From: an uncultured bacterium
Lineage (GTDB): Bacteria; Omnitrophota; Omnitrophia; Omnitrophales; Aquincolibacteriaceae
NCBI GenBank assembly: GCA_964606385.1
Contig: CAZSFZ010000004.1
Span: 47,344-111,343, forward strand
Reading direction: 5' to 3'
Length of the DNA stretch: 64,000 nt
Part shown: one piece after another, positions 1 through 64,000 of the stretch
Layout of the letters: every line of letters begins with the position of its first letter
Numbering within the stretch: position 1 is the first letter of the stretch
Made by a program: the position numbers and the translations under genes
Notes under the pieces: model-generated
Database searches by the model: none
Seen by the model: the letters and a program-made list of their open reading frames with translations, nothing else
Told to the model about the DNA's origin: nothing

Positions 1-256
1 GGTCGTCTCGATCGAGGAAAAGATGATCCAGATCCAGGCCTATCTCGAGGAGAAGAAAAAAGTCTCTTTTAACGATCTTTTCTCGGAGCGTTGGACGCGG
101 AACGAGCTGATCGCGACATTTCTCGCGATCCTGGAGCTGGTGAGGACGCGTTTTGCGTGGGTGCGCCAGGACAAGCAGTTCGGCGAGATCCTCATTGAAA
201 AACGGGAAGAGAATGAGTATAAAAGCGTTCCGCTTGCAGACGGCGGCGTTTCTTAA
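1..256 (+). CDS. scpA: Segregation and condensation protein A, C-terminal part (5' end outside window)
   Basis: Translation ends ...NELIATFLAILELVRTRF..., typical ScpA C-terminus. Directly upstream of scpB. Confidence 0.6.
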   Translation, partial: VVSIEEKMIQIQAYLEEKKKVSFNDLFSERWTRNELIATFLAILELVRTRFAWVRQDKQFGEILIEKREENEYKSVPLADGGVS

Positions 257-304
257 TCAAGTCCGGACGGATTTTATCCAAAGCTCAGAAGGGGTATCAG
301 GACC

Positions 305-1171
305 ATGAAATTGACCGCGGCACAGGAACGGGAAAAACAGGCGAAGCTTAAGACCCTGCGCAAGGAGCTCGACCAGGAGATCCAGGAACAGCTGGAGGAA
401 AAGAACGCCCTTGAAAGCCTCACGGGCGCTCAGAAATTCCAGATCGAGTCTTTGCGGGAGGAAGACCTGCAAGACCCGAAGAAAGCGAAGCTCGTGGTCG
501 AAGCGCTGATCTTCGCGTCCTCCAAACCGCTGACCCCGGCCGAGATCCGCAAGGTCACAAAAGTGCTGAGCGTGGCCCAGATCGAGAAGATCGTGGCCGA
601 GCTTAAAGAGGATTACCAGAAGTCGGAACGTTGTTTTGAGCTTCTCGAGATCGCGGGGGGATACGAGCTTTCGACAAAGAAGGAATTCGCGCCTTGGATC
701 CTGAAGATCGAGTTGCAGCGCAAGGCGCGTCAGGCGACGCAGTCGGCGCTTGAGACGCTGGCCATCCTGGCATACAAGCAGCCGCTCACGCGCGCCGAGA
801 TCGAGGCGCTTCGCGGGGTGGACACAAGCGGTGTCTTGAGCACGCTGATGGAAAAGAATTTCATCAAGATCGTCGGAAAAAAAGAAGTCCCGGGACGGCC
901 GTTCATGTACGGCACGACGGAGAAGTTCCTAGAACATTTCGGTTTGAAGGAATTGCAGGACCTTCCGAGCATTGACGAGATCAAAAAGATGGTGGAAAGT
1001 TCCGTGAAAAAAGAAGAACTGATGGGAACCAAGAAGATCGTGGACATGCCGCAGGACCCGACGGGCGGCACGCCGCAAGAAAGCGGGGAAGAGCCGGGAG
1101 CGACACCCGCTTCCGAAACGCCGCAAACGGATGAAGGAACCAGTGCCAGCGACAGCGAAGGGAAAATCTGA
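305..1171 (+). CDS. scpB: Segregation and condensation protein B with acidic C-terminal tail
   Basis: ScpB signature VEALIFASSKPLTPAEI and a winged-helix pair. Follows scpA. Confidence 0.85.
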   Translation: MKLTAAQEREKQAKLKTLRKELDQEIQEQLEEKNALESLTGAQKFQIESLREEDLQDPKKAKLVVEALIFASSKPLTPAEIRKVTKVLSVAQIEKIVAELKEDYQKSERCFELLEIAGGYELSTKKEFAPWILKIELQRKARQATQSALETLAILAYKQPLTRAEIEALRGVDTSGVLSTLMEKNFIKIVGKKEVPGRPFMYGTTEKFLEHFGLKELQDLPSIDEIKKMVESSVKKEELMGTKKIVDMPQDPTGGTPQESGEEPGATPASETPQTDEGTSASDSEGKI

Positions 1172-1172
1172 T

Positions 1173-2252
1173 ATGGACCTGAGCCAGATACGTAAGAAGA
1201 TCGACGAGTTGGACCAGAAGATCATCGGGCTTTTGAACGAACGCACGGAGTGCGCGCGGGAAGTCGGCAAGAAAAAGACGGAAGCCGGCAAGGAGATCTA
1301 CGCCCCCGAACGGGAAAGCGAGATCTACCGGAAGATCGACGCGCTCGCGGCGAAGGGAATCCTGCCGAAAGACGCTCTGAAATCCATCTACCGGGAGATC
1401 ATGTCGGCGGCGCTCGCCCTCGAGAAGCCGCTCGCGATCGCCTACCTCGGGCCCGAAGCGACCTTCACGCATCTCGCGTCGCTTTCCAAGTTCGGCTCCA
1501 GCGTGGAATACCGTTCCTGCTCGAGCATCGGCGAGGTGTTCCGGGAGGTGGAACAAGGGCGCGCGGATTACGGCGTGATCCCGATCGAGAATTCCATCGA
1601 CGGGGCCGTGAGCCACACGCTCGATATGTTCATTGACTCGGACCTCAAGATCTGTTCCGAGATCTATTTTGAGATCGCGCAGAACCTGATGTCGAATGTA
1701 AGGAGCCTCAAAGACATCCGGCGTGTGTATTCGAAAGCGGAGGCCTTCGGCCAGTGCCGCATGTGGATCGAGTCGCATCTCCATCACGCGGAGCTCATGG
1801 AAGCGTCCAGCACGGCCGCGGCCGCGAAGCGCGCGGCGGATGAGGACGGGGCCGCGGCGATCGGTTCGAAGCTCGCGGCGACGCTTTATAACGTGCCGGT
1901 CCTCGCGGAAGGCATTCAGGATTTCGCGAATAATGTGACGCGGTTCCTCGTGATCGGAAAGCAGATCCCGGCGAAAACGAAGAACGATAAAACTTCGATC
2001 CTTGTTTCGATCCGCGACAAGGTGGGAGCCCTCTATGAGATGCTTCTTCCCATCAAGAAATACCGCGTCAACATGACCAAGATCGAATCGCGTCCTTCGA
2101 AAAAGAAGGCGTGGGATTATTTCTTCTACATCGACCTCGAGGGCCATGTGCAGGACCCGAAGGTCCGCAAGATGCTCGCGGAGATGGAAAAGAAGGTCAA
2201 GTTCCTGAAGGTGTTGGGTTCCTATCCCGCGGCAGGAAAAACAAAAGACTAA
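1173..2252 (+). CDS. pheA: Bifunctional chorismate mutase / prephenate dehydratase
   Basis: N-terminal CM helix (LDQKIIGLLNER), PDT core (IAYLGPEATFTH) and C-terminal ACT domain. ATG at 1173 preferred over the ORF-track start 1131, which overlaps scpB. Confidence 0.85.
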   Translation: MDLSQIRKKIDELDQKIIGLLNERTECAREVGKKKTEAGKEIYAPERESEIYRKIDALAAKGILPKDALKSIYREIMSAALALEKPLAIAYLGPEATFTHLASLSKFGSSVEYRSCSSIGEVFREVEQGRADYGVIPIENSIDGAVSHTLDMFIDSDLKICSEIYFEIAQNLMSNVRSLKDIRRVYSKAEAFGQCRMWIESHLHHAELMEASSTAAAAKRAADEDGAAAIGSKLAATLYNVPVLAEGIQDFANNVTRFLVIGKQIPAKTKNDKTSILVSIRDKVGALYEMLLPIKKYRVNMTKIESRPSKKKAWDYFFYIDLEGHVQDPKVRKMLAEMEKKVKFLKVLGSYPAAGKTKD

Positions 2253-2275
2253 TTTCAAATCTCAGATTTAAAAAT

Positions 2276-3376
2276 ATGATTCCATTTAAAAAACACATCC
2301 AGGACATCAGCCCCTACGAACCGGGGAAGCCCATCAAGGAGCTCCAGCGGGAGTACGGGATTCGTCATGTCACCAAGCTCGCCTCGAACGAAAATCCGCT
2401 GGGCCCCTCGGGAAAGGCGGTTCGGGCGATGCGGAAGGCGATCCGGGAAGTTCACCTCTATCCGGAAGGGAGCTGCTACTACCTTCTGACGCGTCTGGCC
2501 AAAGAACTGGATATCGATCCGGCGCATCTTATTTTCGGGAACGGGTCGAATGAGATCATCGAGCTTTTGGCGCGCGGATTTCTTTCCGAAGGCGATGAGA
2601 TCATTTCTTCCGAGATGACCTTTCTGGTCTACCCGATCCTTTCGCAGGTCTGCGGCGCGACTTTTAAGGCGATTCAGATGAAAGATTACCGGTATGACCT
2701 TAGACGGATCCTTGAGGCGATCACGCCGAAGACAAAGCTCATTTTTATCGCCAATCCCAATAATCCGACCGGAACTTATGTGACGGCAAGCGAAGTCGAG
2801 GACTTCCTTTCCAAAGTGCCCGATCATGTGGTGGTATGCTTCGATGAGGCGTATGTGGATTTTGTGGACGCGGAAGATTTTCCGAAGATGTTTAAATACA
2901 TCAAGGATGGGAAAAAGAACGTGGTGGTTTTGCGGACTTTCTCCAAAGCCTACGGCCTGGCCGGGCTTCGTATCGGCTATGGCGTGGCTTCCAGGGAAAT
3001 GGTCGCGTATCTCCATAAAGTACGCCAGCCGTTCAACGTGAATTCGATCGCCCAGGCCGCGGCCGCGGCGGCGCTCGACGATACTTTTTTTCTGTGGCGT
3101 ACCAAGTGGCTCGTGGTGCGCGGCCGGAAATTCTTTTACCGCAAGTTCAAACAAATGGGGCTGCAATATCTTCCGAGCCAGGCGAATTTTATACTGGTGC
3201 ATATGCCGGCGGACGGACAGGAGGTGTTCCAGTATCTCCTGCGTCAAGGCATGATCGTCCGGGCGATGGGGTCTTACAAACTCGGGGAGTGGATCCGCGT
3301 CACGATCGGCCGCCGGAGCCAGAATGTGCAACTGATCAAATTGTTGAAGGCGTATCTAAGCAAAAAAGCTGCTTAG
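2276..3376 (+). CDS. hisC: Histidinol-phosphate / aromatic aminotransferase (class II PLP)
   Basis: Motifs KLASNENPLGP, NPNNPTG and the PLP-lysine region TFSKAYGLAGLRIGY. Start at ATG 2276 (MIPFKKHIQD). Confidence 0.8.
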   Translation: MIPFKKHIQDISPYEPGKPIKELQREYGIRHVTKLASNENPLGPSGKAVRAMRKAIREVHLYPEGSCYYLLTRLAKELDIDPAHLIFGNGSNEIIELLARGFLSEGDEIISSEMTFLVYPILSQVCGATFKAIQMKDYRYDLRRILEAITPKTKLIFIANPNNPTGTYVTASEVEDFLSKVPDHVVVCFDEAYVDFVDAEDFPKMFKYIKDGKKNVVVLRTFSKAYGLAGLRIGYGVASREMVAYLHKVRQPFNVNSIAQAAAAAALDDTFFLWRTKWLVVRGRKFFYRKFKQMGLQYLPSQANFILVHMPADGQEVFQYLLRQGMIVRAMGSYKLGEWIRVTIGRRSQNVQLIKLLKAYLSKKAA

Positions 3377-3390
3377 ATAGGGCTATGGGA

Positions 3391-3478
3391 CACGGTCCAC
3401 GGGCCAAGAAAATCTTGGACGAGGGACAGAAATAACGCATAACAAACCGTGGGGCGTGGCCCGCAGAGCGTGGCCCGA
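3391..3478. repeat. Family-2 palindromic element (CACGGGCC ... GTGGCCCG units) upstream of DAHP synthase
   Basis: cacggtccacgggccaag-spacer-ccgtggggcgtggcccgcagagcgtggcccg. A GGCTAT-like unit (atagggctatggg) lies immediately 5'. Confidence 0.65.
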
Positions 3479-3495
3479 ATAGAGGAGCTTAAAAT

Positions 3496-4512
3496 ATGAT
3501 CATCGTTCTTAAAAAGACCGCGACACCGCAGGAGCTGGAACACATCTGTCAAAAAGTGCGGGAGCTCGGGCTGACCCCGAACGTGTCCCGCGGCGTGGAA
3601 CGCACCGTGATCGGTGTGATCGGGGATGAGGAGAAACTCCAGGTCCAGCCGCTTGAGGTTTTCCCCGGCGTCGAATCGGTGATGTCGATCCTCAAGCCCT
3701 ACAAGCTCGCGAGCCGTGATTATAAGGCCGAAAACTCCGAGTTCGACATGGGGAACGGCGTCAAGGTTGGGGGCAAGAAGATCGTCGTGATGGCTGGGCC
3801 CTGTTCGGTGGAAAATTACGACATGCTGCTGGATCTTGCCAAGACGGTTAAAAAATCTGGAGCCACGTTTTTGCGAGGCGGTGCGTTCAAACCCCGCACT
3901 TCACCGTACTCTTTTCAGGGCCTTGGTGAAGAAGGTTTGAAGTATCTGCGTCAGGCGGCGGATGAAGTGGGGCTTCTGGTCGTGACGGAAGTCATGGACA
4001 CGCGTCAGGTGGAGCTTGTGTCGCAGTACGCGGATATGCTCCAGATCGGTGCGCGCAACATGCAGAATTTCGACCTGCTTAAGGAATGCGGGATGACCAA
4101 GAAGGCGGTTCTCCTGAAGCGGGGATTGGCGGCCACCGTCAAAGATCTTTTGATGTCCGCCGAATACCTGCTCTCCAAAGGGAATTTTAAGGTGATGCTC
4201 GGCGAACGGGGTATCCGGACCTTCGAGACCTCGACGCGGAACACACTGGACCTTAACGCGGTTCCCGTACTGAAGAAAGAAACCCACTTGCCGGTTCTTG
4301 TGGACCCTTCTCACGGGACCGGGTATCGTGATTTTGTGGCGCCGATGGGCATGGCCGGTGTGGCGGCCGGATGCGACGGGCTGATGGTGGAAGTGCATCA
4401 GAACCCCGAGGAAGCCAAAAGCGACGGCGAACAGTCGGTATTGCCGGAACAATTCGACGAAATGATGAAAAAAGTCCGCCTGATTGCGCATGCCGTCGGT
4501 CGCGATATTTGA
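3496..4512 (+). CDS. aroF: 3-deoxy-7-phosphoheptulonate (DAHP) synthase, type I-beta with N-terminal regulatory domain
   Basis: KDO8P/DAHP synthase I-beta core (GPCSVENYDML...LRGGAFKPRTSPYSFQGLG). RBS GAGGAG upstream. Confidence 0.8.
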   Translation: MIIVLKKTATPQELEHICQKVRELGLTPNVSRGVERTVIGVIGDEEKLQVQPLEVFPGVESVMSILKPYKLASRDYKAENSEFDMGNGVKVGGKKIVVMAGPCSVENYDMLLDLAKTVKKSGATFLRGGAFKPRTSPYSFQGLGEEGLKYLRQAADEVGLLVVTEVMDTRQVELVSQYADMLQIGARNMQNFDLLKECGMTKKAVLLKRGLAATVKDLLMSAEYLLSKGNFKVMLGERGIRTFETSTRNTLDLNAVPVLKKETHLPVLVDPSHGTGYRDFVAPMGMAGVAAGCDGLMVEVHQNPEEAKSDGEQSVLPEQFDEMMKKVRLIAHAVGRDI

Positions 4513-4522
4513 TCGCGACCGC

Positions 4523-4578
4523 GGGAAACGGCGAACGTGGAACGATAAATGCTTGCGTTACCCGTTCCATGTTTCCCG
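4523..4578. repeat. Family-1 palindromic element: tandem GGAACG/GAAACG units, spacer, inverted CGTTCC/CGTTTC units
   Basis: gggaaacggcgaacgtggaacg-ataaatgcttg-cgttacccgttccatgtttccc, between the DAHP synthase and tyrA. Confidence 0.7.
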
Positions 4579-4619
4579 AAATAGCCTGATAGGCATTATC
4601 ACGGTAAAGAGGTGAATTT

Positions 4620-5471
4620 GTGTTTAGAAAAATAGCAATTATTGGACTGGGTTTGATGGGTGGCTCTTTGGCGGCGGCCTGCCGCAAGAGATTTCCTGGA
4701 GCCCGGATCATCGGGATCAGCCGGAGCCGCGATGCTCTCGCGCTCGCCAAGAAAAAGAAATGGGTCCATGAGGCCACCCGGGACGTGCTGGCCGGTGTTC
4801 AAGGCGCGGAACTCATCGTCCTCTGTACCCCAGTGAACACGTACTTTCCTTATCTGAAGGCCATTGACCAGGTTTGCGCGAAAAACGCTCTCGTGATGGA
4901 CGTCGGAAGTGTCAAAGGCGCTGTTCTGAAAGAAGTAAAATCGCGTGCCTGGAAGAATTTCTCATTTGTCGGGTGTCATCCGATGGTCGGTTCTCACAAG
5001 CGGGGGATCCAGGCTGTGAATCCGGATCTTTATAGGGGAGGTCTCGTGCTGATGACCCCCGACCGTAAAACCTGCTCCTGCGGCCTAAAAAAAGCCGCAA
5101 AGTTCTGGAAAACTTTTACGCCTCGGATCGTGACATTAACTCCCCAGTCCCACGATAAGCTCGTGGGAGAAGCGAGCCATTTACCGCACGCCGTCGCGGC
5201 TTGCCTTATACACACCGTATCGGATCCCGCTTTTAAGGTGGGTTCCACCGGGCTGCGGGATACGACTCGCATCGCGGCCGCGGCATCCTCCGTTTGGGAG
5301 CCTATCTTTACCTCGAACCGGAAGGTCGTGTTGGCCGCTATGAGCCGTTTTGAACAAAAGCTCCGGGCATTCAAGAAACTCCTCCAGGACCGTGATCCCA
5401 AGAAACTGGTCCGGTTCCTCGATCAGGCGCAGCAGAAGCGGAATTCACTGCGGGGAACGGGAAACGGCTAA
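4620..5471 (+). CDS. tyrA: Prephenate dehydrogenase
   Basis: Rossmann motif IAIIGLGLMGGSLAAA and a TyrA-like core. GTG start. The last codons (LRGTGNG*) are supplied by a family-1 repeat element. Confidence 0.8.
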   Translation: MFRKIAIIGLGLMGGSLAAACRKRFPGARIIGISRSRDALALAKKKKWVHEATRDVLAGVQGAELIVLCTPVNTYFPYLKAIDQVCAKNALVMDVGSVKGAVLKEVKSRAWKNFSFVGCHPMVGSHKRGIQAVNPDLYRGGLVLMTPDRKTCSCGLKKAAKFWKTFTPRIVTLTPQSHDKLVGEASHLPHAVAACLIHTVSDPAFKVGSTGLRDTTRIAAAASSVWEPIFTSNRKVVLAAMSRFEQKLRAFKKLLQDRDPKKLVRFLDQAQQKRNSLRGTGNG

Positions 5472-5514
5472 CGGATAACGTAAAAGCCTTTTTCGTTTAT
5501 CGTTCCCCGTTCAT
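5452..5514. repeat. Family-1 palindromic element overlapping tyrA 3' end
   Basis: ggggaacgggaaacggctaacggataacg...cgtttatcgttccccgttcatcgttc. The left arm encodes the tyrA C-terminus RGTGNG*. Confidence 0.7.
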
Positions 5515-5539
5515 CGTTCTGCGCTTAGGAAAAATCCCC

Positions 5540-5568
5540 TTCCCAAAACCGAAAGATATGCTATACTC
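5540..5568 (+). promoter_or_regulatory. Candidate sigma70-type promoter with extended -10 for rpsA (about 120-nt leader)
   Basis: TTCCCA-17 nt-TATACT, preceded by TG (TGcTATACT). Confidence 0.35.
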
Positions 5569-5687
5569 CTCAAGTTCGCATCGATTTCAGTCCTGGCTAC
5601 CGCCAGACTGAGAGGGAAAAACGGTGCGGACCCCCATTTTCATGCAATCCCAATGAGAAGGGGACTCTCAAGGAGGTTTTCCCTATT

Positions 5688-7250
5688 ATGCAATCCAATT
5701 TCGCAGAGCTGTACGAGAAGTCTTTTCAGGACATCAAGATCGGTGAGGTGGTTAAAGGCACCGTGATCGCGGTTCATGAACGCGATGTGGTGGTCGATAT
5801 CGCCTACAAAGCCGAAGGCATTCTGCCCAAGGACGAGTTTTCCCAGCCGGAACTTTTGACCGTCGGGTCCGAGGTCGAGGTGCTTTTCGAAGGGTTTAAT
5901 GATGTGGAAGGTACGGCTATTCTTTCTAAGCGCAAGGCCGACCGGCAGAAGACCTGGAACGACATTCTCTCCAACGCCACCGAAGGCGCTATTGTGGACG
6001 GACGCATCTCCCGCAAAGTTCGCGGCGGGTTCATGGTCGATATCGGCATGGAAGCGTTCCTGCCGGCGTCGCTCGTGGATATCAAGCCGGTCCGCAATCA
6101 GGACATGTTCATCGGCCTGCAGAGCAAGTTCCTCGTCGTCAAGATCAATCATAAGCGCAAGAACGTTGTGGTTTCCCGCAAGGACCTCCTCGAAAAGAGC
6201 CGCAACGAAGCCCGCACGGAAAAACTGGGCACCCTCAAGGTGGGCCAGCTCGTGAAGGGCAAAGTGAAGAACATCACCGATTTCGGCGTGTTCATCGATA
6301 TCGGGAACCTCGATGGTCTTCTCCATATCACGGACATGAGCTGGGGACGCATTTCGCATCCCTCCGATCTCGTGAAGATCGGCGACGACATTGAAGTTGT
6401 TGTGATCGCGATCGATCAGGTCAAGCAGAAGATCTCCCTCGGCCTCAAGCAGAAGGGGACGGATCCCTGGACTTCGGTCGGCGACCGTTACTCGATCGGC
6501 AATCAGGTCCGCGGCAAGGTGGTGAACATCCTGCCGTACGGCGCTTTCGTGGAACTCGAGCCCGGCATCGAAGGGCTGGTCCACATTAGCGAACTTTCCT
6601 GGACGAAGCGCGTCAACCATCCGAGCGAGATCCTCTCGATTGGCATGGAACTCGACGTAGTGATCCTGAGCCTGGATACCGCCGCGAAGAAGATCTCGCT
6701 TGGCGCGAAGCAGGCGCAGGAAAATCCCTGGACCCAGGCCGCCAATAAATATCAGGTCGGCAGCCGTGTGAAAGGGACGATTCGGAACCTCACCGATTAC
6801 GGCGCGTTCATCGAGCTCGAGCCCGGTATTGAAGGGCTGCTCCACGTGTCCGATATCTCATGGACCCACAAGGTCGCCAAGCCGTCGGATGTCCTCAAAA
6901 AAGGGGATGCCGCGGAAGTGATGATCCTGGCGGTCGATACCGACGCGAAGAAGATCTCGCTCGGCATGAAACAGCTGAGCGATGACCCGTGGACGGACCT
7001 CACGAAGAATTTCCTGACCGGCCTGGAACTTCAGGGTAAGGTCACGAGGATCGTGAATTTCGGAGTGTTCGTGGAACTGGATAACGGCCTCGAAGGGCTG
7101 ATCCATGTTTCCGAGATCCCGGATTGCACGGCCCAGGAGCTTTCGAAGCGTTTCAACGTAGGCGACACGCTTCGTTGCAGCATCCTGAACGTCGACCATG
7201 AAGGGCGCAAGATCGCGCTGACCTGCAAGAACGAGCCGATCACGGCCTAA
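5688..7250 (+). CDS. rpsA: 30S ribosomal protein S1 (multiple S1 domains)
   Basis: Repeated S1 RNA-binding domains (VKGTV..., GxV.NI.DFGAFV...). RBS AAGGAGG 8 nt upstream. Confidence 0.9.
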   Translation: MQSNFAELYEKSFQDIKIGEVVKGTVIAVHERDVVVDIAYKAEGILPKDEFSQPELLTVGSEVEVLFEGFNDVEGTAILSKRKADRQKTWNDILSNATEGAIVDGRISRKVRGGFMVDIGMEAFLPASLVDIKPVRNQDMFIGLQSKFLVVKINHKRKNVVVSRKDLLEKSRNEARTEKLGTLKVGQLVKGKVKNITDFGVFIDIGNLDGLLHITDMSWGRISHPSDLVKIGDDIEVVVIAIDQVKQKISLGLKQKGTDPWTSVGDRYSIGNQVRGKVVNILPYGAFVELEPGIEGLVHISELSWTKRVNHPSEILSIGMELDVVILSLDTAAKKISLGAKQAQENPWTQAANKYQVGSRVKGTIRNLTDYGAFIELEPGIEGLLHVSDISWTHKVAKPSDVLKKGDAAEVMILAVDTDAKKISLGMKQLSDDPWTDLTKNFLTGLELQGKVTRIVNFGVFVELDNGLEGLIHVSEIPDCTAQELSKRFNVGDTLRCSILNVDHEGRKIALTCKNEPITA

Positions 7251-7266
7251 AACCTGACTTCGACCG

Positions 7267-8517
7267 ATGACGAGCCCCAGGAACCGTAGAGTCGTCATCA
7301 CGGGCCTGGGGGTCGTCTCGTCGGTCGGTTTTGGCAAAGAAGCCTTTTGGGATTCCATCTCTCAAGGCAAGAGCGGTGTTTCCAACATCAGCTCCTTCGA
7401 CACCACCCCGTTCACCACCCATTTTGCCGGCGAGATCAAGAATTTCGATGCGTCGGCTTTTATCCTTCCCAAAAAACTCAAACGCATGGACCGCACGACC
7501 CAGTTCGCGGTCGTCGCTTCCAAAATGGCCGTGGCAGACGCGAAACTTGATCTCGAGGAACCTACGGTCCGCGAACGGACCGGAGTGATCATCGGGACGG
7601 CTCTTGCCGGGGTGGGCTATATTCTTGAGCAAGCGGTGATCCTGCAGCAAAAGGGGCCGATGCGGTTGAATCCTTTTACGGCGCTGGCATCTTTTCCGGA
7701 CGCTTGCGCGGGAAATGTTTCGATCGAATTGGGACTGAAGGGTCCGAGTTTTTCTCTCGCGACGGCCTGTTCCTCGGCGTCCGACGCGTGCGGGTATGCC
7801 TTTGATGCGATCCGGAGCGGCGATTTGGATTTTCTTATCATGGGCGGCGCGGAAGCGACGATCTTTCCAGGCATTGTCGCTTCCTTTTGCGTGGCTCGCG
7901 CGCTCTCCACAAGGAATGACGCTCCTGAAAAGGCGTCACGGCCTTTCAGCATGGATCGCGATGGATTTGTGCTCGGGGAAGGTGCCGGGATGTTCGTTGT
8001 CGAAGAATACGAGCATGCAAAAAAACGGGGAGCGCATATTTACGCGGAGATCCTCGGTCACGGTATGACCTGCGACGCTTATCACATGACGGCGCCGGAC
8101 CCGGAAGGGACCCAGGCCGCCCGCGCGATGCAACTTGCCATGGAAACGGCGGGCATTACGCCGGACGAGGTCGATTACATCAATGCCCACGGGACTTCGA
8201 CGCCTCTTAATGATAAGACCGAAACTCTGGTCATCAAAAAGATCTTTGGTCCGCGGGCCTATGAGATCCCGATCAGTTCCATCAAATCCATGATCGGGCA
8301 TTTGATCGGCGCGGCCGGAAGCGTCGAGCTGATCGCGACGCTCCTTGCCATGGAACATCAACTGATCCCTCCGACCATCAATTACAACTCCAAAGACCCC
8401 GAATGCGATCTGGATTATGTGCCGAATGTGGCGCGTCCCGCAAAGATCCGGATTGCGATGAAGAATTCCTTCGGCTTCGGCGGCAAGAATTCCATCCTTG
8501 TTTTAAAAAAGGTCTAA
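7267..8517 (+). CDS. fabF: 3-oxoacyl-ACP synthase II
   Basis: KAS II motifs (RRVVITGLGVVS, active-site ATACSSA, HGTSTPLND, GHLIGAAG). Confidence 0.9.
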   Translation: MTSPRNRRVVITGLGVVSSVGFGKEAFWDSISQGKSGVSNISSFDTTPFTTHFAGEIKNFDASAFILPKKLKRMDRTTQFAVVASKMAVADAKLDLEEPTVRERTGVIIGTALAGVGYILEQAVILQQKGPMRLNPFTALASFPDACAGNVSIELGLKGPSFSLATACSSASDACGYAFDAIRSGDLDFLIMGGAEATIFPGIVASFCVARALSTRNDAPEKASRPFSMDRDGFVLGEGAGMFVVEEYEHAKKRGAHIYAEILGHGMTCDAYHMTAPDPEGTQAARAMQLAMETAGITPDEVDYINAHGTSTPLNDKTETLVIKKIFGPRAYEIPISSIKSMIGHLIGAAGSVELIATLLAMEHQLIPPTINYNSKDPECDLDYVPNVARPAKIRIAMKNSFGFGGKNSILVLKKV

Positions 8518-8530
8518 ACCTTTTTTAAAA
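8501..8530. terminator. A/T-rich 13-bp inverted repeat spanning the fabF stop codon (candidate bidirectional terminator for convergent fabF/lpxA)
   Basis: ttttaaaaaaggt-ctaa-accttttttaaaa. The loop contains the fabF TAA. T-runs on both sides. Confidence 0.35.
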
Positions 8531-8545
8531 CAAGGACCGTTTCTC

Positions 8546-8596
8546 GGAGAACGTCAAGCGGTTAACGTTTGCGTTCAACGTTACCCGTTTCCCGCG
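8546..8596. repeat. Family-1-like element (degenerate) between convergent fabF and lpxA
   Basis: cggagaacgtcaagcgg-ttaacgtttgcgttcaacgttacccgtttcccgcg. Confidence 0.5.
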
Positions 8597-8600
8597 TAGT

Positions 8601-9461
8601 TCAGGCGAGTTCTTCTTCAACTTCCGAATCAGTTTCCGCGGTGGTGCGGTTCTTGCGGTGGGAGAGGGTTTCTACGGCGGAGCCATCGAGGATGCCGCGC
8701 TTGGAGGCTTCGATGAACTCCACCATATGCGCGACTTCCTTTGAGTGGAGATTCTTTCGGATCTCTTCGAGCGCCTGACTCACATTGAGACCGGAACGGT
8801 AAAGAAGCCGGTAAGCGTTTTTGATATCCATACGGGTCTCAGGACCGATGCCGGCGCGTCGCATGCCCACCACATTGATCCCTTGAGCCACACCCGGTCG
8901 TCCGCCACAGACCACATAAGGCGGGATGTCCTTGTTGATCGCGGTGAGCGCGCTGACCATTGCCAAAGTGCCGATGCGCGTAAATTGATGGAACCCGGTC
9001 ATACCGGAAAGGAATGCCCGGTCTTCGACGGTGCAATGACCGGTGAGGGAAGCCTGGTTCACCATGATGATATTGTTGCCCAACAGGCAGTTGTGCGCGA
9101 TATGGCAATAAGCCATGATGAAATTGGAGTCCCCGATCACGGTCGCGGTGCCTTCTTTGGTGCCGCGGTGGATCGTCACGAATTCCCGGATGACGTTCTT
9201 TGAGCCGATCTTCGTGAAGGTCGGTTGCCCCTGATAGGCGAGGTCCTGGGGCTCATGACCGATCACGGCGTTCATATGGATCGTGTTATGGTCGCCGATC
9301 TCGGTGCCTTGGCAGAGAAAAGCGCCGGCAAGGATCTTGTTATGGGCCCCGATCTTGACGCCGTCCTCGATCACCACATTCGGACCGATCGTATTGCCGG
9401 CCCCGAGGACAGCGCTCTTTCCGATGATAGCAGATGGATGGATGCTGGATGTAGGTGACAT
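8601..9461 (-). CDS. lpxA: Acyl-ACP--UDP-N-acetylglucosamine O-acyltransferase
   Basis: Left-handed beta-helix hexapeptide repeats and an LpxA-type C-terminal helical domain. N-terminus MSPTSSIHPSAIIGKSAVLG. Confidence 0.85.
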   Translation of the reverse strand: MSPTSSIHPSAIIGKSAVLGAGNTIGPNVVIEDGVKIGAHNKILAGAFLCQGTEIGDHNTIHMNAVIGHEPQDLAYQGQPTFTKIGSKNVIREFVTIHRGTKEGTATVIGDSNFIMAYCHIAHNCLLGNNIIMVNQASLTGHCTVEDRAFLSGMTGFHQFTRIGTLAMVSALTAINKDIPPYVVCGGRPGVAQGINVVGMRRAGIGPETRMDIKNAYRLLYRSGLNVSQALEEIRKNLHSKEVAHMVEFIEASKRGILDGSAVETLSHRKNRTTAETDSEVEEELA

Positions 9462-9491
9462 AGGCCGGAATTATATCACAAGGCCATAACC

Positions 9492-9508
9492 CGGGGAACG
9501 GGAAACGC
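9492..9508. repeat. Family-1 half element (GGAACG arm only) in lpxA/giant-gene divergent region
   Basis: cggggaacgggaaacg, followed 10 nt later by a perfect GC-rich hairpin. Confidence 0.5.
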
Positions 9509-9518
9509 ATTTTTCAAC

Positions 9519-9543
9519 CCACCCCACCTCGTAGGTGGGGTGG
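9519..9543. promoter_or_regulatory. Perfect 11-bp GC-rich hairpin in lpxA/giant-gene divergent promoter region
   Basis: ccaccccacct-cgt-aggtggggtgg. Neither flanking gene ends here, so it is not a simple terminator. Confidence 0.4.
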
Positions 9544-9792
9544 TCATTGGGGATGTTAATGGAGGCTATTCGATGCTATATCCTGCCATTGATAGCGGGC
9601 ATATTTCGTAAGTCGTTTCAAATAGGCATTTTACAGCTGAAAAAAACGTGATTTTTTTCGGTCCCAACCCTTGTTTTTTCGAATCTCATCAGTTATATTT
9701 TCGGCAACTTTCTAAAACCTGAGAAAAATCCGTTTAAATCTATTTCGAAATCAGGGAATCAAAATCCATTTCCGCAAAGGACAAACTGCTGA

Positions 9793-9888
9793 ATGAATTC
9801 GCATAAAACATTCAAAGCGTTCGTTGCTGGTTTTACGGCCCTCATTTTTACCGTTACAAGTTTCGGAATTTCACCCAACGCTTTTGCG
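9793..9888 (+). other. Predicted Sec signal peptide of giant protein (cleavage near AFA/AAA)
   Basis: MNSHKTFKAFVAGFTALIFTVTSFGISPNAFA|AAA: n-region with K, hydrophobic core, AxA site. Confidence 0.6.
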
Positions 9889-12800
9889 GCCGCAGCCATG
9901 CCTGAAGTGTCTCTGCCGTATCAGGCCGCGCTCGGCCAAAGCCTGAATCTTGCGGTCCCTCAAAAACTTGGCAAACTCGAACATTTCAACGCGGGGCAAA
10001 GCGATAAGCCCGCGATCTTCCATCTCCAGACAGCTCACGGGCATTATGAAGCCCAACAGCAGATCCGCGAGATCCTTCATTATCTTGATAAACAATACGG
10101 TGTGCGGACCGTGCTGGTCGAAGGTAGCGCTTTCAAGCTCGAACCCGAGCTCCTGAATTTTTTCCCCAAAGATAAAGCGCTGACGCAGAAGGTGAATGAC
10201 GCGCTTACAAAACGCGCGATCGTCAAAGGCCCCGAACTGTATTTGCTCGATATGCTCGGGGAACGGGGAACGGGGAACGCAAACGTTAACCGTTCCACGC
10301 ATGACGTTTCCCGCGCTGCCGCACCGGCAGCGTACGGCATCGAAGACCTCAATGCTTATCGCGAGAACGGCGTTTCATTTGTAAACGTGCTCGAGGAAAA
10401 ACAGAAGACCGAACAATTCCTCGCGGACATGAACCTCCAGATCGACCGGCTTGCGAGCCAGCTCCTGAACAAAGACCTCCGCGATTTTCTTCGTCGCGTG
10501 GATGCCTTTGAAAAGAACCAGATCCCGCTCGATACCTGGCTTGCCCAGTTGAAAGGGGAGGCCGCCAAGCGCCTCGAGATCGATCTCGCTTCTCCCACCC
10601 AGCAGTTGGATTGGCCGATGATGGTACGTCTTTTCAAGGCCCAGGAGTTGACCGCGAAAATTGACCGCGAAAAACTCCCGAAGGAACGTGAGGAGTTTCT
10701 GAAAGCGATCCGGCGTTTTATGCCGGGGAACGTAAAACGTGGAACGCAGAACGATCCGTCAACCGTTTCCCGTTCACCGTTCATCGCGATCGAATCGTTG
10801 CTTCATAGCGATTCGATAAGCGTCCAGCTTCCAGATCCTGAAACCGGCATGCTTTTTGAAGATATGGTCACGCAACTTCCCGCGAATTTCAATTATGAAG
10901 CTTTCCCGAATGTCCGCAATTTTATCGCGACCCTGCTCCTTCAAAGCGAGTTGAAAGCCGACCTGGTGATGTTGGAAGTCCAGAAACTTACGGCAGCGGT
11001 CACGGAAAAGCTGACCCGCAACAAGACCGAGAAAAAACTGGTGACGCTGCTTGCCGACCACCGGTTGTTGCAGAAGCTCTTTGCGCTGGAGCTCACGCCG
11101 GCCGATTACGAAGCAATCGCGGGACACGATCCACGGTCCAAGGCCCACGAAAAAACTTTAAAGCCCTCAGCGATCGTAGCGCGGTTTAAAAACGTGGCCC
11201 GTGGCCCGGGAGCCGTGGCCCGGAGCAAGGCTGTTCAATTTGAAAACGTTCAAGAACTTGATCAGCTCGACCAGTTATATGAAAGCGCGATGAAGTTCTA
11301 TGAGGGCGTCAAAGGGCGCGACGAGCTCATGATGAAGCGCGTTGAAGAGCGTCTCAAGGAGACGGGGGATCAGAAAGTCGCTGTGATTACCGGCGGTTTC
11401 CATTCCGAGCCTTTCCATAAATATTTTGCGAACAAGCAATACACCTATGCCCTTATTTCTCCGCGCATCTCAGGCGCTGACGACAAAGGCCACGTTGCCT
11501 ACATCGAAAGCGTCATGGGCATCACGAAACGCGCGACACGCGAGTCCGTTTCTCCGGCGGACCGGCAGGTGCTCGCGGCGGAGAATTTATACGGGGTCGA
11601 TCAGGCAGCCTACCGGAACCTGGTCCGGAAAGTCATCGCGGATGTGACGCGGCCCCACCTTGCAGAAGCAGACGCGGCTCGTTTGAAATTTGCGGCTGGG
11701 CTTGCGACGGCGGGGAATTTCCGCGCTGAAATGCGTCAGACCGTGCCGGGCACGCCTCAGAACACCGGGGAGACGGCGGCCATTACCTTTACGGAAGCCA
11801 AAGATATCGTAGAAGCCCGTAAAGCCAAAGCGCGGGTCCAGGGGACGCGCGGGGCTTGGCCCAGTCTCGACTCTGTTTTTCGCGATTCCTCTTTTGTGTT
11901 CATTCCAATCGCTGTCGGGTCCGAATTTGCTGGAAATTATTTTCTCCGAAGCCGCTCCGAAGCGAGAGCAAACGATGAGGGATTGATAGAGCAAATTGTG
12001 AGGGACCTTAAAGAGAACATTCAAGCGGGTCCCGACTTTATCTTGACTGCTCTTCAAAACCGGCGCAGCTTGCTGACCCTTGAGCTCAATTATTATGATA
12101 TTGCGGAGCAAATTTACCAGACGCTTTCAAAAACCGGGATGAAAAAGGTGGAAGCCGAGATTTTTTTCAGCAAAAACTCCGATGCTATCCGCCAGGCATT
12201 TTCCCGTTCCGAGGCCCGTACCGAGGAAGAAGAAAGAGCTTTGAGTGTCGATATCCTGCTTGGGCAGTCGCCTCAAAAGTTGCCCCAGGATGTTATTCAT
12301 AAGCTCAAAGAAAACGGTTTTCAGACGTTTGGGGACATTCTGACGGCTCTTGATGAGAAGCTTCGGAAAGGGAAGAGAAGGTTTTCTTTTCTGGATTGGG
12401 TGACAGAAGTTGAATTCCTCGTCGCTGTGAAGCGCGAGGCGCCCATCAGCTATGCCAAAATTCAGAAAATCCGCACCCCCAAAAGCCGTGCGGAAGTACG
12501 CGAAGCAAGCGAATTCGGGATTGAGGAAGATGACAAGTTTCCAATGACCGATGCCGAGGCGGATCTTTCCCTCGACGATATCATCGGGGAACTGTATGCC
12601 GTAGCGGATGCGGATGAAAGCGATTCCGGCGATGCCAAGGCTGAAGCGCTTCAGCATATTGATTTGATCCAGAGCGCCAAGCATAAAAATCAACTTCTTC
12701 CGGCTATCGTTGATGCTCAGAAATTCCTCCGCAGTCCCTTAGCGGCCAATCGATCAGAAGTTCGAATCGATCCGAAAGAGCTTGAAGCAAAATTCCCGAC

Positions 12801-15800
12801 TGCGGCCGAACTCGGCATCAAAAGACCCGCCAAATGGCAGTTCTGGATGCAAGATCCCGTGATCGAACGCATGAAAGCCTATGCGACCGAATATCTTGCT
12901 TTTTATGGGTATGCTCCCAAGGCTGCTTGGCTCAAGAGTTTTGTGGATATGTATCTCGCTGGGAGCCGCCACTCCTTTCAGGCTTTTCAGCGCATGCTTC
13001 CCGCTGACAAGCTGGATGCTTTTGTCTACATCGGTGATCTGAAGAAACTTCCCACAGCTCCTCAGCCCGCCGCTAAATCTGAAGTTCAGTCCGCGCTCAA
13101 GAAGCCAGGCGCCAAGCGATCCGAAATCCGGTTAACGCCTGAACAGGAGACGCGGCCATTAGATATCGTAAAAGACCAAGCTGCAATTAGTCATGTTGTT
13201 GTGACCGCTGAGTCCCTTTATAGGCAATGGTCTTCAAAATGGTTTTGGCAGTTACGCATGGGAGAATTTTCTAATGCAAAAAAGCAAATAAAAGCCCTTC
13301 TTGAAAACAAAAAACTTACTTATAAAGACCGGAACTTCTATGGTCTCAACAGACAACCAATTACCGAAGAAGCATTTATTCTACAAGTCATTGTTTTAGG
13401 GCGTTTGGGTTATGGTATTGACGCTTCGATTGTTACCAATAAAGAGATCACACGCTCAGTGAGCCGCGCTGGAAAACGTGACAGCTGGGAGACGTCAGAA
13501 GATGTTGAGCATTGGGGGCGCGACGTGGAAGTGGTGAGTCCGGCTTCGCACAATATTTATTTAGTAGCAACTGCTCGTTCTGAAGTTCGCTTGACGGATG
13601 CCGTGGATGTTTCGAATCAAGCTTTGTTTAATGATATCCGGTCGGTGGCGGAGAACCGGGGTGCTGAGGCCGCGCTGGAGTTCATTCATGCCTATGAGCC
13701 ACGCATCACGGGAGACCAGGACCGCGCCGCGCTTGAGGCTTATCGCAAAGCTTTAGAGCAATCGATGCGCTCAGAGCTACGTAACGCTGGAGAAAAAGAA
13801 GCTAAACGCCTCCAGTTAATGGAAGAGGCGAAAGCGCTGTCAGCGCAATCTGAGGCGATGGCCAAGGATCCTGATGAGGAACGGTACGCTCCTTTATATG
13901 AAGGCTATGCCCGCGAGAGATTGCGTCAGGCCGCGCAGCTTGAAGCTGAAATGGATGCTTCAGCCCGAGCTGAATTACGGGTTGGTGCAGTCATTCAACG
14001 TGTAGCAATCTTTGCGGCGGTGGCTGCGATGACGGGTCTTGTCGGATGCGCTACGAGTCAGCCAGGCCTTTATCATCCGCCGGTTTATTATCCCGCTTCT
14101 CAAAAGACACCCATCTATCATCCGCCGACCTTACCGTCCAACTACAGAGCTCCAAAAATCAATACGGCTCCTGTGGTTCCTCCGGGGGGTATCCGTGTGA
14201 CGCCTCCCCGCCCGTCTGTTCCGCCTGCGCCCAAGCCGCCGGTGATCCGTCCGGGACGTTCGGAGGTTCGTAGTGCGTTCCATCATCTCAAAGAAGCCAA
14301 GACGCCCGCGGAAGTCGGGCATTATCTGGCGCAGCTTTTGGTGACAGGCCAGTTGAACGGTCAGGATAAAAAGATCCTCGAGAAAGCCCTACAAGATGAA
14401 TTTGCTTCAGAAACATCCGGGGAAAAAGTCCAGGATCCTTCAAAGATCACACGTCGTTCCGAATTAAGGGGACACTTGGATCGAATTCGAAAGGCCCAGC
14501 AGAGGCTCGAAGAGGAACGGACCAGCGCCAAATGGCTTGTGATCCTTGGTTTGGCCGGACTTATTTTTATCCTGCACGCTCTCGAAAAATCTTCCTCAGG
14601 AGAAATTGATGAAGCGCAGACGCAAGCCCCTTTGCTTGATCTTGGGCAGGCCCAGCCGCGTTCGGAATTACGTGAAACAACGCAGGAAGCGCTGAGGAGG
14701 ATCCATGCGGACCTGGATGGTGTTGACCGGTTGATCACGGAACTTAAGCGCGACCGAAAAGCACCGAACCGAGAGACCCGTTTGAGGGTGTTGAATGCGG
14801 CTTACCGCGAACTCGAGCAGGAACGGCTTCGCTTGGAGATCGAAAAAGCGGTTAAAGATTTTTGGGGCGAAGAACTCATTCAGTTTCTTGGCTCGGTGGC
14901 GACCGTTTCTCCGGCGACACTTGGGCGCGCTTTAGTTCTGGGTGCGGTCATGCATCCCGCCATGATTCGGAATTTCACAAAGCTGGACCGTTCGGAAGTG
15001 AGGGCGGAAGCGGACGTGGCAACTGCGGCAAAGATCGCCGAACGATGGAAGAGGATCACTTATGTTGAAAGCGATCCGGAAGGCGCGAAGCTCAAGGCCG
15101 AAGCCGAAGAGAAAGGCGCTGGCTTCTTAAACAATGCCCAGACGACCGTCCGTAAAGTCGCAGCCCAGATCAAGCTCGATCCCAAAGTTCTTGAAAAGCT
15201 CCTCCAGTTTACGAAAGCGATTCAGATCAAGATTCCCCTGACGCTCGATGAAGGCGGGGAGACGCGTTACATTGACGGTTACCGTATTGGTCACGCTCCT
15301 TATCGCGGTCCTTACAAGGGCGGCATCCGTTACGCGATCGCGGTTGTGCTGTCCATGATCAAGGCGCTCGCGACGGAAATGAGTTTCAAGAACGCGATCG
15401 CGGGGCTTCCGTACGGCGGCGGCAAGGGCGGCGTGGCGGTCAACCCGAAGGAACTTTCCGTGAAGGAGCTTGCGCGCTTGACCCGCGGGTATGTTTCAGA
15501 ATGCCTGAAGCAGGATCCCAAAGCTTTCGGGCCCCTTGACGATGTTCCGGCGGGAGATATCGGAACTACTTCCCGTGAAATGGGCTGGTTCGCGGATGAA
15601 TTCTTGAAGATCACGCGTCCGGATCTTTTTACTTCTTCGGAGTTCCTTGAAAAACTTGCCAAGTCCGATGAAACCTCCACTCCTTATCTTGAATACTATA
15701 TGGAAGCTTATTACGGCAAGAGGCATATCGATATGAGTGAAGGTTCGCCCATCGCGACCGTGACGGCGAAACCCGAAGGGAAGGGCGGGGCTATGGGCCG

Positions 15801-18800
15801 TACGCCGGCAACCGGACTGGGACTCTATTACGTAACGCGTGAGGCGCTAAAGGTCTACGGCGAACGTCTTGGGATTGGAACAAGTGTGAAGGGACAAAGA
15901 GTCGCGGTGGAAGCCTACGGGAACGTCGGGAGTTACGCTGCCCGGAGTTTTTATAAAGACGGTGCTTCGATCATGGCTCTCAAAGAATATGTTCGCGGAC
16001 AAAATGTAGCGGTCACGGCCGTGAAAGATTCGGGCATCGATCTTGATGCGTTAGACAAGCATTTGGCTGAGAAAAATGCCGATGGAACTTCAAAGGGAAA
16101 TACGGTCCTGACCTATGCGGCGGCGCATCCGGAAGATGCGCGAGTGGTGGATGTCGATCAGTTCTGGTCAAGCGATGTGACGATCCTTGCATTGGCCGCG
16201 AAGGAAAAGACGGTCAATAAGGAAATAGCCGCTCTTATCAAAGCAAAGATCATCTCGGAGGGCGCAAACGGGCCTCTGGAGCTTGACGGCTCCGAGCAGA
16301 TCCTCCTGGATAAAGGCGCGATCATTCTTCCGGACGTGGCCACGAACGATGGCGGTGTAGCATTCTCGTCGCTGGAATGGCGGCAGAACAATATCGGGGA
16401 GCTTTGGCCGGAAGTCGCCGGGAACGGTCTCATGGAAGACAAAGTCGTAAGCGCTTTTTATGACATCTCCCGCGTTTCCGAATCCCAGAAGATCACCTTG
16501 CGCGAAGCGGCCTATCAGATCGCGATCAGCAAGATCGTGGACGCAATGCTTGCCGAGGATTCCGAGCTGGCGTCTCTTTTTGACGAGAGCCATCCTCCCT
16601 ATGTTATGGATGCGGGGGCGAAACGTTGGCGTCCGGAAACCCTGCCGCAACTGAAGCAGGTCGATTCGACCGCTAAAAGGATCGAGTTGATCGAACGGGC
16701 AGATAGCGTCATGAGCAAAAAGGTTGATGAGCTCGTGGCGGAGGCCCTTCGTGAGCTTCCCCTGAAACGAGGGAGCGTGATCCTCCTCGGCGGGCAGCGT
16801 GCGGCCGGAAAGCCGATGCTTGCCGGGCAGATTATGAACAAGATCCGCGAAAAGGGGATCAAGGCGGATGTTCTTGATTTGGATTATCAGACGATTGAAG
16901 ACGTATCCCGCGTGCTTCAGGGCAAGACTATTTTTGTGCGCAAAGAGAACGGTTTGAGCGGAGGGGCTTTCAACCTGGAAGATAAAGAGATCCTTGTGGT
17001 CCACGGTTATTATGCCTTAGGCGACGAGATCCTTCGATTCGTCAAGGCGATGGGAGGCAAGGCTTATCCTGTCATGGCTTATAGTTCACCCGACATCCTC
17101 CTCGCCAATAATTGGGCGCTGACCGCCTACGACCTGCGTTTGATGCGGGATATTTTAACAAGTGTGGCTGTTGGTGAGGAAAACAATGCCCAGGAAGTGA
17201 TCCGTCGGTGGCAATGGCAACGCGTTTCTGAGACTGAAGCTGTTATGGCGACCTGGAAGAATGCCAGGCGTGCGATCAATACGTACCTTCCTTATGAGCT
17301 TCCGTTCCTGAAATCCCTGATCGCTCCCATGATCCGTGTTGCAACGCAGCAGGAAATGAAACGTCCGGATAGCGACGTTTTCACCATGAATGTATTGCAT
17401 CATCTGGACAAGCTGTTGGTCGGCGTCGAGGGTTGGGATGTTTCACTTCTTGACGGCCATCATAATTCCGTGCTGTGGGAGTATGTACAACGCTATGCCC
17501 CGAATGGTATTTATGCGGAATCAGCCGACGACGATATCAAAAAAGTTGCGAACGCGTTGGTCAAGGAAGCCAAAGACACGGTTTTCCTTCTCACTAGCTT
17601 ACAAGACGCTGAAAATTTAACACAGTTGCCCGCGTGGCTCTCTGCCTCGATCGAGCGGATCCTGTTGGCCTTAGAAGTCCAGAAAGATGCCGCAAGCTGG
17701 TATGTCGAAAATCGCGGAAATCTAGTGAGGCTTTTGTCCGGCCGTTCGGAAATGAGGACGATGCCCGCTTTGGGGTCGCCCCACCAAGAACGCTCCGGGG
17801 CAAGGTTAAATGTGCTGATCCTCGGTCGGGGGAGTGATGCTGGGGTCCTGGGAGAGGATATTTGGAAGGGTTTGGGCCGTCCGGATCAAGGGATCTATAT
17901 GCCGGAGACGGAACGCGAAGCCAGAAGTGCTTTGCGGAATGTCCGCGGTTCATTTGATGCCGTGGTGGTAACGATCCCGGACGGAAATCAGACGCTTCCT
18001 CGATGGATGTTCGATCTTGTCCTGGAAATGCGCGGACAAATGCCCGAAATCCCCGTCTTGATCAGTGCGAGCGATAAAAGTATGGTCAGCCCCGCTGCGA
18101 TCTACACCATCAGGGCGCCGATTAAGCTGTTTGTGAAGACTCAAGGGTCTCCCGCGCTTGTTGCAACCCTGAAGGATATCCCGGCGCGTTCTGAAGCGCG
18201 GGCGATACCTGTGTTGGGGGCGACGCATCCGGAGTTGGAAGCCAAGTATAAAGATCAGGTGGAAGCCTCAACCCCCGCTTATGTGAAGCGGGGGAATCCT
18301 ATTTTTGATATCACAACCCCCGGGCAGTTCGAGGCCGTTTTGAAGTACGCGCATTTGTATGCGTACAAAAAAGACGTGGCTTTCGATCCTGCGAATCCCG
18401 GACCCAATGACGAGGGGCTCGGGCTCATGGCTTGGCTAGAGGACTATGAAGCCGAAGCCAAAGTGGCAACCGCGGGTATTCGTTTGACGCAGAATATTCT
18501 TTATCCTTGGGATACCCGGAACCGCATCAATGAGATCGGGATCGCATTCGCAACGCTCGCTAAAGCGTCGGTAAGTAAGGAACAGTTCTCCGGCAAGGAC
18601 CTGGAGAAACTAACGGGTGGGGAATCCCGTTATAACACCAAACGGTTCGTGGACATGATCGCCCGTATCCAGGCCGCACAGGGGATCAGGACCTATGTTC
18701 CCGTCAAACGCCATACGACACCGATCTGGATGGTGTCCATGCTGGCTTTTATGTTCGATCTTGTTGGTGCGGAACACGTGACCTCTTCTCACGCCGGCAG

Positions 18801-21800
18801 CAATTTTTCGGCGACCAAGGACATCAATAATCAAGGGAGCCAATACCTGCCTGAGGAATCAGGACGATTTGTCGCTAAGATCCGTGACATGTTCGAAGTA
18901 GCTAAAAAACAGGGCGAATTCCGTTTCGCGATCGCTGCAGCGAATGATCCTCTCATCGATGAAGAATTGATGAAAGCGACGGATGACGGAACGGATGTCT
19001 ATGTGGACTACCTGAAGAACGGTGTTGCGACGGGCGTCAATTTAGACCGCATCCGCAACGTCAAAGATAAGATCATTGTCGATAGTGTCGGAGGGTCCAT
19101 GTACCGGACCATGACGCGTATCTTTGCGAAACTCGGGATTGCGGACGCGTTCCAGTGGTTGCATACAGAAGAAGACCCGTTCTTTCACGGGATTGGTAAG
19201 GAATTGACCTCTGCGGGGAAGGTGAACGACTACACGCAGGACACGACGGTCATTAAACGTGACAAGAAAACCGGGGAAACGACTTCGATCCCTGTCATGG
19301 AACGTATGGGGTATGACACGCTTCTTAAGGACGCGCCGATCGGGAAAGTAGTGCTTATGACGGACCCGGATGGAGACCGTCTGGTAACGGGACAGGTGGA
19401 ATCCGCGGACCGTGCCGCATACTTGAAACAGCTTGGAGTGGAAGTCCTGAAGCTGGACGAGAATCGGATCCTCGCGGTCTACTCTCCAAACCAATCCTTT
19501 TTCATGTCGATGGTTTATCACGCGGATTCGCTCAAGGCCGCGGGACTGTGGGATAAGCACCCGCGTTTTATCATCATGACGACCGCTTCGTCGCCGGCGT
19601 GGCGCGAATGGGCCGAGAAGAACGGCGTCCAAGTCCTGAACGTGCCGGTCGGTTTTAAAGAGATCGCCGCGATGATGAAGAAGGTCGAATACCAGATGAA
19701 GAAAAATCCGGGAAAACCGGTCGTTGTGAAGGACGTCTTTGGGCGAGAAGTGAACCTGGGTTTGGACCCCCGGATGCTTTTTGCAGGAGAGGAGTCCGGC
19801 GGGATGATCATCGGGCCTGAAGAGCTTATCCAGAGCCGGAGCGGCCGTTTGGCGATCGCGATGCGGGAAAAGAGCGCGGGCGAAGCACTCGTGATCCAAG
19901 CAGCGATGGCGGCTTATTTGGAATCCAAAGGCCAGCCTTTGTCCGGTTATCTCAGTGAACTATTTGATAAGAACCGGATCGCAAGCCGTTTTGATGTGCG
20001 TCATGACCAGACTTTCTACAATCAAAGCGAGCCGGATCCCGATGAACTGAAGAAAGAAAAAGCGAAAGGCGAGATCGCCCGCGAAAAGAATTACGCGTTC
20101 TTTGTGAATATGGTGCTTTCGAAGCTTTCGGGGAAGACGACCACTCAACAGATCATCGAGATATTGAATGAGGTTTTCGCCCCTCAAGGGCTCCGCTTCG
20201 ATGATCTTCAGGACATGATCTTCGTGGGAGATGGTGTTTACCTTCAGTTTCCGGACAAAATCATGGAGATCCGGCCTTCCGGGACTGACGCGAAATCAAA
20301 ATCCTATGGTTACGGGAATGACAAGTTGCGTTTGGCGGTTTATGCGCAGGCCGTGGGTGCCTATAGCGGCGATCCGACGGCTCTTTACCGGCAGTATGTT
20401 GATATGAGCAATTTTGAAGAGGTTAGGGTCGTAAATGGGAAGCCTGTGTTTCGCGGCGAAGATGTTCGCTGGGAGCTTTATCAGGCTTATTACCGGGAGG
20501 GACTTCCGGAAGAGGACTATCAGCCGGCTATGGTTTCCGTCGGCTCAAATCTCGTGACCCCGGCTCAGTCGGAAATCCTGAAAGCGCGTGCGGAAATGCG
20601 TTCGAAACTTGATCTCGAGCAGGCCGCGAAAGCTATGACGATCTCGGCCGCGGTGATCTTGGGTCTTGTGGTCCTGGGCCAGCTCTCTGAAGTCGCTAAG
20701 CTGACGCTTGGCCTTGCCACACTCGGTCTTGCGGGAGCCTTCTGGAACATCCGGAATTTCAGCTTCAAACCGGAGGATCTTTCAAGCCGTTATCCTCAAG
20801 CGACTTCTCTGATCCGGGAGAAGATCCAAAAGATCCTCGCCATCGATCCGCATTTTACGGGTTATGCCTTGGACAGGATCGATTGGAAAAAGATCGATCG
20901 TGATCTTGTGGAGCTTGCTTCCTTAGAAGCGCTCATTGCGCATGGAAGTCAGCACGTTCTGACGGATAGCGGCATCAAGCTTGTTCGGGATGACCGCAAA
21001 GGTGCTGTGACGGTCTTTTCAGCGCAGTCCGTCCGTGACCAGCTCAAGAAGACAGGCGGGGAGATCGTTGAGGCGGGTCACCGGTACCGGCAAGCGGCGC
21101 GCGAACGCTATAGCGTTCAACTGGCTTCGCGTAGTGAGGCGCGCGCAGAAGGGGAAACAGAAGTAAAGCCTGCGGCAAACGCGGCCGTTTCGGCAGAGAA
21201 GCCGGTTGAGGAAAAGCCGGCGCCCAAGATCGATCCCACGAAACCGCTTTATGAAGCTACCTCGTCTCCTCGCGAAGAAAAATCTGCCGTGCTTGAAGGC
21301 GGGGCTATCTTGTTCTGGGGATTTATTGGCATTCTGACCGTGGCCGGATTAGTGGGCGCTCTGATCTTTATTCATAAGGAAGCGGCGCATGATGGTATGT
21401 CTCGCGCGATCATGGTCACGATCTATGGCGTGCTCGCGATCACCGGAACTGTCGCTGGGTGGTTAATCTATGGCATGAGTCGGGATAACCAAAAAATCGC
21501 GGGAGCGGAGGCGAGTTCCAAGTCTGAGGTGGTTTCTCCCGTTAAGGCAGGTAGTCAGCCGTTCCAGCCTTCCGATGCGCCCAAGATCCCCGCGGAAGCC
21601 GCGACGGAAAGCCGTTCCGAAGTGCGTCAAAACGTTGAACAGGAAATGAACGATCTTTTGTCCCGCCGGGACGACCTCATGAAAACCGAAAAATATACGG
21701 CCCAGGTTGCGGTCGAACTTCAGCAGGTCAACGACCGGATCGCGGAGATTCGCCGCAATGTTCAGCAATCCAGAGAGCGTTCGGAAATTCGTAATCCGGA

Positions 21801-24513
21801 AAAAACAATAGATCGAGAAATTGTTCCCGCCCTGATGAAAAGAATTGTCGACCGGGAAATGACGCTTCAAAAGATAGTGGTGGATGAAAAAACCCGTCTT
21901 GAAATAGAAGTTTCTTTGCGTGAACGCGCGATAAACGCTTATCACGCGATCTTTCCCGTTGCAGTCTCAAAAGGATTGGACCCCATAGCGGCTCTAAGGT
22001 TTTTTTATGGGCTGGTTCCTTCGGAAACGGATAGCGATAGAAAATTCATGGACGTCTATGCCGGATTTCTGGCGAAGGATGAAGAAAAGATTCGGGATGC
22101 GAACCGTCAAATATTCGGCACTCCGATCAAGGACCTGGCGACGGCTCGTGAGATCTTTGGGGAAAAATTCTCGTCATGGCTTGGCGTGTTGCTCGCTTTG
22201 CCTCAGGACCTTCTTGAGCAGCGGTTTGCCAAAAAGCTCAGCGGGGACCGCTATGAGCCGGTTGATGAAAATATCTCCGTAATGGCGAACTTCCTTGAGA
22301 ACTTGACGGGGCTTCGTTTGGGGGACGATCGCGAGGTTCTGATCGGGGAAGCCGGTCGGTTGTGGAATGCCTGGAATGATTGGGTCAATCCATCCCGGTC
22401 GATCCCGGTGGCGTCCCGTGTGCTCCAGGTGGGGGGCCTTCAGGTCGTCCAGCATTCCACAGGGTCTTTCATCGCGAAACGGTCTGAGACGCGGATCAAT
22501 CTTATGCAAGTGGCGCCTCAGTTACGGCCTGCGGCAGAATTTCTTGTGGCCACTTTGACGGCCGCAAAAGCAAGCCCGAGGATCGTGACCGCAACGGCTC
22601 GTGAAGTGAAGATCGGAATCACCGATCACGCGGAACGTCAGAATTTGGGGATCATCCTGGCTTATCATCCCGGGAAAACAGGGGTTCTCTATAACAATAG
22701 TGCTCAGCTGCCTGCCGCGGTGGATTTTGAGGTTCGCATTGAACGCGGGGCGGATGAAGCGGAAATGACCACATATGCTTTTGGAGCGGTCAGCGCCGAG
22801 GGCGACGCCCAGGCCAGGGATCTCGTGAATCAATCCTACAGATTGCTTGATACCCTGAGTAAGCTGGAACCTTCCTGGAGCAATGTGCTTCCGGATGGGT
22901 ACTACCCCGGGCGTGGTACCGAAACGGTTTCGCTGGGGACTGAAAAAGATGTCGGACAGACGCGCGCGGAAGTCCGCATCAATGATTTCCGCTATTCCAT
23001 AACCCCGCTGTCCGCGGATGAGAAACGGGTTCCGGGATCGATCAAACGTGAGATGAGTGATGAGGCCCAGCAACCCAATGTTCGCTGGAGCCGGGAGGAG
23101 CTCGAAGGTCTTTCCCAAAAGGTTGTGGATGCGATGAAATACTGGACCCCGAGGCTCTATACCTCCAAGGCTCCGGATGTTCAAACAGCCAAGATGGTTC
23201 AGGAACGGTTATACTCCGAACATTATAGCTATGAGATACCTCTCGCGGCCCATATGTTAAAGGAGATAGCCTTAAAAGCATTGGCCGGAAGAGGTCCTCA
23301 GATCAATGAACTGGGAGAAGGTGACTTGATGTGGGTGGCCAGGGTGCTTCGAGCAGGTGCCGAACATGGCCGCATCCTTCAGAAATACCGGGAAAACTAC
23401 CAGGGGTGGGGGAACTACGACCAGCTGGAATATCTGGCAAGCTCGTCCTCCTATCTGAGAAACGTTCTGAGGAAATTAACCGAGATTTATCAGGCAGAGG
23501 CGCGCCAGGCCGGATCGAATCAGCCCGTGGCTCCTTCCGCGACTGTTCGCTCGGAAGTCCGTGCCGAGGCTCAAGCGGTCTCGCCTGCCGATCAGGGGAA
23601 TTTCATCGTATGGCAGGATGTCCTCGAGGATGTCTACGAGGGTGTCCGTTATGAAGAGACGATCGTTGAAAAAGTGACGCGCTGGTTTCGCGCCGGCATC
23701 CTGCCGTTGCGTGTGGCGTTCTCAGCATCTTACCAGAGAGCGGTGGAGTTGTTGGAACGCATGGGGATCCGTAAAGATGAAGCCGTGGTGCTGGCGAGCC
23801 GTCTTACGGCGGAAGATATGCGGCTGCTTGAGGCGATCAATGCCAAGAGCTTGGCGATCCCCAGGGATCAGACAGGCAAAACCCTTGCCGGCGGTGTTGT
23901 GTTCATGGATGCCGAAGGGCTTCTGGGATTCGCTAAAAATGATAGCCGTGGTTTTTATGCCATGGTGGAAGAACTTGCCGCGGAACAGACGGCAAATGGC
24001 GTTACCGCTAAGCCGATCCTGACCGCGGGAGATGCCGCGTTGATCGGGAAGATCGCCCAAGTATTGAACAACAAGAATTCCGAACTTTTGCCGGCCGAAA
24101 AAGTAAAGGCCCAGGGCTTGATCGATCAAATCCTTCAGGTCGAGGCCCTCAAAGGGGATCAGGCCGCCACGATCAATGGATTGGCCGCGGCAAGACCCGG
24201 GGGGATGGTCACCGTTCTTTCTTCCGCAGAGATGCTGGCGGGCCTTAGCGAAGGAGCGAACTTCGCCTTCAAAGACCGCTTGGCCAAGGAGAACGTGAAA
24301 CTGGTCGTGCGGGCACTTTTGGGACGGATGAGAACGCTGGCAGCCCAATTGGATGGCGCTCCGGCCGCCGATCGGGTCAAGCTTCTTGAAGAGTTCAATG
24401 CGCGTCGCATGGGGGGTCTCAAGAAGACACAGGGCGGATTCGTTTTCGACAATGTCCTCTTGCTCGTCCAGAGCTTTCTCGCTCAGGAAAAAGCGACCGC
24501 GAAATCCGCATAA
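9793..24513 (+). CDS. Giant multidomain secreted/membrane protein, 4906 aa, with embedded amino-acid-dehydrogenase-like and phosphohexomutase-like domains and a recurring R-[SA]-E-x-R motif
   Basis: Uninterrupted 14.7-kb ORF, while neighbouring genes stop at TAA/TGA/TAG. N-terminal signal peptide. No similar-length antisense ORF. Internal enzyme-family motifs. See sub-features and findings. Confidence 0.85.
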   Translation: MNSHKTFKAFVAGFTALIFTVTSFGISPNAFAAAAMPEVSLPYQAALGQSLNLAVPQKLGKLEHFNAGQSDKPAIFHLQTAHGHYEAQQQIREILHYLDKQYGVRTVLVEGSAFKLEPELLNFFPKDKALTQKVNDALTKRAIVKGPELYLLDMLGERGTGNANVNRSTHDVSRAAAPAAYGIEDLNAYRENGVSFVNVLEEKQKTEQFLADMNLQIDRLASQLLNKDLRDFLRRVDAFEKNQIPLDTWLAQLKGEAAKRLEIDLASPTQQLDWPMMVRLFKAQELTAKIDREKLPKEREEFLKAIRRFMPGNVKRGTQNDPSTVSRSPFIAIESLLHSDSISVQLPDPETGMLFEDMVTQLPANFNYEAFPNVRNFIATLLLQSELKADLVMLEVQKLTAAVTEKLTRNKTEKKLVTLLADHRLLQKLFALELTPADYEAIAGHDPRSKAHEKTLKPSAIVARFKNVARGPGAVARSKAVQFENVQELDQLDQLYESAMKFYEGVKGRDELMMKRVEERLKETGDQKVAVITGGFHSEPFHKYFANKQYTYALISPRISGADDKGHVAYIESVMGITKRATRESVSPADRQVLAAENLYGVDQAAYRNLVRKVIADVTRPHLAEADAARLKFAAGLATAGNFRAEMRQTVPGTPQNTGETAAITFTEAKDIVEARKAKARVQGTRGAWPSLDSVFRDSSFVFIPIAVGSEFAGNYFLRSRSEARANDEGLIEQIVRDLKENIQAGPDFILTALQNRRSLLTLELNYYDIAEQIYQTLSKTGMKKVEAEIFFSKNSDAIRQAFSRSEARTEEEERALSVDILLGQSPQKLPQDVIHKLKENGFQTFGDILTALDEKLRKGKRRFSFLDWVTEVEFLVAVKREAPISYAKIQKIRTPKSRAEVREASEFGIEEDDKFPMTDAEADLSLDDIIGELYAVADADESDSGDAKAEALQHIDLIQSAKHKNQLLPAIVDAQKFLRSPLAANRSEVRIDPKELEAKFPTAAELGIKRPAKWQFWMQDPVIERMKAYATEYLAFYGYAPKAAWLKSFVDMYLAGSRHSFQAFQRMLPADKLDAFVYIGDLKKLPTAPQPAAKSEVQSALKKPGAKRSEIRLTPEQETRPLDIVKDQAAISHVVVTAESLYRQWSSKWFWQLRMGEFSNAKKQIKALLENKKLTYKDRNFYGLNRQPITEEAFILQVIVLGRLGYGIDASIVTNKEITRSVSRAGKRDSWETSEDVEHWGRDVEVVSPASHNIYLVATARSEVRLTDAVDVSNQALFNDIRSVAENRGAEAALEFIHAYEPRITGDQDRAALEAYRKALEQSMRSELRNAGEKEAKRLQLMEEAKALSAQSEAMAKDPDEERYAPLYEGYARERLRQAAQLEAEMDASARAELRVGAVIQRVAIFAAVAAMTGLVGCATSQPGLYHPPVYYPASQKTPIYHPPTLPSNYRAPKINTAPVVPPGGIRVTPPRPSVPPAPKPPVIRPGRSEVRSAFHHLKEAKTPAEVGHYLAQLLVTGQLNGQDKKILEKALQDEFASETSGEKVQDPSKITRRSELRGHLDRIRKAQQRLEEERTSAKWLVILGLAGLIFILHALEKSSSGEIDEAQTQAPLLDLGQAQPRSELRETTQEALRRIHADLDGVDRLITELKRDRKAPNRETRLRVLNAAYRELEQERLRLEIEKAVKDFWGEELIQFLGSVATVSPATLGRALVLGAVMHPAMIRNFTKLDRSEVRAEADVATAAKIAERWKRITYVESDPEGAKLKAEAEEKGAGFLNNAQTTVRKVAAQIKLDPKVLEKLLQFTKAIQIKIPLTLDEGGETRYIDGYRIGHAPYRGPYKGGIRYAIAVVLSMIKALATEMSFKNAIAGLPYGGGKGGVAVNPKELSVKELARLTRGYVSECLKQDPKAFGPLDDVPAGDIGTTSREMGWFADEFLKITRPDLFTSSEFLEKLAKSDETSTPYLEYYMEAYYGKRHIDMSEGSPIATVTAKPEGKGGAMGRTPATGLGLYYVTREALKVYGERLGIGTSVKGQRVAVEAYGNVGSYAARSFYKDGASIMALKEYVRGQNVAVTAVKDSGIDLDALDKHLAEKNADGTSKGNTVLTYAAAHPEDARVVDVDQFWSSDVTILALAAKEKTVNKEIAALIKAKIISEGANGPLELDGSEQILLDKGAIILPDVATNDGGVAFSSLEWRQNNIGELWPEVAGNGLMEDKVVSAFYDISRVSESQKITLREAAYQIAISKIVDAMLAEDSELASLFDESHPPYVMDAGAKRWRPETLPQLKQVDSTAKRIELIERADSVMSKKVDELVAEALRELPLKRGSVILLGGQRAAGKPMLAGQIMNKIREKGIKADVLDLDYQTIEDVSRVLQGKTIFVRKENGLSGGAFNLEDKEILVVHGYYALGDEILRFVKAMGGKAYPVMAYSSPDILLANNWALTAYDLRLMRDILTSVAVGEENNAQEVIRRWQWQRVSETEAVMATWKNARRAINTYLPYELPFLKSLIAPMIRVATQQEMKRPDSDVFTMNVLHHLDKLLVGVEGWDVSLLDGHHNSVLWEYVQRYAPNGIYAESADDDIKKVANALVKEAKDTVFLLTSLQDAENLTQLPAWLSASIERILLALEVQKDAASWYVENRGNLVRLLSGRSEMRTMPALGSPHQERSGARLNVLILGRGSDAGVLGEDIWKGLGRPDQGIYMPETEREARSALRNVRGSFDAVVVTIPDGNQTLPRWMFDLVLEMRGQMPEIPVLISASDKSMVSPAAIYTIRAPIKLFVKTQGSPALVATLKDIPARSEARAIPVLGATHPELEAKYKDQVEASTPAYVKRGNPIFDITTPGQFEAVLKYAHLYAYKKDVAFDPANPGPNDEGLGLMAWLEDYEAEAKVATAGIRLTQNILYPWDTRNRINEIGIAFATLAKASVSKEQFSGKDLEKLTGGESRYNTKRFVDMIARIQAAQGIRTYVPVKRHTTPIWMVSMLAFMFDLVGAEHVTSSHAGSNFSATKDINNQGSQYLPEESGRFVAKIRDMFEVAKKQGEFRFAIAAANDPLIDEELMKATDDGTDVYVDYLKNGVATGVNLDRIRNVKDKIIVDSVGGSMYRTMTRIFAKLGIADAFQWLHTEEDPFFHGIGKELTSAGKVNDYTQDTTVIKRDKKTGETTSIPVMERMGYDTLLKDAPIGKVVLMTDPDGDRLVTGQVESADRAAYLKQLGVEVLKLDENRILAVYSPNQSFFMSMVYHADSLKAAGLWDKHPRFIIMTTASSPAWREWAEKNGVQVLNVPVGFKEIAAMMKKVEYQMKKNPGKPVVVKDVFGREVNLGLDPRMLFAGEESGGMIIGPEELIQSRSGRLAIAMREKSAGEALVIQAAMAAYLESKGQPLSGYLSELFDKNRIASRFDVRHDQTFYNQSEPDPDELKKEKAKGEIAREKNYAFFVNMVLSKLSGKTTTQQIIEILNEVFAPQGLRFDDLQDMIFVGDGVYLQFPDKIMEIRPSGTDAKSKSYGYGNDKLRLAVYAQAVGAYSGDPTALYRQYVDMSNFEEVRVVNGKPVFRGEDVRWELYQAYYREGLPEEDYQPAMVSVGSNLVTPAQSEILKARAEMRSKLDLEQAAKAMTISAAVILGLVVLGQLSEVAKLTLGLATLGLAGAFWNIRNFSFKPEDLSSRYPQATSLIREKIQKILAIDPHFTGYALDRIDWKKIDRDLVELASLEALIAHGSQHVLTDSGIKLVRDDRKGAVTVFSAQSVRDQLKKTGGEIVEAGHRYRQAARERYSVQLASRSEARAEGETEVKPAANAAVSAEKPVEEKPAPKIDPTKPLYEATSSPREEKSAVLEGGAILFWGFIGILTVAGLVGALIFIHKEAAHDGMSRAIMVTIYGVLAITGTVAGWLIYGMSRDNQKIAGAEASSKSEVVSPVKAGSQPFQPSDAPKIPAEAATESRSEVRQNVEQEMNDLLSRRDDLMKTEKYTAQVAVELQQVNDRIAEIRRNVQQSRERSEIRNPEKTIDREIVPALMKRIVDREMTLQKIVVDEKTRLEIEVSLRERAINAYHAIFPVAVSKGLDPIAALRFFYGLVPSETDSDRKFMDVYAGFLAKDEEKIRDANRQIFGTPIKDLATAREIFGEKFSSWLGVLLALPQDLLEQRFAKKLSGDRYEPVDENISVMANFLENLTGLRLGDDREVLIGEAGRLWNAWNDWVNPSRSIPVASRVLQVGGLQVVQHSTGSFIAKRSETRINLMQVAPQLRPAAEFLVATLTAAKASPRIVTATAREVKIGITDHAERQNLGIILAYHPGKTGVLYNNSAQLPAAVDFEVRIERGADEAEMTTYAFGAVSAEGDAQARDLVNQSYRLLDTLSKLEPSWSNVLPDGYYPGRGTETVSLGTEKDVGQTRAEVRINDFRYSITPLSADEKRVPGSIKREMSDEAQQPNVRWSREELEGLSQKVVDAMKYWTPRLYTSKAPDVQTAKMVQERLYSEHYSYEIPLAAHMLKEIALKALAGRGPQINELGEGDLMWVARVLRAGAEHGRILQKYRENYQGWGNYDQLEYLASSSSYLRNVLRKLTEIYQAEARQAGSNQPVAPSATVRSEVRAEAQAVSPADQGNFIVWQDVLEDVYEGVRYEETIVEKVTRWFRAGILPLRVAFSASYQRAVELLERMGIRKDEAVVLASRLTAEDMRLLEAINAKSLAIPRDQTGKTLAGGVVFMDAEGLLGFAKNDSRGFYAMVEELAAEQTANGVTAKPILTAGDAALIGKIAQVLNNKNSELLPAEKVKAQGLIDQILQVEALKGDQAATINGLAAARPGGMVTVLSSAEMLAGLSEGANFAFKDRLAKENVKLVVRALLGRMRTLAAQLDGAPAADRVKLLEEFNARRMGGLKKTQGGFVFDNVLLLVQSFLAQEKATAKSA
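10256..10315. repeat. Family-1 palindromic element inserted in-frame inside the giant ORF
   Basis: ggggaacggggaacggggaacgcaaacgttaaccgttccacgcatgacgtttcccgcg. Translates GERGTGNANVNRSTHDVSRA without a stop. Confidence 0.7.
10724..10790. repeat. Family-1 palindromic element inserted in-frame inside the giant ORF
   Basis: ggggaacgtaaaacgtggaacgcagaacgatccgtcaaccgtttcccgttcaccgttcatcg. Translates GNVKRGTQNDPSTVSRSPFIA. Confidence 0.7.
11193..11223. repeat. Family-2 direct tandem (GTGGCCCG x3) in-frame inside giant ORF
   Basis: cgtggcccgtggcccgggagccgtggcccgg, translated VARGPGAVAR. Confidence 0.6.
13981..14260 (+). other. Predicted TM helix followed by a Pro/Tyr-rich low-complexity segment in giant protein
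   Basis: VGAVIQRVAIFAAVAAMTGLVGCA, then PGLYHPPVYYPASQKTPIYHPPTLPSNYRAPKINTAPVVPPGGIRVTPPRPSVPPAPKPPVIRPG. Confidence 0.55.
14527..14585 (+). other. Predicted TM helix in giant protein
   Basis: AKWLVILGLAGLIFILHAL hydrophobic stretch. Confidence 0.5.
15190..16560 (+). other. Glu/Leu/Phe/Val dehydrogenase (GDH-family) domain inside giant protein
   Basis: Family motifs in canonical order: PYKGGIRYA (substrate Lys), GGGKGG (catalytic Lys loop), DVPAGDIGTTSREMGWFADEF, and NAD(P) fingerprint AYGNVGSYAARSF. Confidence 0.75.
16770..16890 (+). other. P-loop kinase-like segment (degenerate Walker A) inside giant protein
   Basis: GSVILLGGQRAAGKPMLAGQIMNKIREKGIKADVLDLD resembles a uridine-kinase/PRK-type N-terminus, but GKP replaces GK[ST]. 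Confidence 0.3.
18430..20400 (+). other. alpha-D-phosphohexomutase (PGM/PMM)-like domain inside giant protein
   Basis: All four family motifs in order: Ser loop TSSHAGSN (~18790), metal loop TDPDGDRL (~19365), sugar loop AGEESGGM (~19790), phosphate loop IRPSGTDAKSK (~20275). Confidence 0.7.
20620..20752 (+). other. Predicted pair of TM helices in giant protein
   Basis: AAKAMTISAAVILGLVVLGQL...LTLGLATLGLAGAFWNI. Confidence 0.5.
21298..21480 (+). other. Predicted cluster of ~3 TM helices in giant protein
   Basis: GGAILFWGFIGILTVAGLVGALIFI...AIMVTIYGVLAITGTVAGWLIYGM. Confidence 0.5.
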
Positions 24514-24515
24514 TA

Positions 24516-24551
24516 CCGCGCAAAGCGCGGCGTGTTGCGAGGATTGTCCTC
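24516..24551 (+). terminator. Two short hairpins just after the giant-gene stop (weak terminator candidates)
   Basis: ccgcgc-aaa-gcgcgg, then gagga-ttgt-cctc. No clear U-tract. Confidence 0.25.
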
Positions 24552-24633
24552 ACACTAAGTCCTTTCCATTCCTGGGCTTCATTGCTAAAATACCTCTCCA
24601 GTTCGTAACTTGTTGAACAAAGGGGAGATAGCA

Positions 24634-25845
24634 GTGTTTCCATCCGTCCAAGAACAGCTCGAGATCTTCAAGGAAAATCTCGTCGAACTTATCTCTGAGC
24701 GAGAACTTATCACAAAACTTGAAGCCTCGATCAAGAAGAACCGTCCTCTTCGGGTCAAATACGGCGCCGATCCCTCCGCTCCGGACCTTCATTTAGGCCA
24801 TACTGTACCGCTTCGTAAGCTCAGGCAATTACAGGACTTAGGGCATACCGTCGTTTTCATTATCGGGGATTTTACGGCACGCATCGGGGATCCTTCGGGA
24901 AAGTCCGAGACGCGGCCGATGCTTTCCGAAGAGCAGGTCCATGCTAACGCAAAGACCTATCAGGAGCAGGTCTTCCGCATTCTTGACAAGAAAAAGACCG
25001 AAGTCCGGTACAACTCCGAATGGCTCGGAACGATGCGTTCCGAGGATTTCCTGAAACTGACGGCGCAATATACGGTGGCGCGGATCCTGGAACGCGATGA
25101 TTTTTCAAAGCGCTACAAGGCCGGGGAGCCGATCGCTCTTGTTGAGTTCCTTTATCCTCTGATGCAGGGGCATGATTCCGTGGAGATCGAATCCGACATC
25201 GAGATCGGGGGCACGGACCAGAAGTTTAATCTTCTCGTGGGGCGGGAACTTCAAAAGACCGACGGCCAGGAAGCGCAGGTCGTGATGACCCTGCCTTTGA
25301 TCGAAGGAACGGACGGCGTTCAAAAGATGTCGAAGAGCCTCGGGAACCATATTGCCCTTAAAGATACGCCGCGCGAAATGTTCGGCAAGGTGATGTCGAT
25401 CCCGGACGCGCTTATGGAGCGGTATTATCGTTACGTGGCGGCACTGCCTCCCGCGGAAGTCAAGACGATCCTGGCCCAGCTCAAGAGCGGGGCACTCCAT
25501 CCCCGTGAGGCGAAAGCGCAGCTCGCGGAGCGGATCGTCTCGCTTTTTCACTCGGAAGAAGAAGCGACGAAGGCGCGCGCGGAGTTCGACGAGATCTTCA
25601 AGAATAAAGGGACGCCGGATGAGATGCCTGCGGTCAAGATCCATCAAAAAACGATCGATATTGTGACCCTTCTGGCCGAGGCCAAACTTGTAACAAGTAA
25701 ATCCGAAGCCCGGCGCCTCATGGAGCAGGGGGGTGTGAAGATCGGCCACGAGAAGATCACGGACCCCAAGGCTGTGATCACGATTGGAGCGCCGTTCGTT
25801 TTGCAATGCGGCAAGCGGAAATTCGCCCGCATCGAACCCGCCTGA
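24634..25845 (+). CDS. tyrS: Tyrosine--tRNA ligase
   Basis: Class I motifs HLGHTVPL and KMSKSLGN, plus a C-terminal S4-like domain. GTG 24634 follows RBS AGGGGAG. The ORF track gives TTG 24610. Confidence 0.85.
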
Positions 25846-25854
25846 AACTTTCCT

Positions 25855-26838
25855 ATGACCGACACTCCGGATTCTTCCTGCGCGATCGAGTTTGAGCATG
25901 TGTCCAAAAAATACGGCTCGTTCTACGCGCTTCGCGACGTTTCTTTCGATGTCCGGGAAGGCGAGATCGTAGGATTTCTCGGGCCGAACGGCGCCGGGAA
26001 AACGACGGCCATGCGCATTCTTTCCGGGTTCTTTCCTCCGACGAGCGGGCGCGTCTCCATTTGCGGGACGAATATGTTCAAGAATCCTCACAAGGCCAAA
26101 CGTTTTTTGGGCTATCTTCCCGAGGTTGTGAGCCTTTATCCCGACATGAAGGTGATCGAATACTTGCGTTTTGTGGCGAAGCTTAAAGGGGTTCCGGCGC
26201 ATGAGATCAAGGGGCATGTAAGAAGTAAAATGAATTTCTGCGGACTCCAGGAGACCGGTCACCGTTTGATCGGGCGGCTTTCCAAAGGTTATCGCCAGAG
26301 GGTCGGCCTCGCGCAGGCGTTGATCGGAGACCCGCGGGTCCTGATCCTGGATGAACCGACGACGGGGCTCGACCCGACCCAGATCAAGGAGATCCGTGAT
26401 CTTATTCGTGCGTTGGGGCAGAACCGCGCGGTGATCCTTTCGACGCACATCCTTCCGGAAGTTTCCATGCTTTGCAGCCGGGTGATGATGATCAATCAGG
26501 GCGAGATCCTCGCGAATGGGACTGTTCCGGAACTGGCCTCCTGCCTGGAGGACCGTGAAGCGATCCACATCAAGATCAAGGACCGCAAAGACCAGGCGCG
26601 GGCGCTCAAGCTCCTGAGCGCGATCCCCGGCATTGAGGCCCTGAAAGTGGCGGAGGAGGTCCGAGGCGAGACCTTTATTTCCTTCGAAACTTCGCCCGAT
26701 CAGGACCTCCGGCCCCGCATCATGAAACTTTTTGTGGATGAGAAGATCTCGCTTGCGGAGATCCAGCGCGTTCAGTTGTCGCTCGAGGATATCTTTCTTG
26801 GGCTTTTGAAGAACGGGAAGCTCGGGAGGCGTTCGTGA
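25855..26838 (+). CDS. ABC transporter ATP-binding protein (ABC-2 / gliding-motility-associated type)
   Basis: Walker A GPNGAGKTT, signature LSKGYRQRV, Walker B LILDEPTTGLD. Confidence 0.85.
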   Translation: MTDTPDSSCAIEFEHVSKKYGSFYALRDVSFDVREGEIVGFLGPNGAGKTTAMRILSGFFPPTSGRVSICGTNMFKNPHKAKRFLGYLPEVVSLYPDMKVIEYLRFVAKLKGVPAHEIKGHVRSKMNFCGLQETGHRLIGRLSKGYRQRVGLAQALIGDPRVLILDEPTTGLDPTQIKEIRDLIRALGQNRAVILSTHILPEVSMLCSRVMMINQGEILANGTVPELASCLEDREAIHIKIKDRKDQARALKLLSAIPGIEALKVAEEVRGETFISFETSPDQDLRPRIMKLFVDEKISLAEIQRVQLSLEDIFLGLLKNGKLGRRS

Positions 26839-27611
26839 AAAAGGTCCTGACGATCGCGCGCAAGGAATTCGGGAGCTGTTTTCACTCCTGGCTGGGGGTG
26901 TTAGCATCGGGGCTTTTTTATCTGGCCTCCGGGATCTTTTTCGTAGTCTTGGTGCTCAGCTATGTCAAGATCTCCATGAACCCGCAGCAATACGGTCTTT
27001 CGAATTTCAGCGGGATCAACCAGACCCAATACGTTTTTGGATCCTTTTTCTCGAACATCAGCATTATGTTGCTTTTCCTAGTGCCGATCCTGACCATGCG
27101 CTCCTTTTCGGAGGAGAAGCGCCAGGAAACCCTCGAGCTGCTTTTCACGTACCCCCTGTCCGATTTTGAGATCGTTGCCGGCAAACAATTGGGGATCCTC
27201 TGGTTCTATGAAGCGATGATCCTGCCGCTTTTGGGCTATGTGGCGGTCTTTCACGGGATCGGCGGGGAATGCGACTGGGGGCCGGTCGTTCTCGGTTTTG
27301 TAGGCTTCTGGCTGCTCGGGTGTTCGTACCTGGCGGCGGGGGTCTTCATTTCAAGCCTCACGCGGAGCCCGGTCCTGAGTGCGCTCGGGACGTTCGGGGT
27401 CTTGCTCATGTTCTGGATCCTGGACTGGGTGGATGATATCTCGACGGGTTATTGGGCCCGCATTTTTTCCGAGCTGTCGCCGCTTGCGCATTACAAGAAT
27501 TTCACGCTCGGGATCCTGGACCTGAGGGATGTGGTCTATTTTGTTTTCTTTTTCTTTTACTTTGTTTTTCTGACACTCCGTTCGATCGAAACCCGGAACT
27601 GGAAAAGCTGA
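26835..27611 (+). CDS. ABC-2 family transporter permease
   Basis: Six hydrophobic segments. GTGA overlap with the upstream ATPase. Confidence 0.75.
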   Translation: MKKVLTIARKEFGSCFHSWLGVLASGLFYLASGIFFVVLVLSYVKISMNPQQYGLSNFSGINQTQYVFGSFFSNISIMLLFLVPILTMRSFSEEKRQETLELLFTYPLSDFEIVAGKQLGILWFYEAMILPLLGYVAVFHGIGGECDWGPVVLGFVGFWLLGCSYLAAGVFISSLTRSPVLSALGTFGVLLMFWILDWVDDISTGYWARIFSELSPLAHYKNFTLGILDLRDVVYFVFFFFYFVFLTLRSIETRNWKS

Positions 27612-28969
27612 TGCGGCAATTCCTTCTCAAATTTCAACTTTTATTCGAGGCGGTGATCCTTCTGGCGACGATCGCGCTCATTTATGTGGTGATCTATCCT
27701 TTTCCCGAACGCTGGGACCTTACCCATGAAAAGATCTATTCGCTCCCGCGCGCCACGACCGGTGTCTTGAGGGACCTCAAGGATCGCAGGGTCGAACTGC
27801 TTCTTTTCTTTGCCCAGGACGATCCCCAGCGCCAGGGGCTCGAGGTGTTCCTCAAAGAATGCCGCCGGCATCACCCCGACTTTCATTATGATTTTTACGA
27901 CCCGGTCCGACGCCCGCAATTAGCGCGTAAGTTCAGCATCTCGTCGCCAAAAACGGTGGTCTTCCGTTCGGAGGGACGTGAAGAACGTCTGGTCGGGCCG
28001 ACTGAGGAGGGTTTCACGAACGCTTTCCTGCGGCTGCTTTATCCCAAAGACCTGGATGTTTGTTTTGTCTCAGGGCATGGTGAGGTGGAGCTTGATGATG
28101 ATTCAACGGGTGGGTACCAGCGGTTCCGGGACACCTTGCAGGGATACAACGCCAAGGTTCACGGGATCGTTCTCACGCGTGACCATGTGCCGGAGGCCTG
28201 TCAGGTCGTCGTTTTGGGCGGTCCCCGGTGGGAACTGACACCCGAGGAATTCTCGGATTTGGACAAGGCCTTCGAAAAGGGTAAAGGTGTCATGCTCCTG
28301 ATCGACCCAATGGATCCGGGAGCGGGAAGGGCGTTTATGGAGTTCGCTCAAAAATACAGCGTGGCGCTCGGGCAGAACGTGATCGTGGACAAGGTCAGCC
28401 GTATGGTGGGAGGGGATTTTCTGATGCCTCTCGTGAGCCGGTATGTCATGACGCATCCGGCGACCAAAGCCATGAAGCAGGCGACGTTTTTTCCTCTTGT
28501 GCGTACGGTCCAGCCTTCTACCGATACGAATCCCGGTCTGGAGGTGACCCCTCTGGCCATGACAAGCGAGGGGAGTTGGGGAGAGACCGATCTCGTGGCT
28601 TTGGAGAACGGGAATGCTTCCTTTCAGATGCAAGCGGACATCGCCGGCCCCTTGCCGGTGATCGTGGCGGTCGAAAAGAGACAAGACGAAAAAACCGCGG
28701 GACGGATGATCATCGCCGGAGACGGGGATTTCCTGACAAACGGTTATATCGATCTTTCCGGGAACAAGGATCTGGGGCTCAGTCTGGTCCGCTGGCTTGC
28801 TAATGATGACCGTTTCATGGATGTAAAAAGGGCCGAGCTCCGTTTCAAGCCTCTTTTGCTCAACGTGACGCAGCGGGCCCGGCTGATGATCCTCCTGCTC
28901 GCCGTGTATCCGCTTTCATTTTTTGTCCTGGGCGGGATGTATCTTGTGATCCGCTTCAGAACGTCATAA
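27611..28969 (+). CDS. GldG-like ABC-transport auxiliary component
   Basis: N- and C-terminal TM anchors around a large periplasmic domain. ATG 27611 overlaps the permease stop (ATGA). The ORF-track start 27452 is rejected. Confidence 0.65.
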   Translation: MRQFLLKFQLLFEAVILLATIALIYVVIYPFPERWDLTHEKIYSLPRATTGVLRDLKDRRVELLLFFAQDDPQRQGLEVFLKECRRHHPDFHYDFYDPVRRPQLARKFSISSPKTVVFRSEGREERLVGPTEEGFTNAFLRLLYPKDLDVCFVSGHGEVELDDDSTGGYQRFRDTLQGYNAKVHGIVLTRDHVPEACQVVVLGGPRWELTPEEFSDLDKAFEKGKGVMLLIDPMDPGAGRAFMEFAQKYSVALGQNVIVDKVSRMVGGDFLMPLVSRYVMTHPATKAMKQATFFPLVRTVQPSTDTNPGLEVTPLAMTSEGSWGETDLVALENGNASFQMQADIAGPLPVIVAVEKRQDEKTAGRMIIAGDGDFLTNGYIDLSGNKDLGLSLVRWLANDDRFMDVKRAELRFKPLLLNVTQRARLMILLLAVYPLSFFVLGGMYLVIRFRTS

Positions 28970-28983
28970 GAGGTTCATGCCCG

Positions 28984-29994
28984 ATGAAGTTGATCCGCAC
29001 CCTTGTTTTCATGCTTGTCTTTGCCGCCGTTCTGACGGTTTATTTTATCCAGGTCCGGCTTGCCAAACAGACCTTGATGATCCTGCCCGACGAAGTGAAC
29101 CGCACGGTCAACATCTCCAAAAGCGATCTGGTCGATCGCGTGGAATTACGCGACCACGTCCAAAAAACCAAGATCGCGCTCAGGAAAAAGGACGGGGCAT
29201 GGATGATGGAGCGGCCCGTTCGCTATCCGGCCGAAAGCCAGATCGTCGAGGGATTCGCGGTCGCGGCGCGCATGGCTTCCCAGCAGGCGCGGTTGAGGGC
29301 CGAAAAAAACTGGGAGGAATACGGCCTCGAAAAACCGGAAATGGAAGTATTGTTCGGCCTGCCCGGAAAAAGGACCGTAACGCTGCTTTTTGGGGGGCCT
29401 TCGCCGATCGGGAAAGCTGTTTTCGCGCGCTGGAAGGAAGAACGGGGATTTTTCCTGCTACCTCCCGAAATGAAAGCCATGTTCCGTCAAACCGTTTATG
29501 CCCTGCGCCAAAAAAGTCTATTCCGCCTTTCTCCGGACCTGATCCGGAAGGTCACTGTCGAAATGGGCCCCAATATTTACCAGTGGAAGAAGGAAGGCGA
29601 CACATGGTATTGGCTTGAACCCGTATCGAGGTTCGGCCAAACGTTCCCGGCTGAGTCTATGGCCGCCGTGTTGGGAGGCCTGGGACATTTGAATGTCCGG
29701 GAATTCCAGGATCAGAACCAGAAGCCCAAGTCCGAGCTCGGGTTTTTCATGATCCATGACCTGATCCGCATCGAAGCGGAGGACGGCAAAAAAGAAACGT
29801 TCTATTTCGGTAACGAAGTGCCGGAGAAAAACGCCTATTACGGATTCCGCGAGGGGGAAGAGGCGGTCTTCCTCGTCGACCGGGCCAATGTGATCGCATT
29901 CATGGACCTCATCAAGATGGTTCAGACCGAGAAGCCGAAACTTGAAACAAAAGATCTGAGCGCGGCCACGCCAGAACAGCCGCCTGCGTCATGA
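28984..29994 (+). CDS. DUF4340-like membrane-anchored protein (partner of GldG/ABC-2 systems)
   Basis: N-terminal TM (LVFMLVFAAVLTVYFI). In operon after GldG-like. Confidence 0.55.
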   Translation: MKLIRTLVFMLVFAAVLTVYFIQVRLAKQTLMILPDEVNRTVNISKSDLVDRVELRDHVQKTKIALRKKDGAWMMERPVRYPAESQIVEGFAVAARMASQQARLRAEKNWEEYGLEKPEMEVLFGLPGKRTVTLLFGGPSPIGKAVFARWKEERGFFLLPPEMKAMFRQTVYALRQKSLFRLSPDLIRKVTVEMGPNIYQWKKEGDTWYWLEPVSRFGQTFPAESMAAVLGGLGHLNVREFQDQNQKPKSELGFFMIHDLIRIEAEDGKKETFYFGNEVPEKNAYYGFREGEEAVFLVDRANVIAFMDLIKMVQTEKPKLETKDLSAATPEQPPAS

Positions 29995-30680
29995 GCATCG
30001 CGCAAGCCATCAAGGATCTTCGGAATTCTATCAAGGAAACGGCGCTGCGCTCCGGCCGTGGCCCCGAAAGCATCCGGCTTGTCATTGTGACGAAGACCAT
30101 CGAACCGGAGCGCATTCTAGAGGCTTATCAGACAGGCGAGCGGGATTTCGGCGAGAACCGTGTCCAGGAGTGGCAGGAAAAGAAAGATGCCCTTCCGCAG
30201 GATATCCGCTGGCATTTGATCGGCCATCTGCAGACGAATAAAGTGAAGTACGTGATCGATCGGGTCGCGCTCATCCATTCGTTGGACCGGGTTGATCTCG
30301 CGGACGCTATTGAAAAGCAGGCGAAGGCCAGGGGGATCAAAGAGATCCCGTGCCTTGTTCAGGTGAATATGTCGGGAGAAGAAAGCAAGTTCGGTCTTGC
30401 TCCGGGAATGGCCGAAGATTTTGTAAGGCAAATGTCCTTGCGGCCTTCGGTCAAGATCTTGGGGCTCATGAGCATCGGACCCTTAACGGAGGATGAAGCA
30501 AGGATCCGGGAGTGCTTTCGTCAAACGAAGGCGCTCATGGAAGATCTGAAGAGACAATTCCCGCAACATGCCTGGGATATCCTGTCCATGGGCATGTCGT
30601 CAGATTATAAGATTGCCATTGAAGAAGGCGCAAATATGCTTAGAATTGGATCTTTAATCTTTCCGAGGGATACCAAATAA
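29991..30680 (+). CDS. yggS: YggS-family pyridoxal-phosphate homeostasis protein
   Basis: Alanine-racemase-N-like fold motifs (VTKTIEPERI, IGHLQTNKVKY). ATGA overlap with upstream gene. Conserved YggS-ProC-YggT neighbourhood. Confidence 0.8.
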   Translation: MSIAQAIKDLRNSIKETALRSGRGPESIRLVIVTKTIEPERILEAYQTGERDFGENRVQEWQEKKDALPQDIRWHLIGHLQTNKVKYVIDRVALIHSLDRVDLADAIEKQAKARGIKEIPCLVQVNMSGEESKFGLAPGMAEDFVRQMSLRPSVKILGLMSIGPLTEDEARIRECFRQTKALMEDLKRQFPQHAWDILSMGMSSDYKIAIEEGANMLRIGSLIFPRDTK

Positions 30681-31496
30681 ATGAAGACTTTAGGCCATAA
30701 AAGGATCGGTGTGATCGGCGTCGGCAATATGGGGGCCTCGATCCTGGAGGGTGTGCTCAAAAATCGCCTCACAACTCCTTCCCGCGTATGGGTTTATGAC
30801 AAGATCGAAGGAAAGGCAAGGGCTTTTGCCGCCCGATATCATGTCGGACGGGCTTCTTCCGTCCAGGAGCTTCTGAAGAAAGTGGACGTGGTGTTGCTCG
30901 CCATGAAACCCCAGGATTTTCTGAATTTTGCTATCGAGTGTCGCTCTTCGTTCAAGCGGGGACAGACCGTCCTATCCATTCTTGCCGGGATGACGACGGA
31001 GAGGATTCAAAAGGCGCTTGGGCGCCATGTCGTGGCTGTGCGGGCCATGCCGAATTTGGGGGCCCAGGTGGGGCAATCGATGACCGTTGTGTGCGGGAAA
31101 GACAAAACGGCGCTTTCTTTCGCTCAAAGACTTTTTGCGGGTTGCGGGGAAGTCGTGGTCCTTCCCGAGAATAAACTGGATCTTGTGACCGCCGTGAGCG
31201 GCAGCGGGCCGGCCTACTTTTTTCATTTGATGGAAATTTTAACGGACTTCGGCGTGAAACAAGGGCTTTCTCCTAAAGTTGCCCGCGTGCTGGCCGTTCA
31301 AACGGGGCTCGGGGCCGCGCTTCTCGCGAAACATTCCGAAACATGCTGCGGCGAGCTTCGCCAACGAGTCACTTCCAAAAAGGGAACTACGGAAGCGGCC
31401 CTCAAGACTTTGAAGCGGGGAAAGTTTTCGGGGCTTTTCCAACGGGCGCTTAAGGCGGCCATGGCCCGGAGCCGCGCGTTGCGGAAGGGGAACTGA
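30681..31496 (+). CDS. proC: Pyrroline-5-carboxylate reductase
   Basis: Rossmann IGVIGVGNMGASIL and a ProC C-terminal dimerisation domain (SKKGTTEAAL). Confidence 0.85.
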   Translation: MKTLGHKRIGVIGVGNMGASILEGVLKNRLTTPSRVWVYDKIEGKARAFAARYHVGRASSVQELLKKVDVVLLAMKPQDFLNFAIECRSSFKRGQTVLSILAGMTTERIQKALGRHVVAVRAMPNLGAQVGQSMTVVCGKDKTALSFAQRLFAGCGEVVVLPENKLDLVTAVSGSGPAYFFHLMEILTDFGVKQGLSPKVARVLAVQTGLGAALLAKHSETCCGELRQRVTSKKGTTEAALKTLKRGKFSGLFQRALKAAMARSRALRKGN

Positions 31497-31792
31497 TGTT
31501 CGTATTGGGCATTATTTTTCAAGGATTAGCGATGCTGGTGAACGGGATCTGCACGATCCTTTATTGGCTTCTTTTCGCGAGGATCCTTGTCTCGTGGTTC
31601 CCAGTCGATCCTTACTCGGGTCCAATGCAATTCCTGAGGCAGGTCACGGATCCGATCCTGGAGCCGCTCCGGCGGCTTCCGCTGCGGATCGGGATGATGG
31701 ATTTTTCACCCCTGGTCGCTTTTTTCATGATCTACGTGACGAACAAGGTGCTTGTTACGATCCTTATAAGGCTTGCCTACCAATTCCAATAG
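31496..31792 (+). CDS. yggT: YggT-family membrane protein
   Basis: ILYWLLFARILVSWFP...DPYSGP...LRRLP, typical YggT. ATGA overlap with proC. Confidence 0.75.
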   Translation: MFVLGIIFQGLAMLVNGICTILYWLLFARILVSWFPVDPYSGPMQFLRQVTDPILEPLRRLPLRIGMMDFSPLVAFFMIYVTNKVLVTILIRLAYQFQ

Positions 31793-31805
31793 GAGATATT
31801 TGATT

Positions 31806-32654
31806 ATGCCGATGAAACGCACTCAAAAACCCCAAGGCCCACTTTTGCAGAAGATCGATGCCTGTGTTGCGGCCATCCGGGAAAAAACGGATTTTGTCCC
31901 GGAGATCGCGCTGGTGCTTGGGACGGGGCTCGGGAATCTCGCGAAGAGGATCAAGGCGGAAAAGGTCCTGACGTATGAACAACTGCCGCATTTCCCGAAA
32001 TCGACCGTGGAATCCCATAAGGGACAGCTCGTGCTTGGTGAACTTTCCGGGAAAAAGATCGCGGCGATGGAAGGCCGGTTCCATTTTTACGAAGGATATG
32101 CCCTTGAGGATGTGACGTTCGGGGTGCGCGTTCTCAAACAACTGGGCGCCAAGACGCTCATTGTTTCGAACGCGGCAGGCGGACTCAATTTGAATTATAA
32201 AAAAGGCTCCATCGTCCTGATCAAGGATCACATCAATTTTATGGGTGTGAATCCGCTTGTGGGCCCGAATGAGAATAAACTGGGCCCCCGGTTCCCGGAC
32301 ATGTATGAACCTTATTCCCAGCGCTTGATCGATCTTACGGTGAAGGCTTCCAAGGAAGTTAAAGTGCCTGTGGAACAAGGCGTCTATATCGGGGTGACGG
32401 GGCCCTGCCTCGAGACGCGGGCGGAATACCGCATGATGCGTCAGTGGGGCGCGGACCTCGTCGGGATGTCCACGGTGCCCGAAGTGATCGTGGGCGTGCA
32501 TATGGGGATGGAGATCCTGGGTTTCAGTATTGTGACCGATACGTGTGACCCGGACCATCTGGAGCCCTGCAATATCCAAGAAATTATCAAGACGGCGAAC
32601 GAGGCCGGCCCGAAGCTGGATAAACTGATCACGGCGGCGATCGCGAAATTCTAA
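31806..32654 (+). CDS. punA: Purine nucleoside phosphorylase (PNP family 2 / PunA-type)
   Basis: LVLGTGLG, GRFHFYEGY and VSNAAGGLN motifs. Start uncertain (ORF-track 31773; ATG 31806/31812). Confidence 0.75.
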   Translation: MPMKRTQKPQGPLLQKIDACVAAIREKTDFVPEIALVLGTGLGNLAKRIKAEKVLTYEQLPHFPKSTVESHKGQLVLGELSGKKIAAMEGRFHFYEGYALEDVTFGVRVLKQLGAKTLIVSNAAGGLNLNYKKGSIVLIKDHINFMGVNPLVGPNENKLGPRFPDMYEPYSQRLIDLTVKASKEVKVPVEQGVYIGVTGPCLETRAEYRMMRQWGADLVGMSTVPEVIVGVHMGMEILGFSIVTDTCDPDHLEPCNIQEIIKTANEAGPKLDKLITAAIAKF

Positions 32655-32660
32655 AGCCCA

Positions 32661-32730
32661 GGAAACGGGAAATGGCGAACGGGAAACGGACTACAGCTTG
32701 CGTTCAACGTTCCCCGTTATCCGTTTCCCC
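32661..32730. repeat. Family-1 palindromic element between PNP gene and ileS
   Basis: ggaaacgggaaatggcgaacgggaaacgg-actacagcttg-cgttcaacgttccccgttatccgtttcccc. Confidence 0.7.
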
Positions 32731-32762
32731 ATTTAACATGTAAAGATTCAAGACCTGAACAT

Positions 32763-35591
32763 ATGGCAGAAGAAAAATCGTATAAAGAAACTTTGAATCT
32801 TCCCCAGACAAGCTTTCCCATGAAAGCGAATCTGGCCCAGCGTGAGCCGGAGATGCTCAAGGCCTGGGAAGCTCAGGACCTGCATGCGGCGATCCGCGCG
32901 AAGTCCGCGGGGAAGCCCAAGTACATCCTTCACGACGGGCCTCCTTACGCGAACGGACACATCCACATTGGTCACGCGCTGAATAAAGTGCTGAAAGACC
33001 TCATCGTGAAATACCAGACGATGCGGGGCCATGACGCGCTCTATGTGCCGGGCTGGGATTGCCACGGGCTTCCGATCGAGCATGCCTGTCTCAAGGAGAT
33101 GGGAAAGCGCAAGGAAGAAGTAGACCGGGTCGAATTCCGGAAACAGGCCCGCAAATACGCCGAAAAATTCGTCGGGATCCAACGCGAGGAGTTCAAGCGG
33201 CTCGGGATCTTCGGGGAGTGGGATGCGCCGTACCTCACGATGAACTACGGCTACCAGACCGCGATCGCGGCGTCTTTCCTGAAACTTTACGAAGACGGTT
33301 TTATTGAACAGCGTTTGAAGCCCGTTCCGTGGTGCCATGATTGCGATACGGCGCTCGCGGAGGCCGAGCTTGAATATGAAGACAAGATCTCCAAGTCGGT
33401 TTATGTGAAATTTCCCGTCGAACATACCTCAAGCTCTTTAAAACTTCCGTCCGGTGCTAAAGTTTATTTGCTGGTATGGACCACGACGCCCTGGACGCTC
33501 CCGGCCAACGTCGGTTCGGCCGTGCATCCCGAACTCGAGTACGGATTATTTCAGAAGGGCGACGAGTTTTACATCTTTGCCAAAGCGCTCGAGGCGAAGC
33601 TTAAAGAGAAGGTCGATCTTGCCGGATTCAATCTTGTGAAGACCCTGGCAGGTCAGGAACTCAACGGGATGGAGTACCATCATCCCTTCCTCGACCGTAA
33701 AGGAAAAGTGATCACGGCGGATTATGTTTCCAGCGAAGACGGCACGGGGATCGTGCATATCGCGCCGGGACACGGCGAGGACGACTACAAGCACGGGCAT
33801 CTCGAGCATGGGCTCGCGATCATTTCGCCGGTGGACCACCGCGGAAGGTTTACGGAAGAATTCCCGTTCTGCAAAGGCGAGCATGTTTTCAAGGCGAACC
33901 CCAGGATCACGGCGCTTTTGGCTGAAAAAGGGCTGCTTCTCAAGGAAGAGGATTACTCGCACAGCTACCCTCATTGCTGGCGCTGCAAAAAACCGATCCT
34001 TTTTCGCGCGACCACGCAATGGTTCATGAAGATCGACCACAAAGATCTCCGCAAACGCATGAAACACGCGATCGATAAGGATATCCAGTTCATTCCGGAT
34101 TGGGGAAGGAACCGCATCGGGGCGATGGTGGAAACGCGTCCGGAATGGTGCCTGTCGCGCCAGCGGTATTGGGGCGTGCCGATCCCGGTGATCCGCTGCA
34201 AAAATTGCTCCGGCGTTCATTTTGTGAAAGAGTCCAAGGCGAAGATCCTCGGGCTTTTCGAAAAAGAGGGGGCCGATGCCTGGTTCGCGCATCCGGCGGA
34301 GGCTTTTCTGCCTCCGGGGATCAAGTGCCCGAAATGTCACCGATCCGAATTTGAAAAGGAGAGTGATATTATCGATGTCTGGTTCGATTCGGGAGTGAGC
34401 CATCAGGCCGTGCTCCGCCGCCATCCGGGCTTGCGCTATCCCGCGGATCTTTATCTCGAAGGTTCCGACCAGCACCGGGGATGGTTCCAAAGCGCGCTCA
34501 CGACGGCGATGGCGCTCGAGAACAAGAGCTCGTTTAAAAGCGTCCTGACGCACGGGTTCGTGATGGACGGCCAGGGAAAGAAAATGTCCAAGTCCGCCGG
34601 GAATGTCGTGACGCCGCAGGATGTGATGAAGGAGTTCGGCGCCGACGTGCTGCGGCTTTGGGTGACCTCGTGCGATTATCAGTTCGATGTCCGGCTCTCC
34701 AACGAGATCCTGAAGCAGCTTGTGGACACGTACCGCAAGATCCGCAACACGTTCCGTTATTTTCTTTCGAACCTTTACGATTTTGAACACGTGAAGCATG
34801 CTGTCCCTTATGAAAAACTGCATCCGCTCGACCGATGGGCGATGGCTCGGGCGGATCATCTGGTCGCGTCGGTCACGGGACTTTATGAGCGTTTTGAATT
34901 TCATGAGATCTACCGCGAGGTCTACGATTTCTGCGTGGTAGACCTGAGCGCTTATTATCTGGACGCGCTGAAGGATACGCTTTATACCGCGGCGCCGGTT
35001 TCCTGGCTTCGCCGTTCGGCCCAGACGGCGTTTCTCTATATCCTTTCGAGGCTCGTGAAGATCGTGGCGCCGGTCCTGCCTTTTACGGCGGATGAGGTAT
35101 GGAAATCGTACAAGCTCGAGGAGGGAGTGACGACGGTGCACGCGAGCGCGTGGCCGGAAATATCGAAAGACAAGAACGCGAAGGAATTCCGCGATTGGGA
35201 ACATCTCCGCGAGGTCCGGAATGCCGTCACACCGTTCCTTGAAAAGAAGCGGGAAGCCAAGGAGATCGGCGCGGGACTGGAGGCGAAGGTGATCCTGACT
35301 GCAGAAGATCCGGAATCTGCCGAAATATTACATAGATATGAAAAAGAACTCGCTCGCGTTTTTGTCGTGTCCCAGGTCGCTCTGGAGACTCAGACCGTGG
35401 AGGGTATGGAGGCCGCAGAAAGTGTTTCCGCGGTGCTCCAGAAAAAGTTCGGACTGAAGGTCCTTGTGACCCGGGCCGAAGGCGCGAAATGCGCCCGCTG
35501 TTGGAATTATTCCTCCTTCCTCGGTCAGGATCCCGAACACGGGACGCTTTGTCCCAAATGCACCGAAGCGATCCGGGAAAGCCGTTCTTAA
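32763..35591 (+). CDS. ileS: Isoleucine--tRNA ligase
   Basis: HIGH motif (PYANGHIHIGHALN), KMSKS (KMSKSAGN), CP1 editing region, C-terminal Zn-finger (CARCWNY...CPKC). Confidence 0.9.
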   Translation: MAEEKSYKETLNLPQTSFPMKANLAQREPEMLKAWEAQDLHAAIRAKSAGKPKYILHDGPPYANGHIHIGHALNKVLKDLIVKYQTMRGHDALYVPGWDCHGLPIEHACLKEMGKRKEEVDRVEFRKQARKYAEKFVGIQREEFKRLGIFGEWDAPYLTMNYGYQTAIAASFLKLYEDGFIEQRLKPVPWCHDCDTALAEAELEYEDKISKSVYVKFPVEHTSSSLKLPSGAKVYLLVWTTTPWTLPANVGSAVHPELEYGLFQKGDEFYIFAKALEAKLKEKVDLAGFNLVKTLAGQELNGMEYHHPFLDRKGKVITADYVSSEDGTGIVHIAPGHGEDDYKHGHLEHGLAIISPVDHRGRFTEEFPFCKGEHVFKANPRITALLAEKGLLLKEEDYSHSYPHCWRCKKPILFRATTQWFMKIDHKDLRKRMKHAIDKDIQFIPDWGRNRIGAMVETRPEWCLSRQRYWGVPIPVIRCKNCSGVHFVKESKAKILGLFEKEGADAWFAHPAEAFLPPGIKCPKCHRSEFEKESDIIDVWFDSGVSHQAVLRRHPGLRYPADLYLEGSDQHRGWFQSALTTAMALENKSSFKSVLTHGFVMDGQGKKMSKSAGNVVTPQDVMKEFGADVLRLWVTSCDYQFDVRLSNEILKQLVDTYRKIRNTFRYFLSNLYDFEHVKHAVPYEKLHPLDRWAMARADHLVASVTGLYERFEFHEIYREVYDFCVVDLSAYYLDALKDTLYTAAPVSWLRRSAQTAFLYILSRLVKIVAPVLPFTADEVWKSYKLEEGVTTVHASAWPEISKDKNAKEFRDWEHLREVRNAVTPFLEKKREAKEIGAGLEAKVILTAEDPESAEILHRYEKELARVFVVSQVALETQTVEGMEAAESVSAVLQKKFGLKVLVTRAEGAKCARCWNYSSFLGQDPEHGTLCPKCTEAIRESRS

Positions 35592-35678
35592 AAAAAGGAT
35601 CGACCTATTTTTAAAAAACAAGCGTCTTTCCATATAAGAACTCCGAAGATCGTCCTGAAGAAAGTCCTGGTCGGGCTT

Positions 35679-37157
35679 GTGCTTTTTTCATTGGGAGCCT
35701 TGGCGGTCTACCTGCTGCCTTTTGTGATCCCCGCCTCCCGGGTTTCGGGCGCCTGGGTGCATCATCCGCTGCTCCCGATCCTTGTGATGACCGTGATCTT
35801 CCTGGCGGCGTATAAGCCCACCGAAAGGCTGGTCAAAAAATTCCTCGAGAAATACTTTTTCCACAAGAAAACATTCGCCCAAATGACCCTGATGGACCTG
35901 GCGGGCGACCTGGCCGTGAATCTGGACCTTCAGGAGATCGCGAACCTGGTAGTGAACACGTTCGGGGAAGTGCTGCAGCTGAAGACCGTGGCGCTTCTTG
36001 TTTCGGATCCGCTACAGAATAATTTTGAGGTCAGCTCCGCCTACGGATGGACGATCTCGGCTTCCAAAAGGGTGAGGCTTGGATCGGAGACGCCTCTCGT
36101 TCGGATGATCCATCAGACAGGGCACCATACCCTGGTGCGCGGTCCCGTGCTGCAAAGCCTGACCTGGCAGGAAGCCAACGCGCTCGCGAAGGACCTTGAT
36201 TCCTTGCAGGCTGCTTGGGTTACCCCGCTTTTCGTCAAAGGGGAGCTGGTGGGGCTTCTGGCGTTCGGGTCGCTTGTGCCGGACAGGGTTTTTGACCAGT
36301 GGGATTTTCAGTTCTTCCGGGAGTTCGCGGCCGCGATCGCTCCGTGCGTGCATAACGCGATGGTCGTAAAACGCCTGAGGCAGCTTAATTTCGAGCTTCA
36401 GGATACCCAATCGCATTGGGTCCAGAAGACCAAATTGAACGCGATCGAGAAACTGGCGGCAGGCATCGCTCACGAGATCCATAATCCGCTCGCGATCATT
36501 TCCGGAAAGGCGCAGGTCCTGCTCATGCAAAAAGGCCCCAGGCAGTTGGAGCCGAATGTCCAGGACGCCCTCAATACGATAGTGAAGCAAACGCGGCGGG
36601 CGGCCGATATAACTAGAAAGCTTCTGATGTATTCCCAAGGTTCCCGGGGTCCCCAAGAGTGGATCTCGCTCGAAAAGGTCCTGGATGAGACTTTGGCGCT
36701 TTTGGCGTACCAGGCGACGATCGATAAGATCGAGATCGTCAGGAACCTGGACCCGGAACTGCCGCAGTTCTTCGCGAACATGCAGGAGATCCGGGAGATC
36801 TTTCTGAACCTGCTTTTGAACGCCGTCGAGGCGGTGGGCTCGGAAGGGAAGATCGTCGTGGAACTCAAGTATTACCGGGATGAGGAAGTGATCGAGATCG
36901 TGTGTTCGGACACGGGGAGAGGGATCCCGGCCGATCATCTGGATAAGGTCTTTAACCCGTTTTACACGACGCGTCATGAGGCGGTGGGGCTCGGGCTTTT
37001 TGTGACAAAGCAGATCGTGCACCGTTACGGCGGTTCGATCCGGGTCGAGAGTCAGGTGGGGATCGGCAGCATGTTCGTTTTGCAGCTGCCCTGCACGGCC
37101 AAGGATGTTCCGGCCGCGGAAATTGAAAAAACGGGAGCGCAGGTTTCAGGTAATTAA
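35679..37157 (+). CDS. Sensor histidine kinase (membrane + GAF-like + HisKA/HATPase)
   Basis: H-box LAAGIAHEIHNPLAII. N, G1 and G2 boxes (LNLLLNAVEA, DTGRGIP, GLGLFV). N-terminal TM segments. GTG start, tentative. Confidence 0.75.
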   Translation: MLFSLGALAVYLLPFVIPASRVSGAWVHHPLLPILVMTVIFLAAYKPTERLVKKFLEKYFFHKKTFAQMTLMDLAGDLAVNLDLQEIANLVVNTFGEVLQLKTVALLVSDPLQNNFEVSSAYGWTISASKRVRLGSETPLVRMIHQTGHHTLVRGPVLQSLTWQEANALAKDLDSLQAAWVTPLFVKGELVGLLAFGSLVPDRVFDQWDFQFFREFAAAIAPCVHNAMVVKRLRQLNFELQDTQSHWVQKTKLNAIEKLAAGIAHEIHNPLAIISGKAQVLLMQKGPRQLEPNVQDALNTIVKQTRRAADITRKLLMYSQGSRGPQEWISLEKVLDETLALLAYQATIDKIEIVRNLDPELPQFFANMQEIREIFLNLLLNAVEAVGSEGKIVVELKYYRDEEVIEIVCSDTGRGIPADHLDKVFNPFYTTRHEAVGLGLFVTKQIVHRYGGSIRVESQVGIGSMFVLQLPCTAKDVPAAEIEKTGAQVSGN

Positions 37158-37226
37158 CGAGGGTGATAGGGGGGATCCATGTCCTTTATCAATATCGGCC
37201 ACAAGCACTCAGGGAGGAATCCGGGA

Positions 37227-37601
37227 ATGAATAAATTGTTGATCGTGGATGACGAGATCGAGATCTGTGAATTCTTAAAATCCTTTTTCGAGGACCGCGA
37301 TTTCAAGGTCGCGACCGCCTGTGATGGGAACAAGGCCCTGGAGCAAATGAACGTTTTTCAGCCCGAAGTCGTCCTTTTGGATATCCAGATGCCGGGGTTG
37401 GACGGTCTTCAAACCCTCAAAAGGATCAAGGAAGCTTATCCCAAGGTCAAAGTCATCATGGTGACCGCCGTCGAGACCCAGGAAAAGATCGAAGAGGCCA
37501 TGCGGCTCGGAGCTGATAATTACATCACGAAGCCCCTCAGCCTCGAATATCTGGAAAAAGACGTCCAGGACAAGATCGATATTTTGGCCAAAGGCTCTTA
37601 G
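37227..37601 (+). CDS. Single-domain response regulator (CheY-like receiver)
   Basis: KLLIVDDE...VLLDIQMPGLDG...KVIMVTA receiver motifs. RBS AGGGAGGA before ATG 37227. Confidence 0.8.
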   Translation: MNKLLIVDDEIEICEFLKSFFEDRDFKVATACDGNKALEQMNVFQPEVVLLDIQMPGLDGLQTLKRIKEAYPKVKVIMVTAVETQEKIEEAMRLGADNYITKPLSLEYLEKDVQDKIDILAKGS

Positions 37602-37677
37602 GTCCCGATCCTCGGACCGAATAGGCGTTCTCATCTTTCCAGGATGAGGACCCGGAAAGCGACCCCGCCAGCCGGGG

Positions 37678-38961
37678 ATGATCTTAATGCCGACAAAAGC
37701 GGATCCTCGCAGTACTCAAAAACTTGATTATCAGGAAGTTCTTCGGGATGTGGCCCGCAGCATGGTCCGCCTCAAACGCCCGGACCGGCTCCTCAAGCTG
37801 ATCACCCGGTTTATTGACCGTCAGTTCGGTCTGGTTCACGCCTCGCTTCTGATTTTCGACCCCAAAAAGGACCATTACTTTTTTGTCCATTCCAAGGGCG
37901 CCAAACGTCTGCCGATGGGCCTCGTGAAATTCGACGCCGACCACCCGTTGGTCCAGTGGTTCTCCGCGCCGCAGAAAAAACTTCCGGTCCAAAAAGAGTA
38001 CCTGTTCTTCTCCGATGTTAAGAAGATGCTGACGCGCGCCGAATTCCGCTTAGCGTCGAATTCCCGGGCCGATCAGCTTGAGGGGATCCGGAAGACCATG
38101 AAGAACCTGAAGGTCGAGCTGGTGGTCCCGGGTTACTTCAAGGACGCCCTGGTCGGGCTCCTGATGCTTGGGCCGCGCGTGAACGGCCGCTGTTTTACGG
38201 CTCAGGAAGTCACGTTCTTCCAGACACTCGCGCATGATTGTTCCATGGCCATCAAGACTGCCGAGTACAACCAGAACCTTGTGGAGCAGAACCATGAACT
38301 TGCCAAACGCCTTGAAGAAATTGAGCGGATGCGGAACAAGGAGCAACGGACTTATTACGAGATCATGCGGTCTCTCGCCGAAGAAGTCCACGCGAAAGAA
38401 CCTTACATCTTCGGTCATGTTTCGGAAGTGGAGCGCCTCGGCATGATGACGGCCCGAGAGATGGGGATGGACCTTACGGGTAAGACCAAGGACCTGCTTT
38501 CGGCGGCCCTCATCCTGCACGATGTCGGTAAGATCGGGATCCCCGACAATATCCTCTGCAAGCCCGGGCAGCTTACTCGTGACGAGTGGGAAGTCATGAA
38601 AACCCACGTCGAGAAGGGCGCGAGGATCCTTGAGCCGCTTACGGATTTCAAAAAAGTCCGAGAGATCATTATGGCTCATCATGAGCGTTTTGACGGAAGC
38701 GGTTATCCCCGCGGCCTCAAAGGGGACGAGATCTCGATCGAGGCGCGCATCATTTGCGTGGTGGACAGTTTTCACGCGATCGTGTCATCCCGCTGCTACC
38801 GGGAAGGCCGCTCGATCGACTCAGCGATCCATGAGATCCGGAATTGCGCCGGGACCCAATTCGATCCCGTTGTGGTGGACGCCTTCCTGCGGGCCCTTAA
38901 AAAAGAACTCCAGAAAAAAGGCGAAGTTCCCAAGGCGCTGGCCGAACTCGCCGTCGACTGA
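37678..38961 (+). CDS. GAF-domain HD-GYP phosphodiesterase (c-di-GMP related)
   Basis: HD motif LILHDVGKIGIPDNIL and HD-GYP signature HHERFDGSGYPRGLKG. Confidence 0.75.
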   Translation: MILMPTKADPRSTQKLDYQEVLRDVARSMVRLKRPDRLLKLITRFIDRQFGLVHASLLIFDPKKDHYFFVHSKGAKRLPMGLVKFDADHPLVQWFSAPQKKLPVQKEYLFFSDVKKMLTRAEFRLASNSRADQLEGIRKTMKNLKVELVVPGYFKDALVGLLMLGPRVNGRCFTAQEVTFFQTLAHDCSMAIKTAEYNQNLVEQNHELAKRLEEIERMRNKEQRTYYEIMRSLAEEVHAKEPYIFGHVSEVERLGMMTAREMGMDLTGKTKDLLSAALILHDVGKIGIPDNILCKPGQLTRDEWEVMKTHVEKGARILEPLTDFKKVREIIMAHHERFDGSGYPRGLKGDEISIEARIICVVDSFHAIVSSRCYREGRSIDSAIHEIRNCAGTQFDPVVVDAFLRALKKELQKKGEVPKALAELAVD

Positions 38962-39096
38962 TTCTCTTTCATTTTTCTGGACTTATCGCTTGCTTCTCCG
39001 GAGGCGCATCAGTATAATGCCGCCCTCGATTGAGTGAAAGCAGGCCTGCCCCAGAGGCGGTTGCCTTAATTTCCAAGGAAAGTGGGTTAAAATTTT

Positions 39097-39582
39097 ATGG
39101 CAAAAGCTAAAAAATCATCAAAGAAATCATCCAAAAAATCATCCCGGAAACCCGTCAAGCGGTCCGCTAAAAAGCCGGCCAAGGCGCCCAAGGCGTCTAA
39201 AGTTTCGCGTCTTTCCAAGAGGGATCTCGAACTTTACAAGAAAATGCTTCTCCACCTCCGCGGCAAGATCGCCGGGGACCTCCAGCAGATCGAAGGGGAC
39301 ACCCTCAGCGCGAACCAGCCCGGCAATACCGGAGAGCTTTCCGATGTGGCGGATATGGCCACTGACAATTATGACCGGGAACTGAATATCGGTCTTGCCA
39401 CCAATGAGCAGCAGCTCTTGAACGATATCGATATGGCCCTCAAAAAGATCGACGATGGCACCTACGGTATTTGCGAGATCTACGGGACGCCGATCCCCAA
39501 GAAGCGTCTCATGGCCATGCCGTATACCCGCCTTTCAATGAAGGCGCAGGAAGAAGAGGAGAAGAACAAACGTCATCAGTAA
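39097..39582 (+). CDS. dksA: DksA/TraR-family protein with Lys-rich N-terminal tail and degenerate zinc finger
   Basis: DksA coiled-coil and a C-terminal TYGICEIYGTPIPKKRL in place of CxxC...CxxC (one Cys only). N-terminal KKSSKKSSKKSSRKPVKRSAKKPAKAPKASK tail. Confidence 0.65.
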   Translation: MAKAKKSSKKSSKKSSRKPVKRSAKKPAKAPKASKVSRLSKRDLELYKKMLLHLRGKIAGDLQQIEGDTLSANQPGNTGELSDVADMATDNYDRELNIGLATNEQQLLNDIDMALKKIDDGTYGICEIYGTPIPKKRLMAMPYTRLSMKAQEEEEKNKRHQ

Positions 39583-40037
39583 TCTTCTTCTACGGCCTTG
39601 TCGGGTCTGTAGTTCTCATTGACCAGTTTTCCAAATTCTTCGCGCTTCGCTATCTTTCTCCTGAAAGCTCGGTCCCTGTCATTCCCCAGATCCTGGACCT
39701 GACGCTTGTCAGGAATTCCGGCGTTGCCTTCGGGCTTTTCAGCGGCTACGCGCCCGCGCTTTTCACGGTGATCACGATCAGCCTTGTTTTCCTTTTCATG
39801 ATCGCGAACCGTTCTCATGGCACAGCGGCCCATGGGACCTCGACGGTGGACCGGTGGGCGCTCAGCCTTATCCTCGGAGGCGCGATCGGCAACTGGATCG
39901 ACCGGCTCCGCTTTGAAGCCGTGATCGATTTCATCGACTTCCGCGTTTGGCCGGTCTTTAACATCGCGGACACCGCCATCACAGTCGGCGTTTGCCTTTA
40001 TTTTTTCCGCGTTCTCTTTCATAAAGAAAAAGCATGA
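39471..40037 (+). CDS. lspA: Lipoprotein signal peptidase II (N-terminus uncertain)
   Basis: LspA motifs VRNSGVAFGLF, IDFIDF and FNIADTAI. ORF-track TTG 39471 would overlap dksA by 112 nt. No canonical start lies near the first TM helix (VIFFYGLVGS). Confidence 0.7.
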   Translation: MRDLRDADPQEASHGHAVYPPFNEGAGRRGEEQTSSVIFFYGLVGSVVLIDQFSKFFALRYLSPESSVPVIPQILDLTLVRNSGVAFGLFSGYAPALFTVITISLVFLFMIANRSHGTAAHGTSTVDRWALSLILGGAIGNWIDRLRFEAVIDFIDFRVWPVFNIADTAITVGVCLYFFRVLFHKEKA

Positions 40038-40771
40038 AGCCCATCCTTTTTTCCTTCGGTTCGATCCACATTTATACCTATGGCCTGAGCGTGGCCCTCG
40101 GCGTACTTCTTTCGGTGTTCCTGATGCAGCGTCAAAGCCGCCGGACAGGGTTCCCGAAACCCGACGAAGTCTTTGATATGGCTTTTGTCGTGCTGGTGTG
40201 GGGATTTATCGGGGCCCGGCTTTTTTATGTGTTCCAGAACCTGTCTTTTTATCTGGAAGAGCCCTTCAAGATTTTTGCGGTGTGGGAAGGAGGGCTGATC
40301 TTTTACGGCGGCGCGGTCGCTGCATTCCTGGGCCTCTGGATCATGGGCCGGAAGAAAAAATGGCCTTTTTGGAAATCGCTCGATTTTCTCGCTCCGTACG
40401 CCGCCCTGTCCCATGTATTTGGCCGGATCGGATGTTTTCTGAACGGATGCTGTTTCGGCAAGGCCTGTGATCTGCCCTGGGCCGTCCGTTTTCCCGAAAT
40501 GTCCTACCGCGTGCATCCGGCCCAGATCTACGAAGCGTGTTATGACCTGTTGCTCTATGTTTTTCTCATCAAGCGCGCGAAGAAGGTCCGCTTCGAGGGC
40601 GAGATCATTCTGCTCTATTTTCTCTTTTACGGGATGGGCCGTTACACGATCGAATTTGTCCGGGAACCCAGCTGGACATGGATGGGGCTTACCTCGAACC
40701 AGTGGCTGAGCGTTGCCATCATGACCGCCGCTTTTGTTCTTTTTCAACGGCGCCGTTACAAAGCCTCCTAG
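40034..40771 (+). CDS. lgt: Prolipoprotein diacylglyceryl transferase
   Basis: Lgt N-terminus (IHIYTYGLSVALGVL), G-rich loop and the conserved H/Y residues. ATGA overlap with lspA. Confidence 0.85.
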   Translation: MKPILFSFGSIHIYTYGLSVALGVLLSVFLMQRQSRRTGFPKPDEVFDMAFVVLVWGFIGARLFYVFQNLSFYLEEPFKIFAVWEGGLIFYGGAVAAFLGLWIMGRKKKWPFWKSLDFLAPYAALSHVFGRIGCFLNGCCFGKACDLPWAVRFPEMSYRVHPAQIYEACYDLLLYVFLIKRAKKVRFEGEIILLYFLFYGMGRYTIEFVREPSWTWMGLTSNQWLSVAIMTAAFVLFQRRRYKAS

Positions 40772-40773
40772 CC

Positions 40774-41697
40774 ATGCCCAAGAACCGATTCACGGAGTTT
40801 ATCGTTGAGGATCAGGAAGCTGAGCAGCGCCTCGATATTTTTCTCGCCCAAAAGATGTCCAGCCAGCATTCCCGGGCACATCTCCAGAAAATGATCAAGA
40901 ACGGCGGTGTGCTTGTGGACGGGAAGAGCGTGACGCCGCATTACGCGGTCAAAGCGGGGGAGAGGATCCGCGTGGAGAAACTCGACATGCCGGTCGAGGA
41001 GCTTCCGGCGGAGGCGATCCCGCTTAATATTGTTTATGAAGACGATGACTGTTTGGTCGTGAACAAACCGGCAGGCATGGTCGTTCACCCGGCGATCGGA
41101 AATCCGCGGCATACGCTCGTGAACGCGCTTTTGTTCCACGTGCAAAATCTCGGGAACGCCGAAGATAAGGTTCGGCCGGGGATCGTTCACCGGCTCGACA
41201 AAGACACCTCCGGCCTTCTCGTGGTCGCGAAAAATGATTACGCCCATGACAAACTCGCCCGGCAGTTCAAAGAACACTCGATCGACCGTGTCTATAACGC
41301 GATCGTGCGCGGCGTGGTCCAGCATAACGAAGGGATGTGCGAAGAGCCGGTCGGCCGCGCCTTCCTGAACCGGAAAAAAGTGGTGATCCGCCCGTCCGGG
41401 GGGAAAGACGCCTTGACTTTCTTCCGCGTGCTGAAACGCTTCAAGAACGCGACGTTCGTGGAGATCCGTCCTCAGACCGGCCGGACGCATCAGATCCGCG
41501 TTCATTTCGCCCACATGGGGCATCCGGTCCTGGGCGATACGCTCTACGGAATCCCGTTCCCGCCGATCCGGCGCCAGGCGCTTCATGCCCTATCCATCGG
41601 CTTTGAACAACCCCGCACGAAGAAGTGGATCCATCTGACAAGCGAGCTCCCGGAGGACATGCAGGACCTCTTGCGCTTTCTTGAATCACACCCCTGA
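40774..41697 (+). CDS. rluD: 23S rRNA pseudouridine synthase (RluD family)
   Basis: S4 domain then catalytic HRLDKDTSGLLVVAKN. ATG 40774 chosen over overlapping ORF-track start 40678. Confidence 0.8.
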   Translation: MPKNRFTEFIVEDQEAEQRLDIFLAQKMSSQHSRAHLQKMIKNGGVLVDGKSVTPHYAVKAGERIRVEKLDMPVEELPAEAIPLNIVYEDDDCLVVNKPAGMVVHPAIGNPRHTLVNALLFHVQNLGNAEDKVRPGIVHRLDKDTSGLLVVAKNDYAHDKLARQFKEHSIDRVYNAIVRGVVQHNEGMCEEPVGRAFLNRKKVVIRPSGGKDALTFFRVLKRFKNATFVEIRPQTGRTHQIRVHFAHMGHPVLGDTLYGIPFPPIRRQALHALSIGFEQPRTKKWIHLTSELPEDMQDLLRFLESHP

Positions 41698-41825
41698 TTG
41701 GCTTATAATCAAAAGCCGTGAACCCCGTTCGATCTCTTGAATGACGGGGATGCCTTCCGGAGAATACATTTCTGTGGGATTTTCTTCCAAGGTCACAACT
41801 GCGGTGAATTAGGAGGTCTAACGGG

Positions 41826-42500
41826 GTGAACCCTGTTCATTGGTTTTTCCTCATCGGGACCGTCGGTGTCTCTCTGGTCTTCGCTCTCTACGGACAGTGG
41901 GTGCTCTGGAAATACAAGGCGCCTGCGTACAGCACGGCTGTGACCGGATGCGAGATCGCCCGGTTCGTTCTCGACAAGGCGGGCCTGGTCCAGGTTCCCG
42001 TGACCCCGATCAAGCCTTCGGAGGAATATCCCTCCACGGAAGGCCTGTTCCTGGGGGCCGGGATCTATGAAGGCCGTGATTTTCTTTCCATTCTTGAAGC
42101 CGCGCGCCAGGCATTCCTCAAGAGCCAGCTCTCGAACATGACCTTCTGGGTCCGTCTCAAGCGGCGCATGGCTTTTGTGATCCGTTTCACGGTGCTTGCG
42201 GGCTGGGTGCTCCTGATCCTTGGAAATGTTTCCCCCCTTCTCCGGTTTCTCGTGAACCTCGGGCTGGGTTGTTTTACCGTCGTGATGGCCCTTGTGATCT
42301 TCGACCTTCCGTTCGAGCTTGAGGTGGAGGAGAAAACCTCCAGGCTCCTTAAACATTCCGGGAACTTTCAGCCCAATGAGATCGTTCATCTCAAGAAGCT
42401 GAGCCAGGCGCTGGCGCTCTGGGGTCTTGCGGTGATCATCCGCTCGCCCTTTGATCAATATTTCCTCCTAAGAAAAAAGGGGATGGCCCATGGGTTATAA
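41826..42500 (+). CDS. YugP-like putative membrane zinc metallopeptidase
   Basis: N-terminal TM, then KAPAYSTAVTGCEIARFVLDKAGL, as in the YugP/Zn-dependent membrane protease family. Confidence 0.5.
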   Translation: MNPVHWFFLIGTVGVSLVFALYGQWVLWKYKAPAYSTAVTGCEIARFVLDKAGLVQVPVTPIKPSEEYPSTEGLFLGAGIYEGRDFLSILEAARQAFLKSQLSNMTFWVRLKRRMAFVIRFTVLAGWVLLILGNVSPLLRFLVNLGLGCFTVVMALVIFDLPFELEVEEKTSRLLKHSGNFQPNEIVHLKKLSQALALWGLAVIIRSPFDQYFLLRKKGMAHGL

Positions 42501-44043
42501 AAATCTAAGGGAATTCCTGAAAGCTTTGCGCGAAGCGGACGAGCTTGTCGAGGTGAAGGCTCCGGTGGATCCCGTGCTGGAAGTGACGGAGATCTACGAC
42601 CGCATCGTAAAGAAAGAAGGCCCCGCGCTGCTTTTTTCGAACGTGAAGGGGTCCTCGATCCCGCTTGCGATCAATCTCTTTGGTTCTCAAAAACGGATGA
42701 GCATGGCGCTCGGGGTGGGATCCATTTCCGAGATCGCGGAACGCATTCATTCCTTCCTGGACTTAAAACCCCCTCGCGGCCTTTTTGAAAAACTCGCGAT
42801 GATTCCCAAACTTTCGGAGCTGAACGCGGTACTCCCGAAATTCGTCAAACGCGCACCTTGCCAGGAAAAAGTGATCCTCGCGGGGGAAGGCAAGTCCAAT
42901 CCTCCATTAGAAAATTTAAAGGTTAATTGGACTAGTCCTGGCAACCTTCTACCAGAAGAAAATAGATGCCAGGGCAAGATGCTGGACGCGCTGCCTCTGA
43001 TTCAATGCTGGCCCAAGGACGGAGGAAAATTCATCACATTCCCGCTCGTGATCACCAAAGATCCCGAAACGAACCAGCGTAATTGCGGGCTTTACCGGAT
43101 GCACGTCTATGACGACCGGACGACCGGGATGCATTGGCAGATCCATAAGGACGGCGCGGAGCACTTCCGCAAGCTCGGTAAAGGAAGCAAGGGGCGCTTA
43201 CCGGTGGCTTGTGTGATCGGGGCCGATCCGGCGACCATGTTCGCGGCGGCCTGCCCGCTCCCGAGCGGTCTGGATGAGCTGATGCTTGCGGGGTTCCTGC
43301 GCAAGAAATCCGTGGAGCTTGTGAAATGCAAGACGATCGATCTGGAGGTGCCCGCGGAGGCTGAGATCGTGCTCGAAGGTTATGTCGAAGAAGGGGAGAT
43401 GCGGCTGGAAGGGCCTTTTGGCGACCATACGGGGTTTTACTCCCGCGCGAAAGATTTTCCGGTGTTCCATCTCACCTGCATAACGCACCGCAAGGACCCC
43501 GTCTACGTGACGACCGTGGTGGGCCGGCCCCCGATGGAAGACTGCTATATGGGCAAGGCCATTGAACGGATCTTTTTACCGATGATCCAGAAACAATTTC
43601 CCGAGATCACCGACATTCATCTTCCGTGGGAAGGGGCGTTCCACAATTGTCTGATCGTCGCGATCAAGAAAAGTTATCCCGAACAAGGCAAAAAGATCAT
43701 TCACGCGATCTGGGGCCTGGGACAGATGATGTTCTCCAAAATGATCGTGGTGCTCGACCACGACACGAACATTCAGGATCTGAAAGAAGTTTCATGGCGG
43801 GTGCTGAACAATATGGACCCGAAGCGCGACATTGTTTTCGGGGAAGGGCCGCTCGATGAGCTGGACCACGGGGCTGCCAAGGATTTCGCGGGCTCCAAGA
43901 TCGGGATCGATGCTACGCGTAAAAACGAAACGGAAGGGATGCAGCGTCCCTGGCCCGAAGATATCAGCATGACGGATGAGATCAAACGCAGGGTCGAGGA
44001 CCGCTGGCGCGAGTACGGGCTGGATGAAAAATATCTTCGCTAA
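42490..44043 (+). CDS. UbiD-family (prFMN-dependent) decarboxylase, menaquinone-pathway type (MqnL-like)
   Basis: UbiD N-terminus MGYKNLREFLKALREADELVEV. About 500 aa. Clustered with ubiX and ubiA homologues. Confidence 0.75.
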   Translation: MGYKNLREFLKALREADELVEVKAPVDPVLEVTEIYDRIVKKEGPALLFSNVKGSSIPLAINLFGSQKRMSMALGVGSISEIAERIHSFLDLKPPRGLFEKLAMIPKLSELNAVLPKFVKRAPCQEKVILAGEGKSNPPLENLKVNWTSPGNLLPEENRCQGKMLDALPLIQCWPKDGGKFITFPLVITKDPETNQRNCGLYRMHVYDDRTTGMHWQIHKDGAEHFRKLGKGSKGRLPVACVIGADPATMFAAACPLPSGLDELMLAGFLRKKSVELVKCKTIDLEVPAEAEIVLEGYVEEGEMRLEGPFGDHTGFYSRAKDFPVFHLTCITHRKDPVYVTTVVGRPPMEDCYMGKAIERIFLPMIQKQFPEITDIHLPWEGAFHNCLIVAIKKSYPEQGKKIIHAIWGLGQMMFSKMIVVLDHDTNIQDLKEVSWRVLNNMDPKRDIVFGEGPLDELDHGAAKDFAGSKIGIDATRKNETEGMQRPWPEDISMTDEIKRRVEDRWREYGLDEKYLR

Positions 44044-44884
44044 ATTCGATCTGTTTTTTGAGATGATCAAGTTCGAGCATTCGGTCTTTGCGCTGCCGTT
44101 CGCTTATCTCGGACTTTTCTTTGCGGAAAAGAAGGTCCCAAGTTTTTTTCTTTTCTTCTGGATCACGGTGGCGATGGTCAGTTTTCGAACGATGGCCATG
44201 AGCCTTAACCGGTTGCTGGACCGGGAGATCGACGCGGAAAATCCGAGAACCCGGGAGCGGGCGCTTCCACGGAAGAAAATTAAGACAAGTTTCGTATGGG
44301 CGGCCGCATTTCTTTCGCTCCTTGTTTTTGAATGGAGCGCCTGGCGGCTCGGGCTTTTGTGTTTCCGGCTTTCTCCCGTCCCGGTGGCGTTGGCGTGTTT
44401 TTATCCCTTCACCAAGCGTTTTACCTGGTTTTCGCATTTTGTGCTGGGGCTGATCCTCGGGATCGCGCCTTATGGCGCCTGGATCGCAAGCCGCCAGGCT
44501 TTCGGATGGGTGCCGGCATTCCTGACCGCGGGCGTGATGATGTGGGTTGCGGGTTTTGATATGATCTACGCGTTGCAGGACACCGAATTTGACCGAAAAC
44601 GGGGTCTTTACTCCGTGCCGGCAAAATTCGGTGAGAGCCGCACGCTCGGGTTCACCCCATTATTGCACGCCGCGACAGTACTTTGCTGGGCCATGGCCGG
44701 TTTTTTGAACGGTTCGGGTTGGATCTTTTGGCTGGGGCTGGTGCTGGTCGCGTATTTTTTGATCCGGGAACACCGGTTGATCCGTTCTTTCGGGATCGCC
44801 AAAATAAACGAAGCTTTTTTTGTGATGAACGCCGTGGTGAGTCTTATGATCTTCGCGGCCGCCGTTTTGGACATCCTTCTTTAA
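44024..44884 (+). CDS. UbiA-family polyprenyltransferase (MqnP-like)
   Basis: Asp-rich NRLLDREIDAENPRT, multiple TM helices. ATG 44024 overlaps ubiD-like stop. Confidence 0.75.
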   Translation: MKNIFAKFDLFFEMIKFEHSVFALPFAYLGLFFAEKKVPSFFLFFWITVAMVSFRTMAMSLNRLLDREIDAENPRTRERALPRKKIKTSFVWAAAFLSLLVFEWSAWRLGLLCFRLSPVPVALACFYPFTKRFTWFSHFVLGLILGIAPYGAWIASRQAFGWVPAFLTAGVMMWVAGFDMIYALQDTEFDRKRGLYSVPAKFGESRTLGFTPLLHAATVLCWAMAGFLNGSGWIFWLGLVLVAYFLIREHRLIRSFGIAKINEAFFVMNAVVSLMIFAAAVLDILL

Positions 44885-44898
44885 CCAGGGAGTCGATT

Positions 44899-45507
44899 TT
44901 GAAACCTTACATTATCGCGATGACAGGAGCAAGCGGGTCGACTTACGGAGTGCGGCTCCTGCAGACCCTCATTGAAATGAAAATCCCTGTGGAGTTTGTT
45001 GTTTCGGACACGGCGAAGATCGTTCTCAGAGAAGAGCCGGTGTATATTCCAGACCACCTCCGAGGTGTGTTTGATCGCACCTCGGAGGTGTCCGGGGTTC
45101 ATTGGAACGACTTTCATGACTTCACGGCGCCGATCGCGAGCGGTTCGTACCCGGCGGAGGGGATGGTCGTGATCCCGTGCAGTATGGGAACGCTTGGGGC
45201 GATCGCCTCGGGGCTTAGCCAGAATCTCATCCATCGCGCGGCGGACTGCACGATCAAGGAGGGGCGCAAGCTCATCCTGGTGCCGCGGGAAACACCGCTT
45301 TCAGCCATCCATCTTGAGAACATGCTGAAACTTTCGCGGCTCGGGGTCCGGATCGTTCCGGCAATGCCCGCCTTTTATTCAGGTCAGCAGACGGTGCAGG
45401 AACTTGTGGATTTTATGGTGGGAAAGACGCTCGATCAGATGGGGATCCCGCATGCGCTTTATCCCCGATGGGTCGGGAAAATACAGCCTATAGCTGATGG
45501 CCAATAG
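44899..45507 (+). CDS. ubiX: Flavin prenyltransferase UbiX
   Basis: Flavoprotein fold MKPYIIAMTGASGSTYGVRLL. TTG 44899 or ATG 44920 start. The C-terminal codons come from a GGCTAT-family repeat. Confidence 0.75.
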   Translation: MKPYIIAMTGASGSTYGVRLLQTLIEMKIPVEFVVSDTAKIVLREEPVYIPDHLRGVFDRTSEVSGVHWNDFHDFTAPIASGSYPAEGMVVIPCSMGTLGAIASGLSQNLIHRAADCTIKEGRKLILVPRETPLSAIHLENMLKLSRLGVRIVPAMPAFYSGQQTVQELVDFMVGKTLDQMGIPHALYPRWVGKIQPIADGQ

Positions 45508-45556
45508 CCGATAGCACCCGTTTTGCTATAGGCTATGAGCTGAGGGCTATAAGCTG
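45484..45556. repeat. Family-3 palindromic element (ATAGCC / GGCTAT units) overlapping ubiX 3' end
   Basis: cagcctatagctgatggccaatagccgatagcacccgttttgctataggctatgagctgagggctataagctg. Supplies the ubiX C-terminal codons and stop. Confidence 0.6.
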
Positions 45557-45567
45557 AAAAGGGTCTT

Positions 45568-46416
45568 ATGAAAACGCAAACCAAACTTCGGATCGGGAAG
45601 ATCCGGTATCTCAACTGCGTTCCATTCTTTTTCGGTCTCGAAGAAACGCTTCGGGCGAAAGGGCTCGAGATGGATATGAATTTTTTTGAGTCCTATCCGG
45701 TCGAAATCAATCAGGCGATGGAGCGGGGGGAGGTCGACGCGGCACCGGTCTCGTCCCTCGAGTACCTCCAGCATCAGGAGGATTATCTTCTGTTGCCGGA
45801 CCTCGCGATCGGAACGCGTCTTTTCGTGCGCAGCGTGCTCCTTCTCTCCAAGAAAAAGATCGAACAGCTCAATCACGCGGTGATCGCTCTTTCCAGGGAA
45901 AGCATGAGCTCCGCCGGGCTGGTGCGGATCCTTCTTTCAAAAAAATATGACCACCAGAACACTTTCGAGGTCACGGACCAGGATCCCGAGGCGATGCTTC
46001 AGAAATATCCGGCGGCGCTTGTGATCGGCGATCAGGCCCTTTTTTGCCAGCCTAAAGAATTGATCTATAAGTATGATCTCGGGGAGCTATGGCAATCCTG
46101 GTCGGGAAAACCCTTCGTGTTCTCGCTCTGGGTCGTGCGGAGGGACTTTGCCTCCAAAAATCCGGACATGCTGCGCGCCTTTGTCGACGGCTTGAAAGAG
46201 AACCTGCTTGGGAACCTGGCGGATCCGGAAGGCCTCCTGAAAAAAGCGCTCGGGATCGCCCCTTCCGATAAAAAATTCTGCCAGCTCCTGGGTTATCTTG
46301 TGAATCTTCAGTATACGCTCGATCAGGACATGAAAGATGGCGTCACGCGTTTTTTTGAGTTGGCCCATGGAGAAGGCCTCGCGCCGGCACCCCAGCCCCT
46401 GCAATTTTTTTCCTAA
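45568..46416 (+). CDS. mqnA: MqnA/MqnD-family protein (probable chorismate dehydratase MqnA, futalosine pathway)
   Basis: N-terminal LRIGKIRYLNCVPFFFGL is characteristic of MqnA-type proteins. Adjacent radical-SAM Mqn gene. Confidence 0.65.
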   Translation: MKTQTKLRIGKIRYLNCVPFFFGLEETLRAKGLEMDMNFFESYPVEINQAMERGEVDAAPVSSLEYLQHQEDYLLLPDLAIGTRLFVRSVLLLSKKKIEQLNHAVIALSRESMSSAGLVRILLSKKYDHQNTFEVTDQDPEAMLQKYPAALVIGDQALFCQPKELIYKYDLGELWQSWSGKPFVFSLWVVRRDFASKNPDMLRAFVDGLKENLLGNLADPEGLLKKALGIAPSDKKFCQLLGYLVNLQYTLDQDMKDGVTRFFELAHGEGLAPAPQPLQFFS

Positions 46417-47535
46417 ATGCCTGATTATCCGAGAATCCTTGAAAAACGCCTGAATGGCGAACGCCTTTCTCCGGAGGAGGGGCAGGAGCTTTATGGCTGC
46501 GATCTTTTAACGCTGGGTCAGGCCGCCCAAAAGCTTACCCGGCGGCTCATGCCAAATGCGGTGACCTTTGTCGTGGACCGCAATATCAGTTATACAAATG
46601 TTTGCACGATCGGCTGCGATTTCTGCGCCTTTCATTGTTCTCCCGACGCTCCTGAGGCCTATGTGCTATCCCGGGATCAAATTCTTGAGAAAGTCCGTGA
46701 GCTGGCCGAACTCGGGGGGACCCAGGTCCTGATCCAGGGCGGCATCCATCCGGATCTTGGTCTCGATGACTATCTTGATGTGGTCGGGGCCATTCATCAA
46801 AAATTCCCAAAGATCCACATTCATTCGTTTTCCGCGATCGAGATGGATGTGCTCGCGAAAAAAAGCGGCATTTCTTTACCCGAGCTTTTCCGGAGGTTCA
46901 AAGAGGCAGGCCTTAGTTCTCTGCCGGGAGGCGGAGCGGAGATCCTGGTGGAACGGGTCCGGAAACGGATCAGTCCCGCAAAGATATCCTCCGAGCGATG
47001 GCTGGAGGTCATGAGGACGGCGCATGAGGCGGGGCTGAAGTCGACGGCCACCATGGTATTCGGGCATGTCGAAACCAAAGAAGAACGCATCACGCATCTG
47101 GTCCGGCTGCGTGCATTGCAGGATGAAACGAAGGGCTTCCGGGCGTTCATTCCCTGGAGCTTCGTCCCACCCAAAAATACCTCCGAGGTGAAATCGGGTG
47201 AGCGGCACGCCACACCCCGGGGGTGGAGTATGGCGGGGCTGTCTTCCGTCGGGGGCGATGATTATCTCAAAACCGTGGCGATCTCAAGGCTCATGCTCGA
47301 CAATATCGAACACATCCAAAGCGGCTGGCTGACCGAGGGGATGAAGCTCGGGCAGATCGCGCTTGCGTTCGGCTGCGATGACATGGGCGGGACATTGATC
47401 GAAGATAAGGTGTTGGAGCCGACCGGCATCAAGGTCCGCACGCGCCGGGAAGACCTGATCCGGCTGATCCGGGATGCGGGTTTTATTCCGGTCCAGCGGG
47501 ATACCCACTATAACAAGGTCAGGATCTGCGGATGA
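46417..47535 (+). CDS. Radical SAM menaquinone biosynthesis enzyme (MqnC/MqnE family)
   Basis: CxxxCxxC cluster CTIGCDFCAF. About 370 aa TIM-barrel radical SAM. Context with mqnA. Confidence 0.7.
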   Translation: MPDYPRILEKRLNGERLSPEEGQELYGCDLLTLGQAAQKLTRRLMPNAVTFVVDRNISYTNVCTIGCDFCAFHCSPDAPEAYVLSRDQILEKVRELAELGGTQVLIQGGIHPDLGLDDYLDVVGAIHQKFPKIHIHSFSAIEMDVLAKKSGISLPELFRRFKEAGLSSLPGGGAEILVERVRKRISPAKISSERWLEVMRTAHEAGLKSTATMVFGHVETKEERITHLVRLRALQDETKGFRAFIPWSFVPPKNTSEVKSGERHATPRGWSMAGLSSVGGDDYLKTVAISRLMLDNIEHIQSGWLTEGMKLGQIALAFGCDDMGGTLIEDKVLEPTGIKVRTRREDLIRLIRDAGFIPVQRDTHYNKVRICG

Positions 47536-48026
47536 AGATCACGGCTGTATCGGGTCCTGAAGCGATTGAGAGGGTCTCGCGCCTGGCGGGGGAGATATGG
47601 CCGGAACACTATGCGCCGATCGTGGGGCCTGATCAGGTCGCGTATATGCTTCAAAAGTTCCAGACACCGGAGGCGATCGCCGCGAGTATCGAGGACGGCA
47701 CGCTTTATTATCTTGTTCAGATCCGCGGCAAGGATGCGGGATACCTCGCGGTCCGCGCCCAAAAAGATCAGGACGAATTATTCTTGAGCAAGATCTACCT
47801 GAGAGCGGATGAGCGGGGCGAAGGTTTCGGCCGCCGGATGCTGGATTTTGCGGAAACGCTCGCCGGGAAAATGAACCTGTCAAAGATCGGCCTGAAGGTC
47901 CATAAAAAGAACCCCAGCGTACGGATCTATGAGAAAATGGGTTTTAGGATCACCGAACCGGTCACCCAGGATATCGGGGGCGGGTTCATCCTTGATGATT
48001 TTAAAATGGAGAAGATCCTTTCATGA
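47532..48026 (+). CDS. GNAT family N-acetyltransferase
   Basis: Motif A region RGEGFGRRMLDFAE and a ~160 aa size. Confidence 0.6.
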   Translation: MKITAVSGPEAIERVSRLAGEIWPEHYAPIVGPDQVAYMLQKFQTPEAIAASIEDGTLYYLVQIRGKDAGYLAVRAQKDQDELFLSKIYLRADERGEGFGRRMLDFAETLAGKMNLSKIGLKVHKKNPSVRIYEKMGFRITEPVTQDIGGGFILDDFKMEKILS

Positions 48027-48733
48027 CAGAGCGGAATTATATTTCTCCCGATAAAAAATTTATCCGGGACGCTTTTGATTCGATCACGCCGCGTTATGAT
48101 CAGTTGAACCAGATCCTGAGTTTCGGGATGTCGGAGGCATGGCGCAAGAAATCCGCCAAGATCATTCTCGCCGATCCCGGTTTTTCTCCCAAAACGATCC
48201 TCGATCTCGGTTGCGGGACGGGGAAGTTCCTGGATTGTTTCCTGCGAAGCAGGTCCTGGGAAAACGCGACCGGGGTGGATTTTTCGGTCTCCATGCTTCA
48301 AAAAGCGCGCGAGACGGTCCGGGGGAATGTCCTGTGGCTTCAGGAAGATTTTGAAAGCCTGCCATTCCTTGAATCGAGTTTTGATCTCGTGATCTCAGGG
48401 TTCACGCTCCGCAGTGTTCAGAAGCTTCCCGAATTCCTGACGGGTGTTCACCGTGTCCTGACCCCGGGTGGGAAGGCGGCATTTCTCGACCTGACAAGAC
48501 CCAGGAATTTTTGGATCCGGCTCTTTTTTTATCCTTATGTGAAATTCATCCTACCGTTCTTAGGTTGGCTTATCTCGGGTCAGCTGAAGGCCTATGGCTT
48601 TCTTTCGGGATCCGTCCGGCAATTCCAGCCTCCGGAAGAAACGGTCAAGGCGATGCAGGCGGCCGGATTCAGGGACCTTACGACTAAAAGCTTTGCTTTT
48701 GGGTCCGCTACGCTTATCATAGGGCGAAAATAA
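48023..48733 (+). CDS. ubiE: Class I SAM-dependent methyltransferase (UbiE/MenG-like demethylmenaquinone methyltransferase)
   Basis: SAM motif I ILDLGCGTGKF. N-terminal FDSITPRYDQLNQILS, typical of UbiE/MenG. Confidence 0.7.
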   Translation: MTERNYISPDKKFIRDAFDSITPRYDQLNQILSFGMSEAWRKKSAKIILADPGFSPKTILDLGCGTGKFLDCFLRSRSWENATGVDFSVSMLQKARETVRGNVLWLQEDFESLPFLESSFDLVISGFTLRSVQKLPEFLTGVHRVLTPGGKAAFLDLTRPRNFWIRLFFYPYVKFILPFLGWLISGQLKAYGFLSGSVRQFQPPEETVKAMQAAGFRDLTTKSFAFGSATLIIGRK

Positions 48734-48741
48734 CCCCGAAC

Positions 48742-49200
48742 ATGACGACTCCAGACGAAAAAATCACACAATTGGGACTGTCTTTGCCCCCCGCGCCGAA
48801 ACCTTTGGGGATCTATAAGCCATTCGTGGTTTCAGGAAAACTGGCATTCCTGAGCGGCCAGATCTCCAAAGACGCCGACGGCAAGGTTTTGACTGGGAAG
48901 GTTGGGAAAGAACTTTCCTTGGACCAAGGAAAGGCGGCGGCGAGACTTGCGGCGCTCAATGCCTTGAGCATCATGAAGCACTTGATCGGTTTTGAAAAGA
49001 TCGAACGGGTCGTCAAAATGACGGGTTTTGTGAATGCCGCGCCTGATTTTTATGAGATCCCCGCGGTAGTCAATGGAGCCTCGGAACTATTGGCGGAGGT
49101 TTTCGGGGAAGCGGGGTCTCATGCACGGTCGGCCGTTGGGATGGCCAGCCTTCCGATGAACGCCGCGGTCGAGATCGAGCTTGTCGTAGAACTCAAATAA
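48742..49200 (+). CDS. ridA: RidA/YjgF-family protein
   Basis: About 150 aa with the RidA C-terminal region (ARSAVGMASLPMNAAVEIE). Confidence 0.7.
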   Translation: MTTPDEKITQLGLSLPPAPKPLGIYKPFVVSGKLAFLSGQISKDADGKVLTGKVGKELSLDQGKAAARLAALNALSIMKHLIGFEKIERVVKMTGFVNAAPDFYEIPAVVNGASELLAEVFGEAGSHARSAVGMASLPMNAAVEIELVVELK

Positions 49201-49214
49201 CAGAAAGGTCTTTC

Positions 49215-50099
49215 GTGAAAGGTTTTTTAAAATTCATTGCGATCTTTGGGGCGATCTTGATCCTGAGCGCGGCTTTGGCGCCGCTTTTTTACTATTTTTT
49301 CCAGACATTCCATCCCTACAAATTCGAGCGGATCTTCCAACGGATCGTGATGATCCTCTCTCTTGTCGCGGTCGCCTTTTTCGTCCGGGTCAAAAAAGAA
49401 ACCCTCGTAAGCTACGGGATCCTCTGGAAGCCGCAAAGCCTTGGGCTTCTTTTGAAGGGATTCCTGCTCGGCATGCTCGTCTTGGGAACGGTGGGAGTGC
49501 TCCGGGTGATCTTCGGCAAAGCGGTTTTTGATCCCGACACTTTTACCGTATGGCAATGGGCCGGGAAATTCTTTGCGGCGCTGGCGACCGGCCTTTTGAT
49601 CGGGGTCATGGAAGAGTTCTTCTTCCGGGGTTTTATTTTCCGCTCGCTCATGCATCTCCTGAAGAACCGCGTGTTCCTGAGCGTTCTCATTACGACTTCG
49701 TTCTACGCGATCATTCATTTCATCGGGATGAAAAAGATCTTTGTCGATTCCACCCCGGATTTCATCGATGGCCTGCGACTGATCGGCGCGCCTTTTCTCT
49801 CGCTCGCGCAATGGCCGCAATTTTGGCCGGAGGCGGTCGGTCTTTTCATGTTCGGCCTGGCCCTGAACGGCGCCGCCTACAAAAGCGGCTCTCTTTATCC
49901 GTCGATCGGGCTCCACGCGGGTTGTGTTTTTTTTGTGAAGCTTGACGATTCCTTTCTTCAGTTCCATTCTGACCGGACTTTTTTCTGGGGCTCCAAGATC
50001 CTCTATGACGGTCTCATGGGATGGCTCTTTTTGGGATTGATGGCGCTCATCCTGTGGACGATGCTCAAACCCTCCGGGTCTTCGGCTCCCCAAGGCTAG
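49215..50099 (+). CDS. CPBP-family (CAAX) intramembrane metalloprotease
   Basis: Motif 1 GVMEEFFFRGF, motif 2 FYAIIHF, multiple TM helices. GTG start. Confidence 0.7.
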   Translation: MKGFLKFIAIFGAILILSAALAPLFYYFFQTFHPYKFERIFQRIVMILSLVAVAFFVRVKKETLVSYGILWKPQSLGLLLKGFLLGMLVLGTVGVLRVIFGKAVFDPDTFTVWQWAGKFFAALATGLLIGVMEEFFFRGFIFRSLMHLLKNRVFLSVLITTSFYAIIHFIGMKKIFVDSTPDFIDGLRLIGAPFLSLAQWPQFWPEAVGLFMFGLALNGAAYKSGSLYPSIGLHAGCVFFVKLDDSFLQFHSDRTFFWGSKILYDGLMGWLFLGLMALILWTMLKPSGSSAPQG

Positions 50100-50101
50100 C
50101 C

Positions 50102-51142
50102 GTGACCACTTTCAACAAGATCACCCGCGAGAAGATCCTCGAGTGCCTGAAAGGCGTTCAAGAGCCTGTGCTCAAGGATGACATTATCTCCCTGGGGCTT
50201 GTGCGCGAGATCGAGATCGATAAGAACCGTGCTTTTATTCATCTGGAATCCTCGCTTGAGGATCCGGAGCTTGTCGAGAGGTTACGCCAGGCGATCTTGG
50301 ATACCGTGCGCGCCGCCGGGGCCAGTGAATGCGATGTTCATTTTTCGGGGCCATCTGAAAAGCAGAATGATAAATCGAAATGCGGCGTGAGCGCTTCCGC
50401 GATCCAGCCGATCCCCGGGGTGAAGCACGTGATCGCCGTCGCGAGCGGGAAGGGCGGTGTCGGAAAATCGACCGTGGCCGTGAATCTGGCGCTTGCTTTA
50501 AAACAGCTGGGCGCCAGGGTGGGTTTGATGGACGCGGATATCTATGGCCCGAATATTCCCATCATGCTGGGGATCTCGCCGGACAAGCGTCCTGGCGGGG
50601 ATGTCCAAGCGAAGATCCTGCCGCTTGAGGCGCATGGCGTGAAAGCGATCTCGATCGGATTTTTTACGAACCCCGAACAGCCGGTGATCTGGCGCGGGCC
50701 CATGCTTCACAAGACAATGGAGCAGTTCCTGCACCGGGTCGATTGGGGAGAGCTTGATTATCTTGTGGTGGACCTACCGCCAGGGACGGGGGATGTGCAG
50801 CTTTCCCTTTCGCAATGGGTCCATTTGTCGGGCGCGGTGGTGGTGACCACGCCGCAGGAAGTGGCTTTAAGCGATGTGCGGAAAGCCGTGAACATGTTCC
50901 GTCAGTTGGAAGTTTCGATCCTGGGCGTTGTGGAAAATATGACCGGTGCGATCTTTGGGCGCGGCGGCGGAGAAAAGATGGCGGAAGTATTCCAGATCCC
51001 TTTTCTCGGGGATATTCCTCTCGAGGCGCAAGTGCGGGAATGCGGGGATTCGGGGCTTCCGGTCGTGGCGGGGTATCCCAAAAGTTCTGTCAGTGAAAAG
51101 TTCGTGAAGATCGCGGAAGCGGTCCGTAAAGTCTTAAAATAA
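50102..51142 (+). CDS. apbC: Mrp/NBP35-family Fe-S cluster carrier ATPase (ApbC)
   Basis: N-terminal DUF59-like segment, then deviant Walker A VASGKGGVGKSTVAVNLA. GTG 50102, just after the CPBP stop, is preferred over ORF-track 50021. Confidence 0.8.
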   Translation: MTTFNKITREKILECLKGVQEPVLKDDIISLGLVREIEIDKNRAFIHLESSLEDPELVERLRQAILDTVRAAGASECDVHFSGPSEKQNDKSKCGVSASAIQPIPGVKHVIAVASGKGGVGKSTVAVNLALALKQLGARVGLMDADIYGPNIPIMLGISPDKRPGGDVQAKILPLEAHGVKAISIGFFTNPEQPVIWRGPMLHKTMEQFLHRVDWGELDYLVVDLPPGTGDVQLSLSQWVHLSGAVVVTTPQEVALSDVRKAVNMFRQLEVSILGVVENMTGAIFGRGGGEKMAEVFQIPFLGDIPLEAQVRECGDSGLPVVAGYPKSSVSEKFVKIAEAVRKVLK

Positions 51143-51157
51143 AATCTCGAGGATCCC

Positions 51158-51748
51158 ATGAAAAAACAAAAGAATTCGCAGGGTGAGGATAAATTTGAAG
51201 GATTGGTCCGGGACATGCTCAGGCTTTTGGGCGAGGATCCCAAACGTGAGGGCCTGCAAAGGACCCCAGTGCGCGTCGCAAAGTCGCTTCGGTACCTGAC
51301 CCAGGGCTATCAGAATGATGCCAAGGAGATCCTGGCTCACGCGGTCTTCAAGGAGCCTTACGATGAAATGGTGATCGTGAAGGATGTCGAGATCTTCTCA
51401 CTCTGTGAACACCACCTGCTGCCTTTTTATGGTAAAGCCCATGTTGCTTATATTCCCAACGGAAAGATCATCGGGCTTTCCAAGATCCCGCGCCTTGTCG
51501 AGGTGTTCTCGAGGAGGCTTCAGGTCCAGGAACGGCTTACGACCCAGATCGCGGAATGCCTGATGGATGCCTTAAAACCCAAGGGGGTGGCGGTCGTGAT
51601 CGAGGCGCTGCATCTTTGCATGTCCATGCGCGGCGTCAAAAAAGCCGACGCTTATACCATCACGAGCTCCATGCTTGGAGCCTTCCGCAGGGACGCCCGC
51701 TCCCGAAGTGAGTTCTTGAGCCTGATCCGGCTGAAAAGGGAAGAGTAA
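51158..51748 (+). CDS. folE: GTP cyclohydrolase I
   Basis: [35 protein letters not shown] core motif. Confidence 0.9.
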
Positions 51749-51754
51749 ATATCA

Positions 51755-51806
51755 GTGCCACGGGCGCACGGGCCAAGGTCCACGACGTGGTGCGTGGATC
51801 GCGGGG
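51755..51806. repeat. Family-2 palindromic element between folE and lpxD (convergent)
   Basis: gtgccacgggcgcacgggccaaggtccacgacgtggtgcgtggatcgcgg. Confidence 0.6.
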
Positions 51807-51813
51807 AGGATCT

Positions 51814-52857
51814 TTAGGAAGTTTTTTCTAGTTTCTTTTCCAATTCCGCGACTTTTTTCTTGAGAGCGCGGACATCCTCGAGGGTTTCCGCGGCGCGAAG
51901 CTGGGCGCCGATCTGGCGGCGGGCTTCGGCGTAAGGGCGCGCGGGCTGACCGAAGACGATCTGCTTGCCGGGGACTTTCTTGTTGGAAGGGAATCCGGCG
52001 CCGGCTCCGACCATGGTCCAGTCGCCGATCTCCACGTGATCTCCTACCCCGACACTGCCGCCCATCGTGACGTGGGAACCGATCTTGCAGCTTCCCGAAA
52101 TGCCGGTTTGAGCCGAAATGACCGTGTGAGGTCCCAACACGACATTGTGGGCGATCTGCACGAGGTTGTCGATCTTGCAGCCTTTGCCGATACGCGTGGA
52201 GCCGATCGCCGCGCGATCCACCGTGACACAGGCGCCGATCTCCACATCATCTTCGATCACGACGTTACCGATCTGAGGGAGCTTTTCATGCGCGGCCGGT
52301 GTCGCGACATAACCGAAACCATCCGCTCCGATGACCGAACCTGCGTGAATGATGACCTTCGCACCCAACTCACAGTTCTCATAGAGCGTCACATTCGGGT
52401 GGATCACGGAATCCGCGCCGATCTTGACGTTCTCACCGATGAAGACATGCGAACAAAGGACCGTGTTGTCGCCGATCACGGCATTTTCACCGATCGTGAC
52501 AAAAGGTTCGACCGTAACGTTCTTGCCGAGTTTTGCCGTTTTGGCGATGGAGGCTTGAGGGGAGACCGTCCCCGGGAATTTCCGGGCAGGGAAGAGCTCC
52601 CGGAGGATCTGCGCCCAGGCCCGCTTGGGGTACTCGACCTGAATAAGGACTTTGGAAGATTTCGCGATCTGCTTGGGGACGATCATGCAGGCGATCTCGG
52701 AGGATTCAAGGGCATTGAAGCCGCGTTCGTCCTGCACAAATGAAATATGCCCTTTGAGCGGGTTTTCGAAGTTCGTAATACCTTCGATCACCATGGAGGC
52801 ATTCCCGATCACCGTACCGCCGATAAGGTCCGCGAATTCCTGAACAGTTTTTTTCAT
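51814..52857 (-). CDS. lpxD: UDP-3-O-acylglucosamine N-acyltransferase
   Basis: LpxD N-terminal domain ([11 protein letters not shown]) then a long hexapeptide-repeat beta-helix. C-terminal coiled coil. Confidence 0.85.
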
Positions 52858-52976
52858 AGGGGAGCAAGTATAACAAGAAGAACAGACGTCTTCAAAATGA
52901 ATTTTATATAAAGAGTTATGGTTTTAATCTATAATTCAAATCGTCTTTAACAATATTTAAATCGGAGGAAATTGAA

Positions 52977-53249
52977 ATGACCAAAGAACAGATTAACTAT
53001 CTGCTGGCGCTCGCAACGCTTTTTGTCGTCTGGCTTTATTTCAATACTTTTTATGCTAATGCAGCAAAGAGGGGGTATAGTGGGAATCCTCTTGCTGGAT
53101 TAAAAGCCGTTGTCGCTAAAGCTCCTAATGCTCCTGTCTTTCCCAAAATTCCTGAGGCACCTTTCACGAAGATATCCCAAGTCAATAGAGCTGACGCGCC
53201 AGCGTCTGCAATCCCCGTGATGCCAGCCGGCGACGCGGATAAAAGCTAG
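52977..53249 (+). CDS. Small membrane protein of unknown function (90 aa)
   Basis: Strong RBS GGAGGA 8 nt upstream. One TM helix (LLALATLFVVWLYF), then a Pro/Ala-rich tail. Confidence 0.45.
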   Translation: MTKEQINYLLALATLFVVWLYFNTFYANAAKRGYSGNPLAGLKAVVAKAPNAPVFPKIPEAPFTKISQVNRADAPASAIPVMPAGDADKS

Positions 53250-53325
53250 TTTCTTTTTTAACGTTGATTTATGAAGGGACCCAAAGAAGTTAAAAAGCGG
53301 CAGGCTGGATTTTCGGCCTGTTTTG

Positions 53326-54000
53326 CTAAGGGTTGTTTTCTTCCGGAGAATCGGAGTTAGAAGGTTCTTCCTGGGGAGCTTCGGGAAGGGCAAGATAATC
53401 TTCCAGATTGGCGCGGTTGTTCACGTCACTCGTCCACGTCATGAAATCGAGTCGTTGTTTTTCGGCCGCCTCTTCCTTGGCCTTTGTGTCCGTCAGTTGG
53501 TCGTAGCCCGGAGGGACAAAACTCGCGATCTGGATGCGTAAGAGTTTCTGGATGCGCATGAACTCCCGGAGCCCTTCCTCGAATTCCCGCGGGGAGATGT
53601 GCAGGGTCCGGGTAAGCCAGATCTTGTACTGTTCTTCGTTCGCGTTGACCAATCCCTGGTCCTTCAGGATCTTGGCGATCTCTTTCTGGACCTCGTCATC
53701 CGAGATCTTGATGCCTTTCCGTTTGGCTTCACGCGAGTAGATGATGTTTTGCCACGTGTAATCACGCAAGATCTCGGGGTCGTCAGCCGCTTTTTCGGTG
53801 GGCATGAAAAGCTGCGTGGAGCGGTAGAATTGGTTGTATTCCTGGAATGTGACCGGCTTGCCGAAGGCCTTGCCCGCGTATCGGCCGTCCTTCTTGTTCG
53901 TGACCAGGTCCACAATCGAGCCAGCCCCAAAGAGAAGGGCAAGCGCCACGACCGTGATCCAGACAATGGCTTTTGTGTTGCTGCGTAGCACCTTGAGCAT
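53326..54000 (-). CDS. SurA-N-domain (PpiD/SurA-like) periplasmic chaperone, membrane-anchored
   Basis: N-terminal anchor (AIVWITVVALALLF) then a SurA_N-type helical domain. Internal ATG at 54000 (MLKVLRS) chosen. The ORF-track extension to 54105 translates AT-rich promoter DNA. Confidence 0.6.
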   Translation of the reverse strand: MLKVLRSNTKAIVWITVVALALLFGAGSIVDLVTNKKDGRYAGKAFGKPVTFQEYNQFYRSTQLFMPTEKAADDPEILRDYTWQNIIYSREAKRKGIKISDDEVQKEIAKILKDQGLVNANEEQYKIWLTRTLHISPREFEEGLREFMRIQKLLRIQIASFVPPGYDQLTDTKAKEEAAEKQRLDFMTWTSDVNNRANLEDYLALPEAPQEEPSNSDSPEENNP

Positions 54001-54155
54001 AACTGCGGATACTGTAGCATAAGAAAAAATGCGGAGAAAGTAAAAATATGTAGAAAGTATGCGAAAAAAGTGCCGAAAACAACTTAGTATGTATTTCCAT
54101 AGCAACTTTCGATAAAACTATTGAAATGGTCTTGGGGGCCATATATCATTACTGT

Positions 54156-54638
54156 ATGAACGCTAAAGGGTTATCGCTTGTCGAGATCGTTGCGAGCATC
54201 GTCGTTTTGTCAGTCATTGCCCTCGGAGCCACAGCGACAGTTACGGTAGTGAATAGTGATCAGGTTCGGATGGCCGGGGGCAGCACCCTTGAACTTCAGG
54301 CGCTCAGTTTCGCGCGACAAACGATTGAAGAGCTTCGAAACGATGTGAGGGGCACGACTGAAGAGATGTGGTATGCGAACAATTCCACGGCTTGGAGTTT
54401 GGCCGATAATAGTTACGCGATACCGTGCACTTCAGCTCTTGGTCAACCATGCGGAGTGGGGACATGGTATACCCCCCAGGGTGCTGGATTTGTGAACGGG
54501 CTTCCCCCGGGCAACCTCGCGACTCGCGGAGGCCGGAGGCGTTATCTTGTACAAGATATGTCTACCGGGGTCGGTACTGCCGGCATGGACGTTGCATATA
54601 AACGAATCATAGTGCAGGTGGACCAATGGGCCGATTGA
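54156..54638 (+). CDS. Prepilin-type (type IV pilin / pseudopilin) protein
   Basis: Short basic leader MNAK, then G|LSLVEIVASIVVLSVIAL (class III signal, Glu+5). Confidence 0.65.
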   Translation: MNAKGLSLVEIVASIVVLSVIALGATATVTVVNSDQVRMAGGSTLELQALSFARQTIEELRNDVRGTTEEMWYANNSTAWSLADNSYAIPCTSALGQPCGVGTWYTPQGAGFVNGLPPGNLATRGGRRRYLVQDMSTGVGTAGMDVAYKRIIVQVDQWAD

Positions 54639-55246
54639 AGAGAGCCTCCTCAGGTTTTACTCTCCTGGAGCTGGTCATTGCTTCGACGTTGGCTTTCATA
54701 GTGATCCTTGCAGCTTCCAACCTTCTCATCAACTTTGGCCGCTTTACTTCCACGACCATCCGCGCGGAAGCCACTCTGATGGATGCCGCTCTTGCCGCAG
54801 TTGAAGATGTTGTGGCTTGCATCAATGGGGCGAACGCGGTATCGATTATTCCGGACGGTCAGCTTGCCGCCCGCCCCGCCGGCTGCGTCGGCAGTAGTTG
54901 CATTCAGGTCCGAACGGATCAAAAAATGCCGCTCGGGTGTGTTGGTAACAACTGCAGTTACTCCCCAACTGATTTCACGAATGATGTGGTTCACACTTAT
55001 TGGCGGGAGTTTCTTAACAACAATTGGGCCATACGGTATTCATCGCGGAATTTGGTGAATAATACAACTGTCGGGCCGATCTCTCTAGCCGATAGAGGCA
55101 TTACAAGCCTCAGTTTTGCGCGCAACGCGGCGGACAGGAACAAAATCACGATCACTTTAATAGTACAAGCCGCCAGCGGTCCGTCAGGCGCCCTGTCTAC
55201 TGAGAACCTGGTTACGACTGCTACGATGCGGGGGGCGACGGGATAA
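54626..55246 (+). CDS. Prepilin-type protein
   Basis: MGRLKRASSG|FTLLELVIASTLAFIVIL. 4-nt overlap with the upstream pilin gene. Confidence 0.65.
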   Translation: MGRLKRASSGFTLLELVIASTLAFIVILAASNLLINFGRFTSTTIRAEATLMDAALAAVEDVVACINGANAVSIIPDGQLAARPAGCVGSSCIQVRTDQKMPLGCVGNNCSYSPTDFTNDVVHTYWREFLNNNWAIRYSSRNLVNNTTVGPISLADRGITSLSFARNAADRNKITITLIVQAASGPSGALSTENLVTTATMRGATG

Positions 55247-55250
55247 ACTT

Positions 55251-55610
55251 ATGTCCAGAGGTTTTGCTTTGATCACTGTTTTGGCTGTTGCGATCATGGT
55301 TGCGTTGGGAGCCGCCACGGTGCTTCAGTCCATGTCAAGCTATGGCGTCATGAAAGCGACGACCATTAAAGAGACGCAATTTAAATACCTTGCTGAGGCG
55401 GCCATGCAGCATGCTCTTTATCGATGCAGGACCAATACGAACGGTTGTGCCGCGGGATTATTGACTTGTTGTGTTAATGAGTCTAATTTTACTGTCAATA
55501 CCACCGTGAACGGCGTTTCTGTTAATATACCGGCACCTATTTCAATTGCGAATGTGGGCTCGGGTACGAGAGAAGTGAATACTACAATTCAATATGCGGA
55601 GAGTTACTAA
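55251..55610 (+). CDS. Pilin-like protein lacking Glu+5 (GspK/PilX-like minor pseudopilin?)
   Basis: MSRG|FALITVLAVAIMVAL hydrophobic N-terminus without the conserved Glu. Four Cys in the C-terminal part. Confidence 0.5.
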   Translation: MSRGFALITVLAVAIMVALGAATVLQSMSSYGVMKATTIKETQFKYLAEAAMQHALYRCRTNTNGCAAGLLTCCVNESNFTVNTTVNGVSVNIPAPISIANVGSGTREVNTTIQYAESY

Positions 55611-55652
55611 CGGGGCGAAGAACGACTAAAACCACCTTAAGGGGAGGAAGTT

Positions 55653-56048
55653 ATGAGCGTCCGGAGAGGGTTCACGTTAACTGAAATTATCGTCACCATC
55701 GCCATCGTGGCTGTGATCGCGGTGGTCGCATTGCCCAATTTCACCAAAGCCCGGCAGAGAGCCTCGGCAAGGCAAGCGGCGGATTATTTGCGGACTATCG
55801 CCACCGCTGAGAAGCTGTATTACGCAAAATGGAAATCGTTTATTGGCCTCCCCAATGCCGCTACAATTCAGGGGCTGACCGGCGCGGAAGTCAGTTCAAG
55901 AGATTTTAACTTTGCGGTAGCAGCAACTCCCACCAGCTTTACCGCAACGGCTACGAGGATAGGCGGTAGCGGCGGGACGATTACGTTAAATCAGAACGAT
56001 GCCTGGGGAGCAACAGGTTCTGAATCGAGATATTTGCCGCAAGGGTAA
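55653..56048 (+). CDS. Type IV pilin (PilA/GspG-like)
   Basis: MSVRRG|FTLTEIIVTIAIVAVIAVVALPNF. About 130 aa. Confidence 0.75.
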   Translation: MSVRRGFTLTEIIVTIAIVAVIAVVALPNFTKARQRASARQAADYLRTIATAEKLYYAKWKSFIGLPNAATIQGLTGAEVSSRDFNFAVAATPTSFTATATRIGGSGGTITLNQNDAWGATGSESRYLPQG

Positions 56049-56114
56049 GACCCAAAGCGGAATTTTGAAAAGGATATTCGCGGTCTATTCCCCGCGAAGG
56101 AAGCGGGGGCGCGC

Positions 56115-56522
56115 ATGATGAAAATGAGGAGCAAAATGAAAAAAGGATTCACGCTGACGGAGATTCTGATAACGATATGTATCTTGGCGATCATGGCCGC
56201 GATCGCCGTCCCGACCTTCAATGCTGCCAGAACGAAGAACCAGGCGGCTCAAGCGATGTCTTATCTTCGTGCGATCCGTATGGCGGAAATGATGAATTAC
56301 TCGAAATGGGGGACCTACCAGTCCAACATCGCATCGTTGGGGGTTGAAACAGCCGGTTCTCCCTACGCTTTCACTTATCAGGTGTTGAACGCCGGAAATC
56401 CTACGGCCATTCCTCCTGTAAGACCGAGTTTTCGCCTTACTGCGACGGGGCCCGGAGGAACGATTACGCTCGATTCGGATGGGACTTGGGGCGGGACTTA
56501 CGCCCCATTGCCTGCGGCCTGA
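56115..56522 (+). CDS. Type IV pilin (PilA/GspG-like)
   Basis: ...MKKG|FTLTEILITICILAIMAAIAVPTF. Paralogue of the preceding gene. Exact start among four nearby ATGs is uncertain. Confidence 0.75.
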   Translation: MMKMRSKMKKGFTLTEILITICILAIMAAIAVPTFNAARTKNQAAQAMSYLRAIRMAEMMNYSKWGTYQSNIASLGVETAGSPYAFTYQVLNAGNPTAIPPVRPSFRLTATGPGGTITLDSDGTWGGTYAPLPAA

Positions 56523-56627
56523 CGATTGATCAAAGGTGGGGTCCTACAAGACGGCTTCATCTTGCGGTAAGGTGACTCAACGCGGGTTTTGAGTTTTTTT
56601 ATGAGATTCAAAATTGAGGGGAAAAAG

Positions 56628-57263
56628 ATGTTCTATCGGAATATTGGGATTTTAGCGGCTGTGTCCGTGTTTTTGTTTCTTGCTACTGCCCAAGCTGCCC
56701 GCTTGGAAAGGACAACGCAATACCCCTCTCCTGAGGGGGACTATCGAAGTTTGCTGACTACGGATCAGTCGTTTTTCATGACCAATAATACCGCGGGCAC
56801 GAGTTTGGGGATTGGGACCTCGGCCCCGACGAATATTACCGCCAATGATGGCGGTGCCAATGTTGATCTGCATATTACCGGGTCGATAGTTCAGGACGGA
56901 TGGGTGAATGTCATTGATGCTGGCGCGCCGAACTTCCAAAACAGTTGGACGGATTGTGCAAGCGCCTTGGGTTTCAATTCGGCCGGTTATTTCAGGGACA
57001 GAAATGGGATCGTCCACCTGAAGGGGGCCGTGCGGGGGGGAACGATCGATTCGACAATATTTACGTTGCCAGCCGGTTTCAGACCGAGCATGAACCAACT
57101 CTTTATTGTGCCTGTTCAGGCCTCAGGATCGACGTGTGCCGGTTATCGATACGGACGGCTTACTGTACTAACCAACGGCCGAGTGTACGCGGAACATCCC
57201 GTCGGAGTGACGCCCGTTGCGTTTGGCTTGGACGGAGTCACATTTAGAGCCGATGGATATTAA
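56628..57263 (+). CDS. Secreted protein, paralogue 1 of a tandem triplet (unknown family)
   Basis: RBS GAGGGG before ATG 56628. Signal peptide ending AQA. Conserved blocks GIGT.AP.NI..ND, GIVHLKG, LPAGFRP, LDGVTFRADGY shared with the next two genes. Confidence 0.65.
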   Translation: MFYRNIGILAAVSVFLFLATAQAARLERTTQYPSPEGDYRSLLTTDQSFFMTNNTAGTSLGIGTSAPTNITANDGGANVDLHITGSIVQDGWVNVIDAGAPNFQNSWTDCASALGFNSAGYFRDRNGIVHLKGAVRGGTIDSTIFTLPAGFRPSMNQLFIVPVQASGSTCAGYRYGRLTVLTNGRVYAEHPVGVTPVAFGLDGVTFRADGY

Positions 57264-57309
57264 AACCATGGGAAACGGCAAAAAAGGTTTTTTAGGAGGA
57301 TCCAAAGAA

Positions 57310-57933
57310 ATGCCTTGGAAGAAGATGTTTATAGCATTCAAGATATTTGTGATATTTGTGCTGCCAGCCGGCCTTGCGGATACAGGAAGCGTTGATGTTG
57401 CGACGTACTATCCTTCGTCGGATGCGACATATCCGACATTGCTTACCACGGGAACAACAACGATCGCCACGGACAATTCTTTCGGGAGAAACGTCGGCAT
57501 CGGGACCGCAGCGCCCGGAAATATTGGTGAGAACGACGCAGGAGGGGCTGGGGTCGATCTCAATGTGACCGGGACGATAGTTCAGGAACCGTGGACAAAT
57601 ATCGGTGCTATCAGTGCACCCGCCTTTCAGGGCGCTTGGGCTAATTATCCCGGTGCAACCTGGAATCAGGCCGGTTTTTTTCGTGATAAAAGCGGTATTG
57701 TGCATTTGAAGGGGTTGATCCGTTCAGGGGTTGTTCCTTCAACGGTCTTTAATTTGCCTGCAGGATATCGCCCTGCGCGAGAGGAGCATTTTTTCGTTTT
57801 GTCGCACAACAATTTAAACTATATAGACGGTCTGGTTGTTGTTTCGTCTGCGGGGGCCGTTTCCGTGGATTGCGGGGCCAGCGCCAATTTTGTTTCATTG
57901 GACGGTATTTCGTTTCGGGCAAATGGATATTAG
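57310..57933 (+). CDS. Secreted protein, paralogue 2 of a tandem triplet
   Basis: RBS AGGAGGA 8 nt before ATG 57310. Signal peptide. Same conserved blocks, ending LDGISFRANGY. Confidence 0.65.
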   Translation: MPWKKMFIAFKIFVIFVLPAGLADTGSVDVATYYPSSDATYPTLLTTGTTTIATDNSFGRNVGIGTAAPGNIGENDAGGAGVDLNVTGTIVQEPWTNIGAISAPAFQGAWANYPGATWNQAGFFRDKSGIVHLKGLIRSGVVPSTVFNLPAGYRPAREEHFFVLSHNNLNYIDGLVVVSSAGAVSVDCGASANFVSLDGISFRANGY

Positions 57934-57971
57934 CAGATAATTTCGCGATGGTTTGCGACTTGAGGTGGAAA

Positions 57972-58583
57972 ATGTCGTTTCGGAGCTTTGCTTGGATGAT
58001 CGTTTTGGCGTTGATGCTGCCGGCGCGAGGATGGGCCGGTTCGGTGGAACTGACCACCTATTTGCCCATGCCGCATGGCCGTTATAAGCGAGTGACCACC
58101 ACGGGGCAAACCAATTTTGCGACCGGTAATAATGCGGGACAAGCCGTTGGCATCGGGACTGCGACCCCTACGAATATTGCGGCGAACGATAGTGTTCCTA
58201 ATATCGATCTGCACATTACGGGAAATATCATGCAGGAGAATTGGAAGCTTATCGGAGCCGCGGGGCAGCCGGGTTTTCAAAGCGGTTTTGAAAATTGTCC
58301 CTCGGGATGGGGTTATAATTCAGCGGGTTTTTTTCGGGATAAAAACGGGATCGTGCATCTGAGGGGTTTGGTGCGAGGACCGCTTAACAGTACGGTTTTT
58401 CAATTGCCGGCGGGATACACGCCGGCGAGGAATGAACTTTTCGCTGTGATGTCCGCCGGTTCCGGTTCTCATAGCTGGTCGCGCCTTACGGTTCAATCCA
58501 ATGGGGTCGTGCTATTTCAGCACAACGGAGGCCCCGATTGGTACTGTCTGGATGGCATTACGTTTCGGGCGAGCGGATATTAG
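57972..58583 (+). CDS. Secreted protein, paralogue 3 of a tandem triplet
   Basis: RBS GAGGTGG before ATG 57972. Signal peptide (ARGWAGS). Same blocks, ending LDGITFRASGY. Confidence 0.65.
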   Translation: MSFRSFAWMIVLALMLPARGWAGSVELTTYLPMPHGRYKRVTTTGQTNFATGNNAGQAVGIGTATPTNIAANDSVPNIDLHITGNIMQENWKLIGAAGQPGFQSGFENCPSGWGYNSAGFFRDKNGIVHLRGLVRGPLNSTVFQLPAGYTPARNELFAVMSAGSGSHSWSRLTVQSNGVVLFQHNGGPDWYCLDGITFRASGY

Positions 58584-58655
58584 GATTTTCAAAGGCATTT
58601 GATTTTTTGAGAAGTAAAGTAAGGGTGAAGTTCCGTCCTTTTTATTTTGAGTTTG

Positions 58656-58684
58656 TTGACATTCCCGAAGTGCTTTTGTATGAT
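58656..58684 (+). promoter_or_regulatory. Near-consensus sigma70-type promoter upstream of guaB-like/guaA
   Basis: TTGACA-17 nt-TATGAT, about 110 nt upstream of ATG 58796. Confidence 0.5.
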
Positions 58685-58795
58685 ACCGCAAATGGGACAC
58701 GAATCATTTCGAGTTACTCACCTTTTTAAGCAAAATTCCGCAGGTGTTTCTTCTGCCCGCTCACTACTTTTTCACGACTAAGGGAGGAATCTGTC

Positions 58796-59956
58796 ATGTC
58801 AGTTTTTATCGGTAAGGACCGCAAAGCACGCAGGGCCTATGGTTTTGATGAGATCGCGCTCGTCCCGGGGGATATCACCATCAACCCCGAGGAAGTGGAT
58901 ATTCAGATGAAGATCGGGAAGATCATCTTTGATATCCCGTTCCTGGCATCCGCCATGGACGGTGTGGTGGACCCGAAATTCGCCGTTGCGATGGGGAAAC
59001 TTGGGGGTTTAGCCGTGCTGAACCTCGAAGGCATCTATACTCGCTACGACGATTATGAGACGATCTTGGATGAGATCGCGAAATCGTCCCCGGAAAAAGC
59101 GACGGAGCTTGTCCAGAAGCTCTACGTGAAGCCGATCGACGAGAAGTTGATTGCCAAGCGTATCCGGGAGATCAAAAAGGCCAAAGTGCCGTGTGCCGTG
59201 AGCGCGATCCCGCAGCGTGCTGAGAAATTCGGCAAGATCGCCGAAGAGGCCGGGGCGGATATCTTTGTGGTGCAGTCGACTGTTACGACGGTGCATCACA
59301 TCGCGAAAGCCTACAAGGTCGTGGATTTCAAGAAACTTTGTAAAGGGATGAAGATCCCCGTGATCCTCGGGAACTGCGTGACTTACAAGGTCGCGCTGGA
59401 ACTCATGGAAACCGGTTGCGCGGGACTTTTGGTCGGGATCGGGCCCGGTTCGGCCTGTACGACGCGCGGCGTGCTCGGGATCGGCGTGCCGCAGGTGACG
59501 GCCATCGCGGATTGCGCGGCGGCCCGCGAATTCCATCACAAGAAGACCGGTAAGTATGTTTCCATCATCGCGGACGGCGGCATGTCCACCGGCGGCGATA
59601 TCTGCAAATCCATCGCTTCCGGTGCGGACGCGGTGATGGTGGGATCCGCTTTTGCCCGCAGCAAGGAAGCGCCGGGCCGTGGTTTTCACTGGGGGATGGC
59701 GACACCGCACGCGAATCTGCCGCGCGGCACCCGGATCCGGGTTGGGACGACGGGGACGCTTGAAGAGATCCTGGTCGGGCCCGCGAAACTGGATGACGGG
59801 ACGCAGAACCTTGTAGGAGCGCTCCGCACTTCGATGGGGAACGTCGGCGCCCAGACCATCCGTGAGATGCAGCTGACCGAGATCGTGATCGCTCCGGCCA
59901 TCAAGACCGAAGGCAAAGTGTTCCAGTCCGCTCAAAAATTAGGAATGTGTAAGTAA
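58796..59956 (+). CDS. IMP dehydrogenase-family protein lacking the CBS subdomain (GuaB-related)
   Basis: IMPDH/GMPR TIM-barrel motifs (catalytic loop GIGPGSACTTR, phosphate loop GGMSTGGDICKSIASGADAVMVGS). Only 386 aa, so no room for a CBS pair. Confidence 0.7.
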   Translation: MSVFIGKDRKARRAYGFDEIALVPGDITINPEEVDIQMKIGKIIFDIPFLASAMDGVVDPKFAVAMGKLGGLAVLNLEGIYTRYDDYETILDEIAKSSPEKATELVQKLYVKPIDEKLIAKRIREIKKAKVPCAVSAIPQRAEKFGKIAEEAGADIFVVQSTVTTVHHIAKAYKVVDFKKLCKGMKIPVILGNCVTYKVALELMETGCAGLLVGIGPGSACTTRGVLGIGVPQVTAIADCAAAREFHHKKTGKYVSIIADGGMSTGGDICKSIASGADAVMVGSAFARSKEAPGRGFHWGMATPHANLPRGTRIRVGTTGTLEEILVGPAKLDDGTQNLVGALRTSMGNVGAQTIREMQLTEIVIAPAIKTEGKVFQSAQKLGMCK

Positions 59957-59958
59957 AA

Positions 59959-60034
59959 CAGGGACACGAGCTTCGGGCCACGCACCCCCTAGAACAAAGA
60001 GTGATCGTGGCTCGTGGATCGTGGCCCGTGGACC
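59959..60034. repeat. Family-2 palindromic element between guaB-like gene and guaA
   Basis: gggacacgagcttcgggccacgcacc-spacer-cgtggctcgtggatcgtggcccgtggacc. Confidence 0.65.
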
Positions 60035-60045
60035 GAGAAAATATT

Positions 60046-61584
60046 ATGGAAGAAACCATCGTCGTTCTGGATTTTGGATCGCAATACACGCAGCTCATTG
60101 CCCGCCGCGTTCGTGAGAACAAGGTCTTCTCGAAGGTCTATCCCTATTATGTGCCTTTTGAGCAGGTGCTTGCGGACAAGCCGAAAGGGATCATCTTTTC
60201 AGGGTCACCCGCCAATGTGTACGCCAAGAACGCTCCGATCCCGGACCGGCGTTTTTTTGTAAGCGGGATACCGATCCTCGGGATCTGCTACGGCATGCAG
60301 CTGCTTTCCCACAAGTTGGGCGGCCGGGTTCACAAATCCAAGAAGCGTGAATACGGCCTCGCCAAGCTCCATGTCGCCGGGAAAAGCCCTCTTTTTTCCG
60401 GGGTCCCAAAGGCCATCAATTGCTGGATGAGTCATGGAGATAAACTGGACCGCCTGCCCACGGGTTTTGAACGGCTGGCGTATACCGAGAACGCGCCCTT
60501 TGCCGCCATGGGGAACGCGAAGCTTAAAACATACGCGATCCAATTCCATGCCGAGGTCGTGCACACCGAATTCGGTTCCAAGATCCTTGGGAACTTCCTG
60601 ACCGGGATCTGCGGCTGCCGCCGGCACTGGACCCCCAAATCTTTTATCAAGGAAAGCGTTCGGAAGATCCGCCAGCAGGTCGGCAGCGACCGCGTCGTGC
60701 TCGGGCTTTCGGGCGGCGTGGATTCATCCGTCGCCGCGGGGCTGATCCATAAAGCCATCGGGAAAAAACTGACCTGTATCTTTGTGGATAACGGGTTGCT
60801 TCGCATGAATGAGGTCGCCCGGGTCGACAAGACCTTTCGCGGGCATTTCAAAATGAACCTCAAGGTGGTGGATGCCGAAAAGATCTTTTTGAAGCGCCTG
60901 AAGGGCGTGATCGATCCCGAGAAAAAACGGAAGATCATCGGAAAGACCTTTATCGATGTGTTTCAAAAGGAAGCCAACAAGCTCGGGAAGGTGCCGTTCC
61001 TCGCGCAGGGGACGCTTTATCCGGACGTGATCGAGTCGGTATCCTATTTTGGCGGGCCCACGAGCACGATCAAAAGTCATCACAACGTCGGCGGACTTCC
61101 CAAAGACATGAAGTTCAAGCTTGTCGAACCCCTCAAAGAACTTTTCAAAGACGAGGTTCGCGCGGTGGGATACGCGCTTGGGATCGATAAGGATATTGTC
61201 GGGCGCCAGCCTTTCCCGGGTCCAGGGCTTGCGGTGCGTATCCTGGGCGAGGTCCGCAAGGACCGTTGCGATCTTCTCCGGAAGGCCGACTGGATCGTGA
61301 TCGATGAGATCAAAAAGGCCGGCTATTATGACAAGGTATGGCAGTCTTTCGCCGTGCTGCTTCCGATCCAGAGCGTCGGTGTGATGGGGGATGAACGGAC
61401 CTACGAGAACGCCGTGGCGGTACGCGCCGTGACCTCCCAAGATGGCATGACCGCGGATTGGGCCAAACTGCCCCCGGAACTTTTGGGCAGGATCTCCAAC
61501 CGCATCATCAACGAAGTCCGCGGCATCAACCGCGTCTGTTACGATATCTCCTCAAAGCCCCCGGCCACGATCGAGTGGGAGTAA
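60046..61584 (+). CDS. guaA: GMP synthase (glutamine-hydrolysing)
   Basis: GATase N-terminus IVVLDFGSQYTQLIARRVRE, PP-loop SGGVDSSV, C-terminal dimerisation domain. ATG 60046. Confidence 0.9.
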   Translation: MEETIVVLDFGSQYTQLIARRVRENKVFSKVYPYYVPFEQVLADKPKGIIFSGSPANVYAKNAPIPDRRFFVSGIPILGICYGMQLLSHKLGGRVHKSKKREYGLAKLHVAGKSPLFSGVPKAINCWMSHGDKLDRLPTGFERLAYTENAPFAAMGNAKLKTYAIQFHAEVVHTEFGSKILGNFLTGICGCRRHWTPKSFIKESVRKIRQQVGSDRVVLGLSGGVDSSVAAGLIHKAIGKKLTCIFVDNGLLRMNEVARVDKTFRGHFKMNLKVVDAEKIFLKRLKGVIDPEKKRKIIGKTFIDVFQKEANKLGKVPFLAQGTLYPDVIESVSYFGGPTSTIKSHHNVGGLPKDMKFKLVEPLKELFKDEVRAVGYALGIDKDIVGRQPFPGPGLAVRILGEVRKDRCDLLRKADWIVIDEIKKAGYYDKVWQSFAVLLPIQSVGVMGDERTYENAVAVRAVTSQDGMTADWAKLPPELLGRISNRIINEVRGINRVCYDISSKPPATIEWE

Positions 61585-61588
61585 AACC

Positions 61589-61670
61589 GGGGGAACGGGG
61601 AACGTTGAACGGGCAACGTTAAAAAACCTATGATAAAATCTTTTTTTCGTTCCCCGTTAGCCGTTCCCCG
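61589..61670. repeat. Family-1 palindromic element between guaA and dnaE
   Basis: ggggaacggggaacgttgaacgggcaacgtt-A/T-rich spacer (aaaaaacctatgataaaatcttttttt)-cgttccccgttagccgttcccc. Confidence 0.7.
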
Positions 61671-61685
61671 AGAGACGCGTCAGTT

Positions 61686-64000
61686 ATGAGCCACAGCGAT
61701 TTCGTCCATCTTCACTGTCACACCGAATACAGCCTTCTTGACGCCACCTGCAAGATCCATGAGCTCATGACGCGCGCCAAGGAGCTCCGTTTTCCGGCGC
61801 TCGCTATGACCGACAACGGCAATCTCTTCGGCGCCATCCAGTTCTATTCCAAGGCCATGAAAGAAGGGGTCAAGCCCATCATCGGCATGAGCACCTACGT
61901 CGCGCCCGGTTCCCGTTTGGAGAAACAAGCGCACGGGATCAAGGAAGCCTCCTTTCACCTCACGCTTTTGGCGACGGATGAACAAGGTTATAGAAATCTG
62001 ATGAAGCTTGCGAGCATCGGGTACACCGAGGGCTTTTATTACCGTCCCAGGGTCGATAAAGAGGTCTTAAAAGAATACTCGAAGGGCCTTATCGCGCTTT
62101 CCGGCGGCCTGAAGGGCGAAGTCCCGTATTATCTTTATCATGATGAAATGCACGACGCGCGGAAAGTCGCGGAGGAATACGCCGGGATCTTCGGCAGGGA
62201 CCGTTTTTTCCTCGAGATCATGGAACACGGCCTCGAACCCCAAAAGAAGGTGATCCAGGGCTCCCAGAAGCTCGCCAAAGACCTCAAGCTCGGCATCGTG
62301 GCCACCAATGACGTGCATTACATTCACCAGAATCAGGCCATGGCGCACGACGCGTTGATCTGTATCGGGACCGGCGCGAAGCTCGATGAGCCGAACCGCA
62401 TGCGTTACCAGGGGGACCAGTATTACCTCCGGTCCGCGGAAGAAATGAAAAGCCTTTTTAAGGACATCCCGCAGGCGATCAGATCCACGATCGAGATCGC
62501 GGAGCGCTGTAACCTGGAACTCGATTTTAACAAGATCTTTCTTCCGCAGTTCGCGCCGCCGGACGGAAAGACGCAATCCCAGTACATGGAAGAACTTTGC
62601 TTCCGCTTCCTGCGCGAGCGTTTCGGCGGCGATATTCCTCCTGAGTATGAAGCGCGTCTCCGGACCGAGATCACGCTGATCAATAAAATGGGCTATATCA
62701 GCTACTTTTTGATCGTCTGGGATTTTATCCGGTTCGCCCGGGAAAAAGGGATTCCCGTGGGCCCGGGCCGCGGCTCCGCGGCGGGAAGTCTGGTCGCTTA
62801 TTCGCTCCATATCACGGATATCGATCCGATCAGGCACCATCTCTATTTTGAGCGGTTCCTGAACCCCGAACGCGTCAGCATGCCTGATATTGATATCGAT
62901 TTTTGCTATGAGCGCCGGGATGAAGTGATCGATTACGTGAAACGCAAATACGGGACCCAGAACGTCGCGCAGATCATCACGTTCGGGACGATGGCGGCCA
63001 AAGCGGCCGTGCGGGACGTGGGACGCGTGATGGGGATCCCTTATGGGGAAGTGGACCGGATTGCGAAGTTGATCCCGCTGGAGCTCAAGATCACGATCAA
63101 ACAGGCGCTGGAGCGTGAACCGGCGCTTAAAGAAATGGTTTCTTCGGATGCCCGGGTCGCGCAGCTCGTAGAAACATCCCAGGCGCTTGAGGGGCTTTCG
63201 CGCCACGCATCGATCCACGCGGCGGGTGTGGTGATCTCGGATGTGCCGCTCACGGAACATGTGCCGCTCTACAAGACCGAGGACCAGATCTGCACGCAAT
63301 ACACGATGAAGGACCTCGAAAAGATCGGCCTTCTCAAAATGGACTTTTTGGGCCTTAAAACCCTTACGGTGATCAGCGAGGCCGTGAAGATCGTTCAGAA
63401 GATGCGCGGCGTGAAGGTCGATATTGATCACCTCCCGGAAGACGATCCCGAGACCTACGAGATGCTCGCCAAGGGTGATGCGTTAGGCGTGTTTCAGCTT
63501 GAAAGTTCGGGGATGCGGGACCTGCTCAAGAAGATGAAACCGAGCCGTTTTGATCACTTGGTGGCCCTCCTTGCGCTTTACCGTCCGGGGCCTCTCGGAA
63601 GCGGCATGGTGGACGATTTCATCAAGCGCATGCGGGATCCCAAGCTTATTAAATATGATCATCCGGCCCTCGAGCCGAGCTTAAAGGAAACTTACGGCGT
63701 GATTCTTTACCAGGAACAGGTCATGCGCATCGTCAGCGACCTGGCCGGTTTTACGCTGGCCCAAGCCGACTCCTTGCGACGCGCGATCGGGAAAAAGATC
63801 CCGGAGGTCATGGCCAAGGAAAAGAAAGCTTTCATGGACGGCGCCATGAAGCGGGGCGCGAAGGAAAAGGTCGCGGAAAAGATCTGGGAACTTATCGATT
63901 ACTTTTCAGGATATGGTTTTAATAAATCCCATTCGACCGCGTACGCGGCGGTATCTTATCAGACCGCTTACCTTAAAGCGCATTTTCCCGTGGAATTTAT
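61686..64000 (+). CDS. dnaE: DNA polymerase III alpha subunit, N-terminal part (runs out of window)
   Basis: PHP domain MSHSDFVHLHCHTEYSLLD, then polymerase core motifs (GPGRGSAAGSLVAYSLHITDIDP). No stop before 64000. Confidence 0.85.
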   Translation, partial: MSHSDFVHLHCHTEYSLLDATCKIHELMTRAKELRFPALAMTDNGNLFGAIQFYSKAMKEGVKPIIGMSTYVAPGSRLEKQAHGIKEASFHLTLLATDEQGYRNLMKLASIGYTEGFYYRPRVDKEVLKEYSKGLIALSGGLKGEVPYYLYHDEMHDARKVAEEYAGIFGRDRFFLEIMEHGLEPQKKVIQGSQKLAKDLKLGIVATNDVHYIHQNQAMAHDALICIGTGAKLDEPNRMRYQGDQYYLRSAEEMKSLFKDIPQAIRSTIEIAERCNLELDFNKIFLPQFAPPDGKTQSQYMEELCFRFLRERFGGDIPPEYEARLRTEITLINKMGYISYFLIVWDFIRFAREKGIPVGPGRGSAAGSLVAYSLHITDIDPIRHHLYFERFLNPERVSMPDIDIDFCYERRDEVIDYVKRKYGTQNVAQIITFGTMAAKAAVRDVGRVMGIPYGEVDRIAKLIPLELKITIKQALEREPALKEMVSSDARVAQLVETSQALEGLSRHASIHAAGVVISDVPLTEHVPLYKTEDQICTQYTMKDLEKIGLLKMDFLGLKTLTVISEAVKIVQKMRGVKVDIDHLPEDDPETYEMLAKGDALGVFQLESSGMRDLLKKMKPSRFDHLVALLALYRPGPLGSGMVDDFIKRMRDPKLIKYDHPALEPSLKETYGVILYQEQVMRIVSDLAGFTLAQADSLRRAIGKKIPEVMAKEKKAFMDGAMKRGAKEKVAEKIWELIDYFSGYGFNKSHSTAYAAVSYQTAYLKAHFPVEF

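Follow-up and report, generated by a model that had tools for sequence, protein, structure and literature searches.

The window analysed here is a 64,000-nucleotide stretch of a contig from an uncultured Omnitrophota bacterium. It carries one very long open reading frame (ORF), and translation of positions 9793-24510 on the plus strand yields a single chain of 4,906 amino acids (aa). The identical 4,906-aa protein was found on contigs from two independent runs and homologues are abundant, so the giant ORF is not an assembly accident. It occupies the same chromosomal position as the genes of its relatives (lpxA, giant gene, tyrS-ABC transporter). The ten genes around it are all housekeeping genes in a conserved order, and the module content at this orthologous locus varies among the relatives compared. 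The features other than junction motifs are as follows.

9793..24513 (+): giant ORF from the ORF list, a modular 'polyprotein' of 4,906 aa, Omnitrophota-specific family
9793..9891 (+): signal peptide or membrane-anchor helix, aa 1-33, with Lys5, Lys8, a hydrophobic core, and AFA-AAA
9955..11532 (+): N-terminal TIKI/TraB/erythromycin-esterase-like hydrolase domain (N-domain), aa ~55-580, with a long helical insertion
13981..14049 (+): lipoprotein-like signal after motif 9, VGAVIQR-VAIFAAVAAMTG-LVGC, aa 1397-1419
14518..14592 (+): transmembrane-like hydrophobic segment, aa 1576-1600 (hydropathy scan)
15004..17742 (+): module 13, aa 1738-2650, glutamate-dehydrogenase-like (GDH) enzyme with a P-loop-kinase-like tail
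18202..20586 (+): module 15, aa 2804-3598, divergent phosphoglucomutase-like (PGM) enzyme (PF02878, PF02879, PF02880)
21283..21471 (+): hydrophobic segments, aa 3831-3893, two or three transmembrane-like helices (hydropathy scan)
23563..24510 (+): conserved C-terminal alpha/beta domain, aa 4591-4906, ending ...AKSA

Homologues were sought with aa 1-1760 of the giant ORF as the query, and a trimmed alignment of family proteins was used for the locus search. The Omnitrophota family is large, with 8,115 representatives in a profile search. Its members are 1,000-8,000 aa long and begin with a signal or anchor helix followed by a ~530-aa TIKI/TraB/erythromycin-esterase-like hydrolase domain bearing a His-Glu...His signature. 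The middle region varies and is built of unrelated modules (GDH, PGM, TIM, CsrA, receivers, lipoproteins, and many unknowns), and the C-terminal domain is conserved, its last residue usually being Ala. When this last domain was considered as a protease candidate, its model gave generic Rossmann/HAD/PTA-like matches only and it was set aside. Only two Cys occur in the 4,906 aa of the giant ORF, one of them Cys1419, and Cys is depleted 17-fold in all modules, 'cytoplasmic' enzymes included.

The N-terminal helix, which is present in homologues, has its hydropathy peak at aa 9-27 and is modelled by AF2 as a helix (aa 4-24) followed by disorder (aa 26-49). Export of the N-domain is expected because this is a Sec-type signal with a positive-inside N-terminus. 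The N-domain has an alpha/beta fold with a parallel beta-sheet core, as in Ere, ChaN, HopBA1, PMT, and RRSP, which likens it to the TIKI/TraB-PrgY/erythromycin esterase/ChaN/RRSP superfamily, several members of which (Tiki, RRSP) are peptidases. Among the family members examined, R509 does not vary, and H82, E110, and H537, the other putative catalytic residues, vary little or not at all. The His-Glu pair, 28 residues apart, and the Arg...His in GGFH are spaced as H85/E113 in Bcr135 and as H3902/E3930 and R4001/H4030 in RRSP. The N-domain nevertheless differs from the superfamily in that no sequence similarity is detectable, in that its core is split in the AF2 model by a helical insertion of ~340 aa, and in that Thr stands in place of the first Glu of the 2His/2Glu motif of active superfamily members, both in the giant ORF and in most of its family (Glu or Asp in a minority), and we refer to it as a putative hydrolase. 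Pfam returned nothing for it up to E 10 except one spurious match, a profile search of PDB sequences gave no match, and the Foldseek result was below significance.

A pentapeptide at module boundaries of the giant ORF

A preliminary description of this DNA had reported 22 copies of R-[SA]-E-x-R in the giant ORF, 17 RSExR and 5 RAExR, and translation places each first Arg codon exactly where it was reported. Aa numbers below refer to this first Arg.

11722..11736 (+): junction motif 1, RAEMR, aa 644-648, first site, right behind the N-domain
11953..11967 (+): junction motif 2, RSEAR, aa 721, start of a homology block also present in L022 and L018
12205..12219 (+): junction motif 3, RSEAR, aa 805
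12487..12501 (+): junction motif 4, RAEVR, aa 899, start of a block also present in L061
12751..12765 (+): junction motif 5, RSEVR, aa 987; the L006 block (54% identity) spans motifs 5 to 6
13117..13131 (+): junction motif 6, RSEIR, aa 1109
13576..13590 (+): junction motif 7, RSEVR, aa 1262
13768..13782 (+): junction motif 8, RSELR, aa 1326
13966..13980 (+): junction motif 9, RAELR, aa 1392, directly upstream of the lipoprotein-type signal
14257..14271 (+): junction motif 10, RSEVR, aa 1489
14455..14469 (+): junction motif 11, RSELR, aa 1555
14659..14673 (+): junction motif 12, RSELR, aa 1623; an L009-shared block begins 9 aa upstream
14989..15003 (+): junction motif 13, RSEVR, aa 1733, start of the GDH module
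17743..17757 (+): junction motif 14, RSEMR, aa 2651
18187..18201 (+): junction motif 15, RSEAR, aa 2799
20587..20601 (+): junction motif 16, RAEMR, aa 3599, then a hydrophobic segment, aa 3610-3639 (nt 20620-20709)
21130..21144 (+): junction motif 17, RSEAR, aa 3780, Ser codon AGT
21613..21627 (+): junction motif 18, RSEVR, aa 3941
21778..21792 (+): junction motif 19, RSEIR, aa 3996
22480..22494 (+): junction motif 20, RSETR, aa 4230
22963..22977 (+): junction motif 21, RAEVR, aa 4391
23548..23562 (+): junction motif 22, RSEVR, aa 4586, last site, ahead of the conserved C-terminal domain

Amino acid composition predicts 0.10 RSExR and 0.19 RAExR, about 0.3 in total. In the rest of the window the ORF's own frame holds only 2 further matches to R-[SA]-E-x-R and the other five frames hold 15 altogether; since matches elsewhere in the window frames are few, the enrichment is specific to the giant ORF. 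The layout given in the preliminary description was likewise borne out. No site lies upstream of aa 644, and the spacing reported as 60-150 aa measures 64-153 aa from aa 644 to 1733. The GDH Pfam domains (aa 1809-2254) follow the site at aa 1733, the sites at aa 2799 and 3599 enclose PGM domains I-III (Pfam), and hydrophobic segments begin 5-11 residues past the sites at aa 1392 and 3599. The motif codons are varied and the flanks unrelated, also as described. In relatives, the first site is usually found at aa 530-770; among the complete ones, many, though not all, have their last site 220-360 aa short of the C-terminus.

For most modules of the giant ORF, Pfam gave no match. Module 13 matches PF02812 (E 4e-38) and PF00208 (E 3e-43) over nt 15217-16554, the kinase-like matches of its tail being weak, and module 15 shows its three domains in the order I, II, III. 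Homology blocks shared between proteins tend to start at the motif: 49% of block starts lie no more than 5 aa from a site versus 4.6% in controls, and in the giant ORF 9 of 10 are at most 9 aa away from one (p about 8e-9). Aligned with RSEVR at aa 1733, the orthologous GDH modules of L009 (83% identity) and L015 (78%) begin with RSEIR and RSELR, and the flanks upstream are unrelated among the three proteins. The motif is kept in homologues, and there at orthologous module starts. In other family members, a full-length TIM (profile 2-244 of 245) is flanked by a site on either side, a receiver domain begins 5 aa past a site, and profile position 1 of CsrA is the residue directly after RAEVR; the full-length TIM and CsrA domains begin 0-8 residues downstream of the motif.

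The sites also lie in stretches with fewer bulky hydrophobic residues (0.28 versus 0.32 within 15 aa either side, p about 1e-11 to 1e-13), and Pro, Gly, and Ser rise just upstream of them. The dip in hydrophobicity is modest in size. AF2 models of the giant ORF cover two sites, the first and the last, and both border low-confidence, disordered segments.

The motif as a family trait

Across 80 genomic family ORFs we counted 449 sites in 190,873 aa, or 2.35 per 1,000 aa against 0.058 expected, and 130 further family representatives hold 815 sites in 390,744 aa. Family motif density is thus 2.1-2.4 per 1,000 aa against ~0.06 expected; with the giant ORF included, the enrichment is 35- to 75-fold above composition. 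Ordinary neighbouring genes are at background: ORFs flanking family genes contain 48 sites, but 35 of these are in other tandem family members and the remaining 13 are in line with the compositional expectation. R-[SA]-E-x-R is a family trait, and the pentapeptide separates modules in the family; the motif is not described in the literature searched. Chance, composition, or recently copied DNA repeats could appeal to the modest codon similarity among sites and to nothing more. Such an origin is refuted by the enrichment in hundreds of proteins, by frame specificity, by the unrelated flanks, and by the background level in neighbours, and we give it practically no weight.

Position x of the motif is V, L, A, M, I, T, or S only. 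At position 2, 20-30% of sites have Ala instead of Ser, and some lineages have Thr or Lys there. Individual lineages use their own form throughout, namely LSD[SAT]R 11 times in L042, RTE[LM]R 16 times in P0070, RAExR at 13/13 sites in L057, and RSELR at 10/10 sites in L080. Concerted variants of this kind are as expected if the motif co-evolves with one recognising factor, although that factor might equally be a reader without proteolytic activity.

Possible cleavage, docking, or recombination at the junctions

The preliminary description had read the sites as targets of a dedicated protease that processes a polyprotein. The comparative checks (boundary position, conservation in homologues, and background in neighbours) agree with this reading, the cleavage itself being a prediction from sequence patterns. 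We lean towards it, and hypothesize that R-[S/A]-E-x-R tags the junctions of a modular polyprotein and is a presumptive protease site at which the modules are released. A protease would recognise the motif and cut after the last Arg, with P5-P1 being R, S/A, E, a hydrophobic or small residue, and R, and with a small P1' residue. Cutting would free each module with a native-like N-terminus, and the freed module could then act or be targeted alone; some would work in the cytoplasm as enzymes or regulators, others would be lipoproteins, Tat substrates, or membrane proteins. Less firmly, the junction codons may double as short homologies for the gain, loss, and duplication of modules.

The residue following the motif points to a scissile bond after the last Arg. 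It is Pro 4 times versus 22 expected (p = 5e-6) and L, F, Y, or W 40 times versus 85 expected (p = 7e-9), and S/T are enriched ~2-fold at this position. A second sample gave 15 versus 38 for Pro, 72 versus 151 for L/F/Y/W, and 211 versus 91 for S/T. Pro is also enriched ahead of the first Arg. Targeting signals that depend on a free N-terminus likewise follow the motif. Hydrophobic starts after the motif are enriched 2.5-fold (p = 3e-5), and lipobox-bearing lipoprotein signals directly past the motif were found at five loci (giant ORF, L008, L009, L017, and L076). Tat-like signals were seen by eye after sites in P0001, P0016, P0022, and P0023; a regex screen found Tat signals after 2/452 motifs, too few for statistics.

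It is also conceivable, though unlikely in our judgement, that the motif is never cut and serves as a docking, recognition, or modification site or as a hinge within a giant multi-enzyme protein that stays whole, for example as a membrane-anchored scaffold. The reader at each boundary would then be a chaperone, a modifying enzyme, or a machine for secretion or translocation. Boundary position and linker-like flanks suit docking equally well. The N-terminal signal, the internal hydrophobic segments, and the Cys depletion fit a single exported or membrane-threaded chain, as has been proposed for Omnitrophota giants (10.64898/2026.06.07.730766). However, replacement of Ser by Ala, Thr, or Lys means that this residue is no phospho- or glyco-acceptor, and the avoidance of Pro and L/F/Y/W after the last Arg, together with the Pro enrichment before the first, is a scissile-bond pattern that docking does not lead one to expect. 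Moreover, the lipoprotein signals that follow the motif, with positive n-regions and a Cys kept in a Cys-free background, require a free or cytoplasmic N-side, and CsrA and TIM begin at their native first residues.

At the DNA level, selection on the peptide is evident: all six Arg codons are found at the last Arg, as often as in the background, GAA and GAG for Glu are also at background, and position x is limited by amino acid class. The first two codons behave differently. Arg1 is CGY in 81% of cases and AGR in 4% versus 22% AGR in matched context (p = 4e-24), and Ser2 is AGY in 6% versus 37% (p = 1e-35). Codon-pair context is ruled out as the source, as the bias survives in matched contexts; this nucleotide-level bias is not predicted by a purely peptide-level site. 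Half of the synonymous positions of the motif are at background. The preliminary description had counted CGT-TCN-GAA at 12 of 17 RSExR sites and suggested descent from palindromic repeats. A skew does exist, but in 8 of 17 sites (10 of 17 if GAG is admitted), with CGTTC[CG] in 8. The proposed descent fell with the overstated codon count and with an inverted-repeat scan of the window, which showed no palindromic family sharing the motif core. The window has 7 copies of CGTTCSGAA where 3.1 are expected, all but one of them at motif sites.

The 15 nucleotides might instead be a recombination or cassette-insertion site with a core such as CGY-TCS-GAR, the peptide being a tolerated by-product. This explanation, which we consider quite improbable, draws on the surviving bias at codons 1-2 and on the different module content at the orthologous locus. 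It is also served by whole-module indels between near-identical proteins, since a 270-aa difference (P0002 versus P0005) and a 92-aa duplication (P0004 versus P0003) both end inside motif copies. In addition, the L042 variant is near-uniform in DNA (CTY TCC GAC TCC CGN; GAC 11/11 versus 46% background). Against it, the last Arg and Glu codons are at background, Ser is sometimes encoded by AGY and Arg1 by AGR, position 4 follows amino acid class and not nucleotide, and the residue after the motif is constrained at the level of the protein. An integron-like cassette array would have a recombinase next to it, but none was seen among the neighbouring genes inspected at three loci, and no repeat family with the core was found in the window. 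Fifteen degenerate nucleotides would be a poor site-specific target, and microhomology recombination would be secondary to selection of the motif as a peptide.

A protease-free separation by the ribosome, in which the motif peptide or its codons release the upstream module in a StopGo/2A-like manner or cause a pause for folding, seems to us very improbable. The codon bias at the first two codons only, with none at the last Arg, does hint at codon or tRNA decoding. To our knowledge, however, no such separation mechanism exists in bacteria, and 2A-type signals need about 18-30 conserved residues, whereas five are present here between unrelated flanks. Nor is there RNA structure or covariation around the site: an RNA hairpin was rejected, as candidate pairing positions showed no association and no covariation. 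The folding z-score at the motif was -0.34 versus -0.13 in controls (p = 0.11), and the lower raw MFE at the motif is due to GC content.

If the motif is a cleavage site, the protein's own N-terminal TIKI/TraB-like domain is a candidate protease, albeit a doubtful one. We regard it as a better candidate than the YugP-like and CPBP proteases of the window, which the preliminary description put forward as generic candidates. Cutting in the cytoplasm is favored because of the internal lipoprotein and Tat signals and the avoidance of N-degron residues. The predicted export of the N-domain conflicts with such cutting, so that a separate protease is at least as likely. An exported N-domain and cytoplasmic cutting do not fit in one compartment, and this counts against the cleavage reading. 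Furthermore, the catalytic signature of the N-domain is kept in long members with few or no motifs (P0093, P0074, P0136, and P0085). The N-domain therefore does not track the motif, and in these members motif loss is not accompanied by loss of the catalytic residues. The 17-fold Cys depletion suggests an extracytoplasmic or unfolded-transit fate, which lies outside a simple picture of an operon expressed as a polyprotein.

Known systems and significance

MARTX toxins resemble the family in being very large, with conserved N- and C-terminal regions and variable, recombining central effector modules. Their inter-module linkers are processed by a built-in protease and their effector RRSP has the TIKI fold. 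Unlike MARTX, the giant ORF has no RTX repeats and no C80 cysteine protease (Pfam matches over the whole protein are GDH and PGM only), and it carries a Sec-type signal in place of type I secretion. Its cargo consists of housekeeping-like enzymes and regulators at a conserved housekeeping locus, and the MARTX cleavage site is Leu-based, versus R-x-E-x-R here. The gingipain and adhesin polyproteins of Porphyromonas gingivalis (RgpA, Kgp, and HagA) are secreted and processed after Arg/Lys into several products. They differ in having a C25 cysteine protease and a type IX secretion C-terminal domain, and in that their sites are few and their adhesin modules related to one another; nothing of this kind was seen here. 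Viral polyproteins likewise hold unrelated proteins in one chain, with a recurring consensus of Arg at P1 and a small P1' residue (e.g., the flavivirus NS2B-NS3 sites, basic-Arg then a small residue) that co-evolves with the protease. The present case differs in being a chromosomal bacterial gene with more than 20 sites, at which cutting is proposed.

The Omnitrophota giants of the 'multi-enzyme metabolic cluster' class share with this family the phylum, long ORFs tiled with PGM, starch synthase/GT1, and receivers, a signal peptide, scattered transmembrane helices, and a putative N-terminal peptidase, and cleavage has been proposed for them. They differ in being at least 10,000 aa long with C39 or S8 N-terminal peptidases, whereas the family described here spans 1,000-8,000 aa. 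N-terminal peptidase domains have been noted in other giant classes, and the cleavage points of the Omnitrophota giants were stated to be unknown, blocking analysis (West-Roberts et al. 2023, 10.1101/2023.11.21.568195). The full text of that paper and of 10.64898/2026.06.07.730766 makes no mention of the junction motif, the TIKI/TraB-like head, or the cysteine depletion.

For the question of whether the Omnitrophota giants persist as one chain or are cut into pieces, the motif offers a testable cleavage map. The single 'gene' of the window would become about 23 predicted products, annotation would change, gene counts would rise, and transmembrane helix counts would need rereading. Internal signal peptides, at present discarded as artefacts (10.64898/2026.06.07.730766), could be real. 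More broadly, we raise as a tentative possibility, short of probable, that these Omnitrophota express genes as polyproteins, with dozens of unrelated proteins (metabolic enzymes, regulators, lipoproteins, Tat and membrane proteins) made from one start as one chain and cut at R-x-E-x-R, junction codons acting as recombination points at which strains capture, duplicate, and lose modules, and the whole replacing operons at the protein level. It would be a counterpart, in cells, of the way viruses express polyproteins, and might supply a new specific pair of protease and site usable for engineered polyproteins. If true, the polyprotein mode may also apply to the phylum's giants of 10,000-147,000 aa. 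Two further leads into how these uncultured, possibly host-dependent bacteria live are the near-absence of cysteine and the turnover of modules at a fixed housekeeping locus.

Motif density in the giant ORF and its family

A single ORF of 4,906 residues, here called the giant, appears in the ORF listing of the window, and its translation contains 17 RSExR and 5 RAExR pentapeptides (Arg1 to Arg5), located exactly where the preliminary description had placed them. Residue composition yields 0.10 RSExR and 0.19 RAExR, which bears out its estimate of well below one for RSExR, and the flanks of the 22 sites are indeed unrelated and their codons varied. A six-frame scan of the window found just two other R[SA]ExR matches in the frame of the giant outside the ORF and 15 in total in the remaining five frames, so the enrichment is specific to the giant ORF. 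The same giant protein was called on contigs of two sequencing runs. The window features discussed here are the following.

9793-24513 (+): the giant, a single ORF of 4,906 aa
14050-14256 (aa 1420-1488 of the giant): lipoprotein-type module
16570-17742 (aa 2260-2650 of the giant): tail of the glutamate-dehydrogenase module, with a uridine/APS-kinase-like P-loop region (weak Pfam matches)
24499-24510: C-terminal ...AKSA of the giant
27452-28969 (+): neighbouring ABC_transp_aux/DUF4350 protein of 505 aa, with in-frame RSEGR (nt 27965) and RAELR (nt 28829)

The two matches in the ABC_transp_aux/DUF4350 protein are above expectation and could be due to chance.

With aa 1-1760 as the query, 35 homologues were retrieved, and those with a named source are almost all from Omnitrophota/Omnitrophica; only the first ~550-600 residues, the head, are common to them. 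Searching 1.84 billion proteins with a head profile gave 8,115 cluster representatives (2,485 at E ≤ 1e-30), the best 150 of which are 400-7,823 aa long and nearly always have the domain starting near residue 45. A genome scan added 80 loci (L006-L085), the taxon-named records all being Omnitrophota/Omnitrophica or Candidatus Taenariivivens, and some genomes carry two or three family copies. In nearly all of the 35 homologues, 3-11 sites are present where 0.05-0.3 would be expected, and the first follows closely on the head. The 80 genomic ORFs contain 449 sites in 190,873 aa (2.35 per 1,000 vs 0.058 expected) and 130 further representatives 815 sites in 390,744 aa; at such densities, chance or repeats can practically be dismissed as an explanation. 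Flanking ORFs of 200 aa or more hold 48 sites, 35 of them in eight other long ORFs that adjoin a family gene, mostly directly upstream. Because these eight ORFs are almost Cys-free, bear the motif and, where their ends are visible, terminate in ...SA, ...AA or ...RA, they are taken as tandem family members. The remaining 13 sites match composition. Tandem family genes are frequent, a second long, Cys-free, motif-bearing ORF ending in ...SA/...AA stopping just upstream of the family gene (L069 3-9368, L027 2-9565, L060 2-9658, L071 2-9619, L082 1-9588, L008 2-3010).

In the giant, Pfam recognizes a glutamate-dehydrogenase (GDH) pair (aa 1809-2254) and divergent phosphoglucomutase (PGM) domains I-III (aa 2919-3392), while most other modules have no Pfam match. 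The head of the homologues is followed by cargo as diverse as acetate kinase, triose-phosphate isomerase (TIM), UDP-glucose pyrophosphorylase, cytidine deaminase, CsrA, response-regulator receivers, HTH domains, glycosyltransferases, glycogen synthase, methyltransferases, and dockerin. A GDH-like enzyme and a P-loop region within one module recur in the homologue P0007. Complete members have in common a C-terminal domain of roughly 250-300 aa with a terminal Ala nearly always; the final residue is Ala in 90 of the 130 further representatives (P0036-P0165; endings ...SA, ...AA, ...MA), and many of those ending otherwise could be fragments. This Ala C-terminus recalls the small apolar ends that ClpX or tail-specific proteases recognise. 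The giant gene is flanked by lpxA, on the opposite strand, and by tyrS, beyond which come an ABC transporter, DUF4340, and more genes. One relative (L004) has the same neighbourhood on both sides and another (L003) the same downstream run from tyrS with different upstream genes, and therefore the chromosomal position is fixed and the content variable.

Module boundaries and module turnover

The motif marks module boundaries. All-against-all BLAST of the family ORFs without the head gave 108 homology blocks, 49% of which start no more than 5 aa from a site compared with 4.6% of randomly placed blocks; block ends are looser (20% vs 5%). Of the 10 block starts in the giant, 9 fall within 9 aa of a site. 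Recognizable domains fit the same frame: the TIM match of P0010 covers profile positions 2-244 of 245 and runs from aa 1172 to 1432, framed by sites at 1160 and 1437, and CsrA in P0012 begins at aa 715 with profile position 1, directly after RAEVR (710-714). In P0021, a receiver begins 5 aa past a site, GDH stops 8 aa ahead of a site, and two CsrA copies together fill one inter-site interval. Modules of L009 and L015, at other positions in their proteins, match the GDH module of the giant with 83% and 78% identity. These modules start with RSEVR in the giant and with RSEIR and RSELR in L009 and L015, and the sequence upstream is unrelated, such that the site is conserved without its upstream flank, in line with a check that the preliminary description had proposed. 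At aa ~5070-5170 of P0081, tandem 17-aa units AQNSHAELPSS[RK/HN]ELRT, each with R/H-x-E-L-R, line up as a series of very short 'modules'.

Whole-module differences were also seen between proteins that are nearly identical but come from different samples. A 270-aa indel, with both ends within motif copies, separates P0002 from P0005. P0004 and P0003 are set apart by a tandem duplication of 92 aa that begins at RSEVR and likewise has its ends in a motif copy, and P0007 and P0006 by a GDH block of 860 aa beginning 8 aa past RSELR. Module content therefore turns over at the strain level.

Sequence constraints around the motif

At 471 sites, the residue following Arg5 is rarely Pro (4 observed vs 22.1 expected, p = 5e-6) or Leu/Phe/Tyr/Trp (40 vs 85, p = 7e-9) and never Tyr (0 vs 12.4), while Ser and Thr occur about twice as often as expected. 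A further set of 815 sites, which may overlap with the first in some organisms, gave 15 vs 38 for Pro, 72 vs 151 for Leu/Phe/Tyr/Trp, and 211 vs 91 for Ser/Thr. Pro is enriched immediately ahead of Arg1. Such a profile would be expected if the bond after Arg5 were cut and a new N-terminus exposed. It also steers clear of residues that are destabilising under the bacterial N-end rule, a link drawn from established knowledge on ClpS substrates. Bulky hydrophobics are reduced within 15 aa of sites (0.28 vs 0.32, p about 1e-11 to 1e-13) and Pro/Gly/Ser increase just upstream. Alternatively, the motif could be a docking or hinge tag on a scaffold that stays uncleaved and intact, a role that we regard as unlikely.

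Signals that act at N-termini are also found behind the motif. At five loci, the motif is directly followed by a canonical lipoprotein signal with a positively charged n-region, hydrophobic core, and lipobox Cys; the giant has RAELR and then, without a gap, VGAVIQRVAIFAAVAAMTGLVGC, and the lipobox Cys is one of only two Cys in the protein. Hydrophobic starts within 35 aa after the motif are 2.5-fold enriched (p = 3e-5) and Tat-like signals stand behind sites in P0001, P0016, P0022, and P0023. The mature region of the lipoprotein-type module is Pro/Tyr-rich and of low complexity (…YHPPVYYP…, …PYGYRPAVPYGYP…), a type kept in the homologous modules of L008, L009, and L017.

Variants of the motif characterise whole lineages, with all sites of a protein altered together. 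L042 (MHFO01000043.1, ORF 9833-21463) carries L-S-D-[SAT]-R at 11 sites, P0070 R-T-E-[LM]-R at 16 sites, and P0081 an R-x-E-L-R variant 11 times; L057 has RAExR at 13 of 13 sites and L080 RSELR at 10 of 10. A recognizable junction motif is absent in some long members (P0093 with 7,384 aa, P0074, P0136, and P0085). Change in concert across all sites of a protein would be predicted if the sites co-evolve with one recognising factor.

Codon usage at the 22 window sites and the 449 genomic sites is biased in the first half of the motif only (codons 1 and 2, for instance nt 14455-14460). Arg1 is CGC/CGT in 81% and AGR in 4%, compared with 22% AGR for other Arg before TCN/GCN (p = 4e-24), and Ser2 is TCN in 94% and AGY in 6%, compared with 37% AGY for other Ser before Glu (p = 1e-35). 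Codon context was rejected as the source, as the bias remains against these controls; the Ser2 bias could come from Ser/Ala exchange (TCN/GCN). Glu3 is at background GAA/GAG usage, position 4 is limited to V/L/A/M/I/T/S, and Arg5 uses all six codons at background frequency, so that selection acts at the peptide level. The preliminary description had reported CGT-TCN-GAA at 12 of the 17 RSExR sites of the giant; this count was too high, being 8 of 17, or 10 of 17 with GAG. CGTTC[CG] is contained in 8 of the 17. The DNA of the L042 variant is nearly uniform (CTY TCC GAC TCC CGN). Modules do seem to turn over through microhomology at the junctions, as a by-product; that the motif is primarily a DNA-level recombination junction is distinctly improbable, since half of it is at background codon usage and no recombinase was found among the neighbouring genes looked at. 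An RNA hairpin at the motif was tested and found no support, and we give very little credence to separation of the modules at the ribosome.

The head, the compartment and proposed polyprotein processing

In the AF2 model of the head, built from 33 sequences (mean pLDDT 83.6), a helix at the N-terminus (aa 4-24) is followed by a disordered segment and then by an alpha/beta core that a long helical insertion interrupts.

Structural comparison of the head model (protein, PDB entry, value)
BcR135, 2rad, 10.3
HopBA1, 5t09, 9.7
TraB-family protein, 8bqs_DQ, 9.6
EreC, 6xcq, 9.1
BcR136, 2qgm, 9.0
ChaN, 2g5g, 8.9
RRSP, 5w6l, 7.9

Near-invariant residues are H82 (in IHIQTAHG), E110 (VEGS), R509, and H537 (TGGFH). 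The catalytic pair is H85/E113 in Bcr135 and H3902/E3930 in RRSP, where R4001 and H4030 are also essential (PMC6254334); the spacings are 28 and 28 residues in the head and 28 and 29 in RRSP. Because the head found no sequence-level match in Pfam or PDB and no significant match in Foldseek, its modelled TIKI/TraB/erythromycin-esterase-like fold is graded as likely, short of certain. C39 and S8 peptidase domains are N-terminal in other Omnitrophota giants (10.1101/2023.11.21.568195, 10.64898/2026.06.07.730766), a parallel that is suggestive only. It is doubtful that the head is itself the protease that would cut at the motif, because motif-poor or motif-less long members retain its catalytic signature.

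The head is predicted to be exported because a Sec-type signal places Lys5 and Lys8 ahead of a hydrophobic core. Internal lipoprotein and Tat signals, together with the N-degron pattern, argue for cytoplasmic cutting, which sits uneasily with export of the head. Cysteine is almost wholly avoided across the family (L006-L085 and P0036-P0165). Family cargo has 0.07% Cys vs 1.2% in flanking ORFs, including within GDH, PGM, and TIM folds, and the giant has two Cys (C1419 in the lipobox, C1904) compared with 1.25% in 16 neighbouring window genes. Exported or unfolded-transit proteins are typically poor in Cys, and the depletion points to a destination outside the cytoplasm even where the enzyme folds are 'cytoplasmic' ones; it also leaves room for a MARTX-like delivery.

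The best-supported reading, which we hold to be somewhat more probable than not, is that the motif is a protease site at module junctions. Its specificity, boundary position, conservation, lineage variants and next-residue statistics are established, and cleavage, the scissile bond and the protease are inferred. A predicted protease would recognise the pentapeptide at each junction and cut after Arg5, and the modules would be released with native-like N-termini. Multi-enzyme giant ORFs of Omnitrophota are described in two papers, both of which propose that they are cleaved (10.1101/2023.11.21.568195; 10.64898/2026.06.07.730766); the cleavage points were stated to be unknown by West-Roberts et al. 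(10.1101/2023.11.21.568195), and internal signal-peptide calls were suppressed as artefacts in the 2026 preprint (10.64898/2026.06.07.730766). Neither paper, when searched, mentions a junction motif, a TIKI/TraB-like head, or cysteine depletion, and RSExR and its common variants did not turn up as a junction motif in full-text literature searches. Viral polyproteins and MARTX toxins are the closest working analogues, although the family belongs to neither; MARTX toxins have RTX repeats and a C80 domain, neither of which Pfam finds in the giant. This would be polyprotein processing in an unexpected place, and the motif makes cleavage of these giants directly testable.

Follow-up and report, generated by a model that had tools for sequence, protein, structure and literature searches.

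A glutamate dehydrogenase (GDH) lies inside a giant protein of 4,906 aa encoded in the window, the whole 64-kb stretch of DNA analysed, which comes from an Omnitrophota-type chromosome. The giant protein is a modular, bead-on-a-string molecule in which the GDH is one cassette. A short peptide, R-[S/A]-E-x-R, separates the cassettes. The explanation that we favor, with modest confidence, is that of a genuine GDH under strong purifying selection, which is freed or delimited by processing at these separators. The main features are as follows.

9793..24513, + strand: giant open reading frame, 4,906 aa, from the reading-frame listing and translation
9793..9894, + strand: Sec-type signal peptide, aa 1-34, with the predicted cut between SPNAFA and AAA, from sequence features
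9955..11721, + strand: N-terminal family domain, aa ~55-643, with an Ere/ChaN/TIKI/TraB hydrolase fold
13966..14049, + strand: RAELR separator and then a lipoprotein-signal-like segment, aa 1392-1419, with the lipobox LVGC at its end
14989..15003, + strand: RSEVR separator opening the GDH cassette, aa 1733-1737
15127..16578, + strand: glutamate dehydrogenase domain, aa 1779-2262, from Pfam, NCBIfam and PDB matches and alignment
16693..17742, + strand: PRK/uridine-kinase-like P-loop domain, aa ~2301-2650, from weak Pfam P-loop hits
17743..17757, + strand: RSEMR separator closing the GDH/PRK-like cassette, aa 2651-2655
18187..20586, + strand: phosphoglucomutase (PGM)-like cassette, aa 2799-3598, between RSEAR and RAEMR, from Pfam PGM_PMM_III/II/I
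23548..24510, + strand: C-terminal family domain, aa 4586-4906, ending AKSA, from phmmer and alignment

The GDH domain matches its family far beyond chance. Both Pfam families occur in order, each above its gathering score: ELFV_dehydrog_N (PF02812) at aa 1809-1937 (E 3.7e-38, 130.6 bits against a cut-off of 25.3) and ELFV_dehydrog (PF00208) at aa 1998-2254 (E 3.2e-43, 148.6 bits against 23.4). Matches to the GDH models of NCBIfam reach 3e-74, and a phmmer search of the PDB finds the Thermus GDH 3aoe_A at 9e-70. A first-pass annotation of this DNA had recognized the domain from four motifs and had proposed the HMM search that these scores now answer. All four motifs are present in the canonical order and in the frame of the giant protein. 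It had placed the domain at 15190-16560, which falls within the full extent of nt 15127-16578.

15217-15603, + strand: GDH substrate domain
15310-15336, + strand: PYKGGIRYA, aa 1840-1848
15316..15558, + strand: K1842 (K89), K1866 (K113), K1878 (K125) and D1922 (D165), from alignment
15415-15432, + strand: GGGKGG, aa 1875-1880
15541-15588, + strand: DVPAGDIG, aa 1917-1924, and REMGW, aa 1928-1932
~15610-15756, + strand: subfamily insertion
15784-16554, + strand: NAD(P) domain
15799-15801, 16345-16347 and 16366-16368, + strand: R2003, N2185 and S2192 (S380), from alignment
15913-15939, + strand: AYGNVGSYA, aa 2041-2049
15913..15930, + strand: dinucleotide fingerprint AYGNVG, aa 2041-2046, with Ala2041 for the first Gly

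Seven catalytic and substrate-binding columns are invariant in 119 standalone GDHs, and all seven are kept in the giant-borne domain. We take them to be the equivalents of K89, K113, K125, D165, R205, N373 and S380 of C. symbiosum GDH. The catalytic pair K1878 and D1922, for which an alignment had been proposed as a check, is among them. Structures of C. symbiosum GDH have K89 and S380 binding the glutamate gamma-carboxylate and K113 the alpha-carboxylate. Since K89 and S380 are kept, the domain is expected to be a glutamate enzyme rather than a leucine, phenylalanine or valine enzyme. The standalone GDHs have 96 columns with conservation of 95% or more; the giant-borne domain keeps 74 of these, including every catalytic and glutamate-specifying residue, and differs in 22. 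Several of the differing columns (PAGD, for example) presumably agree with other active GDH classes, as judged from the E. coli and C. symbiosum sequences. Subfamily-conserved positions that are altered include P2134L and T2163E.

The dinucleotide fingerprint is not the canonical one that had been described. Ala stands in place of the first Gly of GxGxxG (A2041 of AYGNVG), a column in which 118 of the 119 closest typical standalone GDHs have Gly. The later Gly residues of the fingerprint are retained. AYGNVG is also found in three other giant genes (P0121, P0130 and L007), and one standalone GDH (P0036) has AFGNVG. An insertion of ~45 residues (containing TPYLEYYME) between the two GDH domains is found only in giant-borne copies, in P0164 and in the standalone protein P0001. 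The latter is the closest standalone relative of the giant-borne GDH and has an N-terminal hydrophobic signal or anchor of its own. By sequence, the giant-borne GDH falls in the hexameric GDH class, within a subfamily marked by the insertion.

Comparison with the syntenic ortholog, made at dS ~1, gives dN/dS values of 0.05 (GDH), 0.06 (PRK-like domain) and 0.042 (PGM-like module). The two terminal family domains have ratios of 0.137-0.138, and the remaining parts reach 0.215 at most; every module that allowed an estimate stays below 0.22. Because its dN/dS is low and it is, with the PGM-like module, the most constrained part of the giant protein, the GDH is under selection and not decaying. 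Its GC and GC3 match those of the host gene. The earlier view that this is no decayed fold is thus borne out by the kept catalytic residues and the dN/dS, and the domain is probably catalytic.

The cassette from RSEVR1733 to RSEMR2651 is 918 aa long and holds the GDH and the PRK-like domain with no separator between them. The first-pass annotation had missed this fusion; the unit is the whole 918 aa, not the GDH alone. It had also placed the GDH directly after an RSEVR site. The separator is there, 46 residues ahead of the point where GDH homology begins. The PRK-like domain is degenerate, its Walker A sequence GGQRAAGKP reading GKP instead of GK[S/T], with loss of the Ser/Thr. Its sole database relative, P0271, has PF00485 PRK and an ATP-cone, and the two have YLPYELPFLK in common. 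At least three more giant genes (P0121, P0130 and L007) carry the GDH and PRK-like cassette, each time directly after a separator. The cassette of P0121 is 91% identical, and that of P0130 81%, compared with 55% in the N-terminal domain of P0130.

The separator is far too frequent for chance, with 22 copies in the giant protein against 0.29 expected. In its five remaining frames, the 64-kb window has only 5 matches.

Separators at aa 644, 721, 805, 899, 987, 1109, 1262, 1326, 1392, 1489, 1555
Separators, continued, at aa 1623, 1733, 2651, 2799, 3599, 3780, 3941, 3996, 4230, 4391, 4586

The separators are written with varying synonymous codons, which places selection on the peptide. The GDH/PRK and PGM modules, 1,708 aa together, are free of separators (P ~8e-5 under random placement). 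The pattern R.E.R is seen 1,164 times across the family against 158 expected. Indels and replaced blocks that distinguish orthologs terminate at separators (aa 1114-1261 does so exactly), and the separators are evolutionary cassette boundaries. Segments that resemble TM helices or signals occur three times as often directly behind a separator (74/840) as directly ahead of one (24/840), and several of those that follow are lipoprotein-signal-like. Because such segments favor the post-separator side, the units resemble complete proteins, each with an N-terminus of its own. The RAELR and lipoprotein-signal-like layout is also present in P0121, P0122, P0134, P0139 and L002.

The N-terminal signal peptide is predicted from a positively charged n-region, a hydrophobic stretch at aa 9-27 and an AxA site. 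Six hydrophobic segments occur in the giant protein, and a simple linear topology drawn from them does not unambiguously place the GDH inside. In a Pfam search of the whole protein only the ELFV and PGM families reach significance; the PGM-like cassette carries the motifs TSSHAG, DPDGDR, GEESGG and RPSGTD. The N-terminal family domain has the two-lobed alpha/beta fold and the His-Glu pair (His82 and Glu110) that define the Ere/ChaN/TIKI/TraB superfamily, and its second lobe carries GGFH with His537. A helical insertion of roughly 330 residues separates the lobes, and the domain gives no Pfam match to the superfamily at E<=1 and no PDB profile match. Its family comprises 4,244 cluster representatives, 527 of them at E<=1e-30, with all matches at protein N-termini. 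Genome matches to this domain (~580 aa) are in Candidatus Omnitrophota MAGs at 52-55% identity. The C-terminal domain has phmmer matches at the C-terminus of 10 family members, and fold searches with it return generic Rossmann-like matches only. A signal peptide, the N-terminal hydrolase domain, variable separator-bounded cassettes and the conserved C-terminal domain are common to the family.

In the favored explanation, the separators would be proteolytic processing sites. The obvious candidate protease would be the N-terminal TIKI-like domain, a role suggested by the fold matches and the His82-Glu110 pair. Once freed or delimited, the GDH cassette would assemble and catalyze the NAD(P)-dependent interconversion of glutamate with 2-oxoglutarate and ammonium, perhaps in the cell's own cytoplasm, at its envelope or in a host cell. 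Several observations run counter to this. The motif may instead serve as a linker for structure or recognition, and the signal peptide implies an extracytoplasmic location, yet GDH, PGM and kinases need cytoplasmic cofactors. The Ala in the NAD(P) fingerprint, with P2134L and T2163E, weighs against assuming cofactor binding, and the PRK-like partner lacks the Walker A Ser/Thr.

If the chain is not processed, the giant protein could be a multi-enzyme scaffold anchored in the inner membrane through its TM helices, with GDH, PRK-like domain and PGM side by side on the cytoplasmic face and the motifs as flexible linkers or docking motifs. We consider this rather doubtful. It is the reading preferred for the sugar-metabolism and regulatory modules of Omnitrophota giants (bioRxiv 10.64898/2026.06.07.730766). 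The six hydrophobic segments and the cytoplasmic cofactors required by the enzymes agree with it, and the strong enzyme constraint fits it equally well. However, mere linkers leave unexplained why five residues persist as a motif among proteins with otherwise unrelated cassettes, and why signal- and lipoprotein-like segments lie right after it. GDHs of this class are hexamers, and such an assembly is awkward inside a 4,906-aa membrane protein. The signal peptide would also put the region up to the first TM segment outside, and the TM segment that comes next (aa 1399-1419), with the charge pattern of an N-in signal, conflicts with a single continuous chain. Export of multiple effectors by a MARTX-like logic, in which conserved termini mediate delivery, the TIKI-like protease frees the cassettes and GDH diverts host or prey metabolism, is unlikely. 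It would account for the signal peptide, the conserved N and C domains and a central mosaic of cassettes with turnover among close relatives. It also agrees with the signal or anchor of P0001, with the cassette preceding GDH in P0130, which opens with a signal-like segment and has no TM segment from there to GDH, and with RRSP, a TIKI-family protease that is itself a MARTX module. A predatory or parasitic life has been proposed for Omnitrophota, with giant proteins acting on the target cells (PMC10066038; bioRxiv 10.1101/2023.11.21.568195). Housekeeping-type cargo, which in relatives includes histidine kinases and acyl carrier protein, is nevertheless odd for effectors. There are no RTX repeats, cysteine protease domain or adjoining secretion-system genes.

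A non-catalytic GDH fold, kept for binding, scaffolding or regulation, is suggested by the Gly-to-Ala change, by the 22 of 96 altered columns and by the degenerate GKP Walker A of the fused kinase-like domain. It is nonetheless highly improbable, given that all catalytic and substrate-binding residues are kept at a dN/dS of 0.05, that the same change occurs in the standalone cluster P0036 and that several altered columns presumably match active classes. Only the length of the reading frame raises the thought that separate genes were joined by misassembly or by a sequencing error that removed stops, and this is scarcely credible. The 14.7-kb open frame holds 22 in-frame separators, the giant gene is intact in two independent assemblies, and the same layout is found in thousands of family members. 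The frame is flanked by lpxA (-) on one side and tyrS (+) on the other, in a housekeeping neighborhood that includes lpxA, fabF, tyrS and an ABC-2 transporter. L005 has the same flanking genes; in the L006 copy only the downstream gene is visible.

The favored processing of the GDH cassette has a more far-reaching form, which we put forward only tentatively. Omnitrophota giants would be true cellular polyproteins, each translated from a single reading frame and then divided into dozens of independent proteins as its N-terminal TIKI-family protease cleaves the R-[S/A]-E-x-R sites. The products would be enzymes (GDH, PGM, kinases) together with lipoproteins and membrane proteins with their own signal sequences. 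Such a gene would amount to an operon contained in one reading frame or to a MARTX-like carrier of metabolic effectors, and the separators would supply the cleavage map that has long been sought for Omnitrophota giants. In repeating a short conserved peptide motif between the functional units of one translation product, the giant gene resembles viral polyproteins and multi-core RiPP precursors, whose protease recognition sequences are repeated; unlike them, it is a cellular chromosomal gene among housekeeping genes, with cleavage inferred from its sequence.

The giant-borne GDH is ~35-40% identical to hexameric bacterial and archaeal GDHs of the ELFV type (Thermus thermophilus 3aoe, Pyrococcus furiosus 1gtm, Peptoniphilus 2yfq). 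It has the same two-domain architecture, motif order and catalytic and glutamate-specifying residues, and differs in its embedding in 4,906 aa, the ~45-residue insertion, AYGNVG and the C-terminal PRK-like fusion. With MARTX toxins the giant protein shares conserved ends, a mosaic of central modules that can be exchanged and a proposed internal protease to release them, and its N-domain shares the TIKI fold with RRSP. In contrast to MARTX, its cargo consists of metabolic enzymes rather than cytotoxic effectors; neither RTX repeats nor an InsP6-activated cysteine protease are matched by Pfam, and no type I secretion genes are adjacent. The N-domain differs from the Ere/ChaN/TIKI/TraB families in its helical insertion and in escaping their Pfam profiles.

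Multi-enzyme Omnitrophota giants are already known, as 'multi-enzyme metabolic cluster' proteins described in June 2026 (bioRxiv 10.64898/2026.06.07.730766) and by West-Roberts et al. 2023 (bioRxiv 10.1101/2023.11.21.568195). The present protein resembles them in its Omnitrophota origin, its signal peptide and TM helices and its tiling of one polypeptide with metabolic-enzyme modules (PGM, receivers, starch synthase, kinases). At 4,906 aa it has the same design but lies below the catalogue threshold, class 1 of 2026 being defined by at least 10,000 aa and many distinct Pfam families. GDH is not named among the catalogued modules, and the catalogues describe neither the separator motif nor a TIKI-like N-terminal domain; our literature search found no published report of either. 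The 2023 paper states that the cleavage points of such giants are unknown (bioRxiv 10.1101/2023.11.21.568195), and the separator motif may mark them. The setting of the GDH had been called highly unusual, which is true for proteins generally; within Omnitrophota it belongs to a very large modular family of metabolic-enzyme proteins.

The giant open reading frame runs uninterrupted from nt 9793 to 24513 of the window (+ strand) and encodes a modular protein of 4,906 aa that contains the Glu/Leu/Phe/Val-dehydrogenase-family domain (GDH). Homology to GDH extends in full over aa 1779-2262 (nt 15127-16578). The domain named in the first-pass annotation was confirmed by a Pfam search, which matched both ELFV_dehydrog_N (aa 1809-1937, E 3.7e-38) and ELFV_dehydrog (aa 1998-2254, E 3.2e-43). 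NCBIfam GDH models also match it (best E 3e-74), and a phmmer search of PDB sequences returned about 56 solved glutamate dehydrogenases, the best being Thermus thermophilus 3aoe_A (9e-70). All four GDH motifs quoted in that annotation lie in the frame of the giant, and the RSEVR site reported ahead of the domain is at aa 1733-1737 (nt 14989-15003). Other parts of the giant protein are listed below in window coordinates; separators are R-[S/A]-E-x-R motifs between the cassettes of giant proteins.

9955-11721, + strand: conserved N-terminal family domain (N-domain), Ere/ChaN/TIKI/TraB hydrolase fold by fold comparison, with His82-Glu110
13966-14049, + strand: RAELR separator, then a lipoprotein-signal-like segment with lipobox LVGC, then a Pro-rich stretch
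16693-17742, + strand: PRK/uridine-kinase-like P-loop domain fused to GDH with no separator, Walker A GKP, dN/dS 0.06
18187-20586, + strand: very divergent PGM-like cassette that keeps DPDGDR, GEESGG and RPSGTD, with phosphoserine loop TSSHAG
23548-24510, + strand: C-terminal family domain ending …AKSA, predicted Rossmann-like core with generic fold matches

GDH is an enzyme of known function, known catalytic residues and known quaternary structure, a hexamer. Conservation was judged against the 119 closest typical standalone GDHs, among which 96 alignment columns are at least 95% conserved. The giant's GDH keeps 74 of these columns, and in the same alignment every chemistry or glutamate-binding residue is kept. 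K1842, K1866, K1878, D1922, R2003, N2185 and S2192 are the equivalents of C. symbiosum K89, K113, K125, D165, R205, N373 and S380; K89 and S380 are marks of a glutamate enzyme and not of a Leu, Phe or Val enzyme. One of the 22 differing columns lies in the dinucleotide fingerprint. The AYGNVG motif is present as first described, but it has Ala at the first Gly of GxGxxG, a deviation that was overlooked. The change is common to all giant-borne GDH copies and to one standalone cluster (P0036). An insertion of about 45 residues (…TPYLEYYME…) lies between the two GDH domains and is otherwise found only in the other giant-borne copies, in a divergent module of P0164, and in P0001, the closest standalone relative (39% identity).

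The syntenic ortholog of the giant, P0121 (locus L005), shares the neighbourhood S1, fabF, lpxA, giant, tyrS and ABC, and the giant's ortholog is intact in two independent assemblies. A codon-level comparison of the giant with P0121 (dS near 1) gave a dN/dS of 0.05 for GDH, at 91.9% amino-acid identity, 0.042 for the PGM-like cassette, the most constrained module of the giant, and 0.06 for the PRK-like domain. The N- and C-terminal family domains reached 0.137 and 0.138, and other regions up to 0.215. The most constrained parts of the giant are its two recognisable enzymes, GDH and the PGM-like module. The retained catalytic residues and the low dN/dS argue that the enzyme works and is no relic, and the deviating fingerprint counts against this; the first-pass claim of activity is well supported by the sequence comparisons, not proven. 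It is very unlikely that the fold is decaying or that the ORF is an assembly artefact. Recent horizontal acquisition of GDH was rejected because the domain does not differ in GC or GC3 from the remainder of the gene and its nearest outside relative shares only 39% identity. The 64-kb window holds no second GDH gene. No close relatives of GDH were returned from a 5.8-billion-protein database, despite the many family members present in an exhaustive representative library.

The carrier belongs to a large family. Its first 720 aa match three Candidatus Omnitrophota MAGs at 52-55% identity, and when aa 1-1200 were used in an exhaustive HMMER search, 4,244 cluster representatives matched, 527 with E<=1e-30. 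The N-domain, about 580 aa long, stands at the extreme N-terminus of the family proteins, which are mostly 2,000-7,800 aa. The common plan, read from 32 family members and the Omnitrophota locus L002, consists of a signal peptide, the N-domain, a variable string of cassettes and a conserved C-terminal domain ending …A-K/R-S-A. The cassettes include PGM, hexokinase, adenylate kinase, acyl carrier protein, histidine kinases and receivers, starch synthase, HEAT repeats and many unknowns. The design recurs in Omnitrophota, and the earlier description of the context as highly unusual does not hold within this phylum. Pfam gave nothing credible (E<=1) for aa 1-1732, 2651-2798 and 3599-4906, and the C-terminal 1,127 aa had no homolog in the 5.8-billion-protein database.

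No separator lies between GDH and the next domain (aa ~2301-2650), so the unit is the 918 aa from RSEVR1733 to RSEMR2651. The second domain is a divergent PRK/uridine-kinase-like P-loop fold. Its sole relative in the 5.8-billion-protein database, the single weak match P0271, carries Pfam PRK and ATP-cone domains and has the YLPYELPFLK motif in common with it. The Walker A motif of the giant-borne copies is GKP and not GKT (GK[S/T] expected). The same GDH and PRK-like cassette also occurs in P0121, P0130 (7,823 aa) and L007, a metagenome contig (Ga0172380_10000261, nt 1-21014) with an ORF open throughout (>7,004 aa, 21 separators). In all three the GDH cassette comes about 46 residues after a separator and has AYGNVG. 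GDH is 81% identical between the window and P0130, whereas the N-domain is only 55% identical; either the cassette is much more constrained than its carrier, or it has moved between carriers. The 148-aa module that follows the GDH cassette looks receiver-like by eye only. A receiver identity for it (aa 2651-2798) was not adopted, given the lack of a Pfam match and the seemingly missing acceptor Asp.

The giant ORF contains 22 separators against 0.29 expected from composition, at sites that include 11722, 12751, 14989, 17743, 18187, 20587 and 23548, whereas across all 64 kb of the window the other five frames together hold only 5 occurrences. Across 151 family members, R.E.R was observed 1,164 times against 158 expected, with Ser (66%) or Ala (18%) at position 2; some lineages use the variants RTELR, RNELR and RAERR. 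The GDH/P-loop and PGM cassettes, 1,708 aa together, contain none of the 22 separators (P about 8e-5 under random placement). Separator codons differ synonymously among copies, which places the constraint on the peptide and not on the DNA. A DNA-level repeat or recombination site was rejected because synonymous codons vary freely and the motif is confined to the coding frame. The large indel between the window and its ortholog (aa 1114-1261) is exactly one separator-to-separator unit; two of the replaced blocks have separators at both ends, and a third has one at its start. The units absent or replaced in P0121 (window 13117-13575, aa 1109-1261; 11953-12486; 14455-14658) are all separator-bounded, so there is cassette turnover among close relatives. 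The 50 aa after a separator hold hydrophobic signal-like segments three times as often as the 50 aa before it (74 vs 24 of 840), and several of those after separators are lipoprotein-signal-like. RAELR1392 in the giant precedes VGAVIQRVAIFAAVAAMTGLVGC, and relatives show the same arrangement as window 13966-14049. Lgt is also encoded in the window (lgt, 40034-40771). Separator enrichment, indel boundaries and signal-like segments together indicate that the separators delimit evolutionary units resembling complete proteins.

The location of GDH can be argued in two directions. The need for NAD(P) and the cytoplasmic substrates of PGM and of the relatives' kinases argue for the cytoplasm. The signal peptide, the P0001 anchor and the arrangement in P0130 argue for export. 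P0001 (L001 105-1589) has a ribosome-binding site of its own and, at its N-terminus, a hydrophobic signal or anchor, unexpected for a GDH; in P0130 the cassette before GDH opens with a signal-like segment, and no TM lies ahead of GDH. If the giant were one continuous chain, its signal peptide would place aa 35-1398 outside, whereas both the charge pattern and the lipobox of the next hydrophobic segment are those of an N-in signal. A single chain would have a contradictory topology, which argues for processing into separately targeted units.

Members of the Ere/ChaN/TIKI/TraB superfamily activate water with a His-Glu pair, His85/Glu113 in Bcr135 and His3902/Glu3930 in RRSP (PMC6254334). The N-domain of the giant has His82 (…QTAHG…) and Glu110 (…LVEGS) at the same 28-residue spacing. 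The arrangement is kept in 89 of the 91 family members matched by a strict pattern, and many members have E-x-H of the 2His/2Glu motif and a second-lobe GGFH. The N-domain had no Pfam match, and its profile matched nothing among PDB sequences, so that only fold comparison was informative. Since the superfamily includes site-specific proteases (TIKI, RRSP), the N-domain is the obvious candidate enzyme for cleavage at these motifs.

Giant Omnitrophota ORFs are already known (PMC10066038; bioRxiv 10.1101/2023.11.21.568195), and the 2023 preprint proposed cleavage by C39 or S8 peptidase domains while stating that the cleavage points are unknown (bioRxiv 10.1101/2023.11.21.568195). Metabolic enzymes inside them have also been reported. 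A June 2026 preprint described a class termed 'multi-enzyme metabolic cluster', in which PGM, receivers, starch synthase and kinases occur and most members have signal peptide plus TM topology, and discussed the conflict of topology with enzymology; its text and one text-format supplementary file do not mention GDH, a separator motif, polyproteins or cleavage (10.64898/2026.06.07.730766). A literature search on Omnitrophota and polyprotein returned nothing, and no report of the GDH cassette, the separators or the TIKI-like domain was found. Although its carrier is unusual, GDH as such is an ordinary enzyme, and its value is that of a calibrated, strongly constrained marker within the giant, with which it becomes testable whether an Omnitrophota giant functions as a single chain or as multiple products. 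Specific sites for such a test come from the separators, and the candidate enzyme is the TIKI-like hydrolase at the N-terminus. Processing, if confirmed, would amount to a polyprotein strategy that is widespread in a cellular lineage, and it would allow 'dark' giant ORFs to be divided by the thousand into units that can be annotated. The separator motif and candidate protease are the most useful product of this follow-up; with the two together, whether and where giants are cut can be tested directly by experiment.

The genes around the giant ORF are diderm housekeeping genes (scpB, pheA, hisC, DAHP synthase, tyrA, rpsA, fabF, lpxA, tyrS, ileS, lgt and menaquinone genes). The UbiD, UbiA, MqnA-like (VitK2_biosynth) and radical-SAM MqnC-like genes at window 42490-47535 suggest the futalosine route to menaquinone.

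What the first reader, a model, noticed from the sequence alone, without database searches (positions are those of the whole stretch)
18430..20400. Phosphoglucomutase/phosphomannomutase-like domain with all four family loops inside the giant protein
All four family loops occur at appropriate spacing:
- the phosphoserine-loop analogue TSSHAGSN
- the metal-binding TDPDGDR
- the sugar-binding GEESGG
- the phosphate-binding RPSGTD

This indicates a complete alpha-D-phosphohexomutase fold. It lies between RSEAR (aa 2799) and RAEMR (aa 3599).

The giant protein therefore carries two central-metabolism-type enzyme modules, GDH-like and PGM-like, in a protein predicted to be exported or membrane-anchored. 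This raises the question whether they act extracellularly, are released by processing, or are structural decoys. The Ser loop deviates from canonical T[AP]SHNP (SHAG instead of SHNP).
Basis: partly seen in the sequence, partly recalled or inferred. Interest (0 to 1): 0.65.

Follow-up and report, generated by a model that had tools for sequence, protein, structure and literature searches.

The report
Phosphoglucomutase-like cassette in Omnitrophota giant protein
A complete, apparently active sugar-phosphate mutase is embedded as a self-contained unit in a 4,906-residue Omnitrophota protein; the five-residue motifs on both its sides may be cut sites that release it, but cutting has not been shown.

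Summary
All four motifs lie in frame in the ORF at 9793-24513. Structure prediction, fold search and profile alignment show a full four-domain alpha-D-phosphohexomutase.

The module (aa 2804-3598, nt 18202-20586) belongs to a small, divergent family of about 760 residues. Thousands of free-standing gut-bacterial proteins of that family align with it end to end.

The catalytic Ser-His, Asp-x-Asp-x-Asp-Arg, GEESGG and RPSGTD loops are invariant. dN/dS is about 0.05, so it is most likely a working phosphoglucomutase-type enzyme and not a decoy.

The organism is a Candidatus Omnitrophota bacterium. Two preprints already list PGM/PMM Pfam domains in Omnitrophota giant "multi-enzyme" proteins, so the domain itself is not new.

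What I could not find reported:
- The module is exactly bracketed by R[SA]ExR. This motif occurs 22 times in this protein against 0.3 expected.
- Relatives bracket the same cassette with RSExR, or in other lineages with AARLA, K.SSAG or SASG.

My best reading is a polyprotein-like train of whole proteins with lineage-specific processing sites. Processing would leave the mutase in the cytoplasm. Cleavage is inferred, not shown.

The parts
9793..24513 (+). Giant ORF of 4,906 aa. It has an N-terminal signal peptide or anchor and 23 cassettes separated by 22 R[SA]ExR motifs.
   Evidence: The 4,781-aa orthologue P0122 aligns with it cassette by cassette.
18187..18201 (+). Upstream delimiter RSEAR (aa 2799-2803).
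   Evidence: L003, L004 and P0124 have RSE[AV]R at the equivalent position. P0125 has AARLA there.
18202..20586 (+). PGM-like cassette (aa 2804-3598, 795 aa). It is a complete four-domain alpha-D-phosphohexomutase of a divergent family of about 760 residues.
   Evidence: It aligns end to end with free-standing 753-767-aa proteins at about 52% identity and 92% coverage. AF2 pLDDT is 84.5. Foldseek top 50 are all phosphohexomutases. hhalign against E. coli Pgm gives E 1e-6. dN/dS is 0.04-0.08.
18469..18483 (+). N-terminal TAGIR motif of domain I. It pairs with E. coli Pgm TSGHR.
18781..18804 (+). Phosphoserine loop TSSHAGSN. The predicted catalytic Ser is aa 2999 (nt 18787-18789).
   Evidence: It pairs with TPSHNP of E. 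coli Pgm and with TASHN (Ser117) of human PGM1. TSSH is invariant in alignment A1.
19360..19380 (+). Metal-binding loop TDPDGDR (Asp-x-Asp-x-Asp-Arg).
   Evidence: It pairs with NDPDYDR of E. coli Pgm. D, D, D and R are invariant.
19786..19803 (+). Sugar-binding loop GEESGG in domain III.
   Evidence: It lies within the PGM_PMM_III Pfam hit (34.2 bits against a cut-off of 20.7). It pairs with GEESAG of E. coli Pgm. It is invariant.
20272..20289 (+). Phosphate-binding loop RPSGTD in domain IV.
   Evidence: EIRPSGTDAK is invariant. It pairs weakly with ARPSGTE of E. coli Pgm. A family member matches the C-terminal part of TIGR03990. The fold match covers the full length.
20587..20601 (+). Downstream delimiter RAEMR (aa 3599-3603).
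   Evidence: L003, L004 and P0124 have RSE[AV]R at the equivalent position. P0125 has AARLA there.
20632..20751 (+). Two hydrophobic helices that start 7-10 residues into the cassette following the PGM cassette.
   Evidence: Kyte-Doolittle scan.
15004..17742 (+). GDH cassette (aa 1738-2650). It combines a Glu/Leu/Phe/Val dehydrogenase core with an extension of about 395 aa that looks like a P-loop domain. No delimiter lies between the two.
13981..14049 (+). Lipoprotein-type signal sequence (…LVGC) lying directly after the delimiter RAELR.
   Evidence: Read from the sequence. It is conserved in P0122.

Best explanation
The region encodes a complete enzyme of the alpha-D-phosphohexomutase superfamily, and that enzyme is most likely catalytically competent. 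Its sugar loop (GEESGG) and its best profile match both point to a phosphoglucomutase type that interconverts Glc-1-P and Glc-6-P.

It belongs to a distinct, uncharacterised family of about 760 residues. That family also exists as free-standing housekeeping genes in gut bacteria such as Candidatus Gastranaerophilales.

Here the whole protein is one cassette in a Candidatus Omnitrophota "multi-enzyme" giant gene. The giant is a train of self-contained proteins: enzymes, a lipoprotein-like unit, small membrane proteins and many units of unknown function. A conserved head and a conserved tail flank the train. A five-residue motif, R-[S/A]-E-x-R, separates the units.

I infer that these motifs are recognition sites for an endopeptidase that has not been identified. 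Cutting there would release the mutase, which has no signal sequence, as an 88-kDa soluble cytoplasmic enzyme. Units that begin with a signal sequence or anchor would be exported or inserted separately.

Shown:
- the fold
- the conserved catalytic residues
- purifying selection
- the exact match between the motifs and the ends of the free-standing protein
- the cassette behaving as a unit in evolution

Inferred:
- enzyme activity and substrate
- cleavage
- the compartment in which it acts
For: **Fold and catalytic residues**
- The AF2 model has pLDDT 84.5.
- The 50 best Foldseek PDB hits are all phosphohexomutases, with E down to 2e-19.
- hhalign against E. coli Pgm gives E 1e-6 and pairs the Ser, metal and sugar loops.
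- The family consensus TSSH pairs with TASH of human PGM1, whose catalytic residue is Ser117.
- TSSH, DPDxDR, GEESGG and EIRPSGTDAK are invariant in 16 sequences.
- The same loops are present in most of the more distant fused copies checked: all four in 6 of 8, and two or three in the other two under the exact patterns used.

**Selection**
- dN/dS is 0.04-0.08 against L003 and L004.
- This is the best-conserved cassette between the window and P0122, at 94.7% identity against 56-88% for the others.

**Cassette equals whole protein**
- Free-standing proteins of 753-767 aa start about 8 residues after RSEAR and end about 15 residues before RAEMR.
- P0124 cassette 206-480 equals a whole NagB/Pgl-like protein.

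**The motif is not chance**
- 22 R[SA]ExR against 0.29 expected. Codons vary, so the signal is at amino-acid level. Only one RSExR (RSEGR) occurs in the other genes of the window.
- L003 has 19 in 4,317 aa, and the motif flanks the PGM cassette in L003, L004 and P0124.
- Other lineages flank the same cassette with AARLA (20 sites in P0125), K.SSAG or SASG.

**Cassette-wise evolution**
- Whole cassettes are gained or lost between the window and P0122.
- Only the PGM cassette is shared with L003 and P0124, and it is shared as a unit.

**Independent N-termini**
- A lipobox signal lies directly after RAELR.
- The first hydrophobic segment lies within 28 residues of the cassette start in 7 of 10 cassettes, against 3.2 expected (P about 0.008).

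**Metabolic context**
- Reading the sequences of related giants, I recognised motifs typical of PGI, hexokinase, PFK, PEPCK and UGPase. These identifications were not tested with profiles.
- A preprint groups PGM with starch synthase and ROK kinase in such proteins.
Against: **Nothing direct**
- There is no direct evidence of cleavage, and no protease has been identified.
- The conserved head domain gave no Pfam hit. Its model was mediocre and had no significant fold match.

**Not every junction has a delimiter**
- The GDH cassette has a 395-aa extension joined without a motif.
- In P0123 the PGM is joined directly to the next module, which by my reading of its first residues looks like an alanine dehydrogenase.
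- P0123 and P0126 show no obvious short delimiter.

**Topology and membership**
- Read as one uncut chain with the hydrophobic segments I found, the stretch aa 1598-3610, which holds GDH and PGM, would lie outside the cytoplasm. My hydrophobicity scan is crude.
- Pfam domains I and II are below cut-off and domain IV is not detected.
- A profile of the family finds no PDB sequence at E below 1e-3.
- The Ser loop is modelled with low confidence.

**Substrate**
- Substrate specificity rests on loop resemblance only.
Confidence: 0.55

Rival explanations
1. The cassette is an active mutase but is never cut out. It works as a tethered domain of one membrane-anchored giant polypeptide, alongside GDH and the other modules, as a fixed multi-enzyme assembly. 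The R[SA]ExR motifs are then conserved linkers or docking sites, not cleavage sites.
For: - The giant ORF is conserved intact in P0122 and L003.
- Some junctions have no delimiter.
- The 2026 preprint reads such proteins as membrane-anchored, with the metabolic content on one face of the membrane.
- No protease was found.
Against: - A linker does not need a strict five-residue motif.
- A linker would not be swapped for unrelated motifs (AARLA, K.SSAG, SASG) at the same position in other lineages.
- A lipoprotein-type signal and signal-anchor-like helices directly after delimiters make little sense inside one uncut chain.
- The uncut topology places NAD(P)-dependent GDH and PGM outside the cytoplasm.
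Confidence: 0.25
2. The mutase acts outside the cytoplasm, in the periplasm or on the surface, on sugar phosphates released from prey or host cells. This would be part of the predatory or epibiotic lifestyle proposed for Omnitrophota.
For: - The protein has an N-terminal signal peptide. The uncut-chain topology puts aa 1598-3610 on the outer side.
- West-Roberts et al. report that glycolytic and PGM/PMM domains are predicted extracellular and suggest they pre-process external sugars.
Against: - The same authors warn that the localisation may be wrong.
- The mutase needs a phosphorylated active site and a bisphosphate cofactor, and GDH needs NAD(P). From general biochemistry, both are unlikely outside the cell.
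- The cassette has no signal sequence of its own.
- Its free-standing relatives are ordinary genes among housekeeping neighbours, with no export signal noted.
Confidence: 0.1
3. The module is a pseudoenzyme. It would be a structural or sugar-phosphate-binding unit that has lost catalysis, as parafusin and PGM5 have within this superfamily.
For: - The Ser loop departs from the canonical T[AP]SHNP.
- Pfam domains I, II and IV are weak or missing.
- The loop has low model confidence.
Against: - The catalytic Ser and His, all three metal-binding Asp, the Arg, and the sugar and phosphate loops are invariant in free-standing and fused members.
- The loop variant is shared by thousands of free-standing genes that look like housekeeping genes.
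- dN/dS is about 0.05.
Confidence: 0.07
4. The giant ORF is an assembly or gene-calling artefact that joins separate genes.
For: In a related contig the PGM cassette is called as a separate 1,057-aa gene next to a gene of more than 4,605 aa.
Against: - The frame stays open for 14.7 kb with no stop.
- The same architecture appears in independent assemblies: P0122, L003 and fragments P0408-P0416.
- No start codon context marks the cassette starts. The motifs are in frame and conserved at amino-acid level.
Confidence: 0.03

Closest known systems
Alpha-D-phosphohexomutase superfamily (E. coli and Salmonella Pgm 2FUV/3OLP, Thermococcus kodakarensis PGM 9DU5, human PGM1, PMM/PGM, GlmM)
   Same: - The same four-domain fold.
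- The phosphoserine loop Thr-x-Ser-His, the metal loop Asp-x-Asp-x-Asp-Arg, the sugar loop GEESxG, the VPVGFK strand and the phosphate loop R-x-S-G-T all pair with E. coli Pgm.
   Different: - Only 13-16% identity to any solved structure.
- A family profile finds no PDB sequence at E below 1e-3.
- The same profile finds only 664 representatives among 1.84 billion proteins, so it does not reach the ordinary PGM families.
- About 760 residues against 450-580, through an N-terminal extension and insertions in domains II and IV.
- The Ser loop reads TSSH[AG] instead of T[AP]SHNP.
- No member has been characterised, as far as the names in the databases show.
Free-standing PGM-like family of about 760 aa (e.g. 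P0007, P0017 from Candidatus Gastranaerophilales, P0108, P0112)
   Same: About 50-53% identity over 92% of the cassette, with the same length and the same invariant motifs.
   Different: - They are single genes among housekeeping neighbours, with no conserved operon.
- They have no flanking delimiter motifs.
- The Omnitrophota copies add a short P-x-LG-x-T-x-P-[ED]-LE lead-in.
Omnitrophota giant proteins: the 'Archaeovorins' of West-Roberts et al. 2023 (10.1101/2023.11.21.568195) and the 'multi-enzyme metabolic clusters' of the 2026 preprint (10.64898/2026.06.07.730766)
   Same: - The same phylum.
- The same kind of protein: many unrelated enzyme domains, transmembrane helices and a signal peptide.
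- PGM/PMM Pfam domains are explicitly listed in both papers.
   Different: - This one is small, at 4.9 kAA. The 2026 survey started at 10 kAA.
- Neither paper reports delimiter motifs. West-Roberts et al. state that cleavage points are unknown.
- The 2026 text contains no words beginning with 'cleav', 'motif', 'proteoly' or 'polyprotein'. It discards internal signal-peptide calls as artefacts.
Processed polyproteins. Examples are viral polyproteins and the Porphyromonas gingivalis RgpA/Kgp/HagA precursors cut at Arg/Lys. Multi-core peptide precursors such as cyanobactin PatE, where each core is flanked by recognition sequences, are a related case (from my own knowledge, not tested here).
   Same: One ORF, many functional units, and a short recurring recognition sequence at each junction.
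   Different: - Here the units would be whole housekeeping enzymes and membrane proteins of a cellular organism.
- Cleavage and the protease are unproven.
- The motif differs between lineages.

Membership tests
Alpha-D-phosphohexomutase superfamily | Four-domain alpha/beta fold (domains I-IV). | tested here: met
   The AF2 model has pLDDT 84.5 and pTM 0.87. The Foldseek top 50 are all members, with E down to 2e-19 and target TM-score 0.6-0.74.
Alpha-D-phosphohexomutase superfamily | Domain I phosphoserine loop with catalytic Ser-His. | tested here: met
   TSSH pairs with TPSH of E. coli Pgm and with TASH (Ser117) of human PGM1. It is invariant in the family.
Alpha-D-phosphohexomutase superfamily | Domain II metal-binding loop Asp-x-Asp-x-Asp-Arg. 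| tested here: met
   DPDGDR pairs with DPDYDR of E. coli Pgm. It is invariant.
Alpha-D-phosphohexomutase superfamily | Domain III sugar-binding loop (GEESxG in PGM-type enzymes). | tested here: met
   GEESGG pairs with GEESAG. The Pfam PGM_PMM_III hit scores 34.2 bits against a cut-off of 20.7.
Alpha-D-phosphohexomutase superfamily | Domain IV phosphate-binding loop R-x-S-G-T. | tested here: inconclusive
   RPSGTD is invariant and pairs with ARPSGTE of E. coli Pgm, but only at pairwise E 0.0055 and 6.6% probability. There is no Pfam PGM_PMM_IV hit. Support comes from the full-length fold match and a TIGR03990 C-terminal match in P0108.
Alpha-D-phosphohexomutase superfamily | Curated sequence thresholds: Pfam domains I, II and IV, NCBIfam equivalogs, and the PROSITE-type signature ...[ST]-[PGA]-S-H-x-P (the signature recalled from memory). 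| tested here: not met
   PGM_PMM_I scores 18.0 against 22.5. PGM_PMM_II scores 21.5 against 29.3. Domain IV is absent. TIGR03990 scores 43 bits against 439. The loop reads T-S-S-H-A-G, with Ser where [PGA] is expected and no Pro.
Alpha-D-phosphohexomutase superfamily | Mg2+- and bisphosphate-dependent phosphosugar mutase activity. | not testable with these tools
   This needs an enzyme assay of aa 2804-3598 and of a Ser2999Ala mutant.
Omnitrophota giant multi-enzyme proteins | Encoded in an Omnitrophota genome. | tested here: met
   The closest genome loci, at 82-83% identity, are a Candidatus Omnitrophota MAG and an uncultured bacterium. Head-domain relatives are named Candidatus Omnitrophica or Omnitrophota.
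Omnitrophota giant multi-enzyme proteins | One very long ORF that tiles many unrelated domains and carries a signal peptide or TM helices. | tested here: met
   4,906 aa with GDH, PGM and many dark cassettes, an N-terminal signal, and 5-6 internal hydrophobic helices. It is shorter than the 10-kAA threshold of the 2026 survey.
Proteolytically processed polyprotein | A recurring short site at the junctions between functional units. | tested here: met
   22 R[SA]ExR against 0.29 expected. The sites coincide with the ends of the free-standing PGM family and of a NagB/Pgl-like unit in P0124. Other lineages use different motifs at the same position.
Proteolytically processed polyprotein | A cognate protease. 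| tested here: inconclusive
   No protease domain was found in the giant or among the window neighbours I scanned. The idea that the head domain is Tiki/TraB-like was not confirmed.
Proteolytically processed polyprotein | Mature products observed. | not testable with these tools
   This needs proteomics or N-terminomics. No such data were found in the library.

The most novel reading that the evidence does not exclude
Omnitrophota "giant multi-enzyme proteins" may be true cellular polyproteins. Each would be a train of complete, independently functional proteins: housekeeping enzymes such as PGM and GDH, lipoproteins and membrane proteins. The train is translated as one chain and cut at lineage-specific motifs of four to six residues (RSExR, AARLA, K.SSAG, SASG and others). 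Each unit would then go to its own compartment. The PGM cassette here, with its ends matching a free-standing protein family to within a few residues, would be the clearest marker of those cut sites.
Probability: 0.4. Interest if true: 0.9.

Novelty: new variant of a known kind. Interest (0 to 1): 0.6.

Why it matters
**The open question.** Work on Omnitrophota giant genes has left it open whether the products act as one huge protein or are cut up. West-Roberts et al. state that the lack of known cleavage points blocked dividing the proteins for structure prediction.

**What this cassette adds.**
- It gives concrete, testable candidate cut sites, because its ends can be calibrated against thousands of free-standing homologues.
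- The same logic appears with different motifs in other lineages.

**If the sites are real, three things follow.**
- Giant ORFs can be split into units for annotation and structure prediction.
- The puzzle of cytoplasmic-type enzymes predicted to lie outside the cell is resolved.
- Internal signal-peptide calls that have been discarded as artefacts become meaningful.

**A second, separate result.** The cassette defines a divergent, uncharacterised branch of about 760 residues in a well-studied enzyme superfamily.

Tried and rejected
**Sequence search against solved structures.** A single-sequence search of the PDB found no mutase. A family-profile search found none at E below 1e-3. Only a marginal PGM1 hit appeared, at E 0.025. 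The fold search was needed to settle the question.

**Head domain as the processing protease.** The motifs H-x-Q-D-A-H, E-G, R-D and G-G-F-H-T reminded me of the Tiki/TraB/ChaN superfamily.
- Pfam gave nothing.
- The AF2 model was mediocre, at pLDDT 66.6.
- Foldseek against the PDB gave no significant match. An erythromycin-esterase-like entry (2rad) appeared only at E 1.2.
- The domain also follows a signal sequence, so it would sit outside the cytoplasm.
- I dropped the idea as unconfirmed.

**GDH cassette as a second end-to-end test.** It passed only in part. The GDH core ends where GDHs of about 510 aa end, but a 395-aa extension follows with no delimiter. No free-standing two-domain homologue was found.

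**The motif as a DNA-level repeat or recombination scar.** Rejected. The codons differ between copies, including TCN against AGT for Ser and CGN against AGR for Arg.

**Ser-dependent self-cleavage at R-S.** Unlikely. Ala replaces Ser in 5 of the 22 sites.

**Genomic context of free-standing homologues.** It gave no functional clue. The neighbours are housekeeping genes that vary between genomes.

**Cluster look-up.** It gave almost no names or taxonomy.

**Search with the head-domain alignment.** It returned only 10 proteins, most of them fragments.

**Literature.** I found no paper that mentions the motif.

Full report
**Observation**

The window holds one uninterrupted ORF, 9793-24513 on the + strand, of 4,906 aa.
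- TSSHAGSN at aa 2997 (nt 18781)
- TDPDGDR at aa 3190 (nt 19360)
- GEESGG at aa 3332 (nt 19786)
- RPSGTD at aa 3494 (nt 20272)

**What the region is**

Pfam on its own is weak. PGM_PMM_III passes its cut-off (34.2 bits against 20.7). Domains I (18.0 against 22.5) and II (21.5 against 29.3) do not, and domain IV is not detected. NCBIfam gives only a sub-threshold GlmM match.

Stronger tests settle the matter.
- An AlphaFold2 model built on 16 homologues has pLDDT 84.5 and pTM 0.87.
- Its 50 best Foldseek matches in the PDB are all alpha-D-phosphohexomutases, with E down to 2e-19 and TM-scores of 0.6-0.74 on the targets at 13-16% identity. They include archaeal and bacterial PGM and PMM/PGM, Salmonella Pgm, human PGM1, GlmM and phosphopentomutase.
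- A profile-profile alignment with E. coli Pgm gives 91% probability and E 1e-6. It pairs TAGIR with TSGHR, TSSHAG with TPSHNP, DPDGDR with DPDYDR, VPVGFKE with VPVGFKW, and GEESGG with GEESAG.
- A marginal HMM hit pairs TSSH with TASH of human PGM1, whose catalytic residue is Ser117.
- The phosphate loop pairs with ARPSGTE of E. coli Pgm only weakly at sequence level. It is invariant in the family, and the fold match covers domain IV.

The complete four-domain fold and four of the five motif equivalences are therefore shown. The domain IV equivalence is probable.

**A distinct family**

The closest relatives are not ordinary PGMs.
- A database search found 2,579 hits. Two are close fused copies (P0001 at 86% and P0002 at 60% identity). 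Nearly all the other listed hits are free-standing proteins of about 750-790 aa, at 47-53% identity and about 92% coverage.
- One of these is named Candidatus Gastranaerophilales. The others come from gut-type metagenomes.
- A profile of the family found only 664 representatives at E of 1e-3 or better among 1.84 billion cluster representatives. The family is therefore small and sharply separated from the mainstream of the superfamily.
- The same profile finds no PDB sequence at E below 1e-3.
- The free-standing genes sit among varying housekeeping neighbours, with no conserved operon.
- TSSH, DPDxDR, GEESGG and EIRPSGTDAK are invariant in the alignment. Most of the more distant fused copies checked keep them: all four loops in 6 of 8, and two or three in the other two under the exact patterns used.
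- Against two related loci the cassette has dN/dS of 0.04-0.08, with dS saturated.
- It is the best-conserved cassette of the giant protein, at 94.7% identity with P0122.

I conclude that it is a working enzyme. The GEES-type sugar loop and the best profile match point to a phosphoglucomutase-type specificity. This rests on resemblance only.

**Organism and prior knowledge**

The nearest genome loci, at 82-83% identity, are a Candidatus Omnitrophota MAG and an uncultured bacterium. P0122, the 4,781-aa orthologue of the whole giant, is already annotated in IMG as [quoted passage not shown].

West-Roberts et al. (10.1101/2023.11.21.568195) list PGM/PMM among the glycolytic domains of Omnitrophota giant proteins. 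They note that these domains are predicted extracellular, possibly wrongly, and they state that cleavage points are unknown. A 2026 preprint (10.64898/2026.06.07.730766) describes "multi-enzyme metabolic clusters" with PGM Pfams in 88/65/64 giants. The presence of a PGM-like domain in such a protein is therefore known.

**The cassette and its delimiters**

The free-standing proteins align with the module end to end. They begin about 8 residues after RSEAR and end about 15 residues before RAEMR.

R[SA]ExR occurs 22 times in the giant protein against 0.29 expected from composition. The codons differ between copies, including TCN and AGT for Ser and CGN and AGR for Arg. Only one RSExR (RSEGR) occurs in the other genes of the window. 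The signal is therefore at amino-acid level and specific to this protein.

Relatives show the same pattern.
- In L003, a different giant ORF open over all 12,954 nt with 19 RSExR, and in L004, the 802-aa PGM cassette is again flanked on both sides by RSE[AV]R.
- The same holds in P0124.
- Between the window and P0122 the cassettes align one to one from first to last residue. The differences are gains or losses of whole cassettes.
- With L003 and P0124 only the PGM cassette is shared, as a unit.
- In P0124 another cassette (aa 206-480) equals a whole NagB/Pgl-like protein.

Other Omnitrophota giants flank the same PGM cassette with unrelated motifs.
- AARLA on both sides in P0125, giving a cassette of 765 aa. 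There are 20 such sites, with ARLA expected 0.38 times.
- K.SSAG in P0226 and SASG in P0153.
- S.AMT and DASAL recur in two further proteins.

I found no mention of these motifs in the literature library.

**How it most likely works**

The motif has four properties:
- It is strict and short.
- It sits exactly at the ends of self-contained proteins.
- It is replaced by a different motif in other lineages.
- It is kept at amino-acid level.

These properties are what one expects of a recognition site that co-evolves with a dedicated endopeptidase.

Two further observations fit independent N-termini.
- A lipoprotein-type signal (VGAVIQRVAIFAAVAAMTGLVGC) lies directly after RAELR.
- In 7 of 10 non-orthologous cassettes with hydrophobic helices, the first helix lies within 28 residues of the cassette start. 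The expectation is 3.2, giving P about 0.008 with a crude predictor and a small sample.

Read as one uncut chain, the segment holding GDH and PGM (aa 1598-3610) would lie outside the cytoplasm. That is hard to reconcile with the cofactor needs of these enzymes. Cutting at the motifs removes this problem. The PGM cassette has no signal sequence and would stay in the cytoplasm. There it would link glycogen and Glc-1-P metabolism with glycolysis.

This fits the modules I recognised by eye in related giants: PGI, hexokinase, PFK, PEPCK and UGPase (identified from characteristic motifs and not tested with profiles). It also fits the starch-synthase and ROK-kinase association reported in the 2026 preprint.

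All of this is inference. No product, cut site or protease has been observed.

**Limits and counter-evidence**

- Not every junction has a delimiter. The GDH cassette carries a 395-aa extension that looks like a P-loop domain, joined without a motif.
- In P0123 the PGM runs directly into the next enzyme.
- P0123 and P0126 show no short recurring motif. P0126 instead separates its enzymes with repeated membrane domains that carry an EExRH motif.
- The conserved head domain of these giants has no Pfam hit and gave no significant fold match. My idea that it is a Tiki/TraB-like protease is unconfirmed.
- The window neighbours I scanned are ordinary housekeeping genes, with no peptidase next to the giant gene.

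**Verdict**

- The domain is a new member of a divergent branch of a known enzyme superfamily, inside a known kind of Omnitrophota giant protein.
- The added value is the exact bracketing of a whole-protein cassette by lineage-specific delimiter motifs. This turns the question "are these giants processed?" into a direct experiment.

Noticed in passing
window 11722-23562 (22 sites within the giant ORF): R[SA]E[AVILMT]R recurs 22 times against 0.29 expected. The codons vary between copies. The motif splits the protein into 23 cassettes of 50-976 aa. Only the GDH and PGM cassettes gave Pfam hits, and the other cassettes I scanned gave none.
   Followed up: yes
P0125 (7,416 aa), P0226, P0153, P0171, P0170: Other Omnitrophota giants use different recurring motifs: AARLA 20 times, K.SSAG 6 times, SASG 3 times, S.AMT 4 times and DASAL 5 times. 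The first three flank the PGM cassette on both sides. This suggests lineage-specific delimiters.
   Followed up: partly
window 13981-14049: A lipoprotein-type signal sequence with lipobox LVGC lies immediately after the delimiter RAELR, deep inside the ORF at aa 1397-1419. It is conserved in P0122.
   Followed up: partly
window 9793-11721 and 23563-24510: A head domain of about 640 aa follows the signal peptide and carries the motifs H-x-Q-D/T-A-H, VEG and GGFH[ST]E. A C-terminal tail ends in …AKSA. Both are shared by many of these giants, and the head was found only in Omnitrophota hypothetical proteins. Neither has a Pfam hit, and the head model matched no known fold.
   Followed up: partly
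window 16555-17742: The GDH cassette carries a C-terminal extension of about 395 aa with a P-loop (GGQRAAGKP). It has only weak similarity to APS-kinase and STAND NTPases. It is joined to the GDH core without a delimiter.
   Followed up: partly
window 17758-18186: The 143-aa cassette between GDH and PGM has no Pfam hit. Several planctomycete GDH homologues are fused to a response-regulator receiver domain, which may or may not be related.
   Followed up: no
P0001 and its contig (ENA ERZ1426847, no DNA available): A 1,057-aa "mini-train" consists of its own signal peptide, RAEAR, the PGM cassette (86% identical), RAEER and a tail domain. The next gene on the contig is a giant of more than 4,605 aa.
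   Followed up: partly
P0126 (4,499 aa): The enzyme modules (a phosphoesterase-like unit, PGM, hexokinase-like units) are separated by repeated membrane domains, not by short motifs. Each of these domains carries an E-E-x-R-H motif. They may be embedded peptidase-like units.
   Followed up: no
bioRxiv 10.64898/2026.06.07.730766, Methods: The survey of Omnitrophota giants downgraded every internal signal-peptide call as a chunking artefact. If the delimiters are cut sites, some of those calls may be real.
   Followed up: no
window 25855-29994: An ABC transporter set lies two genes downstream of the giant gene. It comprises an ATPase, a permease-like ORF, ABC_transp_aux and DUF4340, and resembles the gliding-associated GldA/F/G type. 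I found no evidence that it is linked to the giant protein.
   Followed up: no
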